A stretch of DNA of 62,503 nt, filler included, from 4 parts of 4 records of this genome joined end to end with filler, not necessarily neighbours in it; one strand, 5' to 3'. Shown: positions 1 through 62,503, numbered from the whole stretch's first letter. Numbers and translations are program-made. Notes: generated by a model not told the origin, from the letters alone.

Positions 1-1371
1 ATCAAACATTTTATAAATGTCTGATGATGGCTGATGAATAACCACGAAAATCAATTTCCCTTTTAAGGTTAATTCTCGTAGCAAATTCATTACGTTTTCA
101 GAATCTCTGGAGGAAAGACCTGAAGTCGGTTCATCGACAAACAAAATAGCCGGTTCCCTGATTAATTCAAGTGCAATATTTAATCTTTTCCTTTGTCCTC
201 CACTAATCATTTTATTTAATGGAGATCCTACTTTAAGATTTCTTCTCTCAAAAAGGCCTAAACTCTGTAGCGTATCATTAACAAGCTCTGTAAGCTCTTC
301 CTCACCTTTATCTTTAAAACAAAGTTTAGCATTGTAATAAAGATTCTCAAATACAGTTAACTCTTCAATTAATAAATCATCTTGAGGAATTAAACCTATT
401 ACACCTTCAATTTTTTCCTTTTCTTTATGCAGATTTATTCCGTTGATACGAACCTCTCCAGTACTTGGACTTTCTATACCGGATAAAACATTCAATAGAG
501 TTGTTTTACCGGCACCACTTGCTCCCATAATACCAACTAATCGCCCATGCTCCTCTGCTAAATTTACATCTCTCAGTCCAATTCCACCGTTTTTGAATGT
601 AAATCCTAATTTATCAACAACATAAGAAATTTTTGGAGTAGATGCATCTGTCATAAAATGACCAACTACATCTGTATAATAAATCGGTGCTCCTGCAGGA
701 AATTTAAGAAAACTACCTTTAGGGAAAAGATAAATGCTACGTTTATTTAATAATAAACCATTTAAAAATATATCCTGACTTCCAGTATATCTTAAGAAAT
801 ATAATTCAGCACTCTTAGCTCTTAAAATAAGAACATTTCCATCCAGTTTACCAGTCTGAATATGCTCTCTATTTTCTCCAGATTTTTCTTCTGAGTTTAT
901 TATAAGTAAATCCTCAAAATCCAAATCATCGAGTTCATTATTTACAACAAACCCTTCAATATTTTTCTTTTCTTCTTCAGATAACCTAAAAACATCGGCT
1001 GCTGTATTAATAATGGCCATACGTTGATCTGTAAATCTTCTGTCGGCATTTATTAATTCGTACATACGTACAACTACAACAACCTTCTGTTCCTTATTAA
1101 GCTTTTTATTAATTTTTTTACAGATTCCGATTATCCTAACGGAATCCTTCATCGAAGTAAGTTTTATTTTTCCATCATCGTTGTTGCCATTAACTTTTTT
1201 GTCGATAGCAAAACTTTGGAATAATGTAAAATACTCCTCAACAGCTTCTGCAGTTAACTGTTGTTTTAAAAAGTTCTTTACAAACTCAGTTTCACTATCT
1301 TGAACACCTCCGTCCTGTTTGGCAATTAAACCAAACAGTTGCATTAAGGCTTTTAAAATTTCTTCACTCAT
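1..1371 (-). CDS. ABCG/White-like ABC ATPase with N-terminal TerB-like domain and degenerate FHA-like segment (runs off the window edge; not in the ORF track)
   Basis: Manual translation from ATG at 1371: MSEEILKALMQLFGLIAKQDGGVQDSE (TerB-like), YFLRYTGSQDIFLNG (FHA-like), Walker A GASGAGKTT, signature ISGGQRKRLNIALEL, Walker B LFVDEPTSGL, and IHQPSSDIYKMFD. The frame is open to position 1. Confidence 0.88.
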   Translation of the reverse strand, partial: MSEEILKALMQLFGLIAKQDGGVQDSETEFVKNFLKQQLTAEAVEEYFTLFQSFAIDKKVNGNNDDGKIKLTSMKDSVRIIGICKKINKKLNKEQKVVVVVRMYELINADRRFTDQRMAIINTAADVFRLSEEEKKNIEGFVVNNELDDLDFEDLLIINSEEKSGENREHIQTGKLDGNVLILRAKSAELYFLRYTGSQDIFLNGLLLNKRSIYLFPKGSFLKFPAGAPIYYTDVVGHFMTDASTPKISYVVDKLGFTFKNGGIGLRDVNLAEEHGRLVGIMGASGAGKTTLLNVLSGIESPSTGEVRINGINLHKEKEKIEGVIGLIPQDDLLIEELTVFENLYYNAKLCFKDKGEEELTELVNDTLQSLGLFERRNLKVGSPLNKMISGGQRKRLNIALELIREPAILFVDEPTSGLSSRDSENVMNLLRELTLKGKLIFVVIHQPSSDIYKMFD

Positions 1372-1403
1372 AAATTAATGTTTCAACAACTTACAATTAA
1401 AGC

Positions 1404-1784
1404 TTAATCTGTATATGCTACGTATTCAAAAGGAATTTCAACAATATCTGCATATTCTTCACCTGCTTCTAGCATATCCTCTTCTTCTTCGTGATAATGC
1501 CAAATAATTTTTACATCATTCCCATTTTCTACGATTTCTTCAAATTTTAATAATATATCTAAAATAATTTTAGAAGAAGCTGTATTAAAGTATTCTAGTT
1601 TAAAATTAAATTCTGTAATATCACTCGGAGATTCTGAGTAGCCATCAATCCATTTCATTATTGGCTCATAAAACATATTCACATCTTCAGGCAATGAGCG
1701 ACCTGAGAGTTCGAATTTCCCGTTATCCTTGTCAAGAATTACATTTGGGGTATCGTCTGTTCCCTGAATATTGATCACGTCCAT
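1404..1784 (-). CDS. siaC: SiaC-family (DUF1987) regulatory phosphoprotein
   Basis: 126 aa with T..TP, GRSLPE and YFNTASSK (phosphoacceptor-Thr motif, codon at 1581-1583) and W.Y....EDM.EAGEE. Lies directly downstream of a siaB-like gene. Confidence 0.85.
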   Translation of the reverse strand: MDVINIQGTDDTPNVILDKDNGKFELSGRSLPEDVNMFYEPIMKWIDGYSESPSDITEFNFKLEYFNTASSKIILDILLKFEEIVENGNDVKIIWHYHEEEEDMLEAGEEYADIVEIPFEYVAYTD

Positions 1785-1805
1785 GGTTTTTTATTTAATC
1801 GTTAA

Positions 1806-2381
1806 TTATTTGTTTCTTTTAATTGTGGAGGTTAATATAAAAAATGAAACTTCATCATTTATTTCTTTAAATTGATAGGACAAGACGCTTCCTGTTTTTT
1901 TAGCAATATCGATAAGCCCTAAACCTGCTCCTCCTTTATCAGAAATTCTACCATCCTTCATTTGAGTTTTATATAACTCTGATAAACCTTGCTTGTCCAA
2001 TGAATTAACCTGTTCAAGATTTTCTCTTAATCCAGGTACTTTCTCGTTTTTTATAATATTACCTGTAATAATATTGTAACTATCCTCACCTTTACTAACC
2101 ATAACAATACCACGCCTTTCAGCTTCATCTTCATCACTCATTGAATCAGCATGTTTACTAATGTTCTGTAAACACTCCACCATTACATTAAATACTTTTC
2201 TCTGCACAGCGTTAGATTCTTCACTTTTAGCAAGATTCCGTTCAGTTAAAGAAGTAAAAGTTTTGGTTATATCCTGAGTAACCTCTCCTTCATAAACTAA
2301 ACTAATTTCATTGGTTTTCATAGTTCGATAAAGCTGGTAAGCAAAATCCAAAAAACTATGCTTATCTAGTGTATTTCCCAT
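1806..2381 (-). CDS. siaB: SiaB-family (DUF6272) Ser/Thr kinase, anti-sigma-kinase-like fold
   Basis: Motifs VE.LQNI.KH, TGN, GGAGLGLIDIAKK; sits between a PP2C gene and siaC. Confidence 0.85.
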   Translation of the reverse strand: MGNTLDKHSFLDFAYQLYRTMKTNEISLVYEGEVTQDITKTFTSLTERNLAKSEESNAVQRKVFNVMVECLQNISKHADSMSDEDEAERRGIVMVSKGEDSYNIITGNIIKNEKVPGLRENLEQVNSLDKQGLSELYKTQMKDGRISDKGGAGLGLIDIAKKTGSVLSYQFKEINDEVSFFILTSTIKRNK

Positions 2382-2406
2382 TGCAATAATTATTTTAAAT
2401 GCATAC

Positions 2407-5013
2407 TTACAATTCTATTCCAATCAATAACACATCATCCACTTGTTTTTCATCTCCCATCCATCTATAAAAATCTTCAGAAAAATGACGAGCAAAATGT
2501 GCCATTGTTAAATCTTCTTTTTCAGTTAAGGCTTCCCTAATTCGTTTGCTTTGGTATTTTCTACGTTTTTCGCCACCTAACTGATCTGGTAAACCATCAG
2601 AGAAGATAAAGATTTTGTCTCCATCTTGATACTCTATTTCATTGTTTTCGAAATCTTTCTCAATTTTCTTACGTAAAGGTTTACCTCCAATACCTTTTCT
2701 TGATCCTTTATATTCGATTAATTCACCTTTTCTCAACAAATATAAAGGATTATGCGCTCCTGCAAATTGTATTGTCTTATTTTCTTTATCAATTTTACAT
2801 AAAGCTAAATCCATTCCATCCCTACCATTATTGCCTTCTTCGTTCTGCTTTAATGTTGAACGAACTCCTTCATGCAAAAGATCGAGAATTCTGGCGGCAT
2901 TAAAGTTATCATCAATATTAACAATATTATTTAAAAGAAAATAACCTATAAATGACAACAAAGCACCAGGTACACCATGTCCAGTACAGTCAACCGCAGC
3001 GACATAAAAAATGTTATCTTTTTTAACAAACCAAGGAAAATCACCACTTACAACATCTTTTGGGCGGTAGAAAATAAAGGATCTAGGAAAATGTCTTTGT
3101 ATAAATTCTGTATCTGGTAAAATTGAAGTCTGAATCCTTTGCGCATAGTTTATACTATCAGAAATCTTCTTATTTTTTTCTTTAATCTCTTGCTCTATTC
3201 GCTTAAGCTCAGTCATATCATGAGCTACAAATAATACAGATTCTAAAACTCTATCATCATTAAACTCCGGTATGGATTTAATCTGCATAATTTTTTCTCC
3301 ATTTGGAGAGGTAATCTTAATTTCATCGATGATTTGTTCTTGCTTTTGTTTTATTTGTATTAAAACATTGTTAACAAAGTCGATGAATCTTTCGTCGATA
3401 TTTAAATCAGTAATCCTTTTTTTGGTAATCTCAGAAGTTGCAAGTCCTATAAAATTACCTACTGCTGGATTTGAGTAAACCAACTTACCAGAAGTATTAA
3501 TTCTCAAAATCATATCTGGAGAGTTTTCAGAAAGAGACTGCATTCTACTTTTCATCCTTTCCTCTTTCTCAGCCCTTATTCTCTCAGTAATATCCTGAGT
3601 ATTAAATATGATCCCTTTTATGGCTGGATCGTGTAGTAAATTTTTACCTTTAGTTTCTAGAAATAACTTCTCACCAGTTTTCTTTAAATATGAATATTGA
3701 GCAACACTTTCGCCACCTGGTGTTTGTTTTAAATAGTTAAATAAATTATTGATAGTTTTATATCCACGAGGAGTCATCATCTCCGGATCCATTCCAATAA
3801 CTTTTTCATCGTCCGAATATCCCAAAATCCTTTTAACAGACGGGCTTTCAAAAACAAGCCTTTGATTTTCGTCGTATATAGAAATAAACTCGGAAGCATT
3901 CGTTAATAATGCAACCATCCTTTTTTGGGCATTTTCAACCTCTTGTACTTTTGATTCAAGCAATTCATTAGATCTTTCCAAGTCTTCCTGGGCAATCATC
4001 ATTTCTTGCGCATTTTGCTTAAGGGTATCCTCATTCTGACGAAGAGTAACTGTCATATCCTGTGATTCCTTAAGCAAAACCTCCGTACGTGCATTTATTT
4101 TTTGTGCATAAATAGTTCTTCCTATCATTGAACTTAGTTCTTCTGCAAACTGTAGCTTATAATTAGGAATACTTGTATTTAGATAGCCTATTTCAATTAC
4201 ACCCTGCAATTCTTCGTCTTGCATTAAAGGTAAAATAATTAAACTCTTAGGTCTAGTATCTCCGAGTAAACCAGAGCTTACTGTAAAATAATCATCAGGA
4301 ATCTCAGTACGATAAATCATGGCCTTCTCGTAAGCAACCTGTCCCACAAGACCTCTACCAATACTATATTCTTGCGTGATAAACCTTTTTCTTCCAAAAG
4401 CATAAGTAGCTTTATTTATTAGCTTATCATTTTCCAATAAATAAAAACAACCTTGAGCTGCATCTGAATACTTAATGATTTCTTTTAATAGATAAAAAGC
4501 CAATTCATTTATATTACGATATGTACGTAATACTTCATTTACCAACTCTTTACCTTTTGTTATCCATTTTAATTCCTCGTCCTTACGGTTAGTTTCCATC
4601 AAGTCTTTAGCAAGACTATACAAGGAGTTATCTTTATCAGCAAGTTGTAATATTTTATTAAAATCTCCCATTCTAATTAAATCGGCGATTTCAATATTAG
4701 ATTTAATTTCCTGTTGTAATTTGTGAATTTCCTTTCTCTGTTTATACTTATTATGTCTTTGATAATTTAAAAAGAATATTATTGACAGTGGTACAAGTAA
4801 AATTAAAATATTAACAAACCATATTAAAACACTTTTATGGATATATACTATAGATTTAAGAGAGAAAGATAACTTGGTAAACTCTACAAAACCACTCCAA
4901 ACCAACAAATAAGCTATTAACAAAAATGCTGTAATAAAGAATATGCTATGCTCAGAAAGCGAAGACATATCCAAATATTTAGTAAAATATTTTTTCAGTT
5001 TTTTAGCTGACAT
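2407..5013 (-). CDS. Membrane GAF-coiled coil-PAS-PAS-PP2C (SpoIIE-type) phosphatase, SiaA-like
   Basis: Two N-terminal TM segments; GAF (GRGLVGQVA, LQGVIEIG); two PAS/PAC repeats (QDITER, HDMTE); PP2C motifs AQRIQ, VSGDF, DCTGHGVPGA, DGMD, FSDG, QVDD. Confidence 0.88.
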   Translation of the reverse strand: MSAKKLKKYFTKYLDMSSLSEHSIFFITAFLLIAYLLVWSGFVEFTKLSFSLKSIVYIHKSVLIWFVNILILLVPLSIIFFLNYQRHNKYKQRKEIHKLQQEIKSNIEIADLIRMGDFNKILQLADKDNSLYSLAKDLMETNRKDEELKWITKGKELVNEVLRTYRNINELAFYLLKEIIKYSDAAQGCFYLLENDKLINKATYAFGRKRFITQEYSIGRGLVGQVAYEKAMIYRTEIPDDYFTVSSGLLGDTRPKSLIILPLMQDEELQGVIEIGYLNTSIPNYKLQFAEELSSMIGRTIYAQKINARTEVLLKESQDMTVTLRQNEDTLKQNAQEMMIAQEDLERSNELLESKVQEVENAQKRMVALLTNASEFISIYDENQRLVFESPSVKRILGYSDDEKVIGMDPEMMTPRGYKTINNLFNYLKQTPGGESVAQYSYLKKTGEKLFLETKGKNLLHDPAIKGIIFNTQDITERIRAEKEERMKSRMQSLSENSPDMILRINTSGKLVYSNPAVGNFIGLATSEITKKRITDLNIDERFIDFVNNVLIQIKQKQEQIIDEIKITSPNGEKIMQIKSIPEFNDDRVLESVLFVAHDMTELKRIEQEIKEKNKKISDSINYAQRIQTSILPDTEFIQRHFPRSFIFYRPKDVVSGDFPWFVKKDNIFYVAAVDCTGHGVPGALLSFIGYFLLNNIVNIDDNFNAARILDLLHEGVRSTLKQNEEGNNGRDGMDLALCKIDKENKTIQFAGAHNPLYLLRKGELIEYKGSRKGIGGKPLRKKIEKDFENNEIEYQDGDKIFIFSDGLPDQLGGEKRRKYQSKRIREALTEKEDLTMAHFARHFSEDFYRWMGDEKQVDDVLLIGIEL

Positions 5014-5022
5014 ATTCCTATA

Positions 5023-5784
5023 TTATAAAGAAATCGACTTTGAAATATAATCATTTATTGTATTCCAATGACTATCGATATTTAACAAACTAAAACTACC
5101 TAACTCCAAAAGTCCAATAGTTTTATTGTTTTGAATAATAGGTAAAAGATATATTACTTTTGGTTTAGATGAGCCTGAACCAGATTCAATTTCGAAATAT
5201 GCTTCATCTATATCTTTTAAGACCATGATATCCTCATCTTGAACAGCCTGACCATTAAAACCCTCTCCTATCTTAAAATCTTTAATTTTAACATTTTCGT
5301 CTAAACCAAAACTAGCCTTTACGGTAAATGTATCCGAAGGTTTGTCTATAAAATAACAAATTCCAACACCTAACTCATAAAAATGGCTTATTTTATTTAA
5401 AAGTTCCTTAGCAACTACATTTATACCCTTTTTACCTTTTAAACTATCATTAATATTTAGAGCAATTTTTTCTACCTCTTTTGTATTAGTCTTACCTGAG
5501 TGTTGCAGCTCTAATTCGGTTAATTTGGATGATAATTCATATACCCTACGATCGCACGTATCTTCTAAGTTTTTATATTTCTGCTCAAAGATTAAACGTT
5601 CCTTTTTTACTTTCCTAATCGTCCTGTCAAACATATAGACAATTGTTAAAAATAAGGCGAGAAATATTAACTCAAGAATCATATACTTGGCCGATAAATC
5701 TGAAACAAATACATCCTTAAATAATGCAAAAACAAAAGCAGCTCCCGAGATTATATATAAACGATATGTAGTATTTCTAATCAT
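5023..5784 (-). CDS. Membrane protein: 2 TM, coiled coil, C-terminal GAF, no output domain
   Basis: Hydrophobic N-terminus; GEGFNGQAV and IGLLELGS GAF motifs that resemble the neighbouring GAF domains. Confidence 0.75.
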   Translation of the reverse strand: MIRNTTYRLYIISGAAFVFALFKDVFVSDLSAKYMILELIFLALFLTIVYMFDRTIRKVKKERLIFEQKYKNLEDTCDRRVYELSSKLTELELQHSGKTNTKEVEKIALNINDSLKGKKGINVVAKELLNKISHFYELGVGICYFIDKPSDTFTVKASFGLDENVKIKDFKIGEGFNGQAVQDEDIMVLKDIDEAYFEIESGSGSSKPKVIYLLPIIQNNKTIGLLELGSFSLLNIDSHWNTINDYISKSISL

Positions 5785-5794
5785 CTAAAACGAA

Positions 5795-6370
5795 TTACAT
5801 CTTGTTTAAAAAATTAATTATTTCTTCTGGAGACAATACTTCATCCGGATTAAATAATTGAAGTGCAGACTTTGTCATAGTATCAACATCACATGTTTTT
5901 GGATCTTGAATTATCGTATAACCTTTTTTATTATAAACTTCCTTTACACCTTTAGCTCCATCTTTATTAGCACCGGTTAATAAAATTCCAACCATCTTTT
6001 CGCGAAAAGCCATAGCCGCAGAAAAAAAAGTATAATCAATAGATGGTCTGCTATGATTTAAAACATCCTCAGTAGATAAAGACAAGGAGGAATCATATTC
6101 AATAAACATATGATAATTGGACGGAGCTAAATAAACTTTTCCAGGCTCTAATTTATCCTTATCAAAAGGTTCTATAACAGGTAGATTCGATTTTATTTTT
6201 AAACCTTCCAATAAACCTGTTCTAATATGCTTTAAACGATGCAAACAAACAACAATCGGATATTTAAAGTCTGAATTAATATTAGACAATATTTTACTTA
6301 CGATAGAAAAACTTCCTGCCGATCCGCCGATTACTATAGCTTTATAATATGAAGCTCTACTATTTACCAT
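5795..6370 (-). CDS. cheB: Stand-alone CheB methylesterase (no receiver domain)
   Basis: GGSAG, CLH, RPSID, LTGANKDGA: catalytic Ser/His/Asp present; 191 aa. Confidence 0.88.
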   Translation of the reverse strand: MVNSRASYYKAIVIGGSAGSFSIVSKILSNINSDFKYPIVVCLHRLKHIRTGLLEGLKIKSNLPVIEPFDKDKLEPGKVYLAPSNYHMFIEYDSSLSLSTEDVLNHSRPSIDYTFFSAAMAFREKMVGILLTGANKDGAKGVKEVYNKKGYTIIQDPKTCDVDTMTKSALQLFNPDEVLSPEEIINFLNKM

Positions 6371-6376
6371 TTAAAT

Positions 6377-7183
6377 TCAAATCTTATATATTTGCTCACC
6401 TTCATCGAAAAGTTCATACATACAGGAATTTGCTTCACTAATTTTTTCCTTAATTCCAATGGATAAATATCCTCCTCTTTTTATTCGATTATGTAAGTAT
6501 TTTTCACTTGTTTCCTGAAGTTTCAGGTTATAATATAACATCCTGTTTCTAAAAATAACTACTGAAATTTCTTCTTCCGGATGTTGGCTGAAGTAGCTTG
6601 CATTTATGAAACAAACATTATTTATTAAATCACTTTTTAACTGTAAACCTTCTTTCTCTTCGTTAAAATAATGATTAAAATTTGTACTTAATTCAAGTCT
6701 CTTATAATTCTGCTTATTTAACTCTAAGTACTTTGAATTAATAATACCACTTTTTATTTCATCTATCTTTCTAACACTTTCTATGTTACAATATATTCTG
6801 CTTTTACTACTTACTCCTAATTCCTCAAGGATCACGATTAAAGAATAAAGTTCCTCTGGCGAAACCAACTCTGGGAACCAAAAACTAATTTCTTCCTCTG
6901 ACATGCTTGGAATTACCCTATTCTTTAGTGCTCTCCAGAATGAAGGATCACGAAACATTTCATTTATGGGCACCGGAAAAAAGTAACAAAAATCTTCAAG
7001 TATACTGCCTGATTTTATCTCACGAATAAATTCACTTGTATTTTTAATATTAAGTACATTATAAATATGAGCGAACCTGCGTCTTAAAAACGAAAAACCA
7101 TAATTATTAAAATCGACATTTAGCTTAATTGATAAAGCTGCCGTCAATTCTCTTATATCGCTTATCGATGGTCCAATAGCCAT
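6377..7183 (-). CDS. Degenerate CheR-like methyltransferase
   Basis: CheR-like MFRDP, EELYS, FRNRMLYY and GGYLSIG are present, but the AGCSSGEE and TDI motifs are replaced. Confidence 0.7.
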   Translation of the reverse strand: MAIGPSISDIRELTAALSIKLNVDFNNYGFSFLRRRFAHIYNVLNIKNTSEFIREIKSGSILEDFCYFFPVPINEMFRDPSFWRALKNRVIPSMSEEEISFWFPELVSPEELYSLIVILEELGVSSKSRIYCNIESVRKIDEIKSGIINSKYLELNKQNYKRLELSTNFNHYFNEEKEGLQLKSDLINNVCFINASYFSQHPEEEISVVIFRNRMLYYNLKLQETSEKYLHNRIKRGGYLSIGIKEKISEANSCMYELFDEGEQIYKI

Positions 7184-7187
7184 TTAA

Positions 7188-8030
7188 TTACTTATATTTT
7201 AAATGAAACTTGTTACTCTTAGTGTATACCATGCCATGCTTCACGAAACGGGTTTTAAAAAAACCATGTAATGCTTCATGAGTTCCTAAAATAAGGACTC
7301 CTCCATCATATAGCTTATCAAAGAACTTTTTTACAATCTTCATTTGTAGATCAGAATTAAAATAAATCAAAACATTTCTACAAAAAATAATATCAAATTT
7401 TTGATAGAATGGTATCTCCTCTTCAACTAAATCATGTCTCTGAAAAACAGGCACTTTTGAAATAAAGTCTTTAACCTTAATTGTATCTTCACTCTCATTT
7501 ATATCGAAGTAATAGTCAAAGGGATTTCCATTAGGATTAATACTCTTCATCAACTGATCATAAACCTCGATATATTGTTTGTTAAACTTTAAATCATAAA
7601 CGGCATTTTTGGCACCCTTAATAACTTTTTGATTTATATCTGTACCTACAACCTTAACTTTATCTAACAAACCTAACTCATTAAACAATATTAAGTTAGA
7701 ATAAACTTCTTGTCCGGAAGAACATCCTGCATGCCAAATATTGATATTTGATTTTGTCTTTAAACCAGGTATAACATCCTTATACAAATACTCCCATGTT
7801 TCAGAATTACGAAATAATTCAGTAGTATTCACGGTAATGTCATCAACTAATTGCTCAACAAAATTCGCATCCGATTTTGTTTTCATCAATAGTTGATCCA
7901 TATCCATGTTATGATCTTTCAGAACTTTTTCAATCCGTCTTTGAATTGAATTATCAGAATAATCACAAAAATTGTATGGCGTATGGTTTTTTAATTCCTC
8001 AAGAAACTCTTTGAATGTTATTTTGCTCAC
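7188..8030 (-). CDS. cheR: CheR protein-glutamate methyltransferase
   Basis: TVNTTELFRN, IWHAGCSSGQEVYS, GTDI, FCRNVLIYF; GTG start. Confidence 0.9.
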   Translation of the reverse strand: MSKITFKEFLEELKNHTPYNFCDYSDNSIQRRIEKVLKDHNMDMDQLLMKTKSDANFVEQLVDDITVNTTELFRNSETWEYLYKDVIPGLKTKSNINIWHAGCSSGQEVYSNLILFNELGLLDKVKVVGTDINQKVIKGAKNAVYDLKFNKQYIEVYDQLMKSINPNGNPFDYYFDINESEDTIKVKDFISKVPVFQRHDLVEEEIPFYQKFDIIFCRNVLIYFNSDLQMKIVKKFFDKLYDGGVLILGTHEALHGFFKTRFVKHGMVYTKSNKFHLKYK

Positions 8031-8046
8031 GTAATTGCTTAGTTGA

Positions 8047-9924
8047 TTAAAATAATTCTACTTCTACATTTTGGATAAAAGCAGTAAATGAGTGATCATC
8101 TCCCACTTTAGCTTCTGATAAAAGAAACAGAACTGGTATATCATCACCAAATTTATTCTTAATCGGAACTTCTTTCCTCTCTCCAATAACTTTTTCCTCC
8201 TCAGTATTCACATATGCTTTTACAAACAAATCATTTTTTGCAGTCTCAGTTGAAAATAACATAGAAACATGTTGTCCCAGTACCTCGCTTCTTTCATATC
8301 CCCACAGTTTTTCTGCAGCTTCATTAAAGAATTCTAGTACTCCCTCTTTATTTGTTGTAATAATAGCATCAAGTGCACCTTCCAACATCTTTTCATTTCT
8401 TACTTTTACAGCCTCGATTTCTTTAAATTGTTCCTTCATTTCATCACGAGCCTGCTCTAACATAACACCAAGTTCTTCTTTCGAACTCTTCATCTGTTCT
8501 TCCATATTAACTTGTTCTGTTATATCATTTTCTAGACTTAAAATCTTGACAATATCTCCATGATTATCAATTACAGGCGTATAAGTAGTAAGTAAATAAA
8601 TTTCTTCCCCTAATTTGGTACGTCTTCTAACTCGACCTTTAAAATTATGTCCACCTTTAAGATCTGATAATATCTTCGTTAAATCTTCAATATCTTCCTG
8701 AAAGAAGAATATTTTAAGATTCTGACCTTCTATCTCTTCAGGTAAATATTTAAATGTTTGCAAAAACAATTGATTTACACTGATTAATGATCCATCCGTT
8801 TCAAACTCACAACTAATTGCAGAATTGTCAATAGCTTCAAGAATACCTTTCATTTCTACCTCTCTACGATCAGACTCTTCTTGTGTTGCTTGCATTTCCT
8901 CTAAATTCTGTCGTAGCTCTTCCTCTTGTTGAGACATTTTCTCAGCCTGAATTTGCGTTTCATGTAATAGTTTTGTTGTTTGAATATTAATCTGTACTGT
9001 TGAGATTGTTGAAGCAATACTTTCTGCAGTTCTTTCTACAAATTCTATTTCAAAAGGTTGAAATTCTGAGAACGAAGCTAACTCAATTACACCATATATT
9101 TCATCGTTTACTTTTAATGGAACAATTAAAATTGCTTTAGGATTAGATTGACCTAAACCTGACGTAATTGTTATATACTCATTTGGAACATCAGTAATAT
9201 AAATCGTATCTTTTTCTTGTGCACATCTTCCAATTAACCCTTCATTATAGCTGATTTTTTTATCAGCAAATTTCTTTCTGTCAAAGGCAATACATGCTGA
9301 CAACTCAAAATACTTTTCGTTTTTATTATTTGAACTTAGTAAGAAAAAGCCACCTTGATTAATTTTTAAATAATTAACCATGTAGCTAATTATATTATAT
9401 GATAATTCCTCAAGGTTGTCATTATTCTTTCTTAATATCTCAGCAAATTGAGCTAAACCTTGCGTTACCCAGGTTCTTTGCTCTTCTTCTAGCCTTCCTT
9501 GTTCTTGCTCTTTTTTACTCTTAACTAAATAATCCCTTAGTTTTAATAAAGATTTACTTAACTGATCCTTATGCTCCAAACTTATATCTGAACTATTTAA
9601 ATTACCTTGTCGCAAGTTATTAATGAAGTTAAGAACCATTTTGGATCTTGAATTTTCAGATTTAATATACTTGCGTTGCTTACTAATTATTTTTACAAAT
9701 TTTAGTGCATATAAATATCCAATAGCACCGGTAATAACAGGTAACGCTAATAAAAACCACAATCCAGGAAACATATAAAACATATCAATCAAAGGTCTGT
9801 TTGATTGATAAAATACATTGGAACCTAAATTGGCTAATACAACAATAATTAATGTTAATAACCCGAATAAAACTCCAAATAAAGTATATCTTCTATGTAT
9901 GCGTATTAATTCTGCTTTTTTCAC
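8047..9924 (-). CDS. Membrane GAF-coiled coil-PAS-PAS sensor with no catalytic output domain
   Basis: 2 TM; GAF (EGLIGRCA, YGVIELAS); QEEELRQNLEEMQATQEE coiled coil; two PAS domains (FNEAAEKLWGY); ends VELF. Confidence 0.82.
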   Translation of the reverse strand: MKKAELIRIHRRYTLFGVLFGLLTLIIVVLANLGSNVFYQSNRPLIDMFYMFPGLWFLLALPVITGAIGYLYALKFVKIISKQRKYIKSENSRSKMVLNFINNLRQGNLNSSDISLEHKDQLSKSLLKLRDYLVKSKKEQEQGRLEEEQRTWVTQGLAQFAEILRKNNDNLEELSYNIISYMVNYLKINQGGFFLLSSNNKNEKYFELSACIAFDRKKFADKKISYNEGLIGRCAQEKDTIYITDVPNEYITITSGLGQSNPKAILIVPLKVNDEIYGVIELASFSEFQPFEIEFVERTAESIASTISTVQINIQTTKLLHETQIQAEKMSQQEEELRQNLEEMQATQEESDRREVEMKGILEAIDNSAISCEFETDGSLISVNQLFLQTFKYLPEEIEGQNLKIFFFQEDIEDLTKILSDLKGGHNFKGRVRRRTKLGEEIYLLTTYTPVIDNHGDIVKILSLENDITEQVNMEEQMKSSKEELGVMLEQARDEMKEQFKEIEAVKVRNEKMLEGALDAIITTNKEGVLEFFNEAAEKLWGYERSEVLGQHVSMLFSTETAKNDLFVKAYVNTEEEKVIGERKEVPIKNKFGDDIPVLFLLSEAKVGDDHSFTAFIQNVEVELF

Positions 9925-9968
9925 AATAATCAGTTTTGTTTTAGTCTGAAGATCCTATGTTTCGTGAA

Positions 9969-9976
9969 CGAAATTA
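9969..9976 (-). promoter_or_regulatory. Candidate Bacteroidota -7 promoter element (TAATTTCG) for the GAF/CheR/Sia sub-operon
   Basis: One mismatch to TAnnTTTG, 45 bp upstream of the 9924 start, in the 108-bp gap. Confidence 0.4.
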
Positions 9977-10032
9977 AAAACTTTTAAGCACTTTACCATT
10001 CTAAACCTGATAAAGCTAATTCTTCAAAATTA

Positions 10033-11163
10033 CTATAATGATCTAACTATGTATGGAGCAATTTCTTCCAATGATAAAATTTTATCGGCTGCTCCAAGTT
10101 TAGCTGCTTCTTTAGGCATTCCATATACTACAGAGCTATGTTCGTCCTGAGCTATTGTTTTTGCCCCTGATTCTTTTAATTCCAGCAACCCTTTTGCTCC
10201 GTCATTCCCCATACCAGTCAATAAAATACCCGTAGCATTTTTTCCTGCATATCTGGATGCGCTTCTAAATAATACATCTACAGAAGGTCTATGTCTATTC
10301 ACTAACGGTCCACTTTTTATATCAACAAAGTACTCCTTTCCAACGCGCTTTAAAAGCATATGATGATTTCCTGGCGCAACCAAAACCCTACCTTGATATA
10401 ACTTATCTCCATTTTCAGCCTCTTTCACTTCTAACTCACAAATATTATTTAAACTATTAGCAAAAGATTTTGTAAATCCTTCAGGCATGTGCTGAACAAT
10501 TGCAATACCAGGCATTTTTGGTGGTAGTTGTTTTAAAAACTGCCTTATGGCCTCTGTTCCACCGGTAGAAGCTCCCAAAACTATTATTTGATCTGTAATT
10601 GTAATCCTATCAGAAGCTGAACCCTTTTCTAAAATTACATCCGCAGAATACTTTGGCTTGACTTCAATTTTAACAGATGGAGAAACTACAGGTCTTGGTT
10701 TTCTCGGTGTAGTAACTTGACCTATAGTATTATTCTGGATTTTCTTTCTGGAAAGTTTGGCTTGCGAAGCTGCTTTAACCGCATCACAAATCATAATCTT
10801 TGATTCGTTGATAAACTTAGCGGCGTTCATTGCAGGTTTCCCAATGATTTCCGAAGCTCCATATTCTAATGCTCTTAAGGCAACCTCTGTACCTTCTGTT
10901 GTTAATGAGGAAATAATAACAACAGGAATAGGATGTTGAGACATTATTTTTCTTAGAAATGTCAAACCATCCATGCGCGGCATTTCAATATCCAGAGTGA
11001 TAACATCCGGAATTTCTTTCATTATCTTTTTAACCGCAATTATTGGATCGGCAGCTGTACCCATCACTTCTATTTCAGGATCTGATCCTAATATTGATGA
11101 TAGACTTTGTCTTACTACAGCTGAATCATCAACAACCAATACCCTAATTTTATCCTTCCGCAT
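10033..11163 (-). CDS. cheB: CheB response regulator-methylesterase
   Basis: Receiver ([16 protein letters not shown]) plus GASTGG, QHM, RPSVD, TGMGNDG. Confidence 0.95.
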
Positions 11164-11255
11164 AGAACAAGGTTATCTTAATACTTTAACTATTATTAAT
11201 TTGTAATATAGAAAAAATATTCTCTGGTTCACTACATTAAAGCAAAGTATTGATT

Positions 11256-11726
11256 CTAAATTGTTTTTTTATCAAGCAATTTATGTCGTACTTCACCTGT
11301 ATCTGTAAAAAATATAATTTTTCTACCTCTTTTTCCCCCGGTACTTGATGCTACAATTGGAATTTTACGTTCCTCAAGCATAAGTCTGGCTACTCTAATA
11401 TTTCTTTCTCCAATGAGTGTTTTAGAGTTACCTGTTTGCATCAATTCACCGCCTCCAAATATTTTGGCTTGTAAATCTTCTATTCGGGAGCCATGAAATA
11501 ATAACCTATCAATTAGCTTATCAATGGCGATATTACCATACTTTGGTGAAGCTAAATCATTACCATTCCAGTTAGGCAACATATAATGATTAATTCCACC
11601 TATATTTAGACGCGAATCCCATAAACAAATGGCAACACACGACCCAAGTATAGTTTTTACCATATGAGGCTCCTTACTTACAAACAAAGAGGATGGATAT
11701 AAAAAATGTTGTAAATATTGACTCAT
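11256..11726 (-). CDS. cheD: CheD chemoreceptor glutamine deamidase
   Basis: TILGSCVA, GGINHYMLP, AKIFGG, IGERN. Confidence 0.92.
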   Translation of the reverse strand: MSQYLQHFLYPSSLFVSKEPHMVKTILGSCVAICLWDSRLNIGGINHYMLPNWNGNDLASPKYGNIAIDKLIDRLLFHGSRIEDLQAKIFGGGELMQTGNSKTLIGERNIRVARLMLEERKIPIVASSTGGKRGRKIIFFTDTGEVRHKLLDKKTI

Positions 11727-11737
11727 CTAAATTATCC

Positions 11738-12640
11738 TTAAAAAATCTCGTCCTCTTCGTCAAAGAAAATATCATTTCCTTCACCACTAAAACCATCTAC
11801 AATATTTTTGGCTTCAGGAACACTTATTGTAAACGTAGAACCCTCACCTTTCTGGCTTGATATTTCGATATCACCACTCAACACATCAAGTAAAGCTTTT
11901 GTGATAGATAAACCTAATCCATGACCTCTATTGATAGAGTTTATTCCAGTATCTAATCTCTTAAAACGTTCAAAAATTGTTTTTTGATTTTTCTCAGAAA
12001 TACCAGTACCAAAGTCCTGAACTGAAATTTTTAAAACATCATCTTCATTAAGCCAAACTGAAATAACCACATTACTATCTTTGTAACTATACTTAAGCGC
12101 ATTATTAATTAAGTTACTTAGAATTAGTTTAAGTTTTTCTGAATCTGTTTTAAAGTAAAAGTTCTTACCAAATCCGTGTTCAATATTAAATTGTATATCA
12201 ATACTAATTCCCATTTTACGAGAAATAATATTGAAAGAATCTACAACAGTTTGCAACAAACTTCGAATATTTACTTTGGTAATATTTGGTGCAATTTCAC
12301 CTGCTTCTATTTTAGCTGCAACAAAAATATTTTTCAGCTGAAAATCTAAATTAAATGCTTCAGAATGTATTAAAGCCACCATCGAAACAACTTTTTTCCA
12401 ATCATGCTTTTCTACAGACAATATAGCTTTAGACAGTCCTAATATAGAAGTAAATGGATTTACAATTTCGTTAGATATATTTGAAATAAAATGACTTTTC
12501 AACGCCTCTGAATCCTTCAATTTCTTTGAAACATTCTGTAAATCTAATGTCAAATCCTTTATTTCTTTTTCATTACTTTTAGCTAATTCCAGTCTTTCTC
12601 TAAGCGCTTTAAGTAACTGTCTATCCGATAAATTATTCAT
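11738..12640 (-). CDS. Sensor-less histidine kinase-like protein lacking the phosphoacceptor His
   Basis: H-box reads FISNISNEIVNPF. N, G1, F and G2 boxes are intact (NLINNALKYS, DFGTGI, IFERF, GHGLGL). Confidence 0.82.
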   Translation of the reverse strand: MNNLSDRQLLKALRERLELAKSNEKEIKDLTLDLQNVSKKLKDSEALKSHFISNISNEIVNPFTSILGLSKAILSVEKHDWKKVVSMVALIHSEAFNLDFQLKNIFVAAKIEAGEIAPNITKVNIRSLLQTVVDSFNIISRKMGISIDIQFNIEHGFGKNFYFKTDSEKLKLILSNLINNALKYSYKDSNVVISVWLNEDDVLKISVQDFGTGISEKNQKTIFERFKRLDTGINSINRGHGLGLSITKALLDVLSGDIEISSQKGEGSTFTISVPEAKNIVDGFSGEGNDIFFDEEDEIF

Positions 12641-12657
12641 GGTTATAGTTTTGTGCT

Positions 12658-13527
12658 TTATATTTTTCTAAAAATAGTTGGTTTAATATGTTCTAATGGA
12701 ACATTCATTCCTGTTAAAGATTCAGAATGTCCAATAAAAAATATCCCACCCTTTTTAAGACGCTCGCTTAATTTATTAATTACTTTTTCCTGAGTAACTC
12801 TATCGAAATAAATCAATACATTACGACAGAAAATTACATCATAGGTTTCTTTTATATTTGAATAACTCGAATCCATTAAATTCAAGTATTTTAATTGCAA
12901 ATTTCGTTGTAATTCAGGTCTTACTTTTACTGTTGGGTTTTCTTTATCTTTACTTTTTAAAAGATATTTCTTCTTTAATTCTAAAGGAATTACATCGACT
13001 TTATTTAAAGGATATACTCCTTTAGCTGCTTTACTTAAAACATTTTGAGAAATATCCGTACCAAGTAATGAATATTGAAAGGCAGGATGTTCACGCTTAT
13101 ATTCATTCAAAGTAATAGATATAGTATATAACTCTTCACCACTTGAGCAACCTGCACTCCATATTCTAAAAATATCCTGAGAAGATTTTTCAGTAAACTC
13201 AGGAAGAACGTTTGCCTTTAAAAAATCAAAGTGAATTGGTTCTCGATAAAAATCAGTTTTATTTGTAGTTACAACATTTAAAAAATTGAAAATCTCCTCT
13301 TTCTGCCCCTCCTTGCTAAATAGATAATCCTTATATTGACTATAGGATTTCATATTTAATTGTCGTATACGCTTAAGTAACCTTCCCTGTAGCATAACTC
13401 TTTTAACTGGTGGCATTTTAATACCAAACTCAGAGTAAATAAAGTTACTAAAAGCAGTAAAGTCTTTTTCAGACAATTCTGCCTTAAAACAGTCTAGTTC
13501 ACGCGTATTTAACTTACCTTCTTCCAC
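12658..13527 (-). CDS. cheR: CheR protein-glutamate methyltransferase
   Basis: TTNKTDFYRE, IWSAGCSSGEE, GTDIS, FCRNVLIYF, GHSE. Confidence 0.93.
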   Translation of the reverse strand: MEEGKLNTRELDCFKAELSEKDFTAFSNFIYSEFGIKMPPVKRVMLQGRLLKRIRQLNMKSYSQYKDYLFSKEGQKEEIFNFLNVVTTNKTDFYREPIHFDFLKANVLPEFTEKSSQDIFRIWSAGCSSGEELYTISITLNEYKREHPAFQYSLLGTDISQNVLSKAAKGVYPLNKVDVIPLELKKKYLLKSKDKENPTVKVRPELQRNLQLKYLNLMDSSYSNIKETYDVIFCRNVLIYFDRVTQEKVINKLSERLKKGGIFFIGHSESLTGMNVPLEHIKPTIFRKI

Positions 13528-14009
13528 TAACCTTTTATTTCGTCAAGTAACTTACTTATACCAACAATTTCATTGATACTAAACACTTCATCAGAATTTA
13601 AAATAAGATAATGTTTATCATTCACATTGCATGTAGCCTGAATATATTTCGGACTATAATCCGTTTCTATATTTTTAAACATACTTTCATCAGCTTCAAA
13701 CACATCTGTAACAGAATCCATTAATACACCTACTCTAAATACAGCATCTGAATCTTTACGTTTAACATCAATAATTACAATACATGTTTGCATTGATATT
13801 TCAACAGGATTTAAACCAAATTTTAAACCTGCATCTATAACTGGAACTACCTCATCCCTAAAATCGATAACTCCCTTCATAAAAGAAATGGATTCCGGCA
13901 TTTTTCGAGGTTCTTCATATTCCCTAATTTCGCTGACTTTACTAACATGAATAGCAAAGTTTTCAGATCCTATAGTAAATGATAGATATGAGTTATTTAT
14001 CTCTTCCAT
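13527..14009 (-). CDS. cheW: CheW coupling protein
   Basis: YLSF, V.EI, GVIDFRDEVVPVID, GVLMDSV. Confidence 0.85.
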   Translation of the reverse strand: MEEINNSYLSFTIGSENFAIHVSKVSEIREYEEPRKMPESISFMKGVIDFRDEVVPVIDAGLKFGLNPVEISMQTCIVIIDVKRKDSDAVFRVGVLMDSVTDVFEADESMFKNIETDYSPKYIQATCNVNDKHYLILNSDEVFSINEIVGISKLLDEIKG

Positions 14010-14014
14010 CTTTA

Positions 14015-14473
14015 TTAGTTTTTACTTTCTATTTGAGTTATTACATGCATTAAATCAATAAGGTGGACAAACTCTTCTTTTTCTTGAATTGTACCTTCAA
14101 AACTTTCAATAAGTCCCATTCCTTTTTGAAATGCAGGTGGGTTTATCTTCTCCTCATCGACCTCAAAAACTTCCTTTACCAAATCAACCACAACACCAAA
14201 CTGAGATTCTAGTTTATCCTCAGGTGAAACAATAATTATGGAAGTATCCTTAGACCGTTCAACTTCTTCCAAATCCATAATCTTTCTCATATCAGTGATG
14301 GGAATTATATTACCATGCAGGTTAATCACTCCAAGAATATAATTTTTGGTATTAGGTACTTTTGTGATATGACTTTCTTCGTATGGTAATATATTACGAA
14401 CCTTTAAGCTGTCAAAAGCAAAATTTTGGTCTCCTAAACTAAAGGATATTAATGTTTTAAATTCTCCTTCCAT
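14015..14473 (-). CDS. cheW: CheW coupling protein
   Basis: TKVPN, GVINLHGNIIPI, GVVVD. Confidence 0.85.
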   Translation of the reverse strand: MEGEFKTLISFSLGDQNFAFDSLKVRNILPYEESHITKVPNTKNYILGVINLHGNIIPITDMRKIMDLEEVERSKDTSIIIVSPEDKLESQFGVVVDLVKEVFEVDEEKINPPAFQKGMGLIESFEGTIQEKEEFVHLIDLMHVITQIESKN

Positions 14474-14481
14474 TATATTCT

Positions 14482-16521
14482 TTATTTATGAAGTTTTTGT
14501 GTCCAATTATGATGAATTAATCTATTGGTATCAATAACCATAGAGATAGTACCATCACCCATTATAGATGCTCCTGATATAATATCTTGATCTCTTAACA
14601 ACCTTCCTAAAGGTTTAACAACTGTTTGATATTCACCAATAACTTCATCAACTACAAGCCCAATCTTCTTATTTTCAAATTTTACTTGAATAATATGCTC
14701 CTTTCCATCAACCGCTTCCTCATTAAAAACATCTCTAGTTCTAATAATAGGGAATTGCTCGTTGTCTAATGTAATTACATCGTTGAAGATTGCCTTTTTA
14801 TCTTCTACCTCAAGTGGGAATATTTTCTCAATGGCAGAAATAGGAATAACATACTGTGTACCTGCAACAGTAACTAACAGTCCATCTATAATAGATAAAG
14901 TAAGAGGCAACTCTAATGTAATAGTTGTACCTTTATCCAACTCTGAATCAATAGATACTTCACCTCGAATTTCACCAATTTTTCTTTTAACAACATCCAT
15001 TCCTACTCCTCTACCAGAAATATCAGATACATTATCTTTAGTAGAGAATCCACTCATGAAGACTAAATCAAAAATTTCACTTCTTGATAATTCTACACCT
15101 TCATCAATTAATCCTTTAGAGATAGCTTTTTTAAGGATATAATCCGGATCAATTCCTTTTCCATCATCAATAACCTTTATGATAACACTAGCTCCTTCAT
15201 AATAGGCTTTAAATATGATAGTTCCTTTAGGGTTTTTACCTTTTTTAATACGTTCATCGGGCAACTCGATACCATGATCTACACAATTTCTAATCATATG
15301 TAAAAGTGGATCAGTAAGGTGCTCAATAATATTTTTATCAAGTTCAATATCCCCACCTTCAATAATAAAATCAATTTCCTTATTTAATTCTTTAGAAAGA
15401 TCGCGAACTAAACGTTGAAAACGCATCAAATCGTTTTGGATAGGAATCAAACTAATTTCAAAAGCATTATCCCTTAATTGACGAGATAGTTTTTGGATAC
15501 TTTCAGATAAGTTGATAATTTTTGGCTCTCCACTAGTCTCAGCATACAAATTTAGCTGAGCCTGAATAGTAACCAACTCACTAACCAGATTAACTAATTC
15601 ATCAATCTTGGTAGAAGCTACCCTAATACTAGATATTTTATGCTCTTTTAATTGAACCTTTTTCTTTTCACTTGAAACTTCCTTCTTAGCTCCAGACCAA
15701 GAAACAGCTTTTAGCTTTTCTAATGTTAAAACATCTTCCTCTTCTTTAGCTTTACGAACTAACTCTTTAAATAATGGATCCTCAATTATATTACCACTGA
15801 ATATTTCACCAATTTCAAGATCGCACTCATCTTCAACGAAAATAAATACATCTTGAATTTCATTTAATGGCTCAGTAGTGTTTAATATAATATCCCAAGA
15901 AAGAAAACATTCCTGCGGATTCAGATCCTTAAGTTCAGGAATTTTATCAGAATGGTATAATACTACAGCTTCACCTAAAGCATGTAAATCATCCAACAGA
16001 AATAATGGATTCGTACCATTTTGTAAAATATTAGTGTGCGGTTTAAACGAAATAAAATAAGTTTTCGAATCATCCTCTGCAACACTTCCTGTTGTTTCAC
16101 TTCCTACATTTGATTGAGCAACGCTAGTTTCAGTATCTTGAGGTTTAGAAACAAATTGTTGAATTTGTCTAGTAAAAACAGCAAGTTCATTTTTCTCATC
16201 CTCATCAGTTAAATCGCCTACTTCTAAAAAATGTTTAATTTGATCTATAGCAGTAAATGTAATGGAAATTAAGTCATCCGTAATTGCCAACTTATCATTT
16301 CTAACCCAATCAAAAACTGTTTCTAAATGGTGTGTAAATTCACTTAAATCATTGAAACCAAACATCGCACCACCTCCTTTTAAGGAGTGCATTGCCCTAA
16401 AAATACGTTCAATGATTTCCTTGTCAGATCTTTCATTTTCAAGAAGCAATAAAGCTTCCTCAAGATCATGCACATTGTCGAGTGACTCTTCAACAAACTT
16501 GGCTCTAAACTTATCAATCAT
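14482..16521 (-). CDS. cheA: CheA chemotaxis histidine kinase
   Basis: Hpt FRAMHSLKG, P2 region, HMIRNCVDHG, DDGKG, GFST, SGRGVGMDVV, C-terminal CheW-like domain. Confidence 0.96.
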   Translation of the reverse strand: MIDKFRAKFVEESLDNVHDLEEALLLLENERSDKEIIERIFRAMHSLKGGGAMFGFNDLSEFTHHLETVFDWVRNDKLAITDDLISITFTAIDQIKHFLEVGDLTDEDEKNELAVFTRQIQQFVSKPQDTETSVAQSNVGSETTGSVAEDDSKTYFISFKPHTNILQNGTNPLFLLDDLHALGEAVVLYHSDKIPELKDLNPQECFLSWDIILNTTEPLNEIQDVFIFVEDECDLEIGEIFSGNIIEDPLFKELVRKAKEEEDVLTLEKLKAVSWSGAKKEVSSEKKKVQLKEHKISSIRVASTKIDELVNLVSELVTIQAQLNLYAETSGEPKIINLSESIQKLSRQLRDNAFEISLIPIQNDLMRFQRLVRDLSKELNKEIDFIIEGGDIELDKNIIEHLTDPLLHMIRNCVDHGIELPDERIKKGKNPKGTIIFKAYYEGASVIIKVIDDGKGIDPDYILKKAISKGLIDEGVELSRSEIFDLVFMSGFSTKDNVSDISGRGVGMDVVKRKIGEIRGEVSIDSELDKGTTITLELPLTLSIIDGLLVTVAGTQYVIPISAIEKIFPLEVEDKKAIFNDVITLDNEQFPIIRTRDVFNEEAVDGKEHIIQVKFENKKIGLVVDEVIGEYQTVVKPLGRLLRDQDIISGASIMGDGTISMVIDTNRLIHHNWTQKLHK

Positions 16522-16907
16522 GCGTTTGCATTTTTTGAGATTAGAGAATCAAAAAAACGTAATGACTTGACTACGTCTTCTGAATCAATATTGTTTTTCT
16601 GATTAATTTTTAATTCCGATTTCATAATCGGTATAAGCTTTTTTGTATTTGCAACAATTTCATCTGATAAAGAAAGATTACCATCGCGTAAAGCTGCAAA
16701 AACTCTTTCGATTGACTCTGCAATATGATCTATCCCTTCAATGCCTAGCATTGGAGCTGTACCTTTTATTTTATGGGCAGCTGTAAATACTTTTTCAATT
16801 ACGCAACCCTCTACAATTTCTGATCGATCATTTAATAAATCAAGTTCAATCGAATTTAGCTCTTCAAGTGAATCGTTTATAAATCCTTCCTTAATCTTTT
16901 CTATCAT
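16518..16907 (-). CDS. Stand-alone Hpt domain protein
   Basis: VFTAAHKIKGTA resembles the CheA P1 domain; overlaps cheY and cheA by 4 bp each. Confidence 0.82.
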   Translation of the reverse strand: MIEKIKEGFINDSLEELNSIELDLLNDRSEIVEGCVIEKVFTAAHKIKGTAPMLGIEGIDHIAESIERVFAALRDGNLSLSDEIVANTKKLIPIMKSELKINQKNNIDSEDVVKSLRFFDSLISKNANA

Positions 16908-17269
16908 CTTAAAACTCTTGAAATAGCACTTAACAATTTTGCAGGTACAAAAGGTTTAATAATCCAACCTGTCGCACCAGCTTGTTTAGCTTCCATTTTT
17001 TTAGATGCTTGAGATTCAGTTGTTAAAAATAAAATAGGAATATGCTTATAAGCATCTATCTCCCTAACTTTACGAATTAATCCCAAACCATCTAAATTTG
17101 GCATATGTAAGTCGGTAATAATGATATCAATATTACGCCCATCTAAAAATTGAAGCGCATCTTCACCATCTACTCCAACTAAAACATCGTAACCTTCGTT
17201 TTGAAGTGTAAAGTTTACAACTTCTCTTATACTTTCTGAATCGTCAACAATAAGAACTGTCTTAGCCAT
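16904..17269 (-). CDS. cheY: CheY-type single-domain response regulator
   Basis: VDD, DLHMPNLDG, LTTES, GATGWIIKPF. Confidence 0.92.
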   Translation of the reverse strand: MAKTVLIVDDSESIREVVNFTLQNEGYDVLVGVDGEDALQFLDGRNIDIIITDLHMPNLDGLGLIRKVREIDAYKHIPILFLTTESQASKKMEAKQAGATGWIIKPFVPAKLLSAISRVLR

Positions 17270-17287
17270 AATTAGTTAATTATTAAT

Positions 17288-17599
17288 CTATAGTTTAAAT
17301 AGGTCATTAAAACCAGCATTTGCAATTAAGCCATATACTTCTTCGTTCAGTTTCCCTTCAAATTCAAATGTATTACCACTAGTTTCAATAGACTTTTTTA
17401 GTGCAAAAATTATTTGTACAAATGTACTATCTATACTACTGGGATTAGTTACTTCTAACTTTAAATTTTTCGAAAAATCAATTGAATTATTTAACTCCTC
17501 ACTAATATTATCAATATGATTGATAATTAGCTCTCCTGTAATAATTGCCTTTTGACTTTCATCTTCTTGCAATACATCAATTGAATAAGGAACATCCAT
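17288..17599 (-). CDS. STAS-domain protein
   Basis: 103 aa; GEL and IDSTFVQ (STAS phosphosite-like loop); usual position next to cheY. Confidence 0.72.
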   Translation of the reverse strand: MDVPYSIDVLQEDESQKAIITGELIINHIDNISEELNNSIDFSKNLKLEVTNPSSIDSTFVQIIFALKKSIETSGNTFEFEGKLNEEVYGLIANAGFNDLFKL

Positions 17600-17616
17600 A
17601 CTGTATAGAATTTATT

Positions 17617-19320
17617 TTAAAACTTTTCGTAATTATCCAGATCCATATCTTTTTCTAAATTAATAATCTCCTTTTGTTCTGAAACATTTGTTTTTTCAGA
17701 CTTAGGCTCTGAATCATAAATCTCAGCATCTTGATTATTATTTGAAAAAGATTTAGAAACCACTGTTTCCTGATCCATCTCTTCATTACCAATATTAAAG
17801 AAACTAACTGCCTCTTTTAAACTATCTGCTAATACAGATAATTGCTCTGCACTTTGTGTAAGTTCATCTGATGAAGAGGCATTTTCCTGAGTAATTAAGT
17901 TCAACTGTTGCATTGCCATATTAATTTGCTCAGCTCCTGTTTTTTGCTCTAAACTTGCAGCAGAAATTTCTTTAATTAATTGCGTAGTTTTCTCAATATC
18001 TGGCACAAGTAATCTTGATTTTTCACCAGCTTCCTGAGAAACTTTTAATCCACCATTCACTAATGCATGAATTTCATCTGCAGCAACCTTACTACGTTCT
18101 GCTAACTTACGAACCTCAGCAGCAACAACTGAAAAACCACGTCCATGCTCACCTGCCCTGGCTGCCTCTACAGCAGCATTAAGTGCTAATATATTGGTTT
18201 GAAATGCTATGTCTCCAATTATGGTAATCTTCTCTGCAACACTTTTCATTGAATCTGCAGCTTCTGATGATAATTTATCGGCAATATTTACATCCTTAGC
18301 AGTTTCAACTGTGATTTTTTCAGTTTGAACAGCATTGTCTGTATTCTGATCAATATTAGCCACCATCTCTTCAATAGAAGTTGAAACCTCTTCTGCAGAA
18401 GCGGCCTGATCAGCAGAACCTTTTGATAATTGCAAGGAACTGCTTTTAACATTTTGCCCACTACTAACCAAATCATTAGCATTCGTCTTAATAGAAACAA
18501 CAATGTTTTTAATATTAACAGCCATCGCCTTTAAAGCATCAGCTAATTGACCAATTTCATCATCTTGTTCAACTTCTAGTTCGGCCGTTAAGTCACCATT
18601 TCCTATGGCTTGTGCAAAACTGACACCTTTTATTAATGGCTGTACAATAGATTTATACAATATATATGCGATCACTGCAGAAATAACAACTAACACAAAT
18701 ATCATAATGATTACAAAACCGCTAAAGCTACCAAAAGATGCATCCATCTCTGATAAAGACGCATTATTTAATTCTGAAAATTTATTTCCTAAAGCTGTTA
18801 AATCAACAATAATTTGGTTACTCAATGTTATTATTTCTCCATCTTCCTGAACCATAGGCTCAACTTCGAAAATAACCATTACGTCATCATAAGCTTCAAA
18901 AGAATTTAAACTAGACATTACGTAACTATGCTTTTCAAATAAAGCATCAATTGTATGTTTTATAGAATCGAATTGAAGTTGATCTTCTTTATTTTTCCAT
19001 TCCAACTTTAATCCTTCAATTCTTTTAATAAGTTCTGGATATTCTTCAGCGTGAAGTTTTTCTAATACAATTTTATCAGCAGTACCTGGTTGACGATCAA
19101 TAAACACCCAACTCTTTATTAAAGCTTTTGAACTAATAACCATATCCTTAAGCTGTTGTAAGCTTTGTTCCGAAGGACTATAAACACCAGTTATATCGTC
19201 ACTTAAACTTCTACTTTCTTTTAATGTGAAAAATGTTAATATACCATTAACAAGTATCGCTATTAATATTAAACTAAAACCAGCAATCAGTTTCTGGGCA
19301 ATATTCAATTTTATCTTCAT
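17617..19320 (-). CDS. Methyl-accepting chemotaxis protein (helical sensor, HAMP, C-terminal pentapeptide NYEKF)
   Basis: 2 [49 protein letters not shown]. Confidence 0.96.
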
Positions 19321-19404
19321 ACGTTTAAATTAATCTTCAATATTGTAAGTATTGCAATATTAAACCAAATATATCACATTACTTAAACTATCGTTAACTT
19401 CGAT

Positions 19405-19917
19405 TTACTTCTTAATGGCAGCAGCCATATTAGATAATTTTGAACTAATGCTTAAACCTAATGTTTGCGCATTAGAATCATGAATTTCAAATTTCAAATT
19501 ATTTTCTCTTACCACAAAATTAATAACCGAACCATGCTTTGTAGCTCCTTCAGCTTCAGTTATTAAAAGTGAACTTTTTCCTATCTTACCTAACAAGGTT
19601 TCTGAATGCTTTGTAAAGTTTATAAAAGAAGAAACATATAATACTTGACAATCAGTAACTTCTTCAATAGAATTAAACTTTTTAATTACTACATTCTGAT
19701 AACCAAATTTTTTTCCAGCTGATTGTTTTTCTAACCAATCCGCTATTTTATCACTTTTTAAAACACCGATTATAAAATCACCTTGTTTAGCATCATCTGG
19801 CCAACCAATGTATCGGATAAAATTTAAGGTAAATACAGATTTGTACTTTTCAACTTGACCATAACTCATGCATGGTATGATCAAGAGAAAAAATAAAAAT
19901 AGAAATATTTTTCTCAT
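19405..19917 (-). CDS. YfiR/HmsC-family (DUF4154) exported protein
   Basis: Signal peptide; K..F.LNF.RYI.WP, CQVLYV, INFV, LKFEI, GL.ISSKL. Confidence 0.82.
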   Translation of the reverse strand: MRKIFLFLFFLLIIPCMSYGQVEKYKSVFTLNFIRYIGWPDDAKQGDFIIGVLKSDKIADWLEKQSAGKKFGYQNVVIKKFNSIEEVTDCQVLYVSSFINFTKHSETLLGKIGKSSLLITEAEGATKHGSVINFVVRENNLKFEIHDSNAQTLGLSISSKLSNMAAAIKK

Positions 19918-20067
19918 AACACAACTCCATTAAATTAATTGTTTTCCTTGGCACTGTTACGGTCAATATTTGCTTTAGGTTACTAAAAATGTTTATAAAA
20001 TGTTGAAAAATAAGAACCACATTTAAAAATACTCCATCATAACTATTTAAAAATCCATAATAAGGAA

Positions 20068-20075
20068 TAAATTTG
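20068..20075 (+). promoter_or_regulatory. Bacteroidota -7 promoter element TAAATTTG
   Basis: Exact TAnnTTTG match 21 bp upstream of ATG 20097. Confidence 0.6.
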
Positions 20076-20096
20076 CACCAAAAATATTCCGGTAAA

Positions 20097-21083
20097 ATGA
20101 GAACTATTCAACTATTTAAATCAGTTGATGGACTGTCGTTTGAAGAAAAGTTTAAAAATACACTTAAGCTAATCACAAAAGAATCAGCAGGTAAACCAAT
20201 TGTAAATCTCAATATATATTTATCATCAAATAATGAAGAAGAGTTTAATGATGAATTGAAAGTTACTAATAAATTATTAGCAGAAAGTTTTGTTGAATCA
20301 ATACCTGCATCACAAATTATAGCCCAAAAAACATCAGATGCTCATTTTACAATTGAATGCATGTTATGTGAATTGGATAAATCAAGGATTGAGTACAAGA
20401 AAATATTAAAACATCCTTATGTAAAAATTAACCATGAAAATGGTTTTGAAATTCTATCTGGAGGTATATGTTTTAATGAGGAAAGCTATATTTTTTCACT
20501 TCAAAGAAGTATAGATTTTGTTGAACAAATATTAAGTGCCGAAAAAATAAATTTTAAAAATATTTATAAAGAGACTAACTCTATTTCGAATATTAGCAAT
20601 AAGTGTATGTTTGATGGAAAAGAGCAAAGTAACTATGAAATTTTTTCTAAACTTAAAGAACTTTTACAGGATAATCCTAACAGTGTTTCTGATAAAAATG
20701 TAATTTCTAACGGAAGTGATTATGGCGACTTTACAACTCAGTTTTATGCCTACAAAGAAACCTCACAAAATAATATAAACTCTATATCCGATATATTACT
20801 TGAGGATAATTGGTTTTATCTTAAAGCAGAAAATTCATATAATAATGATGTAGAAAAACAAACCATTTTTTTACTTGATAAACTTAATAGCCTGCTGACT
20901 GAAAAAGCTATAGTTTTCAATAGTATTCAGTTTATTAAAGCATTAGTGAAAAATGTTGATGACTTTAACAAAGTAGAAGAAATCTTAAAATCTGCCATAC
21001 CAACCAAAAATATCTTAGTTGTACAAACTGATAATATTGATGATAACCTGATACGACTAGAAGGTTTAATTTCTAATTTATAA
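20097..21083 (+). CDS. Degenerate RidA/YjgF-fold (chorismatase-like) protein
   Basis: Repeated YjgF-like patterns (IPASQIIAQ; DVEKQT...LL; LIRLEG). Start moved to ATG 20097 because the TTG at 20073 lies within the -7 element. Confidence 0.5.
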   Translation: MRTIQLFKSVDGLSFEEKFKNTLKLITKESAGKPIVNLNIYLSSNNEEEFNDELKVTNKLLAESFVESIPASQIIAQKTSDAHFTIECMLCELDKSRIEYKKILKHPYVKINHENGFEILSGGICFNEESYIFSLQRSIDFVEQILSAEKINFKNIYKETNSISNISNKCMFDGKEQSNYEIFSKLKELLQDNPNSVSDKNVISNGSDYGDFTTQFYAYKETSQNNINSISDILLEDNWFYLKAENSYNNDVEKQTIFLLDKLNSLLTEKAIVFNSIQFIKALVKNVDDFNKVEEILKSAIPTKNILVVQTDNIDDNLIRLEGLISNL

Positions 21084-21115
21084 CATCCTAAATATAAAAA
21101 TTTAAGTATAAAAGC

Positions 21116-23509
21116 ATGTGGATTGTAGTTGCACGAACAATACTAAAAAATAGAATATTATTACTTAGCATACTTGCTATAATTACGGCATTTATGGCCT
21201 ATAAAGCCGGGGATGTTCAAATGTCATATCAATATGCCCCTTTATTACCCGAAGATGATCCTGCATTTTTAGAATATCAGCATTTTGAGGAAATATTTGG
21301 TAATGAAGGTAATTTAATGGTAATAGGAGTAAAAGATAAGGAATTCTTTACCTTAAACCATTATCGTCGTTGGAAAAACCTTTCTGAATCAATTCAAAAA
21401 ATTAATGGTGTCAGTTCTGTATTATCAGTAACAGAATCTTATGATTTAATTAAAAACAAAGAGCTTAAACAATTTGAAATTCAACCAGTTTTCAATGGAA
21501 AAGTCAATTCACAATATGAATTAGATTCGTTAAAAAATCACTTTTATGCCTTACCGTTTTATAAAGGGACTTTATACAATAGCAGTAATCATTCTTATTT
21601 AATGGCCATTACACTGGAACCAGAAATTCTTCAGAGTCCCGCAAGAGTAACCTTAATTAAAAATATAATTCAAGCTGGTGATGAATACGAAAAAGATACT
21701 GACAAAGAAATTCATTATTCTGGTTTACCATATATAAGAGTTACTACAGCTGAAATGATAAAGAAAGAACTCAATATGTTCATTTTTTTAGCTTTGGGAA
21801 TTACTGCTGTTATAATTTTTCTATTCTTTCGGTCTTTTAAAGTTGTTATCTTTTCAATGCTGGTAGTAGCTATTGCTGTAATTTGGGCACTTGGTACACA
21901 GGCTTTGTTTGGATATAAGATTACAATATTAACAGGAATGATTCCTCCATTAATTATTGTAATTGGTATTCCTAACTCTGTTTTTTTACTGAATAAATAT
22001 CATCAGGAATATAGAAAGCATGGTAATAAAATTAAGGCACTACAAAGGGTTATTCGTAAAATTGGTAATGCAACCTTTTTAACCAACTTAACCACAGCTT
22101 CTGGCTTTGCTACTTTTATTTTTACAAGTAGTAGAATTTTGGTAGAATTTGGTGTTATCGCAGCAATCAACATTATCGGCGTATTTGTATTATCTCTTCT
22201 GTTAATACCAATTATATTTAGCTTTTTATCAGCACCAAAAGAAAGACATTTAAATCATTTAGATAATAAACCAGTAAATAAAGTAGTAGATAAATTAGTA
22301 CATATATCCTTAAACCATCGAAAAGCTGTGTACATTACAACAGCTATTGCGTTAGTTTTAGGAGTAGTTGGTATTACTCAAATTAAAACTACAGGATATA
22401 TGCTAGATGATATTCCTCACGATGATCCTTTATATCTTGATTTAAAGTTTTTTGAGGAAAACTTTGATGGTATAATGCCATTAGAAATTATGATCGATTG
22501 TAATAAACCTAATGGGGTTTTAAAAGCGAGTAACTTAAAAAAACTTGATCAACTTCATAAAAAAATTGCTGATAATCCAGATATTTCAAAAGCATTATCC
22601 TTATCTGAAGCTGTTAAATTTGCACGACAAGCGTTTTACAACGGAAATCCAAAATATTACAAAATTCCAAGTAATCAAGAGAGAAATTTTCTTTTATCCT
22701 ATGTTTCTAGGAGTGAAGGAGACCAATCTAAAATCATGAGTACTTTTATTGATTCTTTGAAACAGAAAACAAGATTAAGCTTTAGAATTAAGGATGTTGG
22801 TACTACTAAAATGACTGAAATTAATAATCAGGTTATCAATGAAATTAACGAAATATTCCCTGAAGAAAAATACAATACATCTGTAACAGGTGCTAGTGTA
22901 CTATTTTTTAAAGGAACCAAATATTTAATTAGAAACTTATTTGTTAGCTTATTTTTAGCTGTTGTTTTAATTGCTTCATTTATGGCCTGGATGTTTTCGT
23001 CGAAAAGGATGGTTTTGGTATCATTAATTCCGAACTTAATTCCTTTGATTATGACAGCAGCTTTAATGGGATATTTTGGAATTCCAATTAAACCATCGAC
23101 TATTCTGGTATTCAGTATTGCTTTTGGTATTTCAGTAGATGATACAATTCATTACCTGGCAAAATACAGACAGGAATTAAGTGAAACAAACTGGAGTATA
23201 AAAGCAGCTGTTGTTTTAGCTTTAAAAGAAACAGGGGTTAGTATGATGTATACTTCAATCATCCTGTTTTTTGGATTTGGAATATTTGGCTTTTCAGAAT
23301 TTGGAGGAACAGTTGCACTTGGTATCTTGGTTGCAGTTACATTATTAATTGCATTAGTTTCTAACCTTATAATTCTTCCTTCATTGTTATTATCCTTAGA
23401 AAAACACATTACCAATAAATCATTTAAAGAACCTCTACTTCATATTTATAACGAAGACGAAGATATTGAGATTAAGGATTTAAAAATTGAAAAAGACAAT
23501 AAGAAATAG
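21116..23509 (+). CDS. MMPL/RND-family transporter
   Basis: Two repeats of TM, periplasmic loop and 5 TM; GISVDDTIHY. Confidence 0.88.
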   Translation: MWIVVARTILKNRILLLSILAIITAFMAYKAGDVQMSYQYAPLLPEDDPAFLEYQHFEEIFGNEGNLMVIGVKDKEFFTLNHYRRWKNLSESIQKINGVSSVLSVTESYDLIKNKELKQFEIQPVFNGKVNSQYELDSLKNHFYALPFYKGTLYNSSNHSYLMAITLEPEILQSPARVTLIKNIIQAGDEYEKDTDKEIHYSGLPYIRVTTAEMIKKELNMFIFLALGITAVIIFLFFRSFKVVIFSMLVVAIAVIWALGTQALFGYKITILTGMIPPLIIVIGIPNSVFLLNKYHQEYRKHGNKIKALQRVIRKIGNATFLTNLTTASGFATFIFTSSRILVEFGVIAAINIIGVFVLSLLLIPIIFSFLSAPKERHLNHLDNKPVNKVVDKLVHISLNHRKAVYITTAIALVLGVVGITQIKTTGYMLDDIPHDDPLYLDLKFFEENFDGIMPLEIMIDCNKPNGVLKASNLKKLDQLHKKIADNPDISKALSLSEAVKFARQAFYNGNPKYYKIPSNQERNFLLSYVSRSEGDQSKIMSTFIDSLKQKTRLSFRIKDVGTTKMTEINNQVINEINEIFPEEKYNTSVTGASVLFFKGTKYLIRNLFVSLFLAVVLIASFMAWMFSSKRMVLVSLIPNLIPLIMTAALMGYFGIPIKPSTILVFSIAFGISVDDTIHYLAKYRQELSETNWSIKAAVVLALKETGVSMMYTSIILFFGFGIFGFSEFGGTVALGILVAVTLLIALVSNLIILPSLLLSLEKHITNKSFKEPLLHIYNEDEDIEIKDLKIEKDNKK

Positions 23510-23514
23510 TTTTC

Positions 23515-24489
23515 ATGCAGAATATTAAACAATTACAAACGCTGGTTAATAAAACCATTGAAGAAATCCAATTTATAAGTCAACCAGAAGAATTGTATAA
23601 ACCTATAGAATATACAATTACACAAGGTGGGAAAAGAATTAGACCGGTACTTTGTTTAATGGCAGCAAAACTTTTCAATGCTGATATTTCTAAAATAGTT
23701 ATTCCAGCCATTGCTTTGGAGGTATTTCATAATTTCACATTATTACACGATGATATTATGGATAATGCTGACGTGAGGCGCAATATGCCAACCGTTCATA
23801 AAAAATGGAATACGAATACAGCTATATTATCTGGTGATGCCATGTTAATAAAGGCATATCAATTAATTAGCGAATCAGATAGTCAAAAACTTCCGGAAGT
23901 AATACAATTATTTAACAAGGTAGCTCTAGGAGTTTGTGAAGGACAACAGTATGATATGGAGTTTGAAGACAGAAACGACGTCACTGTTGATGAATACATC
24001 GAAATGATTCGATTAAAAACTGCTATTCTTTTAGCCGGAAGTTTAAAACTAGGCGCAATTTTGTCTAATGCTTCTGAAAAAGATGCGGATCACCTTTATC
24101 AATTTGGAATTAACATTGGCATAGCTTTTCAATTACAGGATGATTATCTGGATAGTTTTGGTAATCAGAGTACGTTTGGAAAAAAAATAGGAGGCGATAT
24201 TGTCGCTAACAAAAAAACATTCCTCATGTTAAATGCCATTAGCGAAGCAAGCGGAGAAGATAGAAAAGAATTAAATGATTGGCTAAGTAAAGATACTTTT
24301 GATGCTAATGAAAAAATTAAAGAAGTTCAGAATATTTATAAAAAATTATCTGTAGATGAAGCATCTAAAAACAAAATGAAAGAATACTATAACTTAGCAT
24401 TAGAAAATATATCCAGTGTAAATGGAAGTGAAGATATCAAATCAGAACTAATTTCTTATGCCAATAGTTTGATGGAAAGAATTAGTTAG
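23515..24489 (+). CDS. Polyprenyl diphosphate synthase
   Basis: GGKRIRP, LHDDIMD..RR, GQQYD, KTA, FQLQDD. Confidence 0.93.
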   Translation: MQNIKQLQTLVNKTIEEIQFISQPEELYKPIEYTITQGGKRIRPVLCLMAAKLFNADISKIVIPAIALEVFHNFTLLHDDIMDNADVRRNMPTVHKKWNTNTAILSGDAMLIKAYQLISESDSQKLPEVIQLFNKVALGVCEGQQYDMEFEDRNDVTVDEYIEMIRLKTAILLAGSLKLGAILSNASEKDADHLYQFGINIGIAFQLQDDYLDSFGNQSTFGKKIGGDIVANKKTFLMLNAISEASGEDRKELNDWLSKDTFDANEKIKEVQNIYKKLSVDEASKNKMKEYYNLALENISSVNGSEDIKSELISYANSLMERIS

Positions 24490-24666
24490 TACTTTTGAAA
24501 TCAATTGAATCTTTTGTACATTTCAGATAAATTCGCTTACAGCTAATTTTAGAAATTACTTTTTATTTTCAGCATTATTAATTAACAATCAATATGAAAC
24601 AAGCCAATTTGTTCCTATCACATCAAAATGGCAAGTTCCATCTGGCTTAAAAAAGAAAAATTTTAA

Positions 24667-26178
<1,512 letters not shown>

Positions 26179-26180
26179 TT

Positions 26181-26435
26181 ATGGATTTACATTTAGATAT
26201 TATTTCACCTGAAAAAATTCTATATTCTGCAGATGTAGGATTTGTGCAACTTCCTGGAATCAATGGGAGTTTCACTGTTTTAAAAAATCATGCAGCCATT
26301 GTCTCTACACTTACATCTGGAAAGATTAGAGTATTTGGTAAAGATGGAAAAGAAGACATTTTTGAATGTAAAGAAGGTGTTTTTGAATGTAAAGACAATA
26401 AAGCAACAGTATTGTTAGGGTCAATAAAGTCATAA
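26181..26435 (+). CDS. atpC: ATP synthase epsilon subunit (short form, no C-terminal helices)
   Basis: ISPEK, LPG..G.F.VLKNHA; follows atpD. Confidence 0.9.
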   Translation: MDLHLDIISPEKILYSADVGFVQLPGINGSFTVLKNHAAIVSTLTSGKIRVFGKDGKEDIFECKEGVFECKDNKATVLLGSIKS

Positions 26436-26454
26436 GAAATAATTAATCATATTC

Positions 26455-26487
26455 AAAAAACCGTTATCTATTTGATATCGGTTTTTT
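26455..26487 (+). terminator. Intrinsic terminator after atpC
   Basis: AAAAAACCGTTATC..GATATCGGTTTTTT imperfect hairpin with T tract. Confidence 0.65.
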
Positions 26488-26507
26488 GTATTAAATAAAC
26501 TAAAGTT

Positions 26508-27515
26508 TTGCAAAAAGTACTGATTATCAGACTTAGTTCAATTGGAGATATTATTCAATGCATGTCAGTTACAGGAGGTTTTAAAAACCATCATCCTGAA
26601 AGTGAAATTCACTGGATTGTGCGTAAAGATTTAGCTTCTTTATTAAAAATTGATCCTCGAATTGAAAAGCTAATTGAATTTGACAGAAAAGAAGGGATGT
26701 TAGGATTAATTAAATTAGCTTTTCAATTAAAAAAAGAAAAATACACACATATTTATGATGCACATAGCAACATTAGATCCAATATTTTAAAATTTATATT
26801 ACGACCACTGGGATTAGGTACAAAACTAATAACCAGAAGAAAAAGCAGGTTTAAACGAATGCTCCTGTTTAAATTCAGAATTAACATGTTACCTAATCCT
26901 TTTCGTGCCTTTGAATCTTTTAGAGCACCGCTAAAAAAATGGGGAATTACAAACTTTTTTACACCACATGATAATTGGAAATTTTCAGAAGACATCCTTC
27001 AAAAGTGTAGAGCATTATTGCCAAGTGAGGTATCTAAATCTATCACATTAGTTCCATCTGCTGCCTGGGAATTAAAAAGATGGCCTGTTGAATATTGGAA
27101 AGAACTTATTACTCTTTTACCAGATTTTCATTTTAATATTTTAGCCGGACCACAAGATGACTTTTGTAAAGATATTGTTTCTGCGGCACCTGAAAGAGTA
27201 ACGAATTTGGCTGGTAAAACATCTCTTTTAGAAAGTTTTTGTATTACATCATTATCTAAATTTGTAATTAGTGGCGATACCGGGTTTTTACACGCTGCAG
27301 ATCTGTTTAATATTCCCGGATGTGCGATTATTGGACCTACAGCCTTTGGATATCCTTCTGGAGAAGAAATGAAAATATTTCACATGAATCTTCCTTGTCA
27401 ACCTTGCAGCAAACATGGTAATACCAAATGCAAATTAAAAGAAAACAAAAAGTGTTTAATGGACATTAAACCTGAAAATATCGCCGCAAGTGTAAAAACA
27501 CTATATTCGCATTAA
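26508..27515 (+). CDS. Glycosyltransferase family 9 (heptosyltransferase-like)
   Basis: IRLSSIGDI, KRWP, LAGKTSL, DTGFLH.A, GPT. Confidence 0.9.
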   Translation: MQKVLIIRLSSIGDIIQCMSVTGGFKNHHPESEIHWIVRKDLASLLKIDPRIEKLIEFDRKEGMLGLIKLAFQLKKEKYTHIYDAHSNIRSNILKFILRPLGLGTKLITRRKSRFKRMLLFKFRINMLPNPFRAFESFRAPLKKWGITNFFTPHDNWKFSEDILQKCRALLPSEVSKSITLVPSAAWELKRWPVEYWKELITLLPDFHFNILAGPQDDFCKDIVSAAPERVTNLAGKTSLLESFCITSLSKFVISGDTGFLHAADLFNIPGCAIIGPTAFGYPSGEEMKIFHMNLPCQPCSKHGNTKCKLKENKKCLMDIKPENIAASVKTLYSH

Positions 27516-27561
27516 TTTAAAACTTAATCCAGGGTATTGTTTTTACCTTTATATTTTTACA

Positions 27562-29664
27562 ATGAAGATCAATATCAGTGTATTATTTGTTAATTCTATA
27601 GGCAAAAAAAAATGGGGTGGGGGAGAAAAGTGGATTCTATACACTGCTTTAGGCCTTAAAGAAAAAGGACATCAGGTAAAAATAGCCACGCGTAAAAATT
27701 CCGTTCTTTATAATAAAGCCTTAGCCTTTGGAATTCAAGTAATCAATATTTCTTATACTACAGATTTTAGTCTGTTTAGTGCTATTAAACTCAGAAGGTT
27801 TTTTAAACGAAATCAGACAGATGTTGCAATATGCAGCTTAAATAGAGATGTTAGAGTTATTGGAGGTTCTTGCAAGTTTTTAACCAACAGACCTAAAGTT
27901 ATTGGCCGACAAGGCGTACAACTGATTAATAATAAATGGAAATACCGATTCACCTATAAGAACTTTTCTGATGGTATATTAACCAATTCTAATTCTTTAA
28001 AAAACATATACGATAGTTATCAATGGTGGGATGACAGCTTTGTAAAAGTAATTTACAACGGAGTAAAAAACGCTCAATCTATTCAAAATTTTGATTTTGA
28101 AAAATACACAAAGCTTGATACGGATACTAAAGTAATAATTAGTGCAGGAAGATTAAATAAACAAAAAGGTTTTGAATATTTAATTGAATCTGCCATTGAA
28201 GCAAAGAAAAACAAAAAAAACTGGAAATACTTTATTGCCGGAACCGGTAGACAATATAGAAAACTTAAGAATCTAATTGAGAACAATAATCTTTCTGAGA
28301 CTGTATATTTAATTGGATTTCAAGATAATATAAATAGTTTATTTGCCAGAGCAGATGTTTTTGTTTTAGCTTCCTTGTATGAAGGTATGCCAAATGTATT
28401 GCTTGAGTCTATGATTAATAAAATTCCGGTTGTCAGTACTCCTGTTAACGGAGCTAAAGAATTAATAACTGATGGTGAGACCGGTTTATTTATTGAATCA
28501 GGAAACGCTCAGTCTATTTATGAAAAGCTTAATTATTTATTTGATAACAAAGAGATTTTAAGCAGTATAGCCATTCAAGGACAACAATATGTACTAAAAC
28601 ATTTTACACATGAGAATGCTGTAGATAAAGTACATTCCTATCTTACTGAAGTGGTATTAAAAGAAACCGACCAACCTTCATCTGATTTTTTAAAAAAATT
28701 ACTAAAAACTTATTATTCAATAGTTTCCATAAAACATAAAAATGTTAAGGCTTGGTACTATTTAAAAAATTTCATCCGGATAAAGACACACAAGCAATTT
28801 AAATCTAAAGGATTAAATAAAATCTTAAAGACAGCAAACCAATACGATTCTGGATATCTGGAAGAAAGGGTAAATTATTATAATAGGTTAATAAATAAAT
28901 CTGAGTTAACTGAAAATTATATACACCTGCGCGATTTTGTGTACACTAAAGAAATGCAAACTTATTTTTTTGATACCTGGAAATATACACGATTCTTTAA
29001 TCCTGATTATAAAATAAAATATGAATTTGGAGATGTAACTCACATACCTAACGAACCGGCTATTGTAAAGAGCAGACCCATACATGAAAACAATCATAAC
29101 TCTATTTTACTAAACCTAAATAAAATTAGGCATTTTGCTTTTGTAAAGGATAAACTTCCATTCGCCAGAAAACTAAACAAAATAGTTTGGAGAGGGAATA
29201 TTTGGACATACCAACCGCAAAGAATTTCTTTTCTAGAGAAACACTTTAACAATCCCTATTGTAATATTGGACATACCAATAAGGCAGATATTGAAACACC
29301 GTGGAAAGTTGAAAAACTAACCATTCATGAACAACTTAAATACAAATTCATTTTATCTATAGAAGGTAACGATGTGGCTACCAATTTAAAATGGATAATG
29401 TCTTCGAATTCTATAGCTGTAATGCCCACACCAAAATTTGAAACCTGGTTCATGGAAGGAACGCTAATACCAGACTATCATTATATTCATATTAAAGATG
29501 ATTACAGCGACTTAAATGAAAAAATGGAATACTATATCAATAATGCTGATAAAGCTGAAATAATCCGCCAAAATGCTAATAATTTTGTACATCAATTTAA
29601 AAATAGAAGAAGAGAAGATTTAATTTCTGTTCTGGTATTACAAAAATATTTTAATAAAAATTGA
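27562..29664 (+). CDS. Fused GT4 glycosyltransferase and GT90/LpsA-like domain
   Basis: N-half: GGGE, GRL..QKG, EGMPNVLLE. C-half: IVKSRP, WRG, EGNDVATNLKW, PKFETWFMEG. Confidence 0.8.
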   Translation: MKINISVLFVNSIGKKKWGGGEKWILYTALGLKEKGHQVKIATRKNSVLYNKALAFGIQVINISYTTDFSLFSAIKLRRFFKRNQTDVAICSLNRDVRVIGGSCKFLTNRPKVIGRQGVQLINNKWKYRFTYKNFSDGILTNSNSLKNIYDSYQWWDDSFVKVIYNGVKNAQSIQNFDFEKYTKLDTDTKVIISAGRLNKQKGFEYLIESAIEAKKNKKNWKYFIAGTGRQYRKLKNLIENNNLSETVYLIGFQDNINSLFARADVFVLASLYEGMPNVLLESMINKIPVVSTPVNGAKELITDGETGLFIESGNAQSIYEKLNYLFDNKEILSSIAIQGQQYVLKHFTHENAVDKVHSYLTEVVLKETDQPSSDFLKKLLKTYYSIVSIKHKNVKAWYYLKNFIRIKTHKQFKSKGLNKILKTANQYDSGYLEERVNYYNRLINKSELTENYIHLRDFVYTKEMQTYFFDTWKYTRFFNPDYKIKYEFGDVTHIPNEPAIVKSRPIHENNHNSILLNLNKIRHFAFVKDKLPFARKLNKIVWRGNIWTYQPQRISFLEKHFNNPYCNIGHTNKADIETPWKVEKLTIHEQLKYKFILSIEGNDVATNLKWIMSSNSIAVMPTPKFETWFMEGTLIPDYHYIHIKDDYSDLNEKMEYYINNADKAEIIRQNANNFVHQFKNRRREDLISVLVLQKYFNKN

Positions 29665-29737
29665 GACTAATAAGTTTTTCTTAGATTTCAATAACACAAA
29701 GTAATTCTCGAAAATCAATCCTCAAAATCCAACTTAC

Positions 29738-30679
29738 ATGAAATTCTATAATTTATATTACTTTATATCCTACAAAATTTTCATCAATAGGAATAAAAGC
29801 AAATTACACAGATACTTTTTATCATTACATTGGAAATTAATCAAGGAAATTTTTAATTTATCAATTCTAATTACAAACTGTTATTTACCTAAATCGGTTA
29901 AAATTAGGGATAAAAAGGAAGATTTTGTGGTTTCGTTAACCACCTTTCCAAAGCGAATTGATAGTTTACATGTAGTAATAAAAATTATTCTAAATCAAAC
30001 CTATCCACCAAGTAAAATTCTACTATGGTTATCAGAAGAAGAATTTCCTAAAAAATTAGAATCATTACCTAATTCTTTAAAAAAGCTATTGAAATATGAT
30101 ATTTTAGAAATAAAATTTGTTAGCGGAAATTTAAAATCACATAAAAAGTATTTCTACGCTTTTCAAGAGTATTCTGACAAAAACATTATAACTGTAGATG
30201 ACGATATAATTTACTATCCGGATACTTTTGAACGATTATTTTCCATAAATAAAATTTTTCCTGATTCTATATGTGCCAATGCAGCTAAAGAAATATTAAT
30301 TCAGGAAAACGCGTTTTTACCATATAAAAAGTGGAAACTTATCAGGTCAAATAAAATTTATGCAAGTCATAAACTTATAGCTATTGGATATGGAGCTATT
30401 CTGTATCCTAAAGGATGTTTTAATATCGATAAACTAATTGACCTTGATCAAATAAAAAAAAGCTGCTTACATGGGGATGATTTATGGTTAAAAATCAATG
30501 CATTATTAAATAATAAAACAATTGCTACCGGCGGCAAATTTTTTCCAATTCCTTTAACTATTCCGAGCTCACAGAAATTCGGTTTAAGAAATAAAAATGT
30601 AGGTGGCAATGAAAATGATATCCAATGGAATAAATTGAATAAAGCATTCAACTTAATTCAATATTTTAAACAATCATAA
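29738..30679 (+). CDS. Putative glycosyltransferase (GT-A fold)
   Basis: VVSLTTFPKRI, SHKK, ITVDDDIIY, DDLW. Confidence 0.72.
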   Translation: MKFYNLYYFISYKIFINRNKSKLHRYFLSLHWKLIKEIFNLSILITNCYLPKSVKIRDKKEDFVVSLTTFPKRIDSLHVVIKIILNQTYPPSKILLWLSEEEFPKKLESLPNSLKKLLKYDILEIKFVSGNLKSHKKYFYAFQEYSDKNIITVDDDIIYYPDTFERLFSINKIFPDSICANAAKEILIQENAFLPYKKWKLIRSNKIYASHKLIAIGYGAILYPKGCFNIDKLIDLDQIKKSCLHGDDLWLKINALLNNKTIATGGKFFPIPLTIPSSQKFGLRNKNVGGNENDIQWNKLNKAFNLIQYFKQS

Positions 30680-30687
30680 TTATAGAA

Positions 30688-31677
30688 ATGAATCAGGAAA
30701 AGTTAGTATCTGTTGCAGTACCAAACTATAATTCAGATAAGTATTTACAAAGATCTCTGGATAGCATAATTAATCAAACTTATAAAAATATAGAGATTAT
30801 TTGTGTTGATGATTTTTCAAATGATAACTCTATAGAAATAATAAGAACATACCAGAGAAAAGATAACAGGATAAAACTATTTCAAAATCAAAAAAACTTA
30901 GGTGCAGGAATAACAAAAAATGCTTGTTTAAAAGAAGCAACAGGAGATTATCTTTTAATTGTAGATGCTGATGATAAAATAGAACCGAATAGCATAGAAA
31001 CTCTCCTAAAAGAAGCTCTAAAAATAGATGCTGATTATGTTGGTGCTAACCATATCAAAGTGTGGGAAAAAAGAAACCATTATAAATATCATAAGAGTAA
31101 AAATTTTATTCAAAATTATTTTCAGTCATTAAGCTCTTGTAATAAATTATATAAAAGAGAATTTTTGGTTAAAAATAACATCGAATATCTAAATACAAGA
31201 TCCTGTGTGGATATGCCTTTTGTTATCAAAATATTTGTATTGGCGCAAAAATTTACTTGGTTAAATTTTGACTTTTATTACTATTTTCAAAATGAAGGAT
31301 CTGTTACAAAGCCTATTTCAAAAGAGCAAGATGACCTTATTTATCTGGATGTAATAAAGGCTTTTGAAGAAATAGATTCCTTTTTAAAAGACAAAAATAT
31401 TAACGATAAGAGATTAAATAAGATACTAATAAAACTTAAGCTTGTTTACTTAAAAATGCATTTTATTAGAAGACATCATTCCAATAAAAGCACATTTGTT
31501 AATGCTATGAACAAATATTTAATGAATGATAAAAAAATTTATAAGAAGTTTTACGCTCAAATAAATAATCGACTAAGAAAATATATATTTCTTAATGCAA
31601 TTACAATAGGTAAAGTAAACTCTATTAAATCTAAAAAAGATAAACTTATGACTGAAAAACAGAGTTTACTAGTTTAA
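30688..31677 (+). CDS. Glycosyltransferase family 2
   Basis: VP.YN, VDDFS.D, VDADD. Confidence 0.9.
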   Translation: MNQEKLVSVAVPNYNSDKYLQRSLDSIINQTYKNIEIICVDDFSNDNSIEIIRTYQRKDNRIKLFQNQKNLGAGITKNACLKEATGDYLLIVDADDKIEPNSIETLLKEALKIDADYVGANHIKVWEKRNHYKYHKSKNFIQNYFQSLSSCNKLYKREFLVKNNIEYLNTRSCVDMPFVIKIFVLAQKFTWLNFDFYYYFQNEGSVTKPISKEQDDLIYLDVIKAFEEIDSFLKDKNINDKRLNKILIKLKLVYLKMHFIRRHHSNKSTFVNAMNKYLMNDKKIYKKFYAQINNRLRKYIFLNAITIGKVNSIKSKKDKLMTEKQSLLV

Positions 31678-31726
31678 AATCAAATACCTTTTACTAATTA
31701 ACCCGAGTTCGATTCTAAAAAAGAGC

Positions 31727-31826
31727 NNNNNNNNNNNNNNNNNNNNNNNNNNNNNNNNNNNNNNNNNNNNTTAATTAATTAANNNNNNNNNNNNNNNNNN
31801 NNNNNNNNNNNNNNNNNNNNNNNNNN
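31727..31826. other. Artificial contig spacer
   Basis: N44-TTAATTAATTAA-N44; the 12-mer gives stops in all six frames. Confidence 0.98.
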
Positions 31827-31827
31827 A

Positions 31828-31920
31828 GTTCCTGGAACAGATAAAACTGTTAAAGTACCAGCTACAACTGTAGCTAAATTCAAAGTTGGAAAAGCTTTAA
31901 AAGAAGCAGTTGCTAAATAA
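31828..31920 (+). CDS. hup: HU DNA-binding protein, C-terminal fragment at contig edge
   Basis: VPGTDKTVKVPATTVAKFKVGKALKEAVAK*. Confidence 0.85.
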   Translation, partial: VPGTDKTVKVPATTVAKFKVGKALKEAVAK

Positions 31921-31937
31921 TTACTTCTTTATATATT

Positions 31938-31973
31938 AAAAAAGGAGAGCCATCGTGGTTCTCCTTTTTTTTT
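31938..31973 (+). terminator. Intrinsic terminator after hup
   Basis: AAAAAAGGAGAGCCA-TCG-TGGTTCTCCTTTTTT. Confidence 0.8.
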
Positions 31974-32061
31974 ACTTAAATTTAAATCTTTAATTTTTTT
32001 AAACCTATTTTAAACAGATTTTTAAGAGTTATTTAGTTATAATTCTGACCTCTTTTTAAGT

Positions 32062-32148
32062 GCCCGTGTGGTGAAACTGGTAAACACGTCGGATTCAAAA
32101 TCCGATGACTTCACGGTCTTGTCGGTTCGAGTCCGACCACGGGTACCA
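32062..32148 (+). tRNA. tRNA-Leu (anticodon CAA)
   Basis: Acceptor GCCCGTG/CACGGGT, anticodon arm TCGGA-TTCAAAA-TCCGA, long variable arm, GGTTCGAGTCC, encoded CCA; TATAAT at 32038-32043. Confidence 0.95.
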
Positions 32149-32157
32149 CTTAAATTG

Positions 32158-34083
32158 TTACCAATCTATTTTTGCTCTTCTATTGTCAAAATCTTCAACT
32201 ATTTGTTTGGCTAACTCTAGAGGGTCTCTATTTACTACCATTTTGGCATTTATTGTTTTTTCTGTATCTTCATAAAAGTATTTACTTAGATTTTGAGAAC
32301 CTGATATTGGCGGTTCCACACAGTGGTATGAGTTAAATCCCATAAGTCTGAATCCCAATGCTGCACCTATACCTTTTTCATTACTCCATTCAGGTGAAGA
32401 GAAAGCTAATGGCATATCTTTTGTTTCTAAAGAGGCTAAATCACTTAACCCTTTAAATAATCCAGATGCTCTAGCATTATCTAAACACTCCCCAAAATGT
32501 AAAACTGGTGGAATATTGTACTCTTCTACAATACTTGATAAAGTATCTCCACACTTTTCTTTAGCATCATCTACACAGTAACCAAGTTTTAGTAATGGAA
32601 ATGATGCACAACCATTTGTTAGTATTAGAATATTGTTTTTAAGTAGATAATCTGCAACATCACAAATTGTTTTTTCATACATCACTTTTGGATTATTACA
32701 ACCAACTAAGTTCACAATACCTTTTATCTCACCACTTTTTAGTTTTGCTAAGAATTTATCTCCTCCACCAAAGCTTTCAAATAAAGACTCAACTGAGTAA
32801 CCAAGCTTTGCTTTTGCTTTTGTTTCAGGAATATAAACATTTGAAGAGACTCTATCTTTTCTATTTTCAATAGCCACATCAAGTATTTGCCCAGCTAGTT
32901 TTGGAATCTCATCTAAGTTACTATGATAATGGTCAAGTCCAATATGTATTGCACCTGGAAGTCTTGCTGAGTCATTTGTAGTTATAACTTTTGTATGAAA
33001 ACACTCTGCAACATCCATAATAGATGGATAGATATCTTGAACATCTACAACCCATGCATCTAAAGCACCTGTACCCATTACTAGTTCTGCTCCAATAGAG
33101 TTTGATAAAGGTGAAACCTCTGCTTGTCTATAATTTGCAGATAAACCACTACAGCAAATACCATAGATTTTAATCCCTTTTGCTCCATTTGCTTTTGCTT
33201 TTTTTATAAAAGCTTCATCTCTTGAAAGTTCAACTACACTATGAACAAGAGTTGGAGAGTGTCCATGAACTGCAATATTTACATAATCTGGTTCCAAAGC
33301 ATTGAAGTTTGTATCAACATCACTTACTTTTGGCATACCATATAAGATATCCATAGCAAGAGCGCCACCCATAACACTACCAAAAGAGAAAGCAAGTCCA
33401 CATCTAAGCATTTGTTGCATTAGATTTTCCCAGTCACCATCAGTACCAACTCCTGTTCTATGCATAGCTTCAAAAACTTCTTGATATGCACTAATTGGAA
33501 GTATTTCCATATCTTTCCATAGTTTGATTCTATATTCAGGAGCAAAAGCTTTGATAGTTTTGTGTTCATCCATATATGGTCTTGATAAATCTTCTAAAAG
33601 GATATTTGAAACTTCATCAGCTAAAGTAGATAAGCTTTTGTTTTCATCATATATTCCGAAAGCTTTTGAAACACCAATAAGTTTTTGTTTACCTAAAATC
33701 TTAGTTTCATCACCCTCTTTTGCTACTCTTTTAAGATTTAAAATAATCTCTCTAGACCTTGCTCCATGGGAAGAAACTCCACCAGCCATCCATCTTAAAA
33801 TATTTCTTGATGCTATTACATCTTCATTTGCCCCACAAATTCCTCTTGGAGATTTTGGAGTAATTTTACATGGTCCCATATGACAAGCTTTACAACAAAC
33901 TCCTGTTAAACCATAAGCACAATTAGGAGTCTGTGCATCAAACCTATCAAAACATGTTTCTATATTTTTTTCTTCAAAAAACTTCAACATCTTTACTACA
34001 CCTTTATCAGGTGTGTGTTCCATTACATCTTTTTTAGATGGAAAAGATTTGGTTAGCTGTCTAACCTCTTTTGGATTCATCAT
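32158..34083 (-). CDS. cooS: Ni-Fe carbon monoxide dehydrogenase-family protein (non-canonical, clade B-like)
   Basis: D/B-cluster motif C.YG..G.CCKACHMGPC...ICG; HGH, GICC, GCNN, GCA, GECLDN, EK; the usual DxQC reads DVQD. Confidence 0.9.
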   Translation of the reverse strand: MMNPKEVRQLTKSFPSKKDVMEHTPDKGVVKMLKFFEEKNIETCFDRFDAQTPNCAYGLTGVCCKACHMGPCKITPKSPRGICGANEDVIASRNILRWMAGGVSSHGARSREIILNLKRVAKEGDETKILGKQKLIGVSKAFGIYDENKSLSTLADEVSNILLEDLSRPYMDEHKTIKAFAPEYRIKLWKDMEILPISAYQEVFEAMHRTGVGTDGDWENLMQQMLRCGLAFSFGSVMGGALAMDILYGMPKVSDVDTNFNALEPDYVNIAVHGHSPTLVHSVVELSRDEAFIKKAKANGAKGIKIYGICCSGLSANYRQAEVSPLSNSIGAELVMGTGALDAWVVDVQDIYPSIMDVAECFHTKVITTNDSARLPGAIHIGLDHYHSNLDEIPKLAGQILDVAIENRKDRVSSNVYIPETKAKAKLGYSVESLFESFGGGDKFLAKLKSGEIKGIVNLVGCNNPKVMYEKTICDVADYLLKNNILILTNGCASFPLLKLGYCVDDAKEKCGDTLSSIVEEYNIPPVLHFGECLDNARASGLFKGLSDLASLETKDMPLAFSSPEWSNEKGIGAALGFRLMGFNSYHCVEPPISGSQNLSKYFYEDTEKTINAKMVVNRDPLELAKQIVEDFDNRRAKIDW

Positions 34084-34832
34084 ACTTTTATCCCTATACT
34101 TGTAAAAAACTTTTGTAGTTCTTCTTCTAATAAATTATCAAGTTGTATTTTTTCGCCTAATATATCTTTTTGTCTTATTGAGTTTGAATATGGGATTTTT
34201 AAAGAGAACTCATCTTCAAATAGTTTATTTAATATTTCAAGTTCATCATCTTTATATCCACAAATTGCATTTTTGATATTTTTAACTCCAATATCGTTTG
34301 CTAACTTTCTTGCATCATTTGCTGTTTGGATACTTCGTTTTCCCATTTGATAAACTAAAACTAATAAATCAGAATTTGCTACTAAACCTCTACTTAAATG
34401 CTCTAAGCCTGCTTCGCCATCAATTATAATGAAATCATAATCATCTTTGTTAACTGACCTAATCAAACTTGATAAGGCAGTGTTTTCAACACAGTAACAT
34501 CCATCACCACCATTTTTACTCCACCCAAGAGTTAAAATTTTGGCACTGTTTCCCCAAGAGTCTCCATACTTTTCAACTACATCATCAACTGTTGTATTTA
34601 AAGCATAAAAACCTTCTAGTCCACTTTTTGTATTTTGAACAATAGATTTTAGAAGTTCAGAATTTGTAGATAAAGGAATAGTTTCTTTTGCTCCTAAACT
34701 TTGTGCTAGGTTTGCATCTGGGTCTGCGTCTATTGCTAAGACTTTAAAACCTTTTTTATCTAAATAGTGGCTAACAAGTGAACAAATAGTAGTTTTACCA
34801 ACACCACCTTTTCCTGCAAATGAGATAATCAT
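34080..34832 (-). CDS. cooC: CooC nickel-insertion ATPase
   Basis: GKGGVGKT, DADP..NL, GCYC, D.EAGLEHLSRG; overlaps cooS. Confidence 0.92.
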   Translation of the reverse strand: MIISFAGKGGVGKTTICSLVSHYLDKKGFKVLAIDADPDANLAQSLGAKETIPLSTNSELLKSIVQNTKSGLEGFYALNTTVDDVVEKYGDSWGNSAKILTLGWSKNGGDGCYCVENTALSSLIRSVNKDDYDFIIIDGEAGLEHLSRGLVANSDLLVLVYQMGKRSIQTANDARKLANDIGVKNIKNAICGYKDDELEILNKLFEDEFSLKIPYSNSIRQKDILGEKIQLDNLLEEELQKFFTSIGIKV

Positions 34833-34833
34833 C

Positions 34834-35601
34834 TTAGTGTCTCAAACTTTCATCATTTGCTTTTCTAAACACTTCAAATACTTCGTGTCTAATATCTTCA
34901 AACTCTTTTGAACTTCTAACTCTTGGATGTTCTAAATTTATACTAATAACATCTTCTATTCTTCCAGGACTTGGTTCCATAACTACAACTCTATTTGCTA
35001 AATAAACGGCTTCATCAATATCGTGCGTTACAAAAATAACTGTTGGTTTATCCTCTTTACAAATTCTTAGAAGTTCATCTTGGATTTTATATCTTGTAAA
35101 AGCATCTAAAGCTCCAAAAGGTTCATCCATAAATAAAACTGAAGGTTTAACTGCAAGTGCTCGTGCTATAGAAACTCTTTGTTTCATTCCACCAGATAGT
35201 TCTGAAACTGCTTTATGTTCATTGCCTTTTAAACCAACAAGTTCTATATAACGCAAAGCTGTTTCTTTTGCTTCTTTTTTGTTTACTTTTATACATTCTA
35301 AACCAAAAAGAACATTTTCTAAAACACTTTTCCAAGGAAGTAAACCATACTCTTGAAAAATAGTAACTCTTTTTGAATTAGGCTTTAGAACCTTTTCATT
35401 ATCAATTAAAATTTCACCTTCAGTTGGGTTTAGAAAACCTGCAAGCATATTTAGAAGTGTTGTTTTACCACATCCACTAGGACCTAATAAACAGATAAAT
35501 TCCCCTGCTTCAATATTTAAAGAAGATTTTGAAAGAGCAGTAAACTCACCTTTTTTTGATGGAAACTTTTTTACAACATCTTTTATTTCTATTGTTGACA
35601 T
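34834..35601 (-). CDS. NitT/TauT-family ABC ATPase
   Basis: GPSGCGKT, LSGGMKQR, MDEPFGALD, VTHD. Confidence 0.93.
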   Translation of the reverse strand: MSTIEIKDVVKKFPSKKGEFTALSKSSLNIEAGEFICLLGPSGCGKTTLLNMLAGFLNPTEGEILIDNEKVLKPNSKRVTIFQEYGLLPWKSVLENVLFGLECIKVNKKEAKETALRYIELVGLKGNEHKAVSELSGGMKQRVSIARALAVKPSVLFMDEPFGALDAFTRYKIQDELLRICKEDKPTVIFVTHDIDEAVYLANRVVVMEPSPGRIEDVISINLEHPRVRSSKEFEDIRHEVFEVFRKANDESLRH

Positions 35602-35602
35602 A

Positions 35603-36343
35603 CTAAATTCCCCATCTTTTGTTTACTGCTTTTTCTATTTTTATCATTATGATATTTATAATCCAACCAATGATTCCTATTAGAACCATTCCACAAATAA
35701 TCAAATCTGATCTTAAAAAGTTTCTTGCATCAACAATCATATAACCTAAACCAGACTGAGCTCCTAGCATTTCTCCTGCAACAAGATGAATCCAAGCAGT
35801 TGCCATACCAATATTTAAGCCCATCACAATATGAGGAAAAGATGAAGGGATAATTACACTAAATAGTGTTTTTAACTCACTTGCACCAAAGTTTTGTGAT
35901 ACTTTTAACAACAAAGGGTCAACTTGTTTTACACCTGAAACTGTAGATAAAAATACAGGAAAAAATGTAGCTAAGATGATAATAAATATTGCAGGAGCAT
36001 CTCCAATACCAAACCATAAAACTGCTAATGGAAACCAAGCAACAGGAGATATTGGTCTAATTAACTGAACCAAACCATCAAAAAAAGAGAATACTAAAAG
36101 GTATCTTCCCGCAATCAACCCTAAGATTATTCCACAAATTGCACCAGTAGAGTATCCAGTAACAAATCTACTCAAACTTGCTATAACATGCTCAACTAAA
36201 GTTCCATCTTCTGCAATTTCAACTAAAGCTTTAAATGTATCCATAGGTGAAGGCAGTTGGTTGGGAGTATATTTTAAAGATAAAAAATACCAACCAACTA
36301 CAAAAATAAATATTCCTAAGATACTTAGAAATGTTTTTTTCAT
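35603..36343 (-). CDS. NitT/TauT-family ABC permease
   Basis: LPSP, RPISPVAW.P, LVAGEM, SGLG. Confidence 0.92.
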   Translation of the reverse strand: MKKTFLSILGIFIFVVGWYFLSLKYTPNQLPSPMDTFKALVEIAEDGTLVEHVIASLSRFVTGYSTGAICGIILGLIAGRYLLVFSFFDGLVQLIRPISPVAWFPLAVLWFGIGDAPAIFIIILATFFPVFLSTVSGVKQVDPLLLKVSQNFGASELKTLFSVIIPSSFPHIVMGLNIGMATAWIHLVAGEMLGAQSGLGYMIVDARNFLRSDLIICGMVLIGIIGWIINIIMIKIEKAVNKRWGI

Positions 36344-37305
36344 GCCTTATAAGCCTTCATCGCAAATCTAGAATCTAAATACTCTTCAGGAGTGATAATT
36401 GATTTTGCAACTCCAAAGTTTTTCATCAATACTTGTGTACTTTCTAAATCACTATTTGCAATTGTTAGATTGTTGTATGAAACAATCTCTTGCTCTGAAG
36501 TTAAAATACTTTCAATAATTTCAGGTTTTTGTCCTAGGTATCTTTTTGATAGTTTTGCTGCTTCTTTAGGATTGTTTTCAATAAAGTTTGCAGTTGAAAC
36601 AAACTTATCAACTAACTCTTGTGTTCCTTCTGGGTTTCTGTTGATTAACTCTTCTCTTAAGTTAAGAGTACAGCATACATGGTCTTGCCATACATCTTTT
36701 GAGTAAACAAGAACTTTACCTATTCCTTGAGAGTTAGCTTGTGCACCAAAAGGTTCAGCCACAACAAAAGCATCAACTTGTCCAGTAGCCATTGCATTTA
36801 CCATCTCTGGTGGTGACATATCAATAAGTCTTACATCTTTGTTTGGATCAATTCCATTATCTTGTAGAAGTTTATGTATAAGTAAATAGTGAGTAGAGAA
36901 TCTACTTGGTATTGCAATATTTTTACCAATCAAATCATTTACATTGTTAAATTGATTTGAATTTTTGACAGTTATCACAGAACCATTTCTATGTCCAGCT
37001 AAAACAGCTTTGATAGGAGTTCCTTTTTGTTTCAACGATAATCCAATTGGAGTAAGTGCAAATGCCCCTTGAATTGCTCCTGCTCTTAGAGCCTCTGCTA
37101 ATTCTGGCCATGATGAAAATCTAATAGGTTTGAAATTGATATTTTTATATGTTTCAGTACTATTAGAGATAACTGTTAGGTGGTCTGTGATTGGTAAATA
37201 ACCGATTTTTACCTCTTGTTTACTACTTGCAAACAAAGGTGAGATACTTGTTGAAGTTAACATCGTAACTGTAGCCGCATTTTTTATAAATGTTCGTCTA
37301 TCCAT
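36340..37305 (-). CDS. NrtA/CmpA-like ABC substrate-binding protein with Tat signal
   Basis: Start revised to ATG 37305 (MDRRTFIK, SD AAGGA); GYLPITDH, AEPF, DHVCC. Confidence 0.85.
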   Translation of the reverse strand: MDRRTFIKNAATVTMLTSTSISPLFASSKQEVKIGYLPITDHLTVISNSTETYKNINFKPIRFSSWPELAEALRAGAIQGAFALTPIGLSLKQKGTPIKAVLAGHRNGSVITVKNSNQFNNVNDLIGKNIAIPSRFSTHYLLIHKLLQDNGIDPNKDVRLIDMSPPEMVNAMATGQVDAFVVAEPFGAQANSQGIGKVLVYSKDVWQDHVCCTLNLREELINRNPEGTQELVDKFVSTANFIENNPKEAAKLSKRYLGQKPEIIESILTSEQEIVSYNNLTIANSDLESTQVLMKNFGVAKSIITPEEYLDSRFAMKAYKA

Positions 37306-37451
37306 TAGGATTCCTTTTATTTTTAATTTAGAATTTTGAATTAATAAATGATTATTAGTAAATATTTTTACCAGTTTTTGAAGAAACACTCTAATGATAA
37401 ATTTAAGTATTTAGATAGCAGTGTAATCTCATACAGAGACCTTATTTGCGA

Positions 37452-37505
37452 AATATATCACAAGTATTTATAATTGTCAATTAATGGTAAATAAATTTTT
37501 ACCAT
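37452..37505 (-). promoter_or_regulatory. Sigma70 promoter (TTGACA-17-TATATT, extended TG) plus upstream palindrome ATGGTAAA-N6-TTTACCAT
   Basis: -35 at 37475-37480, -10 at 37452-37457, palindrome at 37484-37505. Confidence 0.6.
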
Positions 37506-37832
37506 ATTTTCTGTAAATAAAAAAATATTTACTATGTTTTATTTTATAAGTTAAACTTATCTATTAAAGATAAAAACAATAATTTTATGGGTATTTTATT
37601 AGTTTAAATAATTAAAACTATTAATTAATAAAAATATTATATATATTTATAATAATTAAATTTAAAAGTTTAATTACATTTTTTAATTTTTTTATAATAT
37701 TGTTAGAAAACTACTGATATCGAAAAATTATTTTATTCTATCTTAAATTATTTTTAATACTATTATCTAAATATAAATTTTCTTTTTATTTTTATATGAA
37801 TTTGCAATATTGTAAATAAAAAAGGAGATTCT

Positions 37833-38396
37833 ATGAAATATATTAAGTTAATAACAATATCTACAATAATAGTGATTATGTTTAATGGGTTTTGGTCAGG
37901 AGAAACAAAACAACAACAAAAAGACGAAAGAATAAATATTAAAGATAACACTCTAACTGATTTATACAAATATGACCCGAAATCTAAAGCAATGATTAAA
38001 AACGCATATGGCTATGCTGTATTTAGTAATATTGGTATAAATTTAGTTTTGCTATCAGCAGAAGGTGGTAAAGGTGTTGCGCATAATAATAAAACAGGTC
38101 AAAATATTTATATGAATATGGCATCAGGTGGAATTGGCGTTGGTCTTGGAGTAAAAGATTTCAGAGCTGTATTTTTATTTGAAAATAAAAAAGTATTTGA
38201 TGACTTTGTAAATAAAGGTTGGGAAGCAAATGCTCAAGCTGATGCAGCAGCAAAGGCAGGAACAAAAGGAAAAACATTGGGTGCTGCAATAACTGTTGCT
38301 CCTGGTATAAGACTATATAAGATGACAAAAAATGGACTTGCACTGCAAGCTACAATTCAAGGTACTAAATACTGGAAAGACTCAGATTTAAACTAA
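37833..38396 (+). CDS. YSC84/SYLF-related protein
   Basis: AYGYAVF, GG.GV, GGIGVGLG, GLALQATIQGTKYWKD. Confidence 0.75.
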   Translation: MKYIKLITISTIIVIMFNGFWSGETKQQQKDERINIKDNTLTDLYKYDPKSKAMIKNAYGYAVFSNIGINLVLLSAEGGKGVAHNNKTGQNIYMNMASGGIGVGLGVKDFRAVFLFENKKVFDDFVNKGWEANAQADAAAKAGTKGKTLGAAITVAPGIRLYKMTKNGLALQATIQGTKYWKDSDLN

Positions 38397-38429
38397 AAAA
38401 GAGAGGTATCTTGATGGATACCTCCTTTT
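38397..38429 (+). terminator. Hairpin terminator
   Basis: GAGGTATC-N6-GATACCTC followed by T residues. Confidence 0.55.
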
Positions 38430-38510
38430 AGAAAAAATAATATTCTCATCTTTAAAAAAAATATATAATTAATTTACTTTTTATTTACTTTTATTTGATA
38501 TAATTAATTT

Positions 38511-38732
38511 ATGGAAAAAAACATTATAAATAAAATTGAAAACTTCTCCAAATATCTTAACCACTATAAGTTTGAACAAGAGGCAAATAAGTTTTGTAAA
38601 AAATATAGGGGCTCATCCTCTTATAAAGATATTCAATGTCTAGTAAAAATAACTTCTTTTTTGACTGAGAACAATATAAAACACAATGTACTTGAAGATG
38701 AAACTATTCAAATAATAGGCCTTTCTAAATAA
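38511..38732 (+). CDS. Hypothetical protein
   Basis: 73-aa ATG ORF; no recognised motif. Confidence 0.5.
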   Translation: MEKNIINKIENFSKYLNHYKFEQEANKFCKKYRGSSSYKDIQCLVKITSFLTENNIKHNVLEDETIQIIGLSK

Positions 38733-38867
38733 TTTATATTGATAAAATCAATAAACTTCTCAATAAATAATTTTTATTTTCACTCCATTTTAAACTAATA
38801 TTCCCACTTAATAATGCTTTAATAAAATAAAGAATAAAATTAAAAAAAGCTTAAAAAGGAGTTGATC

Positions 38868-39698
38868 ATGCAAATAAACAACAATGTTCAAAATGATCAG
38901 TCGGTATATTTAAACGCAAGTCAATCTCTAGCAAAAATATCTTCTGGAGTTGAGTTAAATAGTGCTGCAACGGATGCTGCGTCATTAGCAATTTCAGATG
39001 AACTAAATGCACAAGCAAGCGGAATATCTCAATCAATCAGTAATGCTACAAGTGGAATTGCTGCAATTCAAATTGGGGATCAAGCATTAAATGAACAATC
39101 AAATATATTAAATCAAGTAAAAGAGAATCTTTTACAAGCTTCTACAGATACAACTTCACAAGAAGGAAGAGAAGCATTATTAAATGATATTCAAAGCTTA
39201 CTTCAAAATGTAGATAATATTGCAGAAAGTACTAACTATAATGGTGAAACGCTTTTGCAAAACTCTCCTGATGATTCTGCACCTTCTGAATCATTACAAC
39301 TTCAAGTTGGTGAAGATAGTGAAAGTACAGTGCAAACAAGTTCAGTGCAATCAAATACAGAAGGTTTAGGCTTGTCATCACTACTTAACCAAGATGCTTC
39401 TACATTTACATCAGAAACTGCAAGAACTTTTTTAGATGAAGTTGATGCTGCAATTGACAATGTAAATTCATATAGAGCTGATTTAGGTTCTACTCAAGGG
39501 CAACTTCAAAGTTCTGTACAAAATATGATGACACAATACACTCAAACTAGAGAATCATCGTCAGTATTATCTGATGTAGACTATACAAAAGAGGTTTCAA
39601 ACTTCAATAAACAAAATATATTGGCACAAATTGGAGCTTATGCTGCGGCACAATCTAACAATATAAATCAAAATATTGTAACTAGAACTTTAAGTTAA
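38868..39698 (+). CDS. Minimal flagellin-like protein
   Basis: ISSG..LNSAA.DAA.LAI, IAESTNYNG..LL, RADLGS.Q, DVDY.KE..NF.K.NIL.Q; start could be 38862 or 38868. Confidence 0.85.
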   Translation: MQINNNVQNDQSVYLNASQSLAKISSGVELNSAATDAASLAISDELNAQASGISQSISNATSGIAAIQIGDQALNEQSNILNQVKENLLQASTDTTSQEGREALLNDIQSLLQNVDNIAESTNYNGETLLQNSPDDSAPSESLQLQVGEDSESTVQTSSVQSNTEGLGLSSLLNQDASTFTSETARTFLDEVDAAIDNVNSYRADLGSTQGQLQSSVQNMMTQYTQTRESSSVLSDVDYTKEVSNFNKQNILAQIGAYAAAQSNNINQNIVTRTLS

Positions 39699-39705
39699 TA
39701 GCAGG

Positions 39706-39739
39706 TTTTAACCCAAGGTTATTTAACCTAGGGTTAAAA
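39706..39739. terminator. Bidirectional terminator between convergent genes
   Basis: TTTTAACCCAAGGTT-ATTT-AACCTAGGGTTAAAA. Confidence 0.7.
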
Positions 39740-40315
39740 ATCAATTGTATGTGTTACCCTAACTTTTCTAATAGGGTTATTTGTTATTTTATAATGTTCT
39801 TCACCATTATAAACAAAATAGTTTTTATAGCCAGTAATTGTTTTTCTTTTTACTCTTCGTGGTTCATCGTAACATTCTGTTCTAGTTTCGTAAGTATACC
39901 CATTTTTATATTTTGGTTTATAGTTATTTCGAACTTCATGGGCAACTTTCGCACCTAATAATCCACCAACAATTTGTGCAGCAACTCTTCCATTACCTTT
40001 TCCTATTTGACTACCAACAACTGCTCCTGCAGCAGTTCCTATAAGTGTATCAACACCTAATGAATCATCATAGCCAGAAGTATATCTATCATCGTATTCA
40101 TCTCTAACTTTATATCGAACCTCATGACAAACTCTATTAGGTTCATGGTCATAAACATAATCATAAATTGGTTTTGAGTGTGTAACTCTTGCATAATCGT
40201 AGTAAACATTACCTCCAGCAAATAGTGAGGTAGATAGAAGTAAAGAACCTAAAAGTAAACTCTTACTTTTATTTAGGATATTTTCAAAAGTAATCATGAT
40301 AAATCCTTTTATCAT
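39734..40315 (-). CDS. Glycine-zipper 2TM domain exported protein
   Basis: GTAAGAVVGSQIGKGNGRVAAQIVGGLLGA; the start may be 40297. Confidence 0.8.
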   Translation of the reverse strand: MIKGFIMITFENILNKSKSLLLGSLLLSTSLFAGGNVYYDYARVTHSKPIYDYVYDHEPNRVCHEVRYKVRDEYDDRYTSGYDDSLGVDTLIGTAAGAVVGSQIGKGNGRVAAQIVGGLLGAKVAHEVRNNYKPKYKNGYTYETRTECYDEPRRVKRKTITGYKNYFVYNGEEHYKITNNPIRKVRVTHTIDF

Positions 40316-40339
40316 ATACTGGCATAAGAGCCAGTAAGA

Positions 40340-40426
40340 TTATTTCATTGCAGAAATATATTGTGCTAATGCTGTGATGTCTTCATCTGAAAGTCTTGCA
40401 ACTTGACCTTTCATAACACCTTTCAT
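40340..40426 (-). CDS. Cytochrome c553-like, C-terminal fragment at contig edge
   Basis: MKGVMKGQVARLSDEDITALAQYISAMK* (axial-Met region). Confidence 0.75.
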   Translation of the reverse strand: MKGVMKGQVARLSDEDITALAQYISAMK

Positions 40427-40526
40427 NNNNNNNNNNNNNNNNNNNNNNNNNNNNNNNNNNNNNNNNNNNNTTAATTAATTAANNNNNNNNNNNNNNNNNN
40501 NNNNNNNNNNNNNNNNNNNNNNNNNN
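40427..40526. other. Artificial contig spacer
   Basis: N44-TTAATTAATTAA-N44. Confidence 0.98.
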
Positions 40527-40527
40527 T

Positions 40528-40599
40528 ATTGAAGATGTAAAAGATCAGAATGGTCACGCAGCAGGAACAAAAGTTCAGATTTGTTTTCCTGAAGAATAG
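40528..40599 (+). CDS. C-terminal fragment of a LytS-type sensor kinase
   Basis: IEDVKDQNGHAAGTKVQICFPEE*, upstream of a LytTR regulator. Confidence 0.65.
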   Translation: MEDVKDQNGHAAGTKVQICFPEE

Positions 40600-40609
40600 T
40601 TTAAAGTAA

Positions 40610-40652
40610 TCCGGGTACGACTATTAAAACTATACACCTAGTCGCACCCGGA
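40610..40652. repeat. REP-like GC-rich imperfect palindrome
   Basis: TCCGGGTACGACTA-N15-TAGTCGCACCCGGA. Confidence 0.6.
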
Positions 40653-40684
40653 ATTTGATCATTTAAGGATTAAAAGAAGAATCG

Positions 40685-41428
40685 ATGCAAAATATAAAGT
40701 CTATTATTGTTGATGATGAAAGAAACGGCAGAGAAAATCTCCGTGGCGTTTTGGAACAGTACTGCCCTGAAGTAGAAATAATAGCTGAAGCCGACTCTGC
40801 TCTAAATGCCATTGAAACCATTCAGAAACACAAACCACAATTGGTGTTTTTGGATATAGAAATGCCGGATGGAAACGGCTTTAAAGTTCTTGAGTTTTTT
40901 CAATCGCCGGACTTTAAAGTAATATTTGTTACAGCCTACGATCATTATGCTATTCAGGCTATTCGCTTTTCTGCTTTGGATTACATCCTAAAACCGCTGG
41001 ATACCTTTAAACTAAAGGAAGCCATTCGCCGATTCATCGACAACCAAAAAATGGAAGATGTAAGACTGGAGGCATTTTTAAAAAACCAGAACTTAGAATT
41101 GCAACACAAAAAAATAGCCCTTCCTTTTTCAGATAAAATTGAATACATCACCGTAAAGGATATTCTTTTTTGTCAGGGAGAAGCTAACTATACCCACATA
41201 CATTTAAACGACGGCAAAAAACTGCTGGTCTCGAAACCGCTTATTGAGATAGAAGAAATTTTGTCCGGCTTTGAATTTATCCGAACCCACAAAACCTATG
41301 TCATCAACAAAAAGCATGTGAGCTCATTTATTAAAAGCGATGGCGGTTATCTAAAAATGAACAACGGCACCTCCATTCCCGTTTCCCGCCGTAAAAAAGA
41401 TTGGGTACTACAAGAACTAAAAAACTAA
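40685..41428 (+). CDS. LytTR-family response regulator
   Basis: VDDE, FLDIEMP, TAY, LKP, F.RTHK.Y.IN, VSRRK. Confidence 0.93.
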   Translation: MQNIKSIIVDDERNGRENLRGVLEQYCPEVEIIAEADSALNAIETIQKHKPQLVFLDIEMPDGNGFKVLEFFQSPDFKVIFVTAYDHYAIQAIRFSALDYILKPLDTFKLKEAIRRFIDNQKMEDVRLEAFLKNQNLELQHKKIALPFSDKIEYITVKDILFCQGEANYTHIHLNDGKKLLVSKPLIEIEEILSGFEFIRTHKTYVINKKHVSSFIKSDGGYLKMNNGTSIPVSRRKKDWVLQELKN

Positions 41429-41486
41429 AGACTGTATACTGCTTACTGTGTACTACTGACTGAAGACTGCTTACTGATCACTAAAC
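41424..41486. repeat. Degenerate heptamer tandem repeat, 9 x ACTNNNN
   Basis: ACT recurs exactly every 7 bp from 41424 to 41480. Confidence 0.85.
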
Positions 41487-42152
41487 AATATTCCTCAACG
41501 CCTCTCTTTTACTGAGTGAATGTAAATCTGTAGCTTCTACAAAATCAATTACCCAATGTGGATTCGTTCGTGCATATTGGCGCAAAATCCAACCAATGGC
41601 TTTATTAATAAAAAACTCTTTCGTACCATTCAAGCGATGAATCACTTTTGTTAGTAATTCTGTATCTAATTCTTCCCGATAAAAAAGCTGAAAGGTTAGA
41701 CAGCTTCTTTGCAACCATATGTTGCCTGATCTCAACCACTTTTCAATGTATTCATCTCTTTGTTCCGGATACTTTTTAAAATACTCTGCTACCATTTTGG
41801 GCGCCACCCCATCAACCGTGTCCCACCACGATTTCGTTAAAATCAAATATTCAAACAACTCAATATCCTCCGGTTCTATTTGTTTTAGGTATTTGTAAGA
41901 TAAATCCAGTCCAAAATGCTGAAACTCCCTTTGTGGTTTATTCCAAACAGTTCGTAAAATCTCTGACAGATCCTTTTTAGCAGGAAGATATTCTTTTTGT
42001 AAAAAAGGCTTCTGTATTTCTCTTCGAACAGGTGTTTTTAATCCAAAATGTTCAAACTTATCTTTAAGATATTTCTTTTGAGTTTTAGCATTTTCCTCAT
42101 TAGCATTTTTAGAAAACTCTATTTCCAGCAACTCGATATAGTCTTTTATCAT
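41481..42152 (-). CDS. AlkD-family DNA alkylation repair protein
   Basis: G.KTP.RR, REF, SWWDTVD, W..R, EFFINKAIGW.LR. Confidence 0.88.
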   Translation of the reverse strand: MIKDYIELLEIEFSKNANEENAKTQKKYLKDKFEHFGLKTPVRREIQKPFLQKEYLPAKKDLSEILRTVWNKPQREFQHFGLDLSYKYLKQIEPEDIELFEYLILTKSWWDTVDGVAPKMVAEYFKKYPEQRDEYIEKWLRSGNIWLQRSCLTFQLFYREELDTELLTKVIHRLNGTKEFFINKAIGWILRQYARTNPHWVIDFVEATDLHSLSKREALRNIV

Positions 42153-42229
42153 AGTGTAGATATTCAGAAAACATTGAAATTAAGCACCTCATTTATTACT
42201 TTCACAATCTAATTTGAGATTTAAATAAG

Positions 42230-42922
42230 ATGACCAAAACAAAAATAGTGGTTTTTTCGGGAGCTGGCATGAGTGCCGAAAGTGGCATTATGACTTTTAG
42301 AGATATGGGCGGACTATGGGAGCAATATAATGTTACCGAAGTAGCCAGTCCAATTGCCTGGCAAAACAATCCTCAATTGGTAATGGATTTTTATAACCAG
42401 CGCCGAAAGCAGCTCTTCGAATGCAAACCTAATAAAGGTCATCAACTCATTGCGGAGTTGGAGAAAAAATACGATGTTCAGATTATTACTCAAAATGTGG
42501 ATGATTTGCACGAAAGAGCCGGATCTACAAAAGTGTTGCACCTGCACGGAGAATTAAAGAAATGCAGAAGCACAATCGATGATTCATTAGTTTATGAAAT
42601 GAAAGATTGGGAATTAAAACTTGGAGATCAATGTGAAAAAGGAAGCCAGCTTCGACCTCACATTGTTTGGTTTGGCGAAGCAGTACCTGCTATGGATGAT
42701 GCCGTTGATTTAATTCTTCAGGCCGAAATGGTTATTGTTGTGGGAACTTCTTTAAATGTATACCCGGCAGCAGGTTTATTACATTACATAAACAAAGCTA
42801 CGCCTATTTATGTAATCGATCCGGGTAATCCTGCTTTTACTCCTCAAAACAATATTCATTTTATCCAGAAAAAAGCCTCAGAAGGAATGGTGGAATTAAT
42901 GGATCAATTGGTAACAAATTAA
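42230..42922 (+). CDS. cobB: Sir2/CobB NAD-dependent deacylase
   Basis: GAGMSAESG..TFR, TQNVD.LH, HLHG, RPHIVWFGE, GTS. Confidence 0.93.
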   Translation: MTKTKIVVFSGAGMSAESGIMTFRDMGGLWEQYNVTEVASPIAWQNNPQLVMDFYNQRRKQLFECKPNKGHQLIAELEKKYDVQIITQNVDDLHERAGSTKVLHLHGELKKCRSTIDDSLVYEMKDWELKLGDQCEKGSQLRPHIVWFGEAVPAMDDAVDLILQAEMVIVVGTSLNVYPAAGLLHYINKATPIYVIDPGNPAFTPQNNIHFIQKKASEGMVELMDQLVTN

Positions 42923-42985
42923 TATCTCCATCAAATTGAACCTTACGTTTCGATATTGTATATTGACCGTAAATTAGTTGCTATT

Positions 42986-43621
42986 ATGAAACGTCTATTT
43001 CTATTTATATCTGCATTTGTTCTTATTTCAATATCAGTCAACAGTCAGGATTTTAAAGCCGGTGCTATAGGAGGTGCTACTTTTAGTCAGGTTCATGGCG
43101 ATTCATATGTAGGTTTCAATAAAATGGGATTGGTCACCGGATTATATGTATCCAGATCTTTGGGCCCGGATTGGGGTGCACAATTCGAAATTGTTTATAA
43201 GCAAAAAGGAAGTCGCCATAATCCAAACGAATCTACCGGCGATTATAATTTATATAAACTTAGCTTCGATTATATTGAAATTCCTTTGCTTGTAAAACTA
43301 AACATGACCAAAATATCGCTGGAAGCTGGTGGTGCTTTTGGAATACTTATTAACTCCAAAGAGGAAGACCAATATGGCATTGTGGAAGCATCTATTCCTT
43401 TTGAAGATTACGAGTTTTCTGGAATTATTGGCGTTAATTATCATTTCTATAATCGACTATATGCCAACTTACGATGGTCCTATTCATTTACCAGAGTTCG
43501 CAAAGCCTATGGAGGAAAATACGATGATCAATATCTGGCTCATTGGATGGATGGGAAATTCGGGCAATATAACCATGTGGTGAGTCTTTCAGTATATTAC
43601 GAATTTGAAAAACTATTTTAA
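42986..43621 (+). CDS. Outer-membrane beta-barrel (porin/PorT-like) protein
   Basis: Signal peptide from ATG 42986 (MKRLFLF), Y.QKG, YIEIPL, aromatic C-terminus. Confidence 0.72.
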   Translation: MKRLFLFISAFVLISISVNSQDFKAGAIGGATFSQVHGDSYVGFNKMGLVTGLYVSRSLGPDWGAQFEIVYKQKGSRHNPNESTGDYNLYKLSFDYIEIPLLVKLNMTKISLEAGGAFGILINSKEEDQYGIVEASIPFEDYEFSGIIGVNYHFYNRLYANLRWSYSFTRVRKAYGGKYDDQYLAHWMDGKFGQYNHVVSLSVYYEFEKLF

Positions 43622-43625
43622 TATA

Positions 43626-44318
43626 CTAATTGGTAGCATAGGCTAATGTTGCCACACTCAGTTTAACACCATTCACTTTCAACAATTGAGATGCACAGGC
43701 TTCAATAGTTGCACCGGTTGTTAAAACATCATCCACAATTAGAATATGCTTATTGACAAACCTTTCCGGATACCTGAGATCAAAACTCTTTTGAATATTT
43801 TCCCATCTTTGGTAGCGCCCTTTTTTAGTTTGCGTTGAAGTATGAATCACCTTAAATAAATTATCTGTTACCACATCAACTCCTATATTTTCATTTATTC
43901 CATTCGCAATCCATTCACTTTGATTATAACCTCTTAAATACATCTTTTTAGGATGCAAAGGAACAGGAACTATGCAATCAACATCACTAAAATAATTCAC
44001 CTCCGACAGTTCTGCTCCAAATATTTTGCCTATCTCAAAACCCAACTCTTTACAGTCTTTATATTTCATTTTGTGCAATATACTTTTCACCATGTTACCT
44101 TTTCGGTATTCTAAGAACGAAGCTGCCTTTTGAATTTGAATTCTTCCCCAAAATATTTGTTCTAAAGGATTTTGATCTCCCATATGAAAATAAGATCTGG
44201 GCAAAGATTGCTGGCATTTTCTACAAATAAAATTTTCATGTGCATATAAGGCATTTCCGCAGATAGAGCAAACCCTGGGAAAAAAGAGCTGAAACAAATC
44301 ATGTAAGTAAGTCTTCAT
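43626..44318 (-). CDS. comF: ComF-family phosphoribosyltransferase-like protein
   Basis: CxxC..CxxC, PVPLH, RGYNQ, VDDVLTTGAT. Confidence 0.9.
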   Translation of the reverse strand: MKTYLHDLFQLFFPRVCSICGNALYAHENFICRKCQQSLPRSYFHMGDQNPLEQIFWGRIQIQKAASFLEYRKGNMVKSILHKMKYKDCKELGFEIGKIFGAELSEVNYFSDVDCIVPVPLHPKKMYLRGYNQSEWIANGINENIGVDVVTDNLFKVIHTSTQTKKGRYQRWENIQKSFDLRYPERFVNKHILIVDDVLTTGATIEACASQLLKVNGVKLSVATLAYATN

Positions 44319-44435
44319 CCAAACACAGTTTTAAGGTTAATAAATTATTAAGCAACGCAATTAAAAACAGCAACTTGTTATTGTTTTTTAATAAAGATGT
44401 AAAGCGACATTAATATTCAGATAACATTCATCATC

Positions 44436-44443
44436 TACTTTTG
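44436..44443 (+). promoter_or_regulatory. Bacteroidota -7 promoter element TACTTTTG
   Basis: Exact TAnnTTTG match upstream of 44517. Confidence 0.55.
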
Positions 44444-44516
44444 AAACTACAAACAGGAATTAAAAACAATCAAATTACTTCTTTAAATAAGGTAGTAATT
44501 TAAATACAAAAGGAAG

Positions 44517-44864
44517 ATGAAAATTACATTATTATTAGCTATTGTAGCTACCATATCGTTAAGTAGTTTTAAGGGAGAAAAAACAAACGAAGCCAAAGTG
44601 GCTAAAGCAACTACCGAAATTGCCGGTTCAATTATTGACGAAAACACTGGTGAAACTTTAGTAGGCGTTGAAGTAACTTTAGAAGGTACAAACCAAAAAA
44701 CCTATACTGACTTTGACGGTAACTTTACTTTCTCTAATGTCAACGAAGGAAAATACAACATCAAAGCAAAAATGATTTCTTATCAGGAAGTCAGTAAAAA
44801 AGATATTAAAGTTGACGCAAGTAAAAACAACACACTCAACTTAAAAATGAGTCTTGTGAATTAA
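44517..44864 (+). CDS. Secreted carboxypeptidase-regulatory-like domain protein
   Basis: G.I.D..TGE.L.GV.V, TDFDGNF. Confidence 0.8.
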   Translation: MKITLLLAIVATISLSSFKGEKTNEAKVAKATTEIAGSIIDENTGETLVGVEVTLEGTNQKTYTDFDGNFTFSNVNEGKYNIKAKMISYQEVSKKDIKVDASKNNTLNLKMSLVN

Positions 44865-44886
44865 TAATTAATTAACATACTATGCA

Positions 44887-44918
44887 AAAGCCGAATATTA
44901 ATTTATTCGGCTTTTTTT
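44887..44918 (+). terminator. Intrinsic terminator
   Basis: AAAAGCCGAATA..TATTCGGCTTTTTTT. Confidence 0.8.
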
Positions 44919-45108
44919 ATTGATTACATGCCACTTAGATCATCAATTATCTTATCTCATTAAAACTTAACATTGAAAATTTGGCCGTATTGTAAATTTA
45001 ATGTTAATTTGACGTTAACAGGAAATTAAAGTACACACAAGAATTAATAAATAGCAATAACAAGGGTTATTGTGGGAGGCTTTGTTTAATTTTTAAAATT
45101 TACGAGCC

Positions 45109-45567
45109 ATGAGAATATTAATGACAGTTATGGTATTTGTTGGTCTAGTGACCATCAGCCAGGCACAATTAAATGTGAGTGAAGAGGGAGTATACTATGA
45201 TGCTGAAGGTAAATTATACACAGGCACTTATGTAGAATATTATCCTAGTGGAAACAAAAGAGTTGAAATGTCTGTAGAAAATGGAAAAAAACAGGGAGCT
45301 TCCATTTACTATTTCGACAACAAGCTTAAGCAGGAAGTACGTTCATATAAGAATAACGAAATGGACGGCCTCTGGGAAACATGGAATTACAAGGGAGTGA
45401 AAATTGCTGTAGCTAATTATAAAGACGGCCAAAAACACGGGAAGTGGCAGATTTATGATGAAAACGGAATTCTACGTTATGACATGAATTACAACAACGG
45501 TAAGAAAACAGGTACATGGAAAAAATTTGATGCCGAAGGCAAGCTTACCAGTACGAAAGAATTTTAA
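45109..45567 (+). CDS. Secreted MORN-variant repeat (YwqK-like) protein
   Basis: Signal peptide plus repeats of Y..G...G.W..(Y/F). Confidence 0.82.
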   Translation: MRILMTVMVFVGLVTISQAQLNVSEEGVYYDAEGKLYTGTYVEYYPSGNKRVEMSVENGKKQGASIYYFDNKLKQEVRSYKNNEMDGLWETWNYKGVKIAVANYKDGQKHGKWQIYDENGILRYDMNYNNGKKTGTWKKFDAEGKLTSTKEF

Positions 45568-45587
45568 AGAACATTTTATTTAAAACA

Positions 45588-45619
45588 GAAGGGAGTAGTT
45601 TTTGCTACTCCCTTTTTTT
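45588..45619 (+). terminator. Intrinsic terminator
   Basis: AAGGGAGTAG-TTTTTG-CTACTCCCTTTTTTT. Confidence 0.8.
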
Positions 45620-45706
45620 ATTTATTCCATTTACAAATAAAGCCTTCATTCTCTATTGTTCTTAAAAAGCCGTAACTTACTATACATTAATCAATACAGC
45701 AATATT

Positions 45707-46621
45707 ATGGAACGAAGAGACTTTTTGCGCACAGGTGTAGGCTTGGCCATGCTATCAGGTATAAGTCCTTTCTTTGGCGGACTGGAAGAAATCATGGCGA
45801 ATCCTGCTGCAAAAACTGAATTAGCAGCTGTAAGAGGAGGAGAACCAGAGGAAATGTTCGATAAGGCGATTGATGCTTTAGGAGGAATAAGCAAATTTGT
45901 AAAGCAGTGACAATCCGTACTCGTAAAACCTAATATTGGTTGGGATGCACCACCTGAACGAGCCGCAAACACAAACCCAAGAATTGTTGGACATATCGTT
46001 AAAAAATGCCTTGATGCTGGTGCTTCGGAAGTAAACGTATTCGATAAAACATGTAATAAATGGGATAGGTGTTATTCTAATAGTGAAATTGAAAAATACG
46101 TAAAAGATGCAGGTGGTAAGATGGTTCCTGGCAATTCCGAGAGTTATTTTTCACAAGTAAATGTTCCTAACGGAAAAACCCTGAAGAAAACCAAAGTGCA
46201 TGAACTCATTACATCTGCAGATGTATTTATTAACGTTCCGGTTCTTAAACACCATGCTTCCACTAAACTGTCATTGGGAATGAAAAACTTAATGGGTGTT
46301 GTCTGGGATCGAAAGTTTTACCATAGCAACAACCTTAATCAATGCATTGCCGACTTTATTACCTATCGTAAACCTGATTTAACCGTTATTGATGGTTATA
46401 ATATGATGACTAAAAATGGCCCCAGAGGAGTTTCAACAGCTGACGTAGTTAACCTTAAAGCTATGATTATTTCTACTGATATTGTGGCAACAGATGCTGC
46501 AGCTGCTAAAATGTTTGGTTTAGATCCTAAAGAAGTTGGACATATTCAAATAGCTCACAATATGGGAATGGGTAATATGATTTTAGAAGAACTTAATATC
46601 CATCGTATTAAAATATCATAA
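45707..46621 (+). pseudogene. Tat-exported DUF362 protein interrupted by one in-frame TGA (45908-45910)
   Basis: MERRDFLR..FVKQ*QSVLVKPNIGWD..NTNP..INVPVLKHH..MKNLMG. The two ORF-track pieces are in the same frame with no other stop (304 aa if read through). Confidence 0.82.
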
Positions 46622-46624
46622 TCA

Positions 46625-47098
46625 ATGAAATACACCATTCTAAAAAAAACAAGAGTTGTCATTGCGCTCTTGTTTTTTACATTCACATTATTCTCTTTCA
46701 TTGATTTATACGAAGTATTACCGGAGCATATAACTTCTAAAATTTTATATCTCCAGTTTGTTCCTTCGTTACTTAAATTCATTCAGATTACCAGCATTTC
46801 CTCAATTGGCTTTATTGTGGTGATTATTATTACAGTTTTGTTGGGTAGAGTATATTGCTCAACCGTTTGTCCTTTAGGTATTCTTCAGGATATTTTTTCC
46901 TGGGTTTCAAAGAAGATAAGTGCACGAAAATTTTATTTCAGATGGAAAAAAGAACAACCCAAAACCAGATATACTATTTTAGTCTTTACTACACTAAGCT
47001 TAATCTTAGGCACCTCTCTATTAATTAACCTTTTAGATCCATATAGTAATAGCGGAAGGATTTTTACATACAATATCACTAGCCTCCGGAAGTCGTAA
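46625..47098 (+). CDS. Membrane polyferredoxin (NapH/MauN-like), N-terminal part, truncated at contig end
   Basis: GRVYCSTVCPLG.LQD and LDPY; the stop lies 6 bp from the contig edge and may be an assembly artefact. Confidence 0.78.
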   Translation: MKYTILKKTRVVIALLFFTFTLFSFIDLYEVLPEHITSKILYLQFVPSLLKFIQITSISSIGFIVVIIITVLLGRVYCSTVCPLGILQDIFSWVSKKISARKFYFRWKKEQPKTRYTILVFTTLSLILGTSLLINLLDPYSNSGRIFTYNITSLRKS

Positions 47099-47104
47099 TT
47101 TTTA

Positions 47105-47204
47105 NNNNNNNNNNNNNNNNNNNNNNNNNNNNNNNNNNNNNNNNNNNNTTAATTAATTAANNNNNNNNNNNNNNNNNNNNNNNNNNNNNNNNNNNNNNNN
47201 NNNN
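47105..47204. other. Artificial contig spacer
   Basis: N44-TTAATTAATTAA-N44. Confidence 0.98.
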
Positions 47205-47425
47205 GAATGGCAAGCCCAAGATGATGATACGATGTTTGATGAAGTGTTAAGTCCAGAAATTGACAAATACAATGCGGACCAAAAAACGGTTGATAAAGTC
47301 ACAGGTCTGACTGCAGAATCAGAAGATCGCGAAGTGACTGTCACTTATTCGCCAAATATGATCGAATCTACGGAGACCAAAGAGGTCAAACAAACGGTTC
47401 ATTATGTGTATGAAGACGGCAAAGT
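47205..47425 (+). pseudogene. Fragment of a Mub/MucBP-repeat surface protein
   Basis: FDEVLSPEIDKYNADQK..V..VTVTY....TETKEVKQTVHYVYEDGK; similarity ends abruptly near 47422. Confidence 0.6.
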
Positions 47426-47866
47426 GGTGTCTTCATTAAAGGATTGGAAGAAGTTCCAAATGAATATCGGGAGTTAATGACTTTCCCAGCTTATAATGGG
47501 AAAGATTATAATACTTCTGGTTCTTATCCTGTAGGTCAGTGTACTTGGTATGCCTTTAATCGAGTCGCACAATTAGGTGGTCGTGTAGATGATTACATGG
47601 GAAATGGGGGAGATTGGGGAACTACTGGTCTTAGATTAGGTTATCAAGTTAGTCGAACCCCAAAAGCCGGGACCTTGATTTCTTTCAGCCACGGGACAGC
47701 GGGGTCGGATCCCAGGTATGGTCATGTCGCATTTGTAGAAGCGGTTGGACCGAATGGTATTTTAATTTCCGAAGCAAACGTTTATGGTGGTACAACGATT
47801 TCTTACCGAGTGATTGGCAATGATCTAGCTCGTTCCTCGTTGGTTCAATATATCACACCGAAATAA
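47423..47866 (+). pseudogene. C-terminal CHAP peptidoglycan-hydrolase domain, probably from a conjugative-element gene, 5' end missing
   Basis: YP.GQCTWYA, GNG..W, YGHVAFVE, ISEAN; no convincing start or signal peptide. Confidence 0.7.
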
Positions 47867-48455
47867 GTAATAATAAAAGAGGCAAGTAAAAGATGAATGA
47901 ATCTTATTATGGAAAGGTGTAACTAAAAGAGTCAATAAGGAAATGAAGGTAGTAAAGCAGGAAGAGAAAATGCTCGATAGAACCTTAACATCAAAAGTCT
48001 TACAAGTATTAAAAGAAGAACGTCAGTTGCTCAAAATGAATGCTTAGTGGTATCGGCAGTGATGTAAAATAAAAGTAAAATGTTTAATAGTAGACTGGCG
48101 GTTATCAGTATTCTTTGGGGGATCTTCTCTTTCCAACTCGTTCGGATTCAAGGGGGATTCAATGAATCCGACGTTAATAGCATGTTTAAAATCACTTTTA
48201 CATCTTGATCGTTTTTTGTTGATCAAGAGTGACTCCCATAATGAAGGAGATTTTTATTGGCTATTGTCGCTTCTTCATAAATTACATCTGGAAATTTTTT
48301 TTAAGAAGAGGTTTCAAGAGTATCATTCATACATTATCTCACCTATTAAACTACTTTATCGAGAGGCATGTATTTTATTAGCTTCCAAAAAAATGTTCAC
48401 TATTTTTTGGTACGCATTAGAAAGAAATAATCACATAGAGAGGACCTTATGAATC

Positions 48456-48800
48456 ATGCTATTCACAATGAAAGAAGAATATAGTAGCTATTATCAAAAA
48501 GAATTTGGGAATGCATCAAGAAAAGAAAAAGATTTGAAAGACTATTTAATTGATTTATTGCGGCGTTTAAACCAACTAACTGATGAAATCTCAAAAGAAA
48601 ATTTTTGGAGTGTGCTGCCAAGAATTTTGGGAATTGATGCAAAATTAAACCTATTAGTTGAATTGATTAAATTTGAAGAACTACCAAGCGAAGAAATTAT
48701 CCGTATCATTGAAAATGACTATCAAAGCTATTTTAAAGAACTATGTGGGTATGATTTAAGTATGGAAACGAGATATTCTTTAGTATTTAACGTCGCATAA
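48456..48800 (+). CDS. Hypothetical protein, probably mobile-element associated
   Basis: 114-aa ORF with SD GAGG in an AT-rich segment. Confidence 0.6.
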   Translation: MLFTMKEEYSSYYQKEFGNASRKEKDLKDYLIDLLRRLNQLTDEISKENFWSVLPRILGIDAKLNLLVELIKFEELPSEEIIRIIENDYQSYFKELCGYDLSMETRYSLVFNVA

Positions 48801-48844
48801 ATGTATTTTGTTTTTTTGCAAAAAATCGAAGTTGTCTGATGGAA

Positions 48845-48894
48845 ATCCTTTATACTGATTCTGAGAAATTTTCTTAAGAATCAGTATAAAGGAT
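48845..48894. terminator. 18-bp perfect inverted repeat between convergent genes
   Basis: ATCCTTTATACTGATTCT-N14-AGAATCAGTATAAAGGAT. Confidence 0.7.
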
Positions 48895-48900
48895 ATTTTG

Positions 48901-49755
48901 TTATCTTCTCGATTCACCAGTACCAGCAGCTCTATTCCTTTCCAACAACAGCCGTTTAATCTCCTCATAAATCTCTCCGGTCTCCGGTGTCGCACGCTGA
49001 CGATTCTGAATGATAAAAAGATCACGATAGCGGTACTCTGGATCAAGTTCCTGCCAAGGCAACTCTTCTGGTAATGAAAGTTTCGAGATGATCGATTTGC
49101 CGATGTTTTGTTTTAGTAGGGACAAAATCACTTCGCTGTTATTGGCTTTGATGATTTGCGGATGCAAGTGCTGTGCGTACAGATAGGTTTCGTTAATGTA
49201 GTACATCCCCGAGTCGTTTTCCCGCAAGACCCAAAAATCAGAAGCGAGGTTGCCTGCTAACACCAATTCATCGCGATAAACGAATTCTTTTTGGATCAAT
49301 GGCGAAACGATTGATTTTTCGATCAGGCCAATATGGGCTTTGTTTGATTCGACGGCATCGATTACTTCTTGAGAATTCATGATTTTGATTTCAAAAGCAA
49401 ACGTTGGAAATTCTTCAATCAGCTGCGCCATGATGCTGGGCAGTAAGTAGACGGCGGTGGTATTCGAACAAGCGAGCACACACTCTGTTTTAAAATTTTT
49501 GGTGTCTTTGGCTTGCGAAAAAATAGTGGACATTGAGCGGAGAGACTCGACCACACGAGGATACAAAAACTCCGCTTGGCTGGTAGGTAAAATCAATTGT
49601 TTTCCTTTACGTTCAAAAAGTTTGAAGCCAAGTTCGGCCTCTAAGCGTTGGATTTGCAAGGAAATCGTTGGTTGAGTTTTATAGAGTTGTTTGGCGGCAA
49701 GACTAAAGTTTCTCGTTTCATAAACAGCAATGAAGGTTTTGAGCAATTCAATCAT
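48901..49755 (-). CDS. LysR-family transcriptional regulator
   Basis: F..V.E..NFS.AA..L..TQP.IS.QI..LE.ELG..LF.R. Confidence 0.93.
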   Translation of the reverse strand: MIELLKTFIAVYETRNFSLAAKQLYKTQPTISLQIQRLEAELGFKLFERKGKQLILPTSQAEFLYPRVVESLRSMSTIFSQAKDTKNFKTECVLACSNTTAVYLLPSIMAQLIEEFPTFAFEIKIMNSQEVIDAVESNKAHIGLIEKSIVSPLIQKEFVYRDELVLAGNLASDFWVLRENDSGMYYINETYLYAQHLHPQIIKANNSEVILSLLKQNIGKSIISKLSLPEELPWQELDPEYRYRDLFIIQNRQRATPETGEIYEEIKRLLLERNRAAGTGESRR

Positions 49756-49902
49756 TTTGCGGACTCCTTTATTATTAATAATATTTATAATTAGTATTTA
49801 AAAGTACAATTTTACAAATAGTTATCAGGTGATTATAGTATAAGTGTAGAGAAAAAAGAAAGCAAATTTAGTTGAAATTTTCATACGTTTAGAAAGGATG
49901 AG

Positions 49903-50874
49903 TTGATGAAAACATCGATCCAGCATTTTTTACATTCATTGCCAATCCCGATTTGTGGCTTGATTTTAGGCACTGTGTCATTGGGGAATTTATTGTATTC
50001 AGAAGGAATGGAGACGGTTGGAAATGCGTTTTGCACCCTTGGTATTTTCATCATGGGGCTCTTCCTTCTGAAAGTATGCTTTACATTTAAGCACACGATG
50101 TCAGAGTTGCAAAACCCAATCGTTGCTTCTGTGGCGCCGACCTTTACGATGGCGCTGATGGTGATTTCCACTGTTTTTGAACGGGTCATTCCCGATGCAG
50201 TGGTGAATGATCTGCTCTGGTGGGGGGCTATCGGCTTACATTTTGCTTTAATGATCTATTTTGTTGTCGTGCATATTTTGCCTGTCGACCTTTCGCTGGA
50301 ATACATTTATCCGAGCTGGTTTATTACCTTCGTCGGTATTGGCGTAATTCCCAATACTTCTGCTGTCTTTTTTAAAGAGCTGGGGGAAGTGATCGTCTGG
50401 ATCGCATTGGTATTGTATTTTGCGCTTTTGCCGATTATTTTAAAACGAATCGTCCATCAGAAGCTGACGGAACGTGCGGCAGTTCCTTTGATCACGATTT
50501 TAACAGCACCAGGTTCTCTTTGCTTAGCAGGTTACCTTTCCGTATTTGAACAAGGCTCTGCTTGGTTTGTCGCCTTTATGCTGTTATTGTCACAAACGAT
50601 TTATTTTTGTGTCGTCGCTTATATGAAAAACATGCTGGCAGTCGGCTTTTACCCAAGCTATGCGGCATTTACGTTTCCTCTTGTGATTTCAGCGACTGCT
50701 ATGTTCAAATCAGCGCTGTTTTTTGCGAATCACCCACTGATATTTGGGTTTCTACAAGCCTTAACGATTATTGAAACAAGCTTTGCCGTGATTGTCGTCT
50801 GCTATGTGTTAGGAAAATATGCAATTCATTTGTATCAGCAAGCCAAAGCGCTGATTGCCGGTCATAGTTATTAA
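49903..50874 (+). CDS. TDT/SLAC1-family anion transporter
   Basis: About 10 TM; PSWFI..VG, APGSL, YAAFTFPL.ISA. Confidence 0.85.
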   Translation: MMKTSIQHFLHSLPIPICGLILGTVSLGNLLYSEGMETVGNAFCTLGIFIMGLFLLKVCFTFKHTMSELQNPIVASVAPTFTMALMVISTVFERVIPDAVVNDLLWWGAIGLHFALMIYFVVVHILPVDLSLEYIYPSWFITFVGIGVIPNTSAVFFKELGEVIVWIALVLYFALLPIILKRIVHQKLTERAAVPLITILTAPGSLCLAGYLSVFEQGSAWFVAFMLLLSQTIYFCVVAYMKNMLAVGFYPSYAAFTFPLVISATAMFKSALFFANHPLIFGFLQALTIIETSFAVIVVCYVLGKYAIHLYQQAKALIAGHSY

Positions 50875-50977
50875 GGAAACACAAGAGTACACAAGAGAAC
50901 ATACATTTTTTGAGAAAATACGTAATATACGCAAAACAATAGCACAAGTATTTGAAAAGAAAAGGAAGGGATCGCAC

Positions 50978-51937
50978 ATGAAAAGTACAAGCAGAAAAGT
51001 TGTCGTTGTCGGAACAGGTTTCGTTGGAACGAGCATTGCGTATTCCATGATCAATCAAGGACTGATCAATGAGTTAGTCTTGATCGATGTCAATCGGGAC
51101 AAAGCAGAAGGAGAAGCCCTCGATTTGTTAGACGGTATGTCATGGGGGCAAGAAAACATCAAAGTTTGGGCTGGAGAGTACTCGGAATGTAAAGATGCTG
51201 ACATCGTGGTTATTACCGCAGGAGTCAACCAAAAGCCAGGACAAACACGGCTTGAATTGATTGATGTGAACGCCGAAATTATGGCAAGCGTCACAAAACA
51301 AGTGATGGCTTCAGGCTTTGATGGCGTGCTTGTTATCGCTTCAAACCCAGTCGATGTCTTAACTTATCAAGCATGGCGTGTGTCCGGGTTGCCAGCCAAT
51401 CGGGTCGTTGGTACGGGAACGACCCTCGATACCACAAGACTTCGAAAAGAAGTGGCGGCAAAATTAGCCATCGATCCACGGAATATTCATGGGTACATCA
51501 TTGGGGAACACGGTGACTCGGAAGTCGCTGTCTGGTCCCATACAACGATCGGTGGGAAACCGATCGTAGAATTGATCAAGCAAAAGGATCGTTTGACCGT
51601 TGCCGATCTAGCGGTTCTTTCTGAACGAGTAAAAAATGCTGCCTATGAAATCATCGATCGAAAACAAGCAACTTTTTACGGGATAGGGATGAGTGTCGCA
51701 AGAATCGTTCGAGCGATCTTAAATGATGAGCAAGCGATTCTGCCGGTATCTTCCTACCTTAATGGGGAATATGGCATCAACGATTTATTCACAGGGGTTC
51801 CTGCAGTCGTGGACCAAAACGGCGTCCGCGAAATTATTGAATTGACGCTTACACCTGAGGAAAAACGGCAGTTTGATACTTCGTGTCATCAGTTACGAGC
51901 AGTAATTTCCACAATTGGACAAAGCAAAGTCAGCTGA
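50978..51937 (+). CDS. ldh: L-lactate dehydrogenase
   Basis: Start revised to ATG 50978 (SD AGGAAGG); G.GFVG, TAG..QKPG.TRL, NPVD, GT.LD..R, GEHGDS. Confidence 0.93.
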   Translation: MKSTSRKVVVVGTGFVGTSIAYSMINQGLINELVLIDVNRDKAEGEALDLLDGMSWGQENIKVWAGEYSECKDADIVVITAGVNQKPGQTRLELIDVNAEIMASVTKQVMASGFDGVLVIASNPVDVLTYQAWRVSGLPANRVVGTGTTLDTTRLRKEVAAKLAIDPRNIHGYIIGEHGDSEVAVWSHTTIGGKPIVELIKQKDRLTVADLAVLSERVKNAAYEIIDRKQATFYGIGMSVARIVRAILNDEQAILPVSSYLNGEYGINDLFTGVPAVVDQNGVREIIELTLTPEEKRQFDTSCHQLRAVISTIGQSKVS

Positions 51938-51980
51938 TCTCTAGAACACCAATAATGAAATCCTCGTGTTCGTTTTTGCC

Positions 51981-52021
51981 AAAGCATGGTTCGACTATTT
52001 ACGGTCTGCCATGCTTTTTTT
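51981..52021 (+). terminator. Intrinsic terminator after ldh
   Basis: AAAGCATGG...CCATGCTTTTTT. Confidence 0.7.
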
Positions 52022-52177
52022 CATCTAGCAAAGAATGTTAAAAGGAAATGGCGTATTTCACGCGAAACGCCCAGTATTCAACTCTCTTTATTCACACTCC
52101 TTTAGGAAAAAACATCCTCAGTGAATGACAGAAAAAGAATGATCGATCAACCTTACAAACTTTCCGAGTTGTAAAAA

Positions 52178-52229
52178 GTGACAAAGTGTCACCTTATGTG
52201 GTATTCTTCAAAAAGTGACACTTTGTCAA
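52178..52229 (+). promoter_or_regulatory. Two TetR-type operators (TGACA-N3-TGTCA) flanking a promoter
   Basis: GTGACAAAGTGTCAC at 52178-52192 and GTGACACTTTGTCAA at 52215-52229; TGnTATTCT -10 lies between them. Confidence 0.75.
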
Positions 52230-52255
52230 TATTTGGAAAGTAGGAGGAAAGAACA

Positions 52256-53332
52256 ATGTTTCTGGCTATAAAAGAAATGCGTTATTCAAAATTAAGATAT
52301 GGGTTGATCGTAGGAATCATGTTTTTGATCGCCTATGTTGTTTTTATATTGTCTGGCTTAGCTACCGGACTTAACTGGGATTTTAAAAAGGCCATCGTCG
52401 ACTGGGATTCATCCGCGATCGTTTTATCAGAAGATGCGAATGACACATTTGCGGCTTCGCAATTGACGAGAGGGGATTTAGACCGTGTAGAAGGGACACA
52501 AAAAGCCCCAATTGGTTTATACAGCAGTGTCATTACGGTCAACGATGAACAAGTCAATGTGACTGTTTTTGGTACACAAGACGATGCGTTCTTGTTACCA
52601 GAAGTCTTAGAGGGCAAGCTGTTTTCAAAAGAAAATGAGATCACGATTTCAGAAAACTTAGCAGAAGAAGGTATCAAGGTCGGGGATCAAGTGAAAATCG
52701 GACGCTCAGATGAAACCTTCAAAGTCGTTGGGATCACCCCAGAAACGTCTTATACGGTGTCACCAGTGATTTATACTTCCCTCGATACTTGGACGAAAAT
52801 GAAGTTTGCTAATCAACCATTCGCATCTGATAAGGAGCAGCCCATCAATATCATTGTGACCAAATCAAGTGATCCGAAAGTCGATAACCAAGAAGGAACC
52901 CAGCTTAAAGTGTTGGCAACGGAAGACTTTATTGAAAAGCTTCCTGGATTTTCTGCCCAAAACTTGACCTTAAATGCCATGATCTACTTCTTATTTGTTG
53001 TTGCAACGGCAATCGTGGGGATTTTCATGTATGTGATCACCCTACAAAAAACAGCGATTTTTGGTGTGATGAAAGCCCAAGGGATTCGGACCAGCTTTAT
53101 TGCCAAATCAATTATTGCGCAAGCATTTATGGTCGGTGTGATTGGGGTAGCCCTAGCCTTTGCGGCGGCATACGGCACCAGCTTGTTTTTACCAGATGCC
53201 ATGCCATTTTTCTTTGAATTAAAGCAATGGCTGCTTTATAGCGGCATCTTGATTCTCGTGGCAGTTCTAGGCGGCTTATTCTCCATTCGGACGGTCACAA
53301 AAGTCGATCCAATCACGGCAATAGGAGGGTAA
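52256..53332 (+). CDS. HrtB-like (MacB/FtsX family) ABC permease
   Basis: MFLA.KE, LSGLA.GL, QK...FG.MKA.G, K.DP..AIG. Confidence 0.85.
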   Translation: MFLAIKEMRYSKLRYGLIVGIMFLIAYVVFILSGLATGLNWDFKKAIVDWDSSAIVLSEDANDTFAASQLTRGDLDRVEGTQKAPIGLYSSVITVNDEQVNVTVFGTQDDAFLLPEVLEGKLFSKENEITISENLAEEGIKVGDQVKIGRSDETFKVVGITPETSYTVSPVIYTSLDTWTKMKFANQPFASDKEQPINIIVTKSSDPKVDNQEGTQLKVLATEDFIEKLPGFSAQNLTLNAMIYFLFVVATAIVGIFMYVITLQKTAIFGVMKAQGIRTSFIAKSIIAQAFMVGVIGVALAFAAAYGTSLFLPDAMPFFFELKQWLLYSGILILVAVLGGLFSIRTVTKVDPITAIGG

Positions 53333-53337
53333 CAAAG

Positions 53338-54039
53338 ATGAAAGACATTTTAGTAATGAAGGATATTATAAAAAAATTTGGCAAGCAGCATACCGAAGTA
53401 ACGGCATTAAAAGGACTGAATTTTCATGTTCAAGAAGGGGAGTTTGTCAGTATCATCGGTCCTTCTGGTTCAGGAAAAAGTACCTTTTTGACCATCGCTG
53501 GCGGCTTACAAAATCCAACAACCGGAGAAATCATCATCAACCAGGTGAACTTTTCCCAATTAAATGAAAAGCAACGAGGGAAGTTGCGTTTTAAAGAGAT
53601 TGGGTTTATCTTGCAAAGCTCGAATTTGATCCCTTTTCTAACGGTAAAGGAACAATTTTATTTGGTCGACAAAGTTTCAGGAAAAGCCAAGGAAAAGGAA
53701 CGGATTGATGAATTGCTTGCTTCATTAGATATTCTCGATCTTCAAGACAAGTTTCCCCGCGATTTATCTGGTGGGGAACGTCAACGAGTGGCGATCGGCA
53801 GGGCGTTGTTTAATGACCCAAGCTTGATTTTGGCGGATGAACCAACTGCCAGCTTAGACACGGATCATGCGTATGAAGTCGTGAAGTTATTGGTGAAAGA
53901 AGCGCATGAGAAAAAGAAAGCGACAGTCATGGTCACCCACGACGAGCGAATGATCCAATGGAGTGATCGCATTTTCCGAATGGAAGATGGCAATCTGATC
54001 GAACAAAACGCCCCATCAAGAGAAACTGCACAAGTCTGA
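53338..54039 (+). CDS. HrtA-like ABC ATPase
   Basis: GPSGSGKS, LSGGERQR, LADEPTASLD, VTHD. Confidence 0.9.
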   Translation: MKDILVMKDIIKKFGKQHTEVTALKGLNFHVQEGEFVSIIGPSGSGKSTFLTIAGGLQNPTTGEIIINQVNFSQLNEKQRGKLRFKEIGFILQSSNLIPFLTVKEQFYLVDKVSGKAKEKERIDELLASLDILDLQDKFPRDLSGGERQRVAIGRALFNDPSLILADEPTASLDTDHAYEVVKLLVKEAHEKKKATVMVTHDERMIQWSDRIFRMEDGNLIEQNAPSRETAQV

Positions 54040-54104
54040 GTGGAAAAGTAGAGGGATTTGTTTATAATAGAGGGAGTAGATTGCGAATGATGGAGGAGAA
54101 TCCC

Positions 54105-54725
54105 TTGCCAAGTACAACATTTTTTCATTTAAAACAAGAGAAAAAAGAAAAAATCGATGCCGTGCTTTTAGAAGAATTTTTTAGCAAGCATATCAGTCAA
54201 GTCAAGGTCTCTGCCATCGTCGAAAAATCGCACATTTCTAGAGGGGCGTTTTACAAGTACTTTCAAAACTTAGAAGATGCCTATGACTATGCGATCACCA
54301 ACTATTCCAACCAAATCCATTCTGCGATTTTTACGTTTATCAATCGCAACAAAAATGATTTTTTCAAAGGGATCGAAGAATACTTGGCTTGGTGCAGTCA
54401 ATGGTCACCTGAAGATGATCATTGGAAAATGATCCACTTATGTACCCAAAGCAATGCCTGGACGAAGCGCGATGCGATCCCTGACGATTCGCCCATGATT
54501 CGCCAATGGTTGGAGCTGTTGGAAGAAAATCGCTTCACGATCCATGATACGCAAGAAGCCGTCAGTTTCCTTTACTTTATTATGGCGGTCGTGATGGATA
54601 GTCTGACAGATTTTATTTCGAATGAATGGACCGCAAAAGAGCTGATCAAAGATTTCCGCTATAAGGTGCAGTGGATCAAGTATGGAATCAAAAAGGACAA
54701 CAAAGAGTACAACAAAGAGGAATGA
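54105..54725 (+). CDS. TetR-family regulator
   Basis: Probable TTG start at 54105 after GGAGGAG (MPSTTFFHL); ISRGAFYKYF HTH. Confidence 0.85.
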   Translation: MPSTTFFHLKQEKKEKIDAVLLEEFFSKHISQVKVSAIVEKSHISRGAFYKYFQNLEDAYDYAITNYSNQIHSAIFTFINRNKNDFFKGIEEYLAWCSQWSPEDDHWKMIHLCTQSNAWTKRDAIPDDSPMIRQWLELLEENRFTIHDTQEAVSFLYFIMAVVMDSLTDFISNEWTAKELIKDFRYKVQWIKYGIKKDNKEYNKEE

Positions 54726-54784
54726 ATGCTTCGGCAAGAGGATGGAGCAAATACCTCGCACGGCGGAGAAGTTCATTTACAAAG

Positions 54785-54830
54785 AAAGAGGTGCCCGACA
54801 ACCGAAATAGTTGTCGGACACCTCTTTTTT
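54785..54830. terminator. Bidirectional terminator
   Basis: AAAGAGGTGCCCGACAAC..GTTGTCGGACACCTCTTT. Confidence 0.8.
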
Positions 54831-54840
54831 GAGCAAATGG

Positions 54841-56268
54841 TTATTTTTTATTTACACGTTTCGCAATGATTGGCAAGATCAAGCCAATCAAAAGAAAGGC
54901 GATCGGCGTAATGATATTTAAGGCCAATTGGAAGAACCAAGCTTGCGGATCTGCCGCATAATCAAGCTTAGGAACCATCCCTAAAATGCAGGCAAAGGCC
55001 GTGAACAAGAAGCACCATAAGCCAATCCCAAAGCCAACTTTGGTGTTTTTCACGAATTTATAATCGGAAGTAAAGCGATTGGCGTGTTTGTTGACTAGCA
55101 TAAAGGCTAAGAAGACCCATAAGTAACGCAGTGGCATGACAACTGAATTCAAGTTCAGCAACCAACGGTACAGTTCGGTCATATTGCCGATTCCTAGTGC
55201 TGGAATAATGATTAAAATGCTTACCAGGATACCAGTCATAATATATCCATTTACTGGTGTTCCTTTTTTGTTTAGTTTTGCTAAGCCATTTGGTACAAAT
55301 TCTGAATCAGCATCAGACAGTAGTATTTTCAATGGGGCATCAATTGAAAAGGCCAAAGCAGAGATTTGCGCCAACGCATTGGCGATGGAATAAAGAATGA
55401 CAAAGAAGTTGCCGATTCCGTAGAAGTTTCCAAGTCGTTGAAAGGCTTCATAAGCGCCGTTGACCATCAAATCTTCTGGAATATGGTTGGCATCAAAAAG
55501 CATCCCCATAGCAATCGAGCCGAGCAAGGCACATAACGCCACCATACCGGCTAAAAAGATCATGCCTTTTGGAAATTCTTTTGCAGGATTTTTTGTGTTA
55601 TTTACGTAAGGCGAGATTTTTTCACAGCCGCCTACCGCAAATACCAGCATCGAGATCGTGGTTAAATAGGTAAAGTCAAATTTAGGGATATAGGTTGAAA
55701 CAGATGACATGTTTGGTGTAGCAATTTCAGCACCAGTCATTGCTGGAGCGGTGACTGCTAAAAGAATAAAAAGAATCGACATCACGAACATGGCTGTTCC
55801 CGCGATGTTCCCAATCATTTTTAAGGTCGTCAATCCTTTAGAGGCAATCCATAAAAAGAATAGAAAAATAGCTAAACAAATCAACGAGACTTCCATGGAA
55901 CCCATCGTCGATACAAATGTACCATTTCCTTTAAATAACCAACTCAAGGATACTAAGATTCCTTGGGGTTTTTGTGCCAAGTAGGGCACGTGAACGACCC
56001 AATAAGTCCAAGCAGCAAAAAAAGCCAACCGCTTTGTTGAGGTTTCTTTGATCCATGAGGAGACCCCACCACTTGACTCTTTGAAGGTCGATCCTAACTG
56101 ACCAACACTTAATGCATATGGTACAAAATAAAGAGCCATAATTAATAGCCACGAAACAACAACAGTCAATCCTTGTTGAGCGTAATTGTTTACAACATTT
56201 CCCAGTCCCCAAACAGAGACGAACGCCATCAGCGCAATATTATACCAGCGTAATTGTTTCTCATTCAT
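54841..56268 (-). CDS. APC-family amino acid permease (YjeM/GadC-like)
   Basis: Start revised to ATG 56268 (SD AAGGAG); about 12 TM; GG..SW, FAVGG.E, NPAKEFPK. Confidence 0.88.
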   Translation of the reverse strand: MNEKQLRWYNIALMAFVSVWGLGNVVNNYAQQGLTVVVSWLLIMALYFVPYALSVGQLGSTFKESSGGVSSWIKETSTKRLAFFAAWTYWVVHVPYLAQKPQGILVSLSWLFKGNGTFVSTMGSMEVSLICLAIFLFFLWIASKGLTTLKMIGNIAGTAMFVMSILFILLAVTAPAMTGAEIATPNMSSVSTYIPKFDFTYLTTISMLVFAVGGCEKISPYVNNTKNPAKEFPKGMIFLAGMVALCALLGSIAMGMLFDANHIPEDLMVNGAYEAFQRLGNFYGIGNFFVILYSIANALAQISALAFSIDAPLKILLSDADSEFVPNGLAKLNKKGTPVNGYIMTGILVSILIIIPALGIGNMTELYRWLLNLNSVVMPLRYLWVFLAFMLVNKHANRFTSDYKFVKNTKVGFGIGLWCFLFTAFACILGMVPKLDYAADPQAWFFQLALNIITPIAFLLIGLILPIIAKRVNKK

Positions 56269-56827
56269 CGCTTTCTCCTTCTTAAAATGATTTTTCTGAC
56301 TGGTTAAAATAGAGCGTTTTTTGAAATTTAGTGAGAAAAAAATTTCTTTCCATAAGCACTTGATCACTATCAAGTTTCTTATGCACTTTTTCACAAATGT
56401 CAAAGGTCAAATTGAATAAAAAAATTTCAGCTGCTCTTTTTTATCCAGTCATTGATTTTCCATAGTTAGGATAAACCTCTGAATTCTTTTGGTCAAGAAA
56501 AATTAAATTGTTATTTAAAAAAAATAATAAATTTCTGATGATAGAAAAAGCAAACATCATCATTCATTAATAATCTGAAAGAAATGCTACTACATTCGGT
56601 CAAGGGCGTGGATGAAATAGAGAACGTTTCATTTAAATGAATGGACGCATAAAGATGAAAGAAACCCTTTCGAAAGGCTTTTCACTGGTACTTTTTGGAT
56701 AGATTTTTAAGCAAAGGAAACAGAAGAGTAGTCGTAGCTTTTTTGTTTTTCTAACAATAACTTTACGCTAACTTTCTTTCAAAGAAACACGAAAACAAAG
56801 TTAGCCGGATTCTTCATTCCATCGAAA

Positions 56828-57367
56828 TCACTGGTTTTTTTTCTTCAATTTATAGGAGTTGGGTGTTATTCGCTCAAATACTGGCCATAAAAGCAAATAA
56901 AAGACGAAGTTTCCACTGGCATGGAAGAAATCGAACAGTAGTCCTTGAAGGTAATAGGCAAGAAACGAAGGAAACTGATACAGCCAAACCTCCATCAACG
57001 AAACGATCAAGCCATAAAGAAGTCCGCAAAGAAAGGCAAAGAAAGCTTGCAGGATACGATTTTTCTTGATGATCGGGATTTTTCCAAGCTGTTGAAAAAG
57101 AACGATGGTGCCGGTAAGTGCAGCCAATTGACTGATCGTCCAGGGACCCATGCCTAAATAGATATTTGTTCCGAGCAAACTTAGCAAGGCAATCATCAAC
57201 GCATCGGTTAAGCAGTAAGAAAAAGCCACTAAAAATAAAAGGGCACTCATAGGCTGAACGTTAGGGATAAAGACAAAAACCAACCGTCCAACGATACACG
57301 CTGCGGTGAGCAGTGCTAAATGAGAAATTCTTTGAACGGAGAATACATTGGATTGGGGAGGAAGCAT
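56828..57367 (-). CDS. cbrT: ECF transporter S component, CbrT-like (cobalamin)
   Basis: GR.....PNVQP, N..LGMGPW, G.LYG, FD..HA.GN; divergent from nrdJ. Confidence 0.75.
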   Translation of the reverse strand: MLPPQSNVFSVQRISHLALLTAACIVGRLVFVFIPNVQPMSALLFLVAFSYCLTDALMIALLSLLGTNIYLGMGPWTISQLAALTGTIVLFQQLGKIPIIKKNRILQAFFAFLCGLLYGLIVSLMEVWLYQFPSFLAYYLQGLLFDFFHASGNFVFYLLLWPVFERITPNSYKLKKKNQ

Positions 57368-57388
57368 GAAAATCGCCGACTTTCTAAT

Positions 57389-57403
57389 TGATAATCATTC
57401 TCA
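57389..57403. promoter_or_regulatory. Fur-box-like 7-1-7 palindrome
   Basis: TGATAATCATTCTCA, one mismatch to TGATAATnATTATCA. Confidence 0.65.
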
Positions 57404-57439
57404 TTATACATGGAAAATAATATAATTCAAGATTGAAAT

Positions 57440-57486
57440 ACACATTATATAGTACGATAATAAAAACGGAGCACAATATGTTGTGT
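57440..57486 (+). promoter_or_regulatory. Tandem NrdR boxes
   Basis: ACACATTATATAGTAC (57440-57455) and GCACAATATGTTGTGT (57471-57486), 31 bp apart, upstream of an RNR gene. Confidence 0.8.
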
Positions 57487-57508
57487 TTTTAGAAGGAGAG
57501 GGAAAGAA

Positions 57509-59986
57509 ATGGACTACAAAAAACAAACGATTGAGAAATTGAACGAGGATATCAAGTTGTTCCAAGAAGTTTCGGCGATCACACCGGAAATGACCAAAAC
57601 ATTTGAGGGAATCGCTCGTTTGATTATGTTGGATCGTTACTCATTCAAGGATCAAACCCATCAAACGTTGGGTAAGGATGATTTGGTGATTTTGACAACG
57701 AAAGCTGATCCTAAATATCCTGCACGAGGAATCGGTATTGTGAAAGCAATCGATGGGGAACTAGTCTCTATCGAAGTGGAAGAGGCCTATCGTTCAGCGT
57801 TAGAAGATACTGATGAACAAGCCAGTGGACTTGTGAAAAGAAGAAAAAGTGACATTGAAAAACCGTTAGAACTCTTTTTTGAGCAAGTGGCGCATCGTGT
57901 TGCCAAAGGGATTTCTGCCAACGAGTCCCATGACCAGGAGCGCTTCCTTGAGACGTTTTACCAACAAATCGTGGCGCAAAACCTAATTCCCGCAGGCAGA
58001 GTACTTTATGGAGCAGGAACAAATTCTCAAGTTACCTACTTCAATTGCTTTGTGATGCCTTTCATCCATGATTCCCGAAAAGGGATTGCTGTCCATCGAC
58101 AAGAAGTCATGGAGATTATGAGTCGTGGTGGCGGGGTTGGAACCAATGGGTCGACCTTGCGACCAAAATCAAGTGTGGTCCACGGCGTCAGCGGTCGGTC
58201 TTCTGGGGCAGTTTCTTGGCTGAATGATTTGGCGAACTTGACGAACCTTGTCGAACAAGGAGGTAGTCGTCGCGGAGCGCAGATGATTATGATGGCAGAT
58301 TGGCATCCAGATATTTTTACGTTTATTCTTTCTAAAGTTCAAAATCCTGCTGTATTGCTTCACCTGAAAAAAGCAGTCACGAATGCAGCAATCAAACAAC
58401 TGATCAATGAAAAACTGCAATTTGATCCTTTGACAAAAATGGAAGAAAAAATGTTCACTTATCTAGCGCAACTGCCTGAATCGTCAGATAAGGAACATAA
58501 TGACATGATCCAAAAGGCAAAAGAAAAATTGCGAATAGGTGGCAGCTATACGGTAAAAGAAAGTGATTTCTTAACTGGTGCGAATATTTCAGTCTGCTTG
58601 ACAGGAGAATTCATGGAAGCAGTGAAGACAGATGGGTGGTATGAGCTGCGCTTTCCAGATATTGACAATTATTCGGAAGCAGAGATGGCGCAATATGATG
58701 CAAAATGGGCGGAAGTCGGGGATGTGCGAGAATGGGCAGCTGCTGGCCATAAAGTCAAAACCTATCAAAGGATCAAAGCTCGTGAGTTATGGGAGTTGAT
58801 TACTTTTTGTGCAACGTATTCTGCTGAGCCTGGTATTTTCTTTATCGATAATGCCAACAAGATGACGAATGCTACAGCATACGGACAAAAAGTCGTGGCA
58901 ACCAATCCGTGCGGTGAACAGCCCCTAACCCCTTATGCCGTCTGTAACTTGGCAGCCATCAATCTCGCAAACATGGCGGATCGCCAGAAAGGCACCGTTG
59001 ATTTTGCCAAACTAAAAGAAACCGTGAAAACAGCAGTTCGTTTCCAAGACAATGTTATTGACGCAACGCCTTACTTTTTTGACAAAAATGAGCAGCAGGC
59101 GAAAGGGGAAAGACGTGTTGGATTAGGGATCATGGGCCTGGCAGATTTATTGATCTACTGTGGGAAAAAATACGGATCGACAGAAGGGAATCAATTCGTT
59201 GATCAAATTTTCGAGACAATGGCAGTCACTGCCTATGAGGCATCCATTGAATTGGCGAAAGAAAAAGGCAGCTTTCCCTTCCTGATTGGAAAAAATGACC
59301 AAGAGACGCAAGCGTTGCGGAAGAAATTTATCGATACAGGATACATGAAAAAAATGCCAGCGCACATTCGCGAAGGCGTGCTGCGATTCGGCATTCGTAA
59401 CTCTCATCTTTTGACCGTTGCACCAACAGGATCGACAGGCACGATGACGGGAGTTTCAACCGGTTTAGAACCTTACTACTCCTTTTCTTATTTTAGAAGC
59501 GGTCGACTAGGTAAGTTTATTGAAATCAATGCGGAGATCGTTGACGAATACCTGATGGATCATCCTGAAAGAACCAAAGCGCAGTTGCCGGCATGGTTCA
59601 TTTCCGCTATGGAGTTGACGCCCGAAGAACATGTCGGTGTGCAATGCACCATTCAACGTTGGGTGGATAGCTCCATTTCAAAAACGGTCAATGCACCAAA
59701 AGGATATACAGTAAGCCAAGTAGCCAAGGTTTATCGAGATCTTTATGAAGGAGGAGCCAAAGGAGGGACCGTCTATGTAGATGGCAGCCGAGATTCACAA
59801 GTACTTACCTTAGAAGCGGTAGAAAATGAGCTGACCGCACAAGTTGAACCGCTGCCTGTCGTTCAAGTAGATGAACCCGTCGTCTCTGGTGAAATCTGCC
59901 CCATCTGCCATGAAGGAACCATTGAGGAAATCGGCGGCTGTAGTACCTGCACAAACTGTAAAATCCAATTAAAATGCGGGCTCTAA
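57509..59986 (+). CDS. nrdJ: Adenosylcobalamin-dependent (class II) ribonucleotide reductase
   Basis: PAGR, NCFV, GGGVG, RRGA, NPCGEQ, CNL, APTG, SISKTVN, C-terminal Cys-rich tail; no beta-subunit gene nearby. Confidence 0.93.
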   Translation: MDYKKQTIEKLNEDIKLFQEVSAITPEMTKTFEGIARLIMLDRYSFKDQTHQTLGKDDLVILTTKADPKYPARGIGIVKAIDGELVSIEVEEAYRSALEDTDEQASGLVKRRKSDIEKPLELFFEQVAHRVAKGISANESHDQERFLETFYQQIVAQNLIPAGRVLYGAGTNSQVTYFNCFVMPFIHDSRKGIAVHRQEVMEIMSRGGGVGTNGSTLRPKSSVVHGVSGRSSGAVSWLNDLANLTNLVEQGGSRRGAQMIMMADWHPDIFTFILSKVQNPAVLLHLKKAVTNAAIKQLINEKLQFDPLTKMEEKMFTYLAQLPESSDKEHNDMIQKAKEKLRIGGSYTVKESDFLTGANISVCLTGEFMEAVKTDGWYELRFPDIDNYSEAEMAQYDAKWAEVGDVREWAAAGHKVKTYQRIKARELWELITFCATYSAEPGIFFIDNANKMTNATAYGQKVVATNPCGEQPLTPYAVCNLAAINLANMADRQKGTVDFAKLKETVKTAVRFQDNVIDATPYFFDKNEQQAKGERRVGLGIMGLADLLIYCGKKYGSTEGNQFVDQIFETMAVTAYEASIELAKEKGSFPFLIGKNDQETQALRKKFIDTGYMKKMPAHIREGVLRFGIRNSHLLTVAPTGSTGTMTGVSTGLEPYYSFSYFRSGRLGKFIEINAEIVDEYLMDHPERTKAQLPAWFISAMELTPEEHVGVQCTIQRWVDSSISKTVNAPKGYTVSQVAKVYRDLYEGGAKGGTVYVDGSRDSQVLTLEAVENELTAQVEPLPVVQVDEPVVSGEICPICHEGTIEEIGGCSTCTNCKIQLKCGL

Positions 59987-60072
59987 AAGGATACAGGATT
60001 GATAGAGCAAGTCTTATCCGCATATTGGATAAAAAAAGATTTGTATTTTGACTATTGGAGAGGAAGAAATAG

Positions 60073-60462
60073 ATGAAAAAAGTATTTGTCGTATTTATGC
60101 TAGTGAGCACATTACTCGTCGCTACAGGATGCCAACAGGCAAGTGTAACGTCAGAAAGCACGCAGCAAAGTTCCTTGAAGCAAGAACAAGGAACAGCTAC
60201 GATCGTCATCCAAAATCAAGAAGATGTGACCTCAAAAGAAGTAACGTTCCGAGAAAATGAGTCGCTGATGGAAGTAATGAAAGAAAACTTTGCGATCAAA
60301 GAAAAAGATGGCTTTATCACCTCGATTGACGGCATCAGTCAAGATCAAAAAGCCAATCTATTTTGGGTCTATACCGTCAATGACGAAATGACCGATAAAG
60401 GGGCACAAGAGTTGTTTTTAAAAAGCAATGATATCATTACATTTGATTTGAAAGCATTCTGA
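60073..60462 (+). CDS. DUF4430 (transcobalamin-like domain) lipoprotein
   Basis: Lipobox ATGC; GFITSIDG, W.Y.VN, GA. Confidence 0.82.
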   Translation: MKKVFVVFMLVSTLLVATGCQQASVTSESTQQSSLKQEQGTATIVIQNQEDVTSKEVTFRENESLMEVMKENFAIKEKDGFITSIDGISQDQKANLFWVYTVNDEMTDKGAQELFLKSNDIITFDLKAF

Positions 60463-61000
60463 TTTGTTTGATTCTAAGGATCTTTATTGGTGCAAAAGAA
60501 CTTGCACATAAAGATCTTTATCTATACAGATAGACTCTTGCGTTGATTTTGGAGGTAGTTTTGCATTCAAGTTCTATTCAAGAGTCTATTCTTGTTTTTC
60601 TATCATAGTTTGGAGTGGTGGCTTATTTTATTTTAAAATTGGAATAATAGAAATAAAGATACCATTACATACATAAGTTTTAGCCATGATGTTTCTTTCG
60701 TATTTTGGCTTGCGTTCCTTTTTTTTGTAGAAAATAATTTTTTTATAGTAGAGTGGAAATGGACAAAAATTTGATTTATCCGTTAGCTTAAGTGGCTAAC
60801 GCTTCTATTCTCTAATATATGGTTTTACTTACTATTTTTCTTGCGATTGTTTCCCAATCTGCTTGTTGTTCATAAAAACAATGTTATCATTGTATCATCA
60901 GATGTGGGTGGCGAACAGTGGTCTAAAACACGAGCGTTGATTACAAATAAGGTTTTTTCGTTCTCTTTGTTTATTGATCAGAAAAGGTAGGAGGAGAATA

Positions 61001-61489
61001 ATGGTTGAGGTACTTTTGATGTGTGGCGTTAGTGGTGCAGGCAAAACCACTTACTCAAAACAAAAAGAGCAAGAAGGTTATGTAAGATTAGCAATAGATG
61101 AATTAATTTGGGAAGACTATGGCGTTTATGGTGTTGATTACCCTTCGGAAAAATATGCAAAAGTTTCGTCATTATCTTCAGTTAAATTGAAAGAGCTTAC
61201 AGTAAGGGCTGTTCAAGAAGGAAAAAACGTAGTTGTCGATTCTAGTTTTTGGGCTAAAAGTCACCGAGACGCTTATAGAGAACTACTGGCAGCATATGAT
61301 GTGACGATTAAAGTAATCTATCTAAAAGCTGATTATGACACTTTACGAAAACGATTAGCGATCAGAAATAAAGTCCAGACTGCAAATTCCGCTTTTCCTA
61401 TTACAGAAGAAATCCTTCAACGGTTTTTTTCAGGATTCGAAGAACCGATAAATGAAGATGAAGTAGTGATTGAGCAAAAGAATAAATGA
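61001..61489 (+). CDS. P-loop kinase (AAA_33-like)
   Basis: Start revised to ATG 61001 (SD GGAGG); GVSGAGKT, VVDSSFW, FEEP. Confidence 0.82.
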   Translation: MVEVLLMCGVSGAGKTTYSKQKEQEGYVRLAIDELIWEDYGVYGVDYPSEKYAKVSSLSSVKLKELTVRAVQEGKNVVVDSSFWAKSHRDAYRELLAAYDVTIKVIYLKADYDTLRKRLAIRNKVQTANSAFPITEEILQRFFSGFEEPINEDEVVIEQKNK

Positions 61490-61599
61490 AGTAGCATCAA
61501 AATGTTTTTACTCCTTTTCAATACATTTAGTCTTATTACTGTGCAGGACACAAAGGACAGTCATACTAGAAGCAAAACAGTGATTGGCAATTTCTTTTC

Positions 61600-61800
61600 T
61601 TGTTGCATTCTTCGATTAATAAACGGATCAAAAAGCAAGCCGCTGAAGACAAAATGACTATGGCAGCTGTTAAAGACCAAGAATCAATACAAGAAACCGC
61701 CCATTTGGTAAATAGGACGGCAAACAGTAACCAATTTGAGCAATCGAAACCACAAATTACGGCACAAAAAACGATTACTAAAAGACTTGAAGACTTGTAA
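61600..61800 (+). pseudogene. Eroded YefM/Axe-like antitoxin remnant
   Basis: DQESIQETAHL....NSNQFEQS resembles the YefM C-terminal half; no credible N-terminus. Confidence 0.45.
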
Positions 61801-61880
61801 GAAAAATTAAGTATATTCTTCCTCTTTATTTACGTACGTTATAATATGCTTAAGATTTTTAAATAGAAGGAGGAGAAAAC

Positions 61881-62132
61881 ATGGAAGTAATTACACCAAC
61901 GAATGCAAGAAAAAACCTTTATGGAATCATTAAGCATGTTGTGGCTGACAGTCAACCTGTAGAAATTGCGAGTACAAAAGAGGAAGAAAGCGTCAGCATG
62001 ATTAGTAAGAGCGATTGGAACTCCTTACAAGAACCGCTCAACTTACAAAATGTGGGTGTACTTGATCGGATCAAACACTTTGAGAATGAAGAAAGTGAAG
62101 ACTTAGGTGAAATTGATTGGGATAGAATGTAA
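61881..62132 (+). CDS. Phd/YefM-family antitoxin
   Basis: T.ARKNLY, PV.I, V.MIS..DW..LQE; SD AGGAGG. Confidence 0.85.
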   Translation: MEVITPTNARKNLYGIIKHVVADSQPVEIASTKEEESVSMISKSDWNSLQEPLNLQNVGVLDRIKHFENEESEDLGEIDWDRM

Positions 62133-62382
62133 AGATCAAAAAGAATGCTCGCAAAGATTTGTCTAAATTGAAGAGTATCAATCTAACTAGTAAGTTTGAT
62201 GAACTGATCAAAGTCATTAAGGAAAATCCTTTTCAAACACCGCCGCCTTACGAAAAATTACCAGGATTACCTTACTGTTCAAGACGTCTCAATATCAAAC
62301 ACAGGTTGGTTACAGCGTGGAAGAAGAGAGTAAAACGATCACGATTCTCTCTGTTTGGTCACACTATGAACGTGGGATATAA
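62129..62382 (+). pseudogene. Txe/YoeB-family toxin, start lost and frameshifted near 62310
   Basis: VKIKKNARKDL..NPFQTPPPYEKL..SRRLNIKHRLV, then in a shifted frame YSVEEESKTITILSVWSHYERGI*. Confidence 0.82.
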
Positions 62383-62437
62383 TATGCTAAACTATTTCGA
62401 CTCTTTGTCAACAAGGACTGATGAGTCGTACAAAATC

Positions 62438-62476
62438 AAATCTGGGTCAGAATGAATAGCATTCTGACCCAGATTT
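62438..62476. terminator. 17-bp perfect hairpin (terminator or extragenic repeat)
   Basis: AAATCTGGGTCAGAATG-AATAG-CATTCTGACCCAGATTT followed by T residues. Confidence 0.75.
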
Positions 62477-62503
62477 TTGTTATCTTACTTTGATTAATTG
62501 ATT

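Follow-up and report, generated by a model that had tools for sequence, protein, structure and literature searches.

Chemosensory clusters of the F8 class, which include cluster II of Pseudomonas syringae pv. tomato and the rhizobial STAS-CheY-CheA-CheW-MCP clusters, are among the closest described relatives of the locus analysed here, as are Mycobacterium tuberculosis Rv1747, an FHA-regulated ABC transporter, and the MAC2 systems, reportedly treated by Wuichet and Zhulin in 2010. MAC2 systems place CheR and CheB beside receptor-kinase proteins, according to the available parts of the sources (10.1101/2022.05.07.491037; PMC6943060). In the RsbK-RsbM-RsbY-RsbV/W pathway of Bacillus cereus, RsbM, an orphan methyltransferase, modifies the helix following the RsbK GAF domain, and the pathway terminates downstream in a PP2C phosphatase and a partner switch, as described in the accessible portion of PMC4574943. 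In the SiaABCD system of Pseudomonas aeruginosa, unphosphorylated SiaC is an effector that binds its adjacent target, the product of the next gene, and DUF1987 proteins have been proposed to modulate their neighbours, as far as the excerpted source goes (PMC8457831).

The window, that is, the whole stretch of DNA analysed (62,503 nucleotides, filler included), consists of four records joined by N-spacers, and the locus occupies positions 1-19917. A matching complete genome, G001, is 99% identical to the locus (its own copy is L006) and belongs to the Marinilabiliaceae, non-flagellated bacteria from marine and sediment habitats. ORF calling on the window gives 21 ORFs, all on the minus strand, with intergenic distances of -4 to 108 bp (the largest three being 108, 92 and 84 bp). 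In order of transcription, with domains assigned by Pfam/NCBIfam, they are:

19405..19917 (-): YfiR/HmsC-like periplasmic protein of 170 aa (DUF4154) with a hydrophobic segment at the N-terminus
17617..19320 (-): MCP of the 34-heptad class with two TM segments and HAMP, ending in the xZxxZ pentapeptide NYEKF
17288..17599 (-): single-domain STAS protein, fast-evolving (mean identity 32%)
16904..17269 (-): CheY, mean identity 94% within Marinilabiliaceae
16518..16907 (-): stand-alone Hpt, His retained in 20/20 aligned copies
14482..16521 (-): CheA, with Hpt, dimerisation, HATPase and CheW domains and no fused receiver
14015..14473 (-): CheW
13527..14009 (-): second CheW
12658..13527 (-): chemosensory CheR with GCSSGEE and CRNV motifs
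11738..12640 (-): soluble His-less kinase-like protein (HATPase_c)
11256..11726 (-): CheD
10033..11163 (-): CheB with receiver domain (REC)
8047..9924 (-): hinge protein without output domain, 2TM-GAF-coiled coil (QEEELRQNLEEMQATQEE heptads)-PAS-PAS, tail EVELF
7188..8030 (-): cassette CheR, motifs present
6377..7183 (-): degenerate CheR-like protein
5795..6370 (-): CheB methylesterase without receiver
5023..5784 (-): 2TM and GAF protein, fast-evolving (28%)
2407..5013 (-): 2TM-GAF-coiled coil-PAS-PAS-PP2C (SpoIIE) phosphatase, C-terminal part SiaA-like
1806..2381 (-): SiaB-family kinase (DUF6272)
1404..1784 (-): SiaC-family phosphoprotein (PF09345), Thr68
1..1371 (-): ABCG/ABC-2-type transporter with TerB-like and putative FHA-fold head, 5′ part of the gene for a 1021-aa protein

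The initial annotation had described 21 co-oriented, tightly packed genes, which is what the ORFs show, and a block free of flagellar, pilus and GGDEF genes, none of which Pfam/NCBIfam recognises in 1-19917. Its count of three CheR-like genes, two CheB genes and one MCP is right for the locus, with the qualifications that one CheR-like protein is degenerate and that the single MCP is true of the locus only, because G001 carries 25 MCP genes. The run does reach the ABC gene but does not end there: the edge of the window truncates it, and in G001 the full gene has, downstream of it and on its own strand, genes for a 307-aa lipoprotein-like protein and a 152-aa secreted protein.

The locus is composed of two separable modules, a che module (A, 8047-19917) and an older cassette (B, 1-8030 and beyond). 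The boundary, previously drawn between 10033 and 9924, lies instead between 8047 and 8030; the GAF/coiled-coil/PAS gene goes with che. The distance from cheA to siaB is 13-15 kb in 67/96 Marinilabiliaceae genomes, and 19 of the 22 genera keep the modules joined; since the same order recurs across the family, the 21-gene order is not chance. Among 54 other Bacteroidales with both modules, these are joined in one, 16-25 kb apart in two more, more than 170 kb apart in four complete genomes and on separate contigs in 47. The neighbourhood survey upholds one linked locus within the Marinilabiliaceae, while beyond the family the blocks are mostly not found joined, which is part of what the annotation had named as counting against it. 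Each module also occurs alone: 20 of the 77 cassette-bearing genomes have no CheA match, and at order level, where kin are not independent, the CheA system found in 72 of the 221 Bacteroidales genomes sampled comes with the cassette in 57 and without cassette CheB in 15. Of the named loci from outside the family, 30 offer 6 kb or more of space, and none of these has che genes upstream of the cassette; Cytophagales loci have the cassette with no adjoining che genes. Where family loci are broken, che, the methylation module and PP2C are contiguous in all those examined and the break falls after PP2C or after siaB; siaB-siaC-ABC or siaC-ABC has relocated in genus g8, G055 and part of g22 (all Marinilabiliaceae). 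Between the locus genes no minus-strand terminator-like sites were found, and no conserved Bacteroidetes-type promoter was found at any gene junction. The reading we lean towards, tentatively, is that the modules were fused into a single gene run in the Marinilabiliaceae ancestor and probably act in series.

Module A had been taken for an alternative-function (ACF) system, but ACF-class CheA carries a fused receiver domain, which is absent from this one; the block appears instead to resemble F8, by likeness only. Counted from the end of HAMP (272) to the tip Glu391, the locus MCP spans 119 aa, as expected for 34H, and its matched span falls 17 short of that of the Tsr (36H) model; cognate 34H receptors are an F8 trait, and 22 of the 25 MCPs of G001 are colinear with the locus receptor. 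The MCP tail NYEKF follows the C-terminal xZxxZ rule, which the hinge tail EVELF and the EDEIF end of the His-less protein do not. As in F8, an in-cluster 34H receptor with a C-terminal pentapeptide accompanies cheR, cheD and cheB, and no CheZ, CheC or CheV is recognised in the locus. The STAS-Y-A-W-(M)-R-(D)-B order matches annotated loci, which carry no class label, and the nearest annotated proteobacterial cheA locus has the same STAS-cheY-cheA-cheW order; the CheA tree holds only two proteobacterial rows. Unlike F8, it serves a host without flagella as the main system, has 22 colinear receptors and includes an extra Hpt, the His-less protein before cheD, the YfiR-like gene, the GAF-coiled-coil hinge and the attached cassette. 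All three CheR genes of G001 are in this locus.

The His-less protein has Asn57 where the phospho-His of HisKA is expected and retains ExxN (Glu58, Asn61) and the ATP boxes. The Asn is found in 45/45 aligned sequences, its position verified against solved kinases, and in 98/99 locus copies (one unmatched; some genomes are counted twice). The acidic tail ends EIF, and most copies close with an acidic and then a hydrophobic residue before a final Phe. The protein is a candidate phosphatase that probably removes phosphate from CheY-P.

The hinge gene follows cheB in 23 of the 35 non-family che loci with the His-less protein and accompanies che across Bacteroidales, yet its product belongs to the GAF-coiled-coil family of the cassette phosphatase. 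The tree nests its GAF-coiled coil in the che-linked copies (SH-aLRT 93), these lying inside the output-less family (SH-aLRT 95), sister to cassette PP2C, with MAC2-type kinases outside. With few exceptions, che-linked copies end in xV[ED][LF]F or EIELF, a tail absent from cassette-linked copies. G001 has three GAF-coiled-coil proteins, all at the locus, against 12 in G489; having only these three but 25 MCPs, G001 plausibly receives its input via che. Some GAF-coiled-coil copies in Cytophagales are fused to Cache. The output-less hinge protein at the seam is likely the link between the modules. Mean identities within the family are 94% for CheY, 65% for the hinge and 60% for PP2C.

The second methylation module proposed for the cassette is indeed there as a CheR/CheB set, although of a known kind, resembling MAC2/RsbK-RsbM methylation that would feed a SiaABC-like switch. 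In the CheR tree its CheR is placed on the MAC2 side, apart from chemosensory CheR, and groups with CheRs of HAMP-GAF hybrid-kinase loci. GCSxGEE and CRNV, the SAM-site motifs of CheR, are missing from the degenerate CheR-like protein of the locus and kept in 14 of its 108 best-hit copies, each of the 14 belonging to a Cytophagales-type cassette. Ser17, His44 and Asp137 of the receiver-less CheB are invariant in 19 aligned sequences. EE/QE heptads are present and conserved in the coiled coils, and recur in HAMP-GAF hybrid kinases beside cheR-cheB in other Bacteroidales; by analogy, the cassette CheR may methylate these coiled coils. As in MAC2 and RsbK-RsbM, CheR and a receiver-less CheB sit beside GAF-coiled-coil proteins rather than an MCP. 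Unlike in MAC2 or RsbK, no coiled-coil protein combines receptor and kinase: HisKA and HATPase are absent, and the ends are PP2C or an output-less PAS-PAS. The cassette further differs from RsbK-RsbM in the cognate CheB and in the second, degenerate CheR, and from RsbW/RsbV in that the switch is SiaB/SiaC and the neighbour a transporter, not sigma-B. Pfam/NCBIfam finds no receiver domain on any module B protein, and therefore no canonical entry for His-Asp phosphate.

The gene set for a SiaABC-like partner switch is present, as the initial annotation said. The kinase passes the SiaB-family subfamily model (176 bits against a cut-off of 85), SiaA, SiaB and SiaC equivalog scores being below their cut-offs (170/700, 90/225 and 86/150); SiaC Thr68 is invariant in 72 aligned sequences. 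The PP2C-kinase-DUF1987 gene order and the position of Thr68 are those of SiaABCD, from which the locus differs in having no diguanylate cyclase SiaD, an ABCG-type transporter in its position, and GAF-coiled coil-PAS-PAS inputs on the phosphatase. The ABC gene follows siaC in 56 of the 60 named loci showing siaC; in two named loci (L152, L165) a hybrid kinase does. G001 also has a second siaBC pair, convergent on an ABC paralogue, and a third, solitary siaC.

The transporter has an ABC-2 exporter-type membrane domain; its lipoprotein-like and secreted partners look periplasmic or secreted and matched no known family. For residues 150-235, FHA chains dominate both hit lists (best Foldseek E 0.026), and the best Z of 7.8 (rmsd 2.6, 77 aligned) lies in the range that common arrangements give; one of the matches is Rv1747 FHA-2 (Z 6.8, rmsd 2.3, 71 aligned). 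Like Rv1747, this is an ABC-2/ABCG-type transporter in which a putative FHA-fold domain precedes the ATPase; unlike Rv1747, it has one such domain, behind a TerB-like domain, and a SiaB-type partner kinase, and the Gly-Arg and Ser-x-x-His residues by which FHA domains bind pThr are not seen in head conservation across 72 sequences. A complex of SiaC with the head is predicted at 0.46 (best control 0.02), with runs agreeing in at least 98% of contacts and partner pLDDT of at least 90. The score mark was reached by 51/78 solved and 2/108 mismatched pairs, but among pairs that reached it with 0.60 or less are only 5 of the 78 solved pairs and all 4 passing mismatches of 180; because 0.46 falls there, the predicted contact is graded weak.

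In the series reading, 34H receptors, CheW and CheA would phosphorylate CheY, the free Hpt possibly buffering this step, the che-module CheR, CheB and CheD would adapt the receptors, and the His-less protein would strip phosphate from CheY. Cassette CheR and receiver-less CheB would methylate and demethylate Glu/Gln heptads of the membrane PP2C and its output-less GAF-coiled-coil partners, PP2C and SiaB would set SiaC Thr68 phosphorylation, and unphosphorylated SiaC would bind the TerB/FHA-fold head and gate the transporter. The hinge would serve as adaptor, pairing with PP2C via the shared GAF-coiled-coil scaffold while its xVELF tail engages a che component (CheY, CheR or CheB). We infer the adaptor role, the direction of the signal and export as output; that in non-flagellated Bacteroidales the full che array controls a transporter rather than a motor in just this way, the hinge passing the signal to methylation-tuned PP2C and SiaC gating the exporter, is doubtful.

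It is quite possible that the pathways are instead parallel, co-transcribed but unwired, with che steering gliding (T9SS/Gld motor) or adhesion via CheY-P and the cassette gating the ABC transporter alone, the Marinilabiliaceae fusion then being co-regulation or a frozen rearrangement. This would suit modules that lie apart in most other Bacteroidales and occur without each other, a cassette without a receiver domain, and a CheY whose high identity may point to an outside target such as the Gld motor. GldK was found in G001 and in 5/5 genomes checked, which is no proof of gliding because GldK also serves secretion. As precedent, a single-domain CheY-type regulator pathway, RgzAB, alters T9SS motor bias in Flavobacterium, according to the part of 10.64898/2026.07.01.735801 available, but the excerpt of PMC12239597, which places the rotating ring in the outer membrane, gives no established cytoplasmic switch target for that motor. 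Moreover, a cassette-family GAF-coiled-coil member travels with cheB order-wide, and pure independence of the modules leaves such a dedicated hinge unexplained.

A reversed or otherwise different signal flow is unlikely. The ABC transporter, lipoprotein and secreted partner would form a flux co-sensor controlling SiaB/SiaC, and SiaC or STAS would act elsewhere, for instance on a sigma factor or the che array. Joint relocation of siaB-siaC-ABC-lipoprotein-secreted genes in broken loci, two partners that look periplasmic or secreted, the solitary siaC and the hybrid kinases after siaC are consistent with it, and the weak complex score is silent on direction; the exporter-type membrane domain, the effector role of Pseudomonas SiaC (PMC8457831, in the portion available) and a locus in which no sigma or anti-sigma gene is recognised argue against it.

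That the locus is an ordinary flagellar chemotaxis operon beside unrelated genes is scarcely credible: the F classes were defined as flagellar and the window holds a flagellin gene (38862-39698), but on a record without a match in G001, while FlhA is above cut-off in 0/96 Marinilabiliaceae genomes and flagellin was found in 0/5, with positive controls detected. The complete genome G001 yielded no FlhA, flagellin, PilT or GGDEF, in keeping with the non-flagellated host initially assumed and leaving no flagellar genes there to explain CheY; GGDEF is almost absent from the family (2/96 genomes).

Many chemosensory classes have unknown outputs, and the CheA system of Bacteroidales is a large one of that kind; MAC-type proteins are described as experimentally uncharacterised, and the literature found gives a single characterised target for SiaC. 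The locus unites these questions in one gene run, in a family that includes cultured species and where flagella, being absent, and c-di-GMP enzymes, being nearly so, hardly act as confounders, and offers specific targets in the hinge tail, the EE/QE heptads, Asn57/Glu58/Asn61 of the His-less protein, SiaC Thr68 and the ABC head. If the series reading is true, an F8-like system would have a defined non-motility output, and the GAF-coiled-coil proteins would be methylated receptors of a second family, one that has expanded elsewhere in Bacteroidota in the manner of MCPs.

In the 20-kb cascade on the minus strand (1-19917), two modules that also occur apart, a che block (8047-19917) and a cassette (1-8030 and beyond), have been fused at the level of the family, since the two are joined mainly in one family and mostly apart elsewhere. 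An ORF, gap and domain reading confirmed the 21 co-oriented, tightly packed genes of the initial annotation, with their coordinates and domains, at gene gaps of -4 to 108 bp. The locus lies entirely within record 1, which matches a complete genome, G001, at 99%, and named relatives place the organism in the Marinilabiliaceae, Bacteroidales. The window consists of four joined records, between which lie three spacers.

31727-31826: spacer between records, N44-TTAATTAATTAA-N44
40427-40526: spacer between records, N44-TTAATTAATTAA-N44
47105-47204: spacer between records, N44-TTAATTAATTAA-N44

Records 1 and 3 match G001, whereas nothing in G001 matches record 2, which encodes a CO dehydrogenase, an ABC importer and a flagellin; the flagellin, at 38862-39698, is not in the record of the che locus. 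Record 4 (DUF7006, CHAP, ribonucleotide reductase; higher G+C) looks foreign, and its first 2.8 kb, the part searched, gave no G001 match. The cascade had been described as ending at an ABC exporter; the ABC gene is there, and the end is not, as the G001 run goes on past a full 1021-aa ABC gene to a 307-aa lipoprotein-like gene and then a 152-aa secreted-protein gene. Divergent from the cascade, at 20073-24489, lie genes for a RidA-like protein of 336 aa, an MMPL/RND transporter and a polyprenyl synthase, a neighbourhood retained in several relatives.

Within the family, 67 of 96 genomes (19 of 22 genera) have cheA and siaB on one strand at a distance of 13-15 kb, a count that rests on the best 150 of 215 siaB matches. 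SiaB is found in all 96 and CheA in 94, and in the remaining genomes the two genes are apart on one contig (14), on different contigs (13) or CheA is absent (2). Unbroken order through to the ABC gene is kept in 19 of 20 fetched family loci, which span 18 genera and were selected because they are linked. Breaks fall between the PP2C gene and siaB in four genomes (G014, G026, G029 and G055) and named Carboxylicivirga records, and after siaB in part of one genus (g22); none of the loci examined breaks between cheB and the GAF-PAS gene. Of 221 genomes of the order, 72 have CheA, 95 have SiaB and 77 have the cassette CheB, the last count excluding nine weaker matches (E 1e-56 to 1e-61), eight of which adjoin large hybrid-kinase-like genes and one unassigned genes, none being in a cassette. 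CheA and cassette CheB occur together in 57 of these genomes, CheA alone in 15 and the cassette alone in 20. Where both occur outside the family (54 genomes), they are joined in one (G445), 16-25 kb apart in two, more than 170 kb apart in four complete genomes and on different contigs in 47. Named cassette loci number 508, and the best 80 were read: 38 of the 42 that are of the family type have cheB upstream, the other four having no room for it, as against 0 of the 38 others, 30 of which have at least 6 kb of room; this split is partly circular, as six of the 42 fall outside the top-scoring block and were assigned by similarity after their gene order had been seen. In Cytophagales (Marivirga, Fulvivirga, Microscilla and others) the cassette stands without adjacent che genes, and a phylum-wide sample holds six same-class genomes with SiaB and no CheA match; most matches of that sample came from other classes of the phylum, had CheA types that differ from this one and were left out of the totals. 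The proposed linkage of the che and Sia blocks is therefore seen in most of the family and is rare outside it.

A locus of the family type also occurs in a record whose title names a Clostridium MAG (L145); in the tree its hinge protein falls with that of a genome of the family, and the record is probably mislabelled or a mixed bin. Up to 17 SiaB-family matches are found in some Bacteroidales genomes of the order sample, among them frames of about 380 and 510 aa that may be tandem or fused versions.

The block boundary, previously drawn at 9924|10033, did not survive, and what moved it is the hinge gene (8047-9924), which encodes a GAF-coiled coil-PAS-PAS protein without an output domain and follows cheB across the order. 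The 60 fetched order-level CheA loci, one or two per genome and part of the matches listed, include 35 that hold both cheB and the gene for HK*, a His-less kinase-like protein (11738-12640 in the window), and a GAF-coiled coil-PAS gene comes after cheB in 23 of these. A quick tree, built on the GAF-coiled-coil region and carrying, like the other trees here, SH-aLRT support only, nests the window hinge among che-linked copies (93), which sit within an output-less family (95) together with cassette-linked and Cache-fused copies; the sister of this family is the cassette PP2C, and HAMP-GAF hybrid kinases lie outside both. As the hinge gene is che-linked by position and in the tree, the module boundary is at 8047|8030. 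Its position thus goes with che while its descent resembles that of the cassette, and this is the best evidence for a functional link. A C-terminal tail, xV[ED][LF]F or EIELF, ends che-linked copies with few exceptions and is absent from cassette-linked ones, and a similar acidic-hydrophobic-Phe tail is present on most HK* copies. No conserved internal promoter or terminator was recognized at the seam: sigma-70 matches numbered 76, against 99 in shuffled sequence, no minus-strand terminator-like sites were found, and TAnnTTTG, a Bacteroidetes promoter element, reached 6 of 25 at most at any junction. These negatives are no proof of a single transcript. GAF-coiled-coil proteins number three in G001 and 12 in G489, and Cytophagales replicons hold many copies. 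Tandem and scattered copies, some Cache-fused, lie at G489:C1:3617116-3624741 and among plasmid matches H1-H20, and the expansion looks as if it were a receptor family parallel to the MCPs.

In the wiring that we consider most likely, at somewhat less than even confidence, receptors, CheA and CheY would signal through the hinge to a methylation-tuned PP2C, PP2C and SiaB would set the state of SiaC, and that state would gate the transporter, a series of which we infer every biochemical step. The boldest reading, control of the transporter by the che array via a dedicated adaptor, is rather unlikely. Parallel pathways, with che steering gliding, are a serious if doubtful alternative; GldK is present in G001 and the modules mostly lie apart outside the family, and on the other side stands the double affiliation of the hinge.

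The serial wiring would start from an MCP with 119 residues between the HAMP end and the tip, which equals 34H, and a valid C-terminal pentapeptide. The initial annotation gave the locus one MCP, which is right for the locus; the genome has more: G001 has 25 MCP genes, 22 of which align gap-free to the locus MCP and five of which carry a pentapeptide, along with two CheA, two SiaB, three SiaC and three CheR, all of the CheRs within this locus. Class F8 systems are accompanied by 34H receptors, according to two papers (PMC9321776, PMC11253619), and it is by likeness that the che block is compared with F8. The closest cheA matches include a rhizobial locus, annotated but without a class label, that has the order STAS-Y-A-W-M. 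CheY identity is 94% across the family and 71-75% in three other families. HK* is soluble, with a mean identity across the family of 78% vs 60% for CheA, and its gene lies immediately before cheD in 97 of the 99 copies of the locus, a tally in which some genomes figure twice. Its phospho-His position is Asn in 45 of 45 aligned sequences, while the ATP boxes and ExxN, which we take to be a phosphatase motif, are kept. Because ExxN is kept and neither CheZ nor CheC was recognized in the locus, HK* may be a CheY-P phosphatase. G001 also has a second cheA-MCP-cheW trio, divergent in sequence and lacking cheR, at G001:C1:3611000-3630999 (L011), where it faces response regulator and hybrid kinase genes; a similar locus is found in G073.

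EE/QE heptads occur in the coiled coils of the hinge and PP2C, as in hybrid kinases beside cheR-cheB pairs. The cassette CheB lacks a receiver but retains the catalytic triad. In the CheR tree, chemosensory CheR is set apart from the rest (100) and the cassette CheRs are on the side of MAC2-like CheRs, where grouping is weak (74); the single CheR that is intact in Cytophagales clusters with the degenerate CheR-like protein of Bacteroidales (6377-7183 in the window; 97). Bacillus cereus offers a parallel: there, according to PMC4574943, RsbM methylates RsbK on the helix that follows its GAF domain, and a PP2C and a partner switch act downstream.

Downstream, Thr68 is kept in 72 of 72 aligned SiaC sequences, and it is the site shown in Pseudomonas by 10.1101/674879. 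Of the 80 best named cassette loci (508 in all), 60 show siaC, and in 56 of these the ABC gene follows it; the four exceptions are two contig ends and two loci with a hybrid kinase. In the latter (L152 and L165), a kinase of about 1000 aa takes the place of the ABC gene, and in L152 cheD lies directly upstream of a GAF-coiled-coil gene. The ABC head, the N-terminal part of the transporter, was modelled at pLDDT 87.6, with a TerB-like domain (Z 8.7, rmsd 3.5, 114 aligned) and an FHA-like domain (Z up to 7.8; Foldseek E 0.026 at best) in which no pThr-binding residues are evident. Their lack would fit binding of unphosphorylated SiaC, the form that binds SiaD according to PMC8457831. Complex prediction for SiaC and the ABC head gave 0.46 vs 0.02 for the best control (contact agreement at least 98%, partner pLDDT at least 90), in a range, up to 0.60, that holds only 5 of 78 solved pairs and all 4 passing mismatches of 180. 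The mark was reached by 51 of the 78 solved pairs, by 2 of 108 mismatches and by 7 of 44 blind neighbours. These models weakly support a contact. That the transporter is instead a sensor, or that SiaC has another target, is improbable; the label 'exporter' would follow from the ABC-2 membrane domain.

The lipoprotein after the ABC gene has a confident helical model (pLDDT 85.8) with no Foldseek match at E <= 0.001, and atlas searches with it and the secreted protein returned unnamed Bacteroidota clusters only. A CxxC after the ATPase domain (ABC residues 495-498; L006:554-3619), invariant in 8 of 8 aligned full-length copies including both paralogues, is a possible metal site. G001 holds further copies of these parts: a second siaB-siaC pair converging on a TerB/FHA-fold ABC paralogue, itself preceded by a gene resembling that of the 152-aa secreted protein, with no PP2C nearby (L008:10766-15374); a third paralogue of the ABC gene, which converges with a paralogue of the lipoprotein gene and has an MCP gene at about 3 kb but no sia genes (L007:4671-13061); and a solitary third siaC with its Thr kept and no adjoining kinase or transporter (L010:10031-10411).

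Flagellar chemotaxis, which a CheY and the window's flagellin might suggest, has next to no likelihood and is ruled out for the genomes searched: FlhA is above cut-off in 0 of 96 family genomes, searches of G001 found no FlhA, flagellin, GGDEF or PilT, and the flagellin sits in the unmatched record. Flagellar genes that explain CheY, which would have refuted the initial annotation, were thus not found in these searches. Type IV pili are ruled out as the output by PilT (above cut-off in 0 of 5 genomes), as is c-di-GMP by GGDEF, above cut-off in 2 of 96 family genomes.

No description of the combined locus, the SiaC-ABC pairing or a Bacteroidales CheA system was found in a literature search that took in few subscription papers; MiST or the tables of Wuichet and Zhulin 2010 may already class these genes. 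The locus is real and conserved, and undescribed as a combination in the literature searched; its parts are of known kinds, fused mainly in one family.
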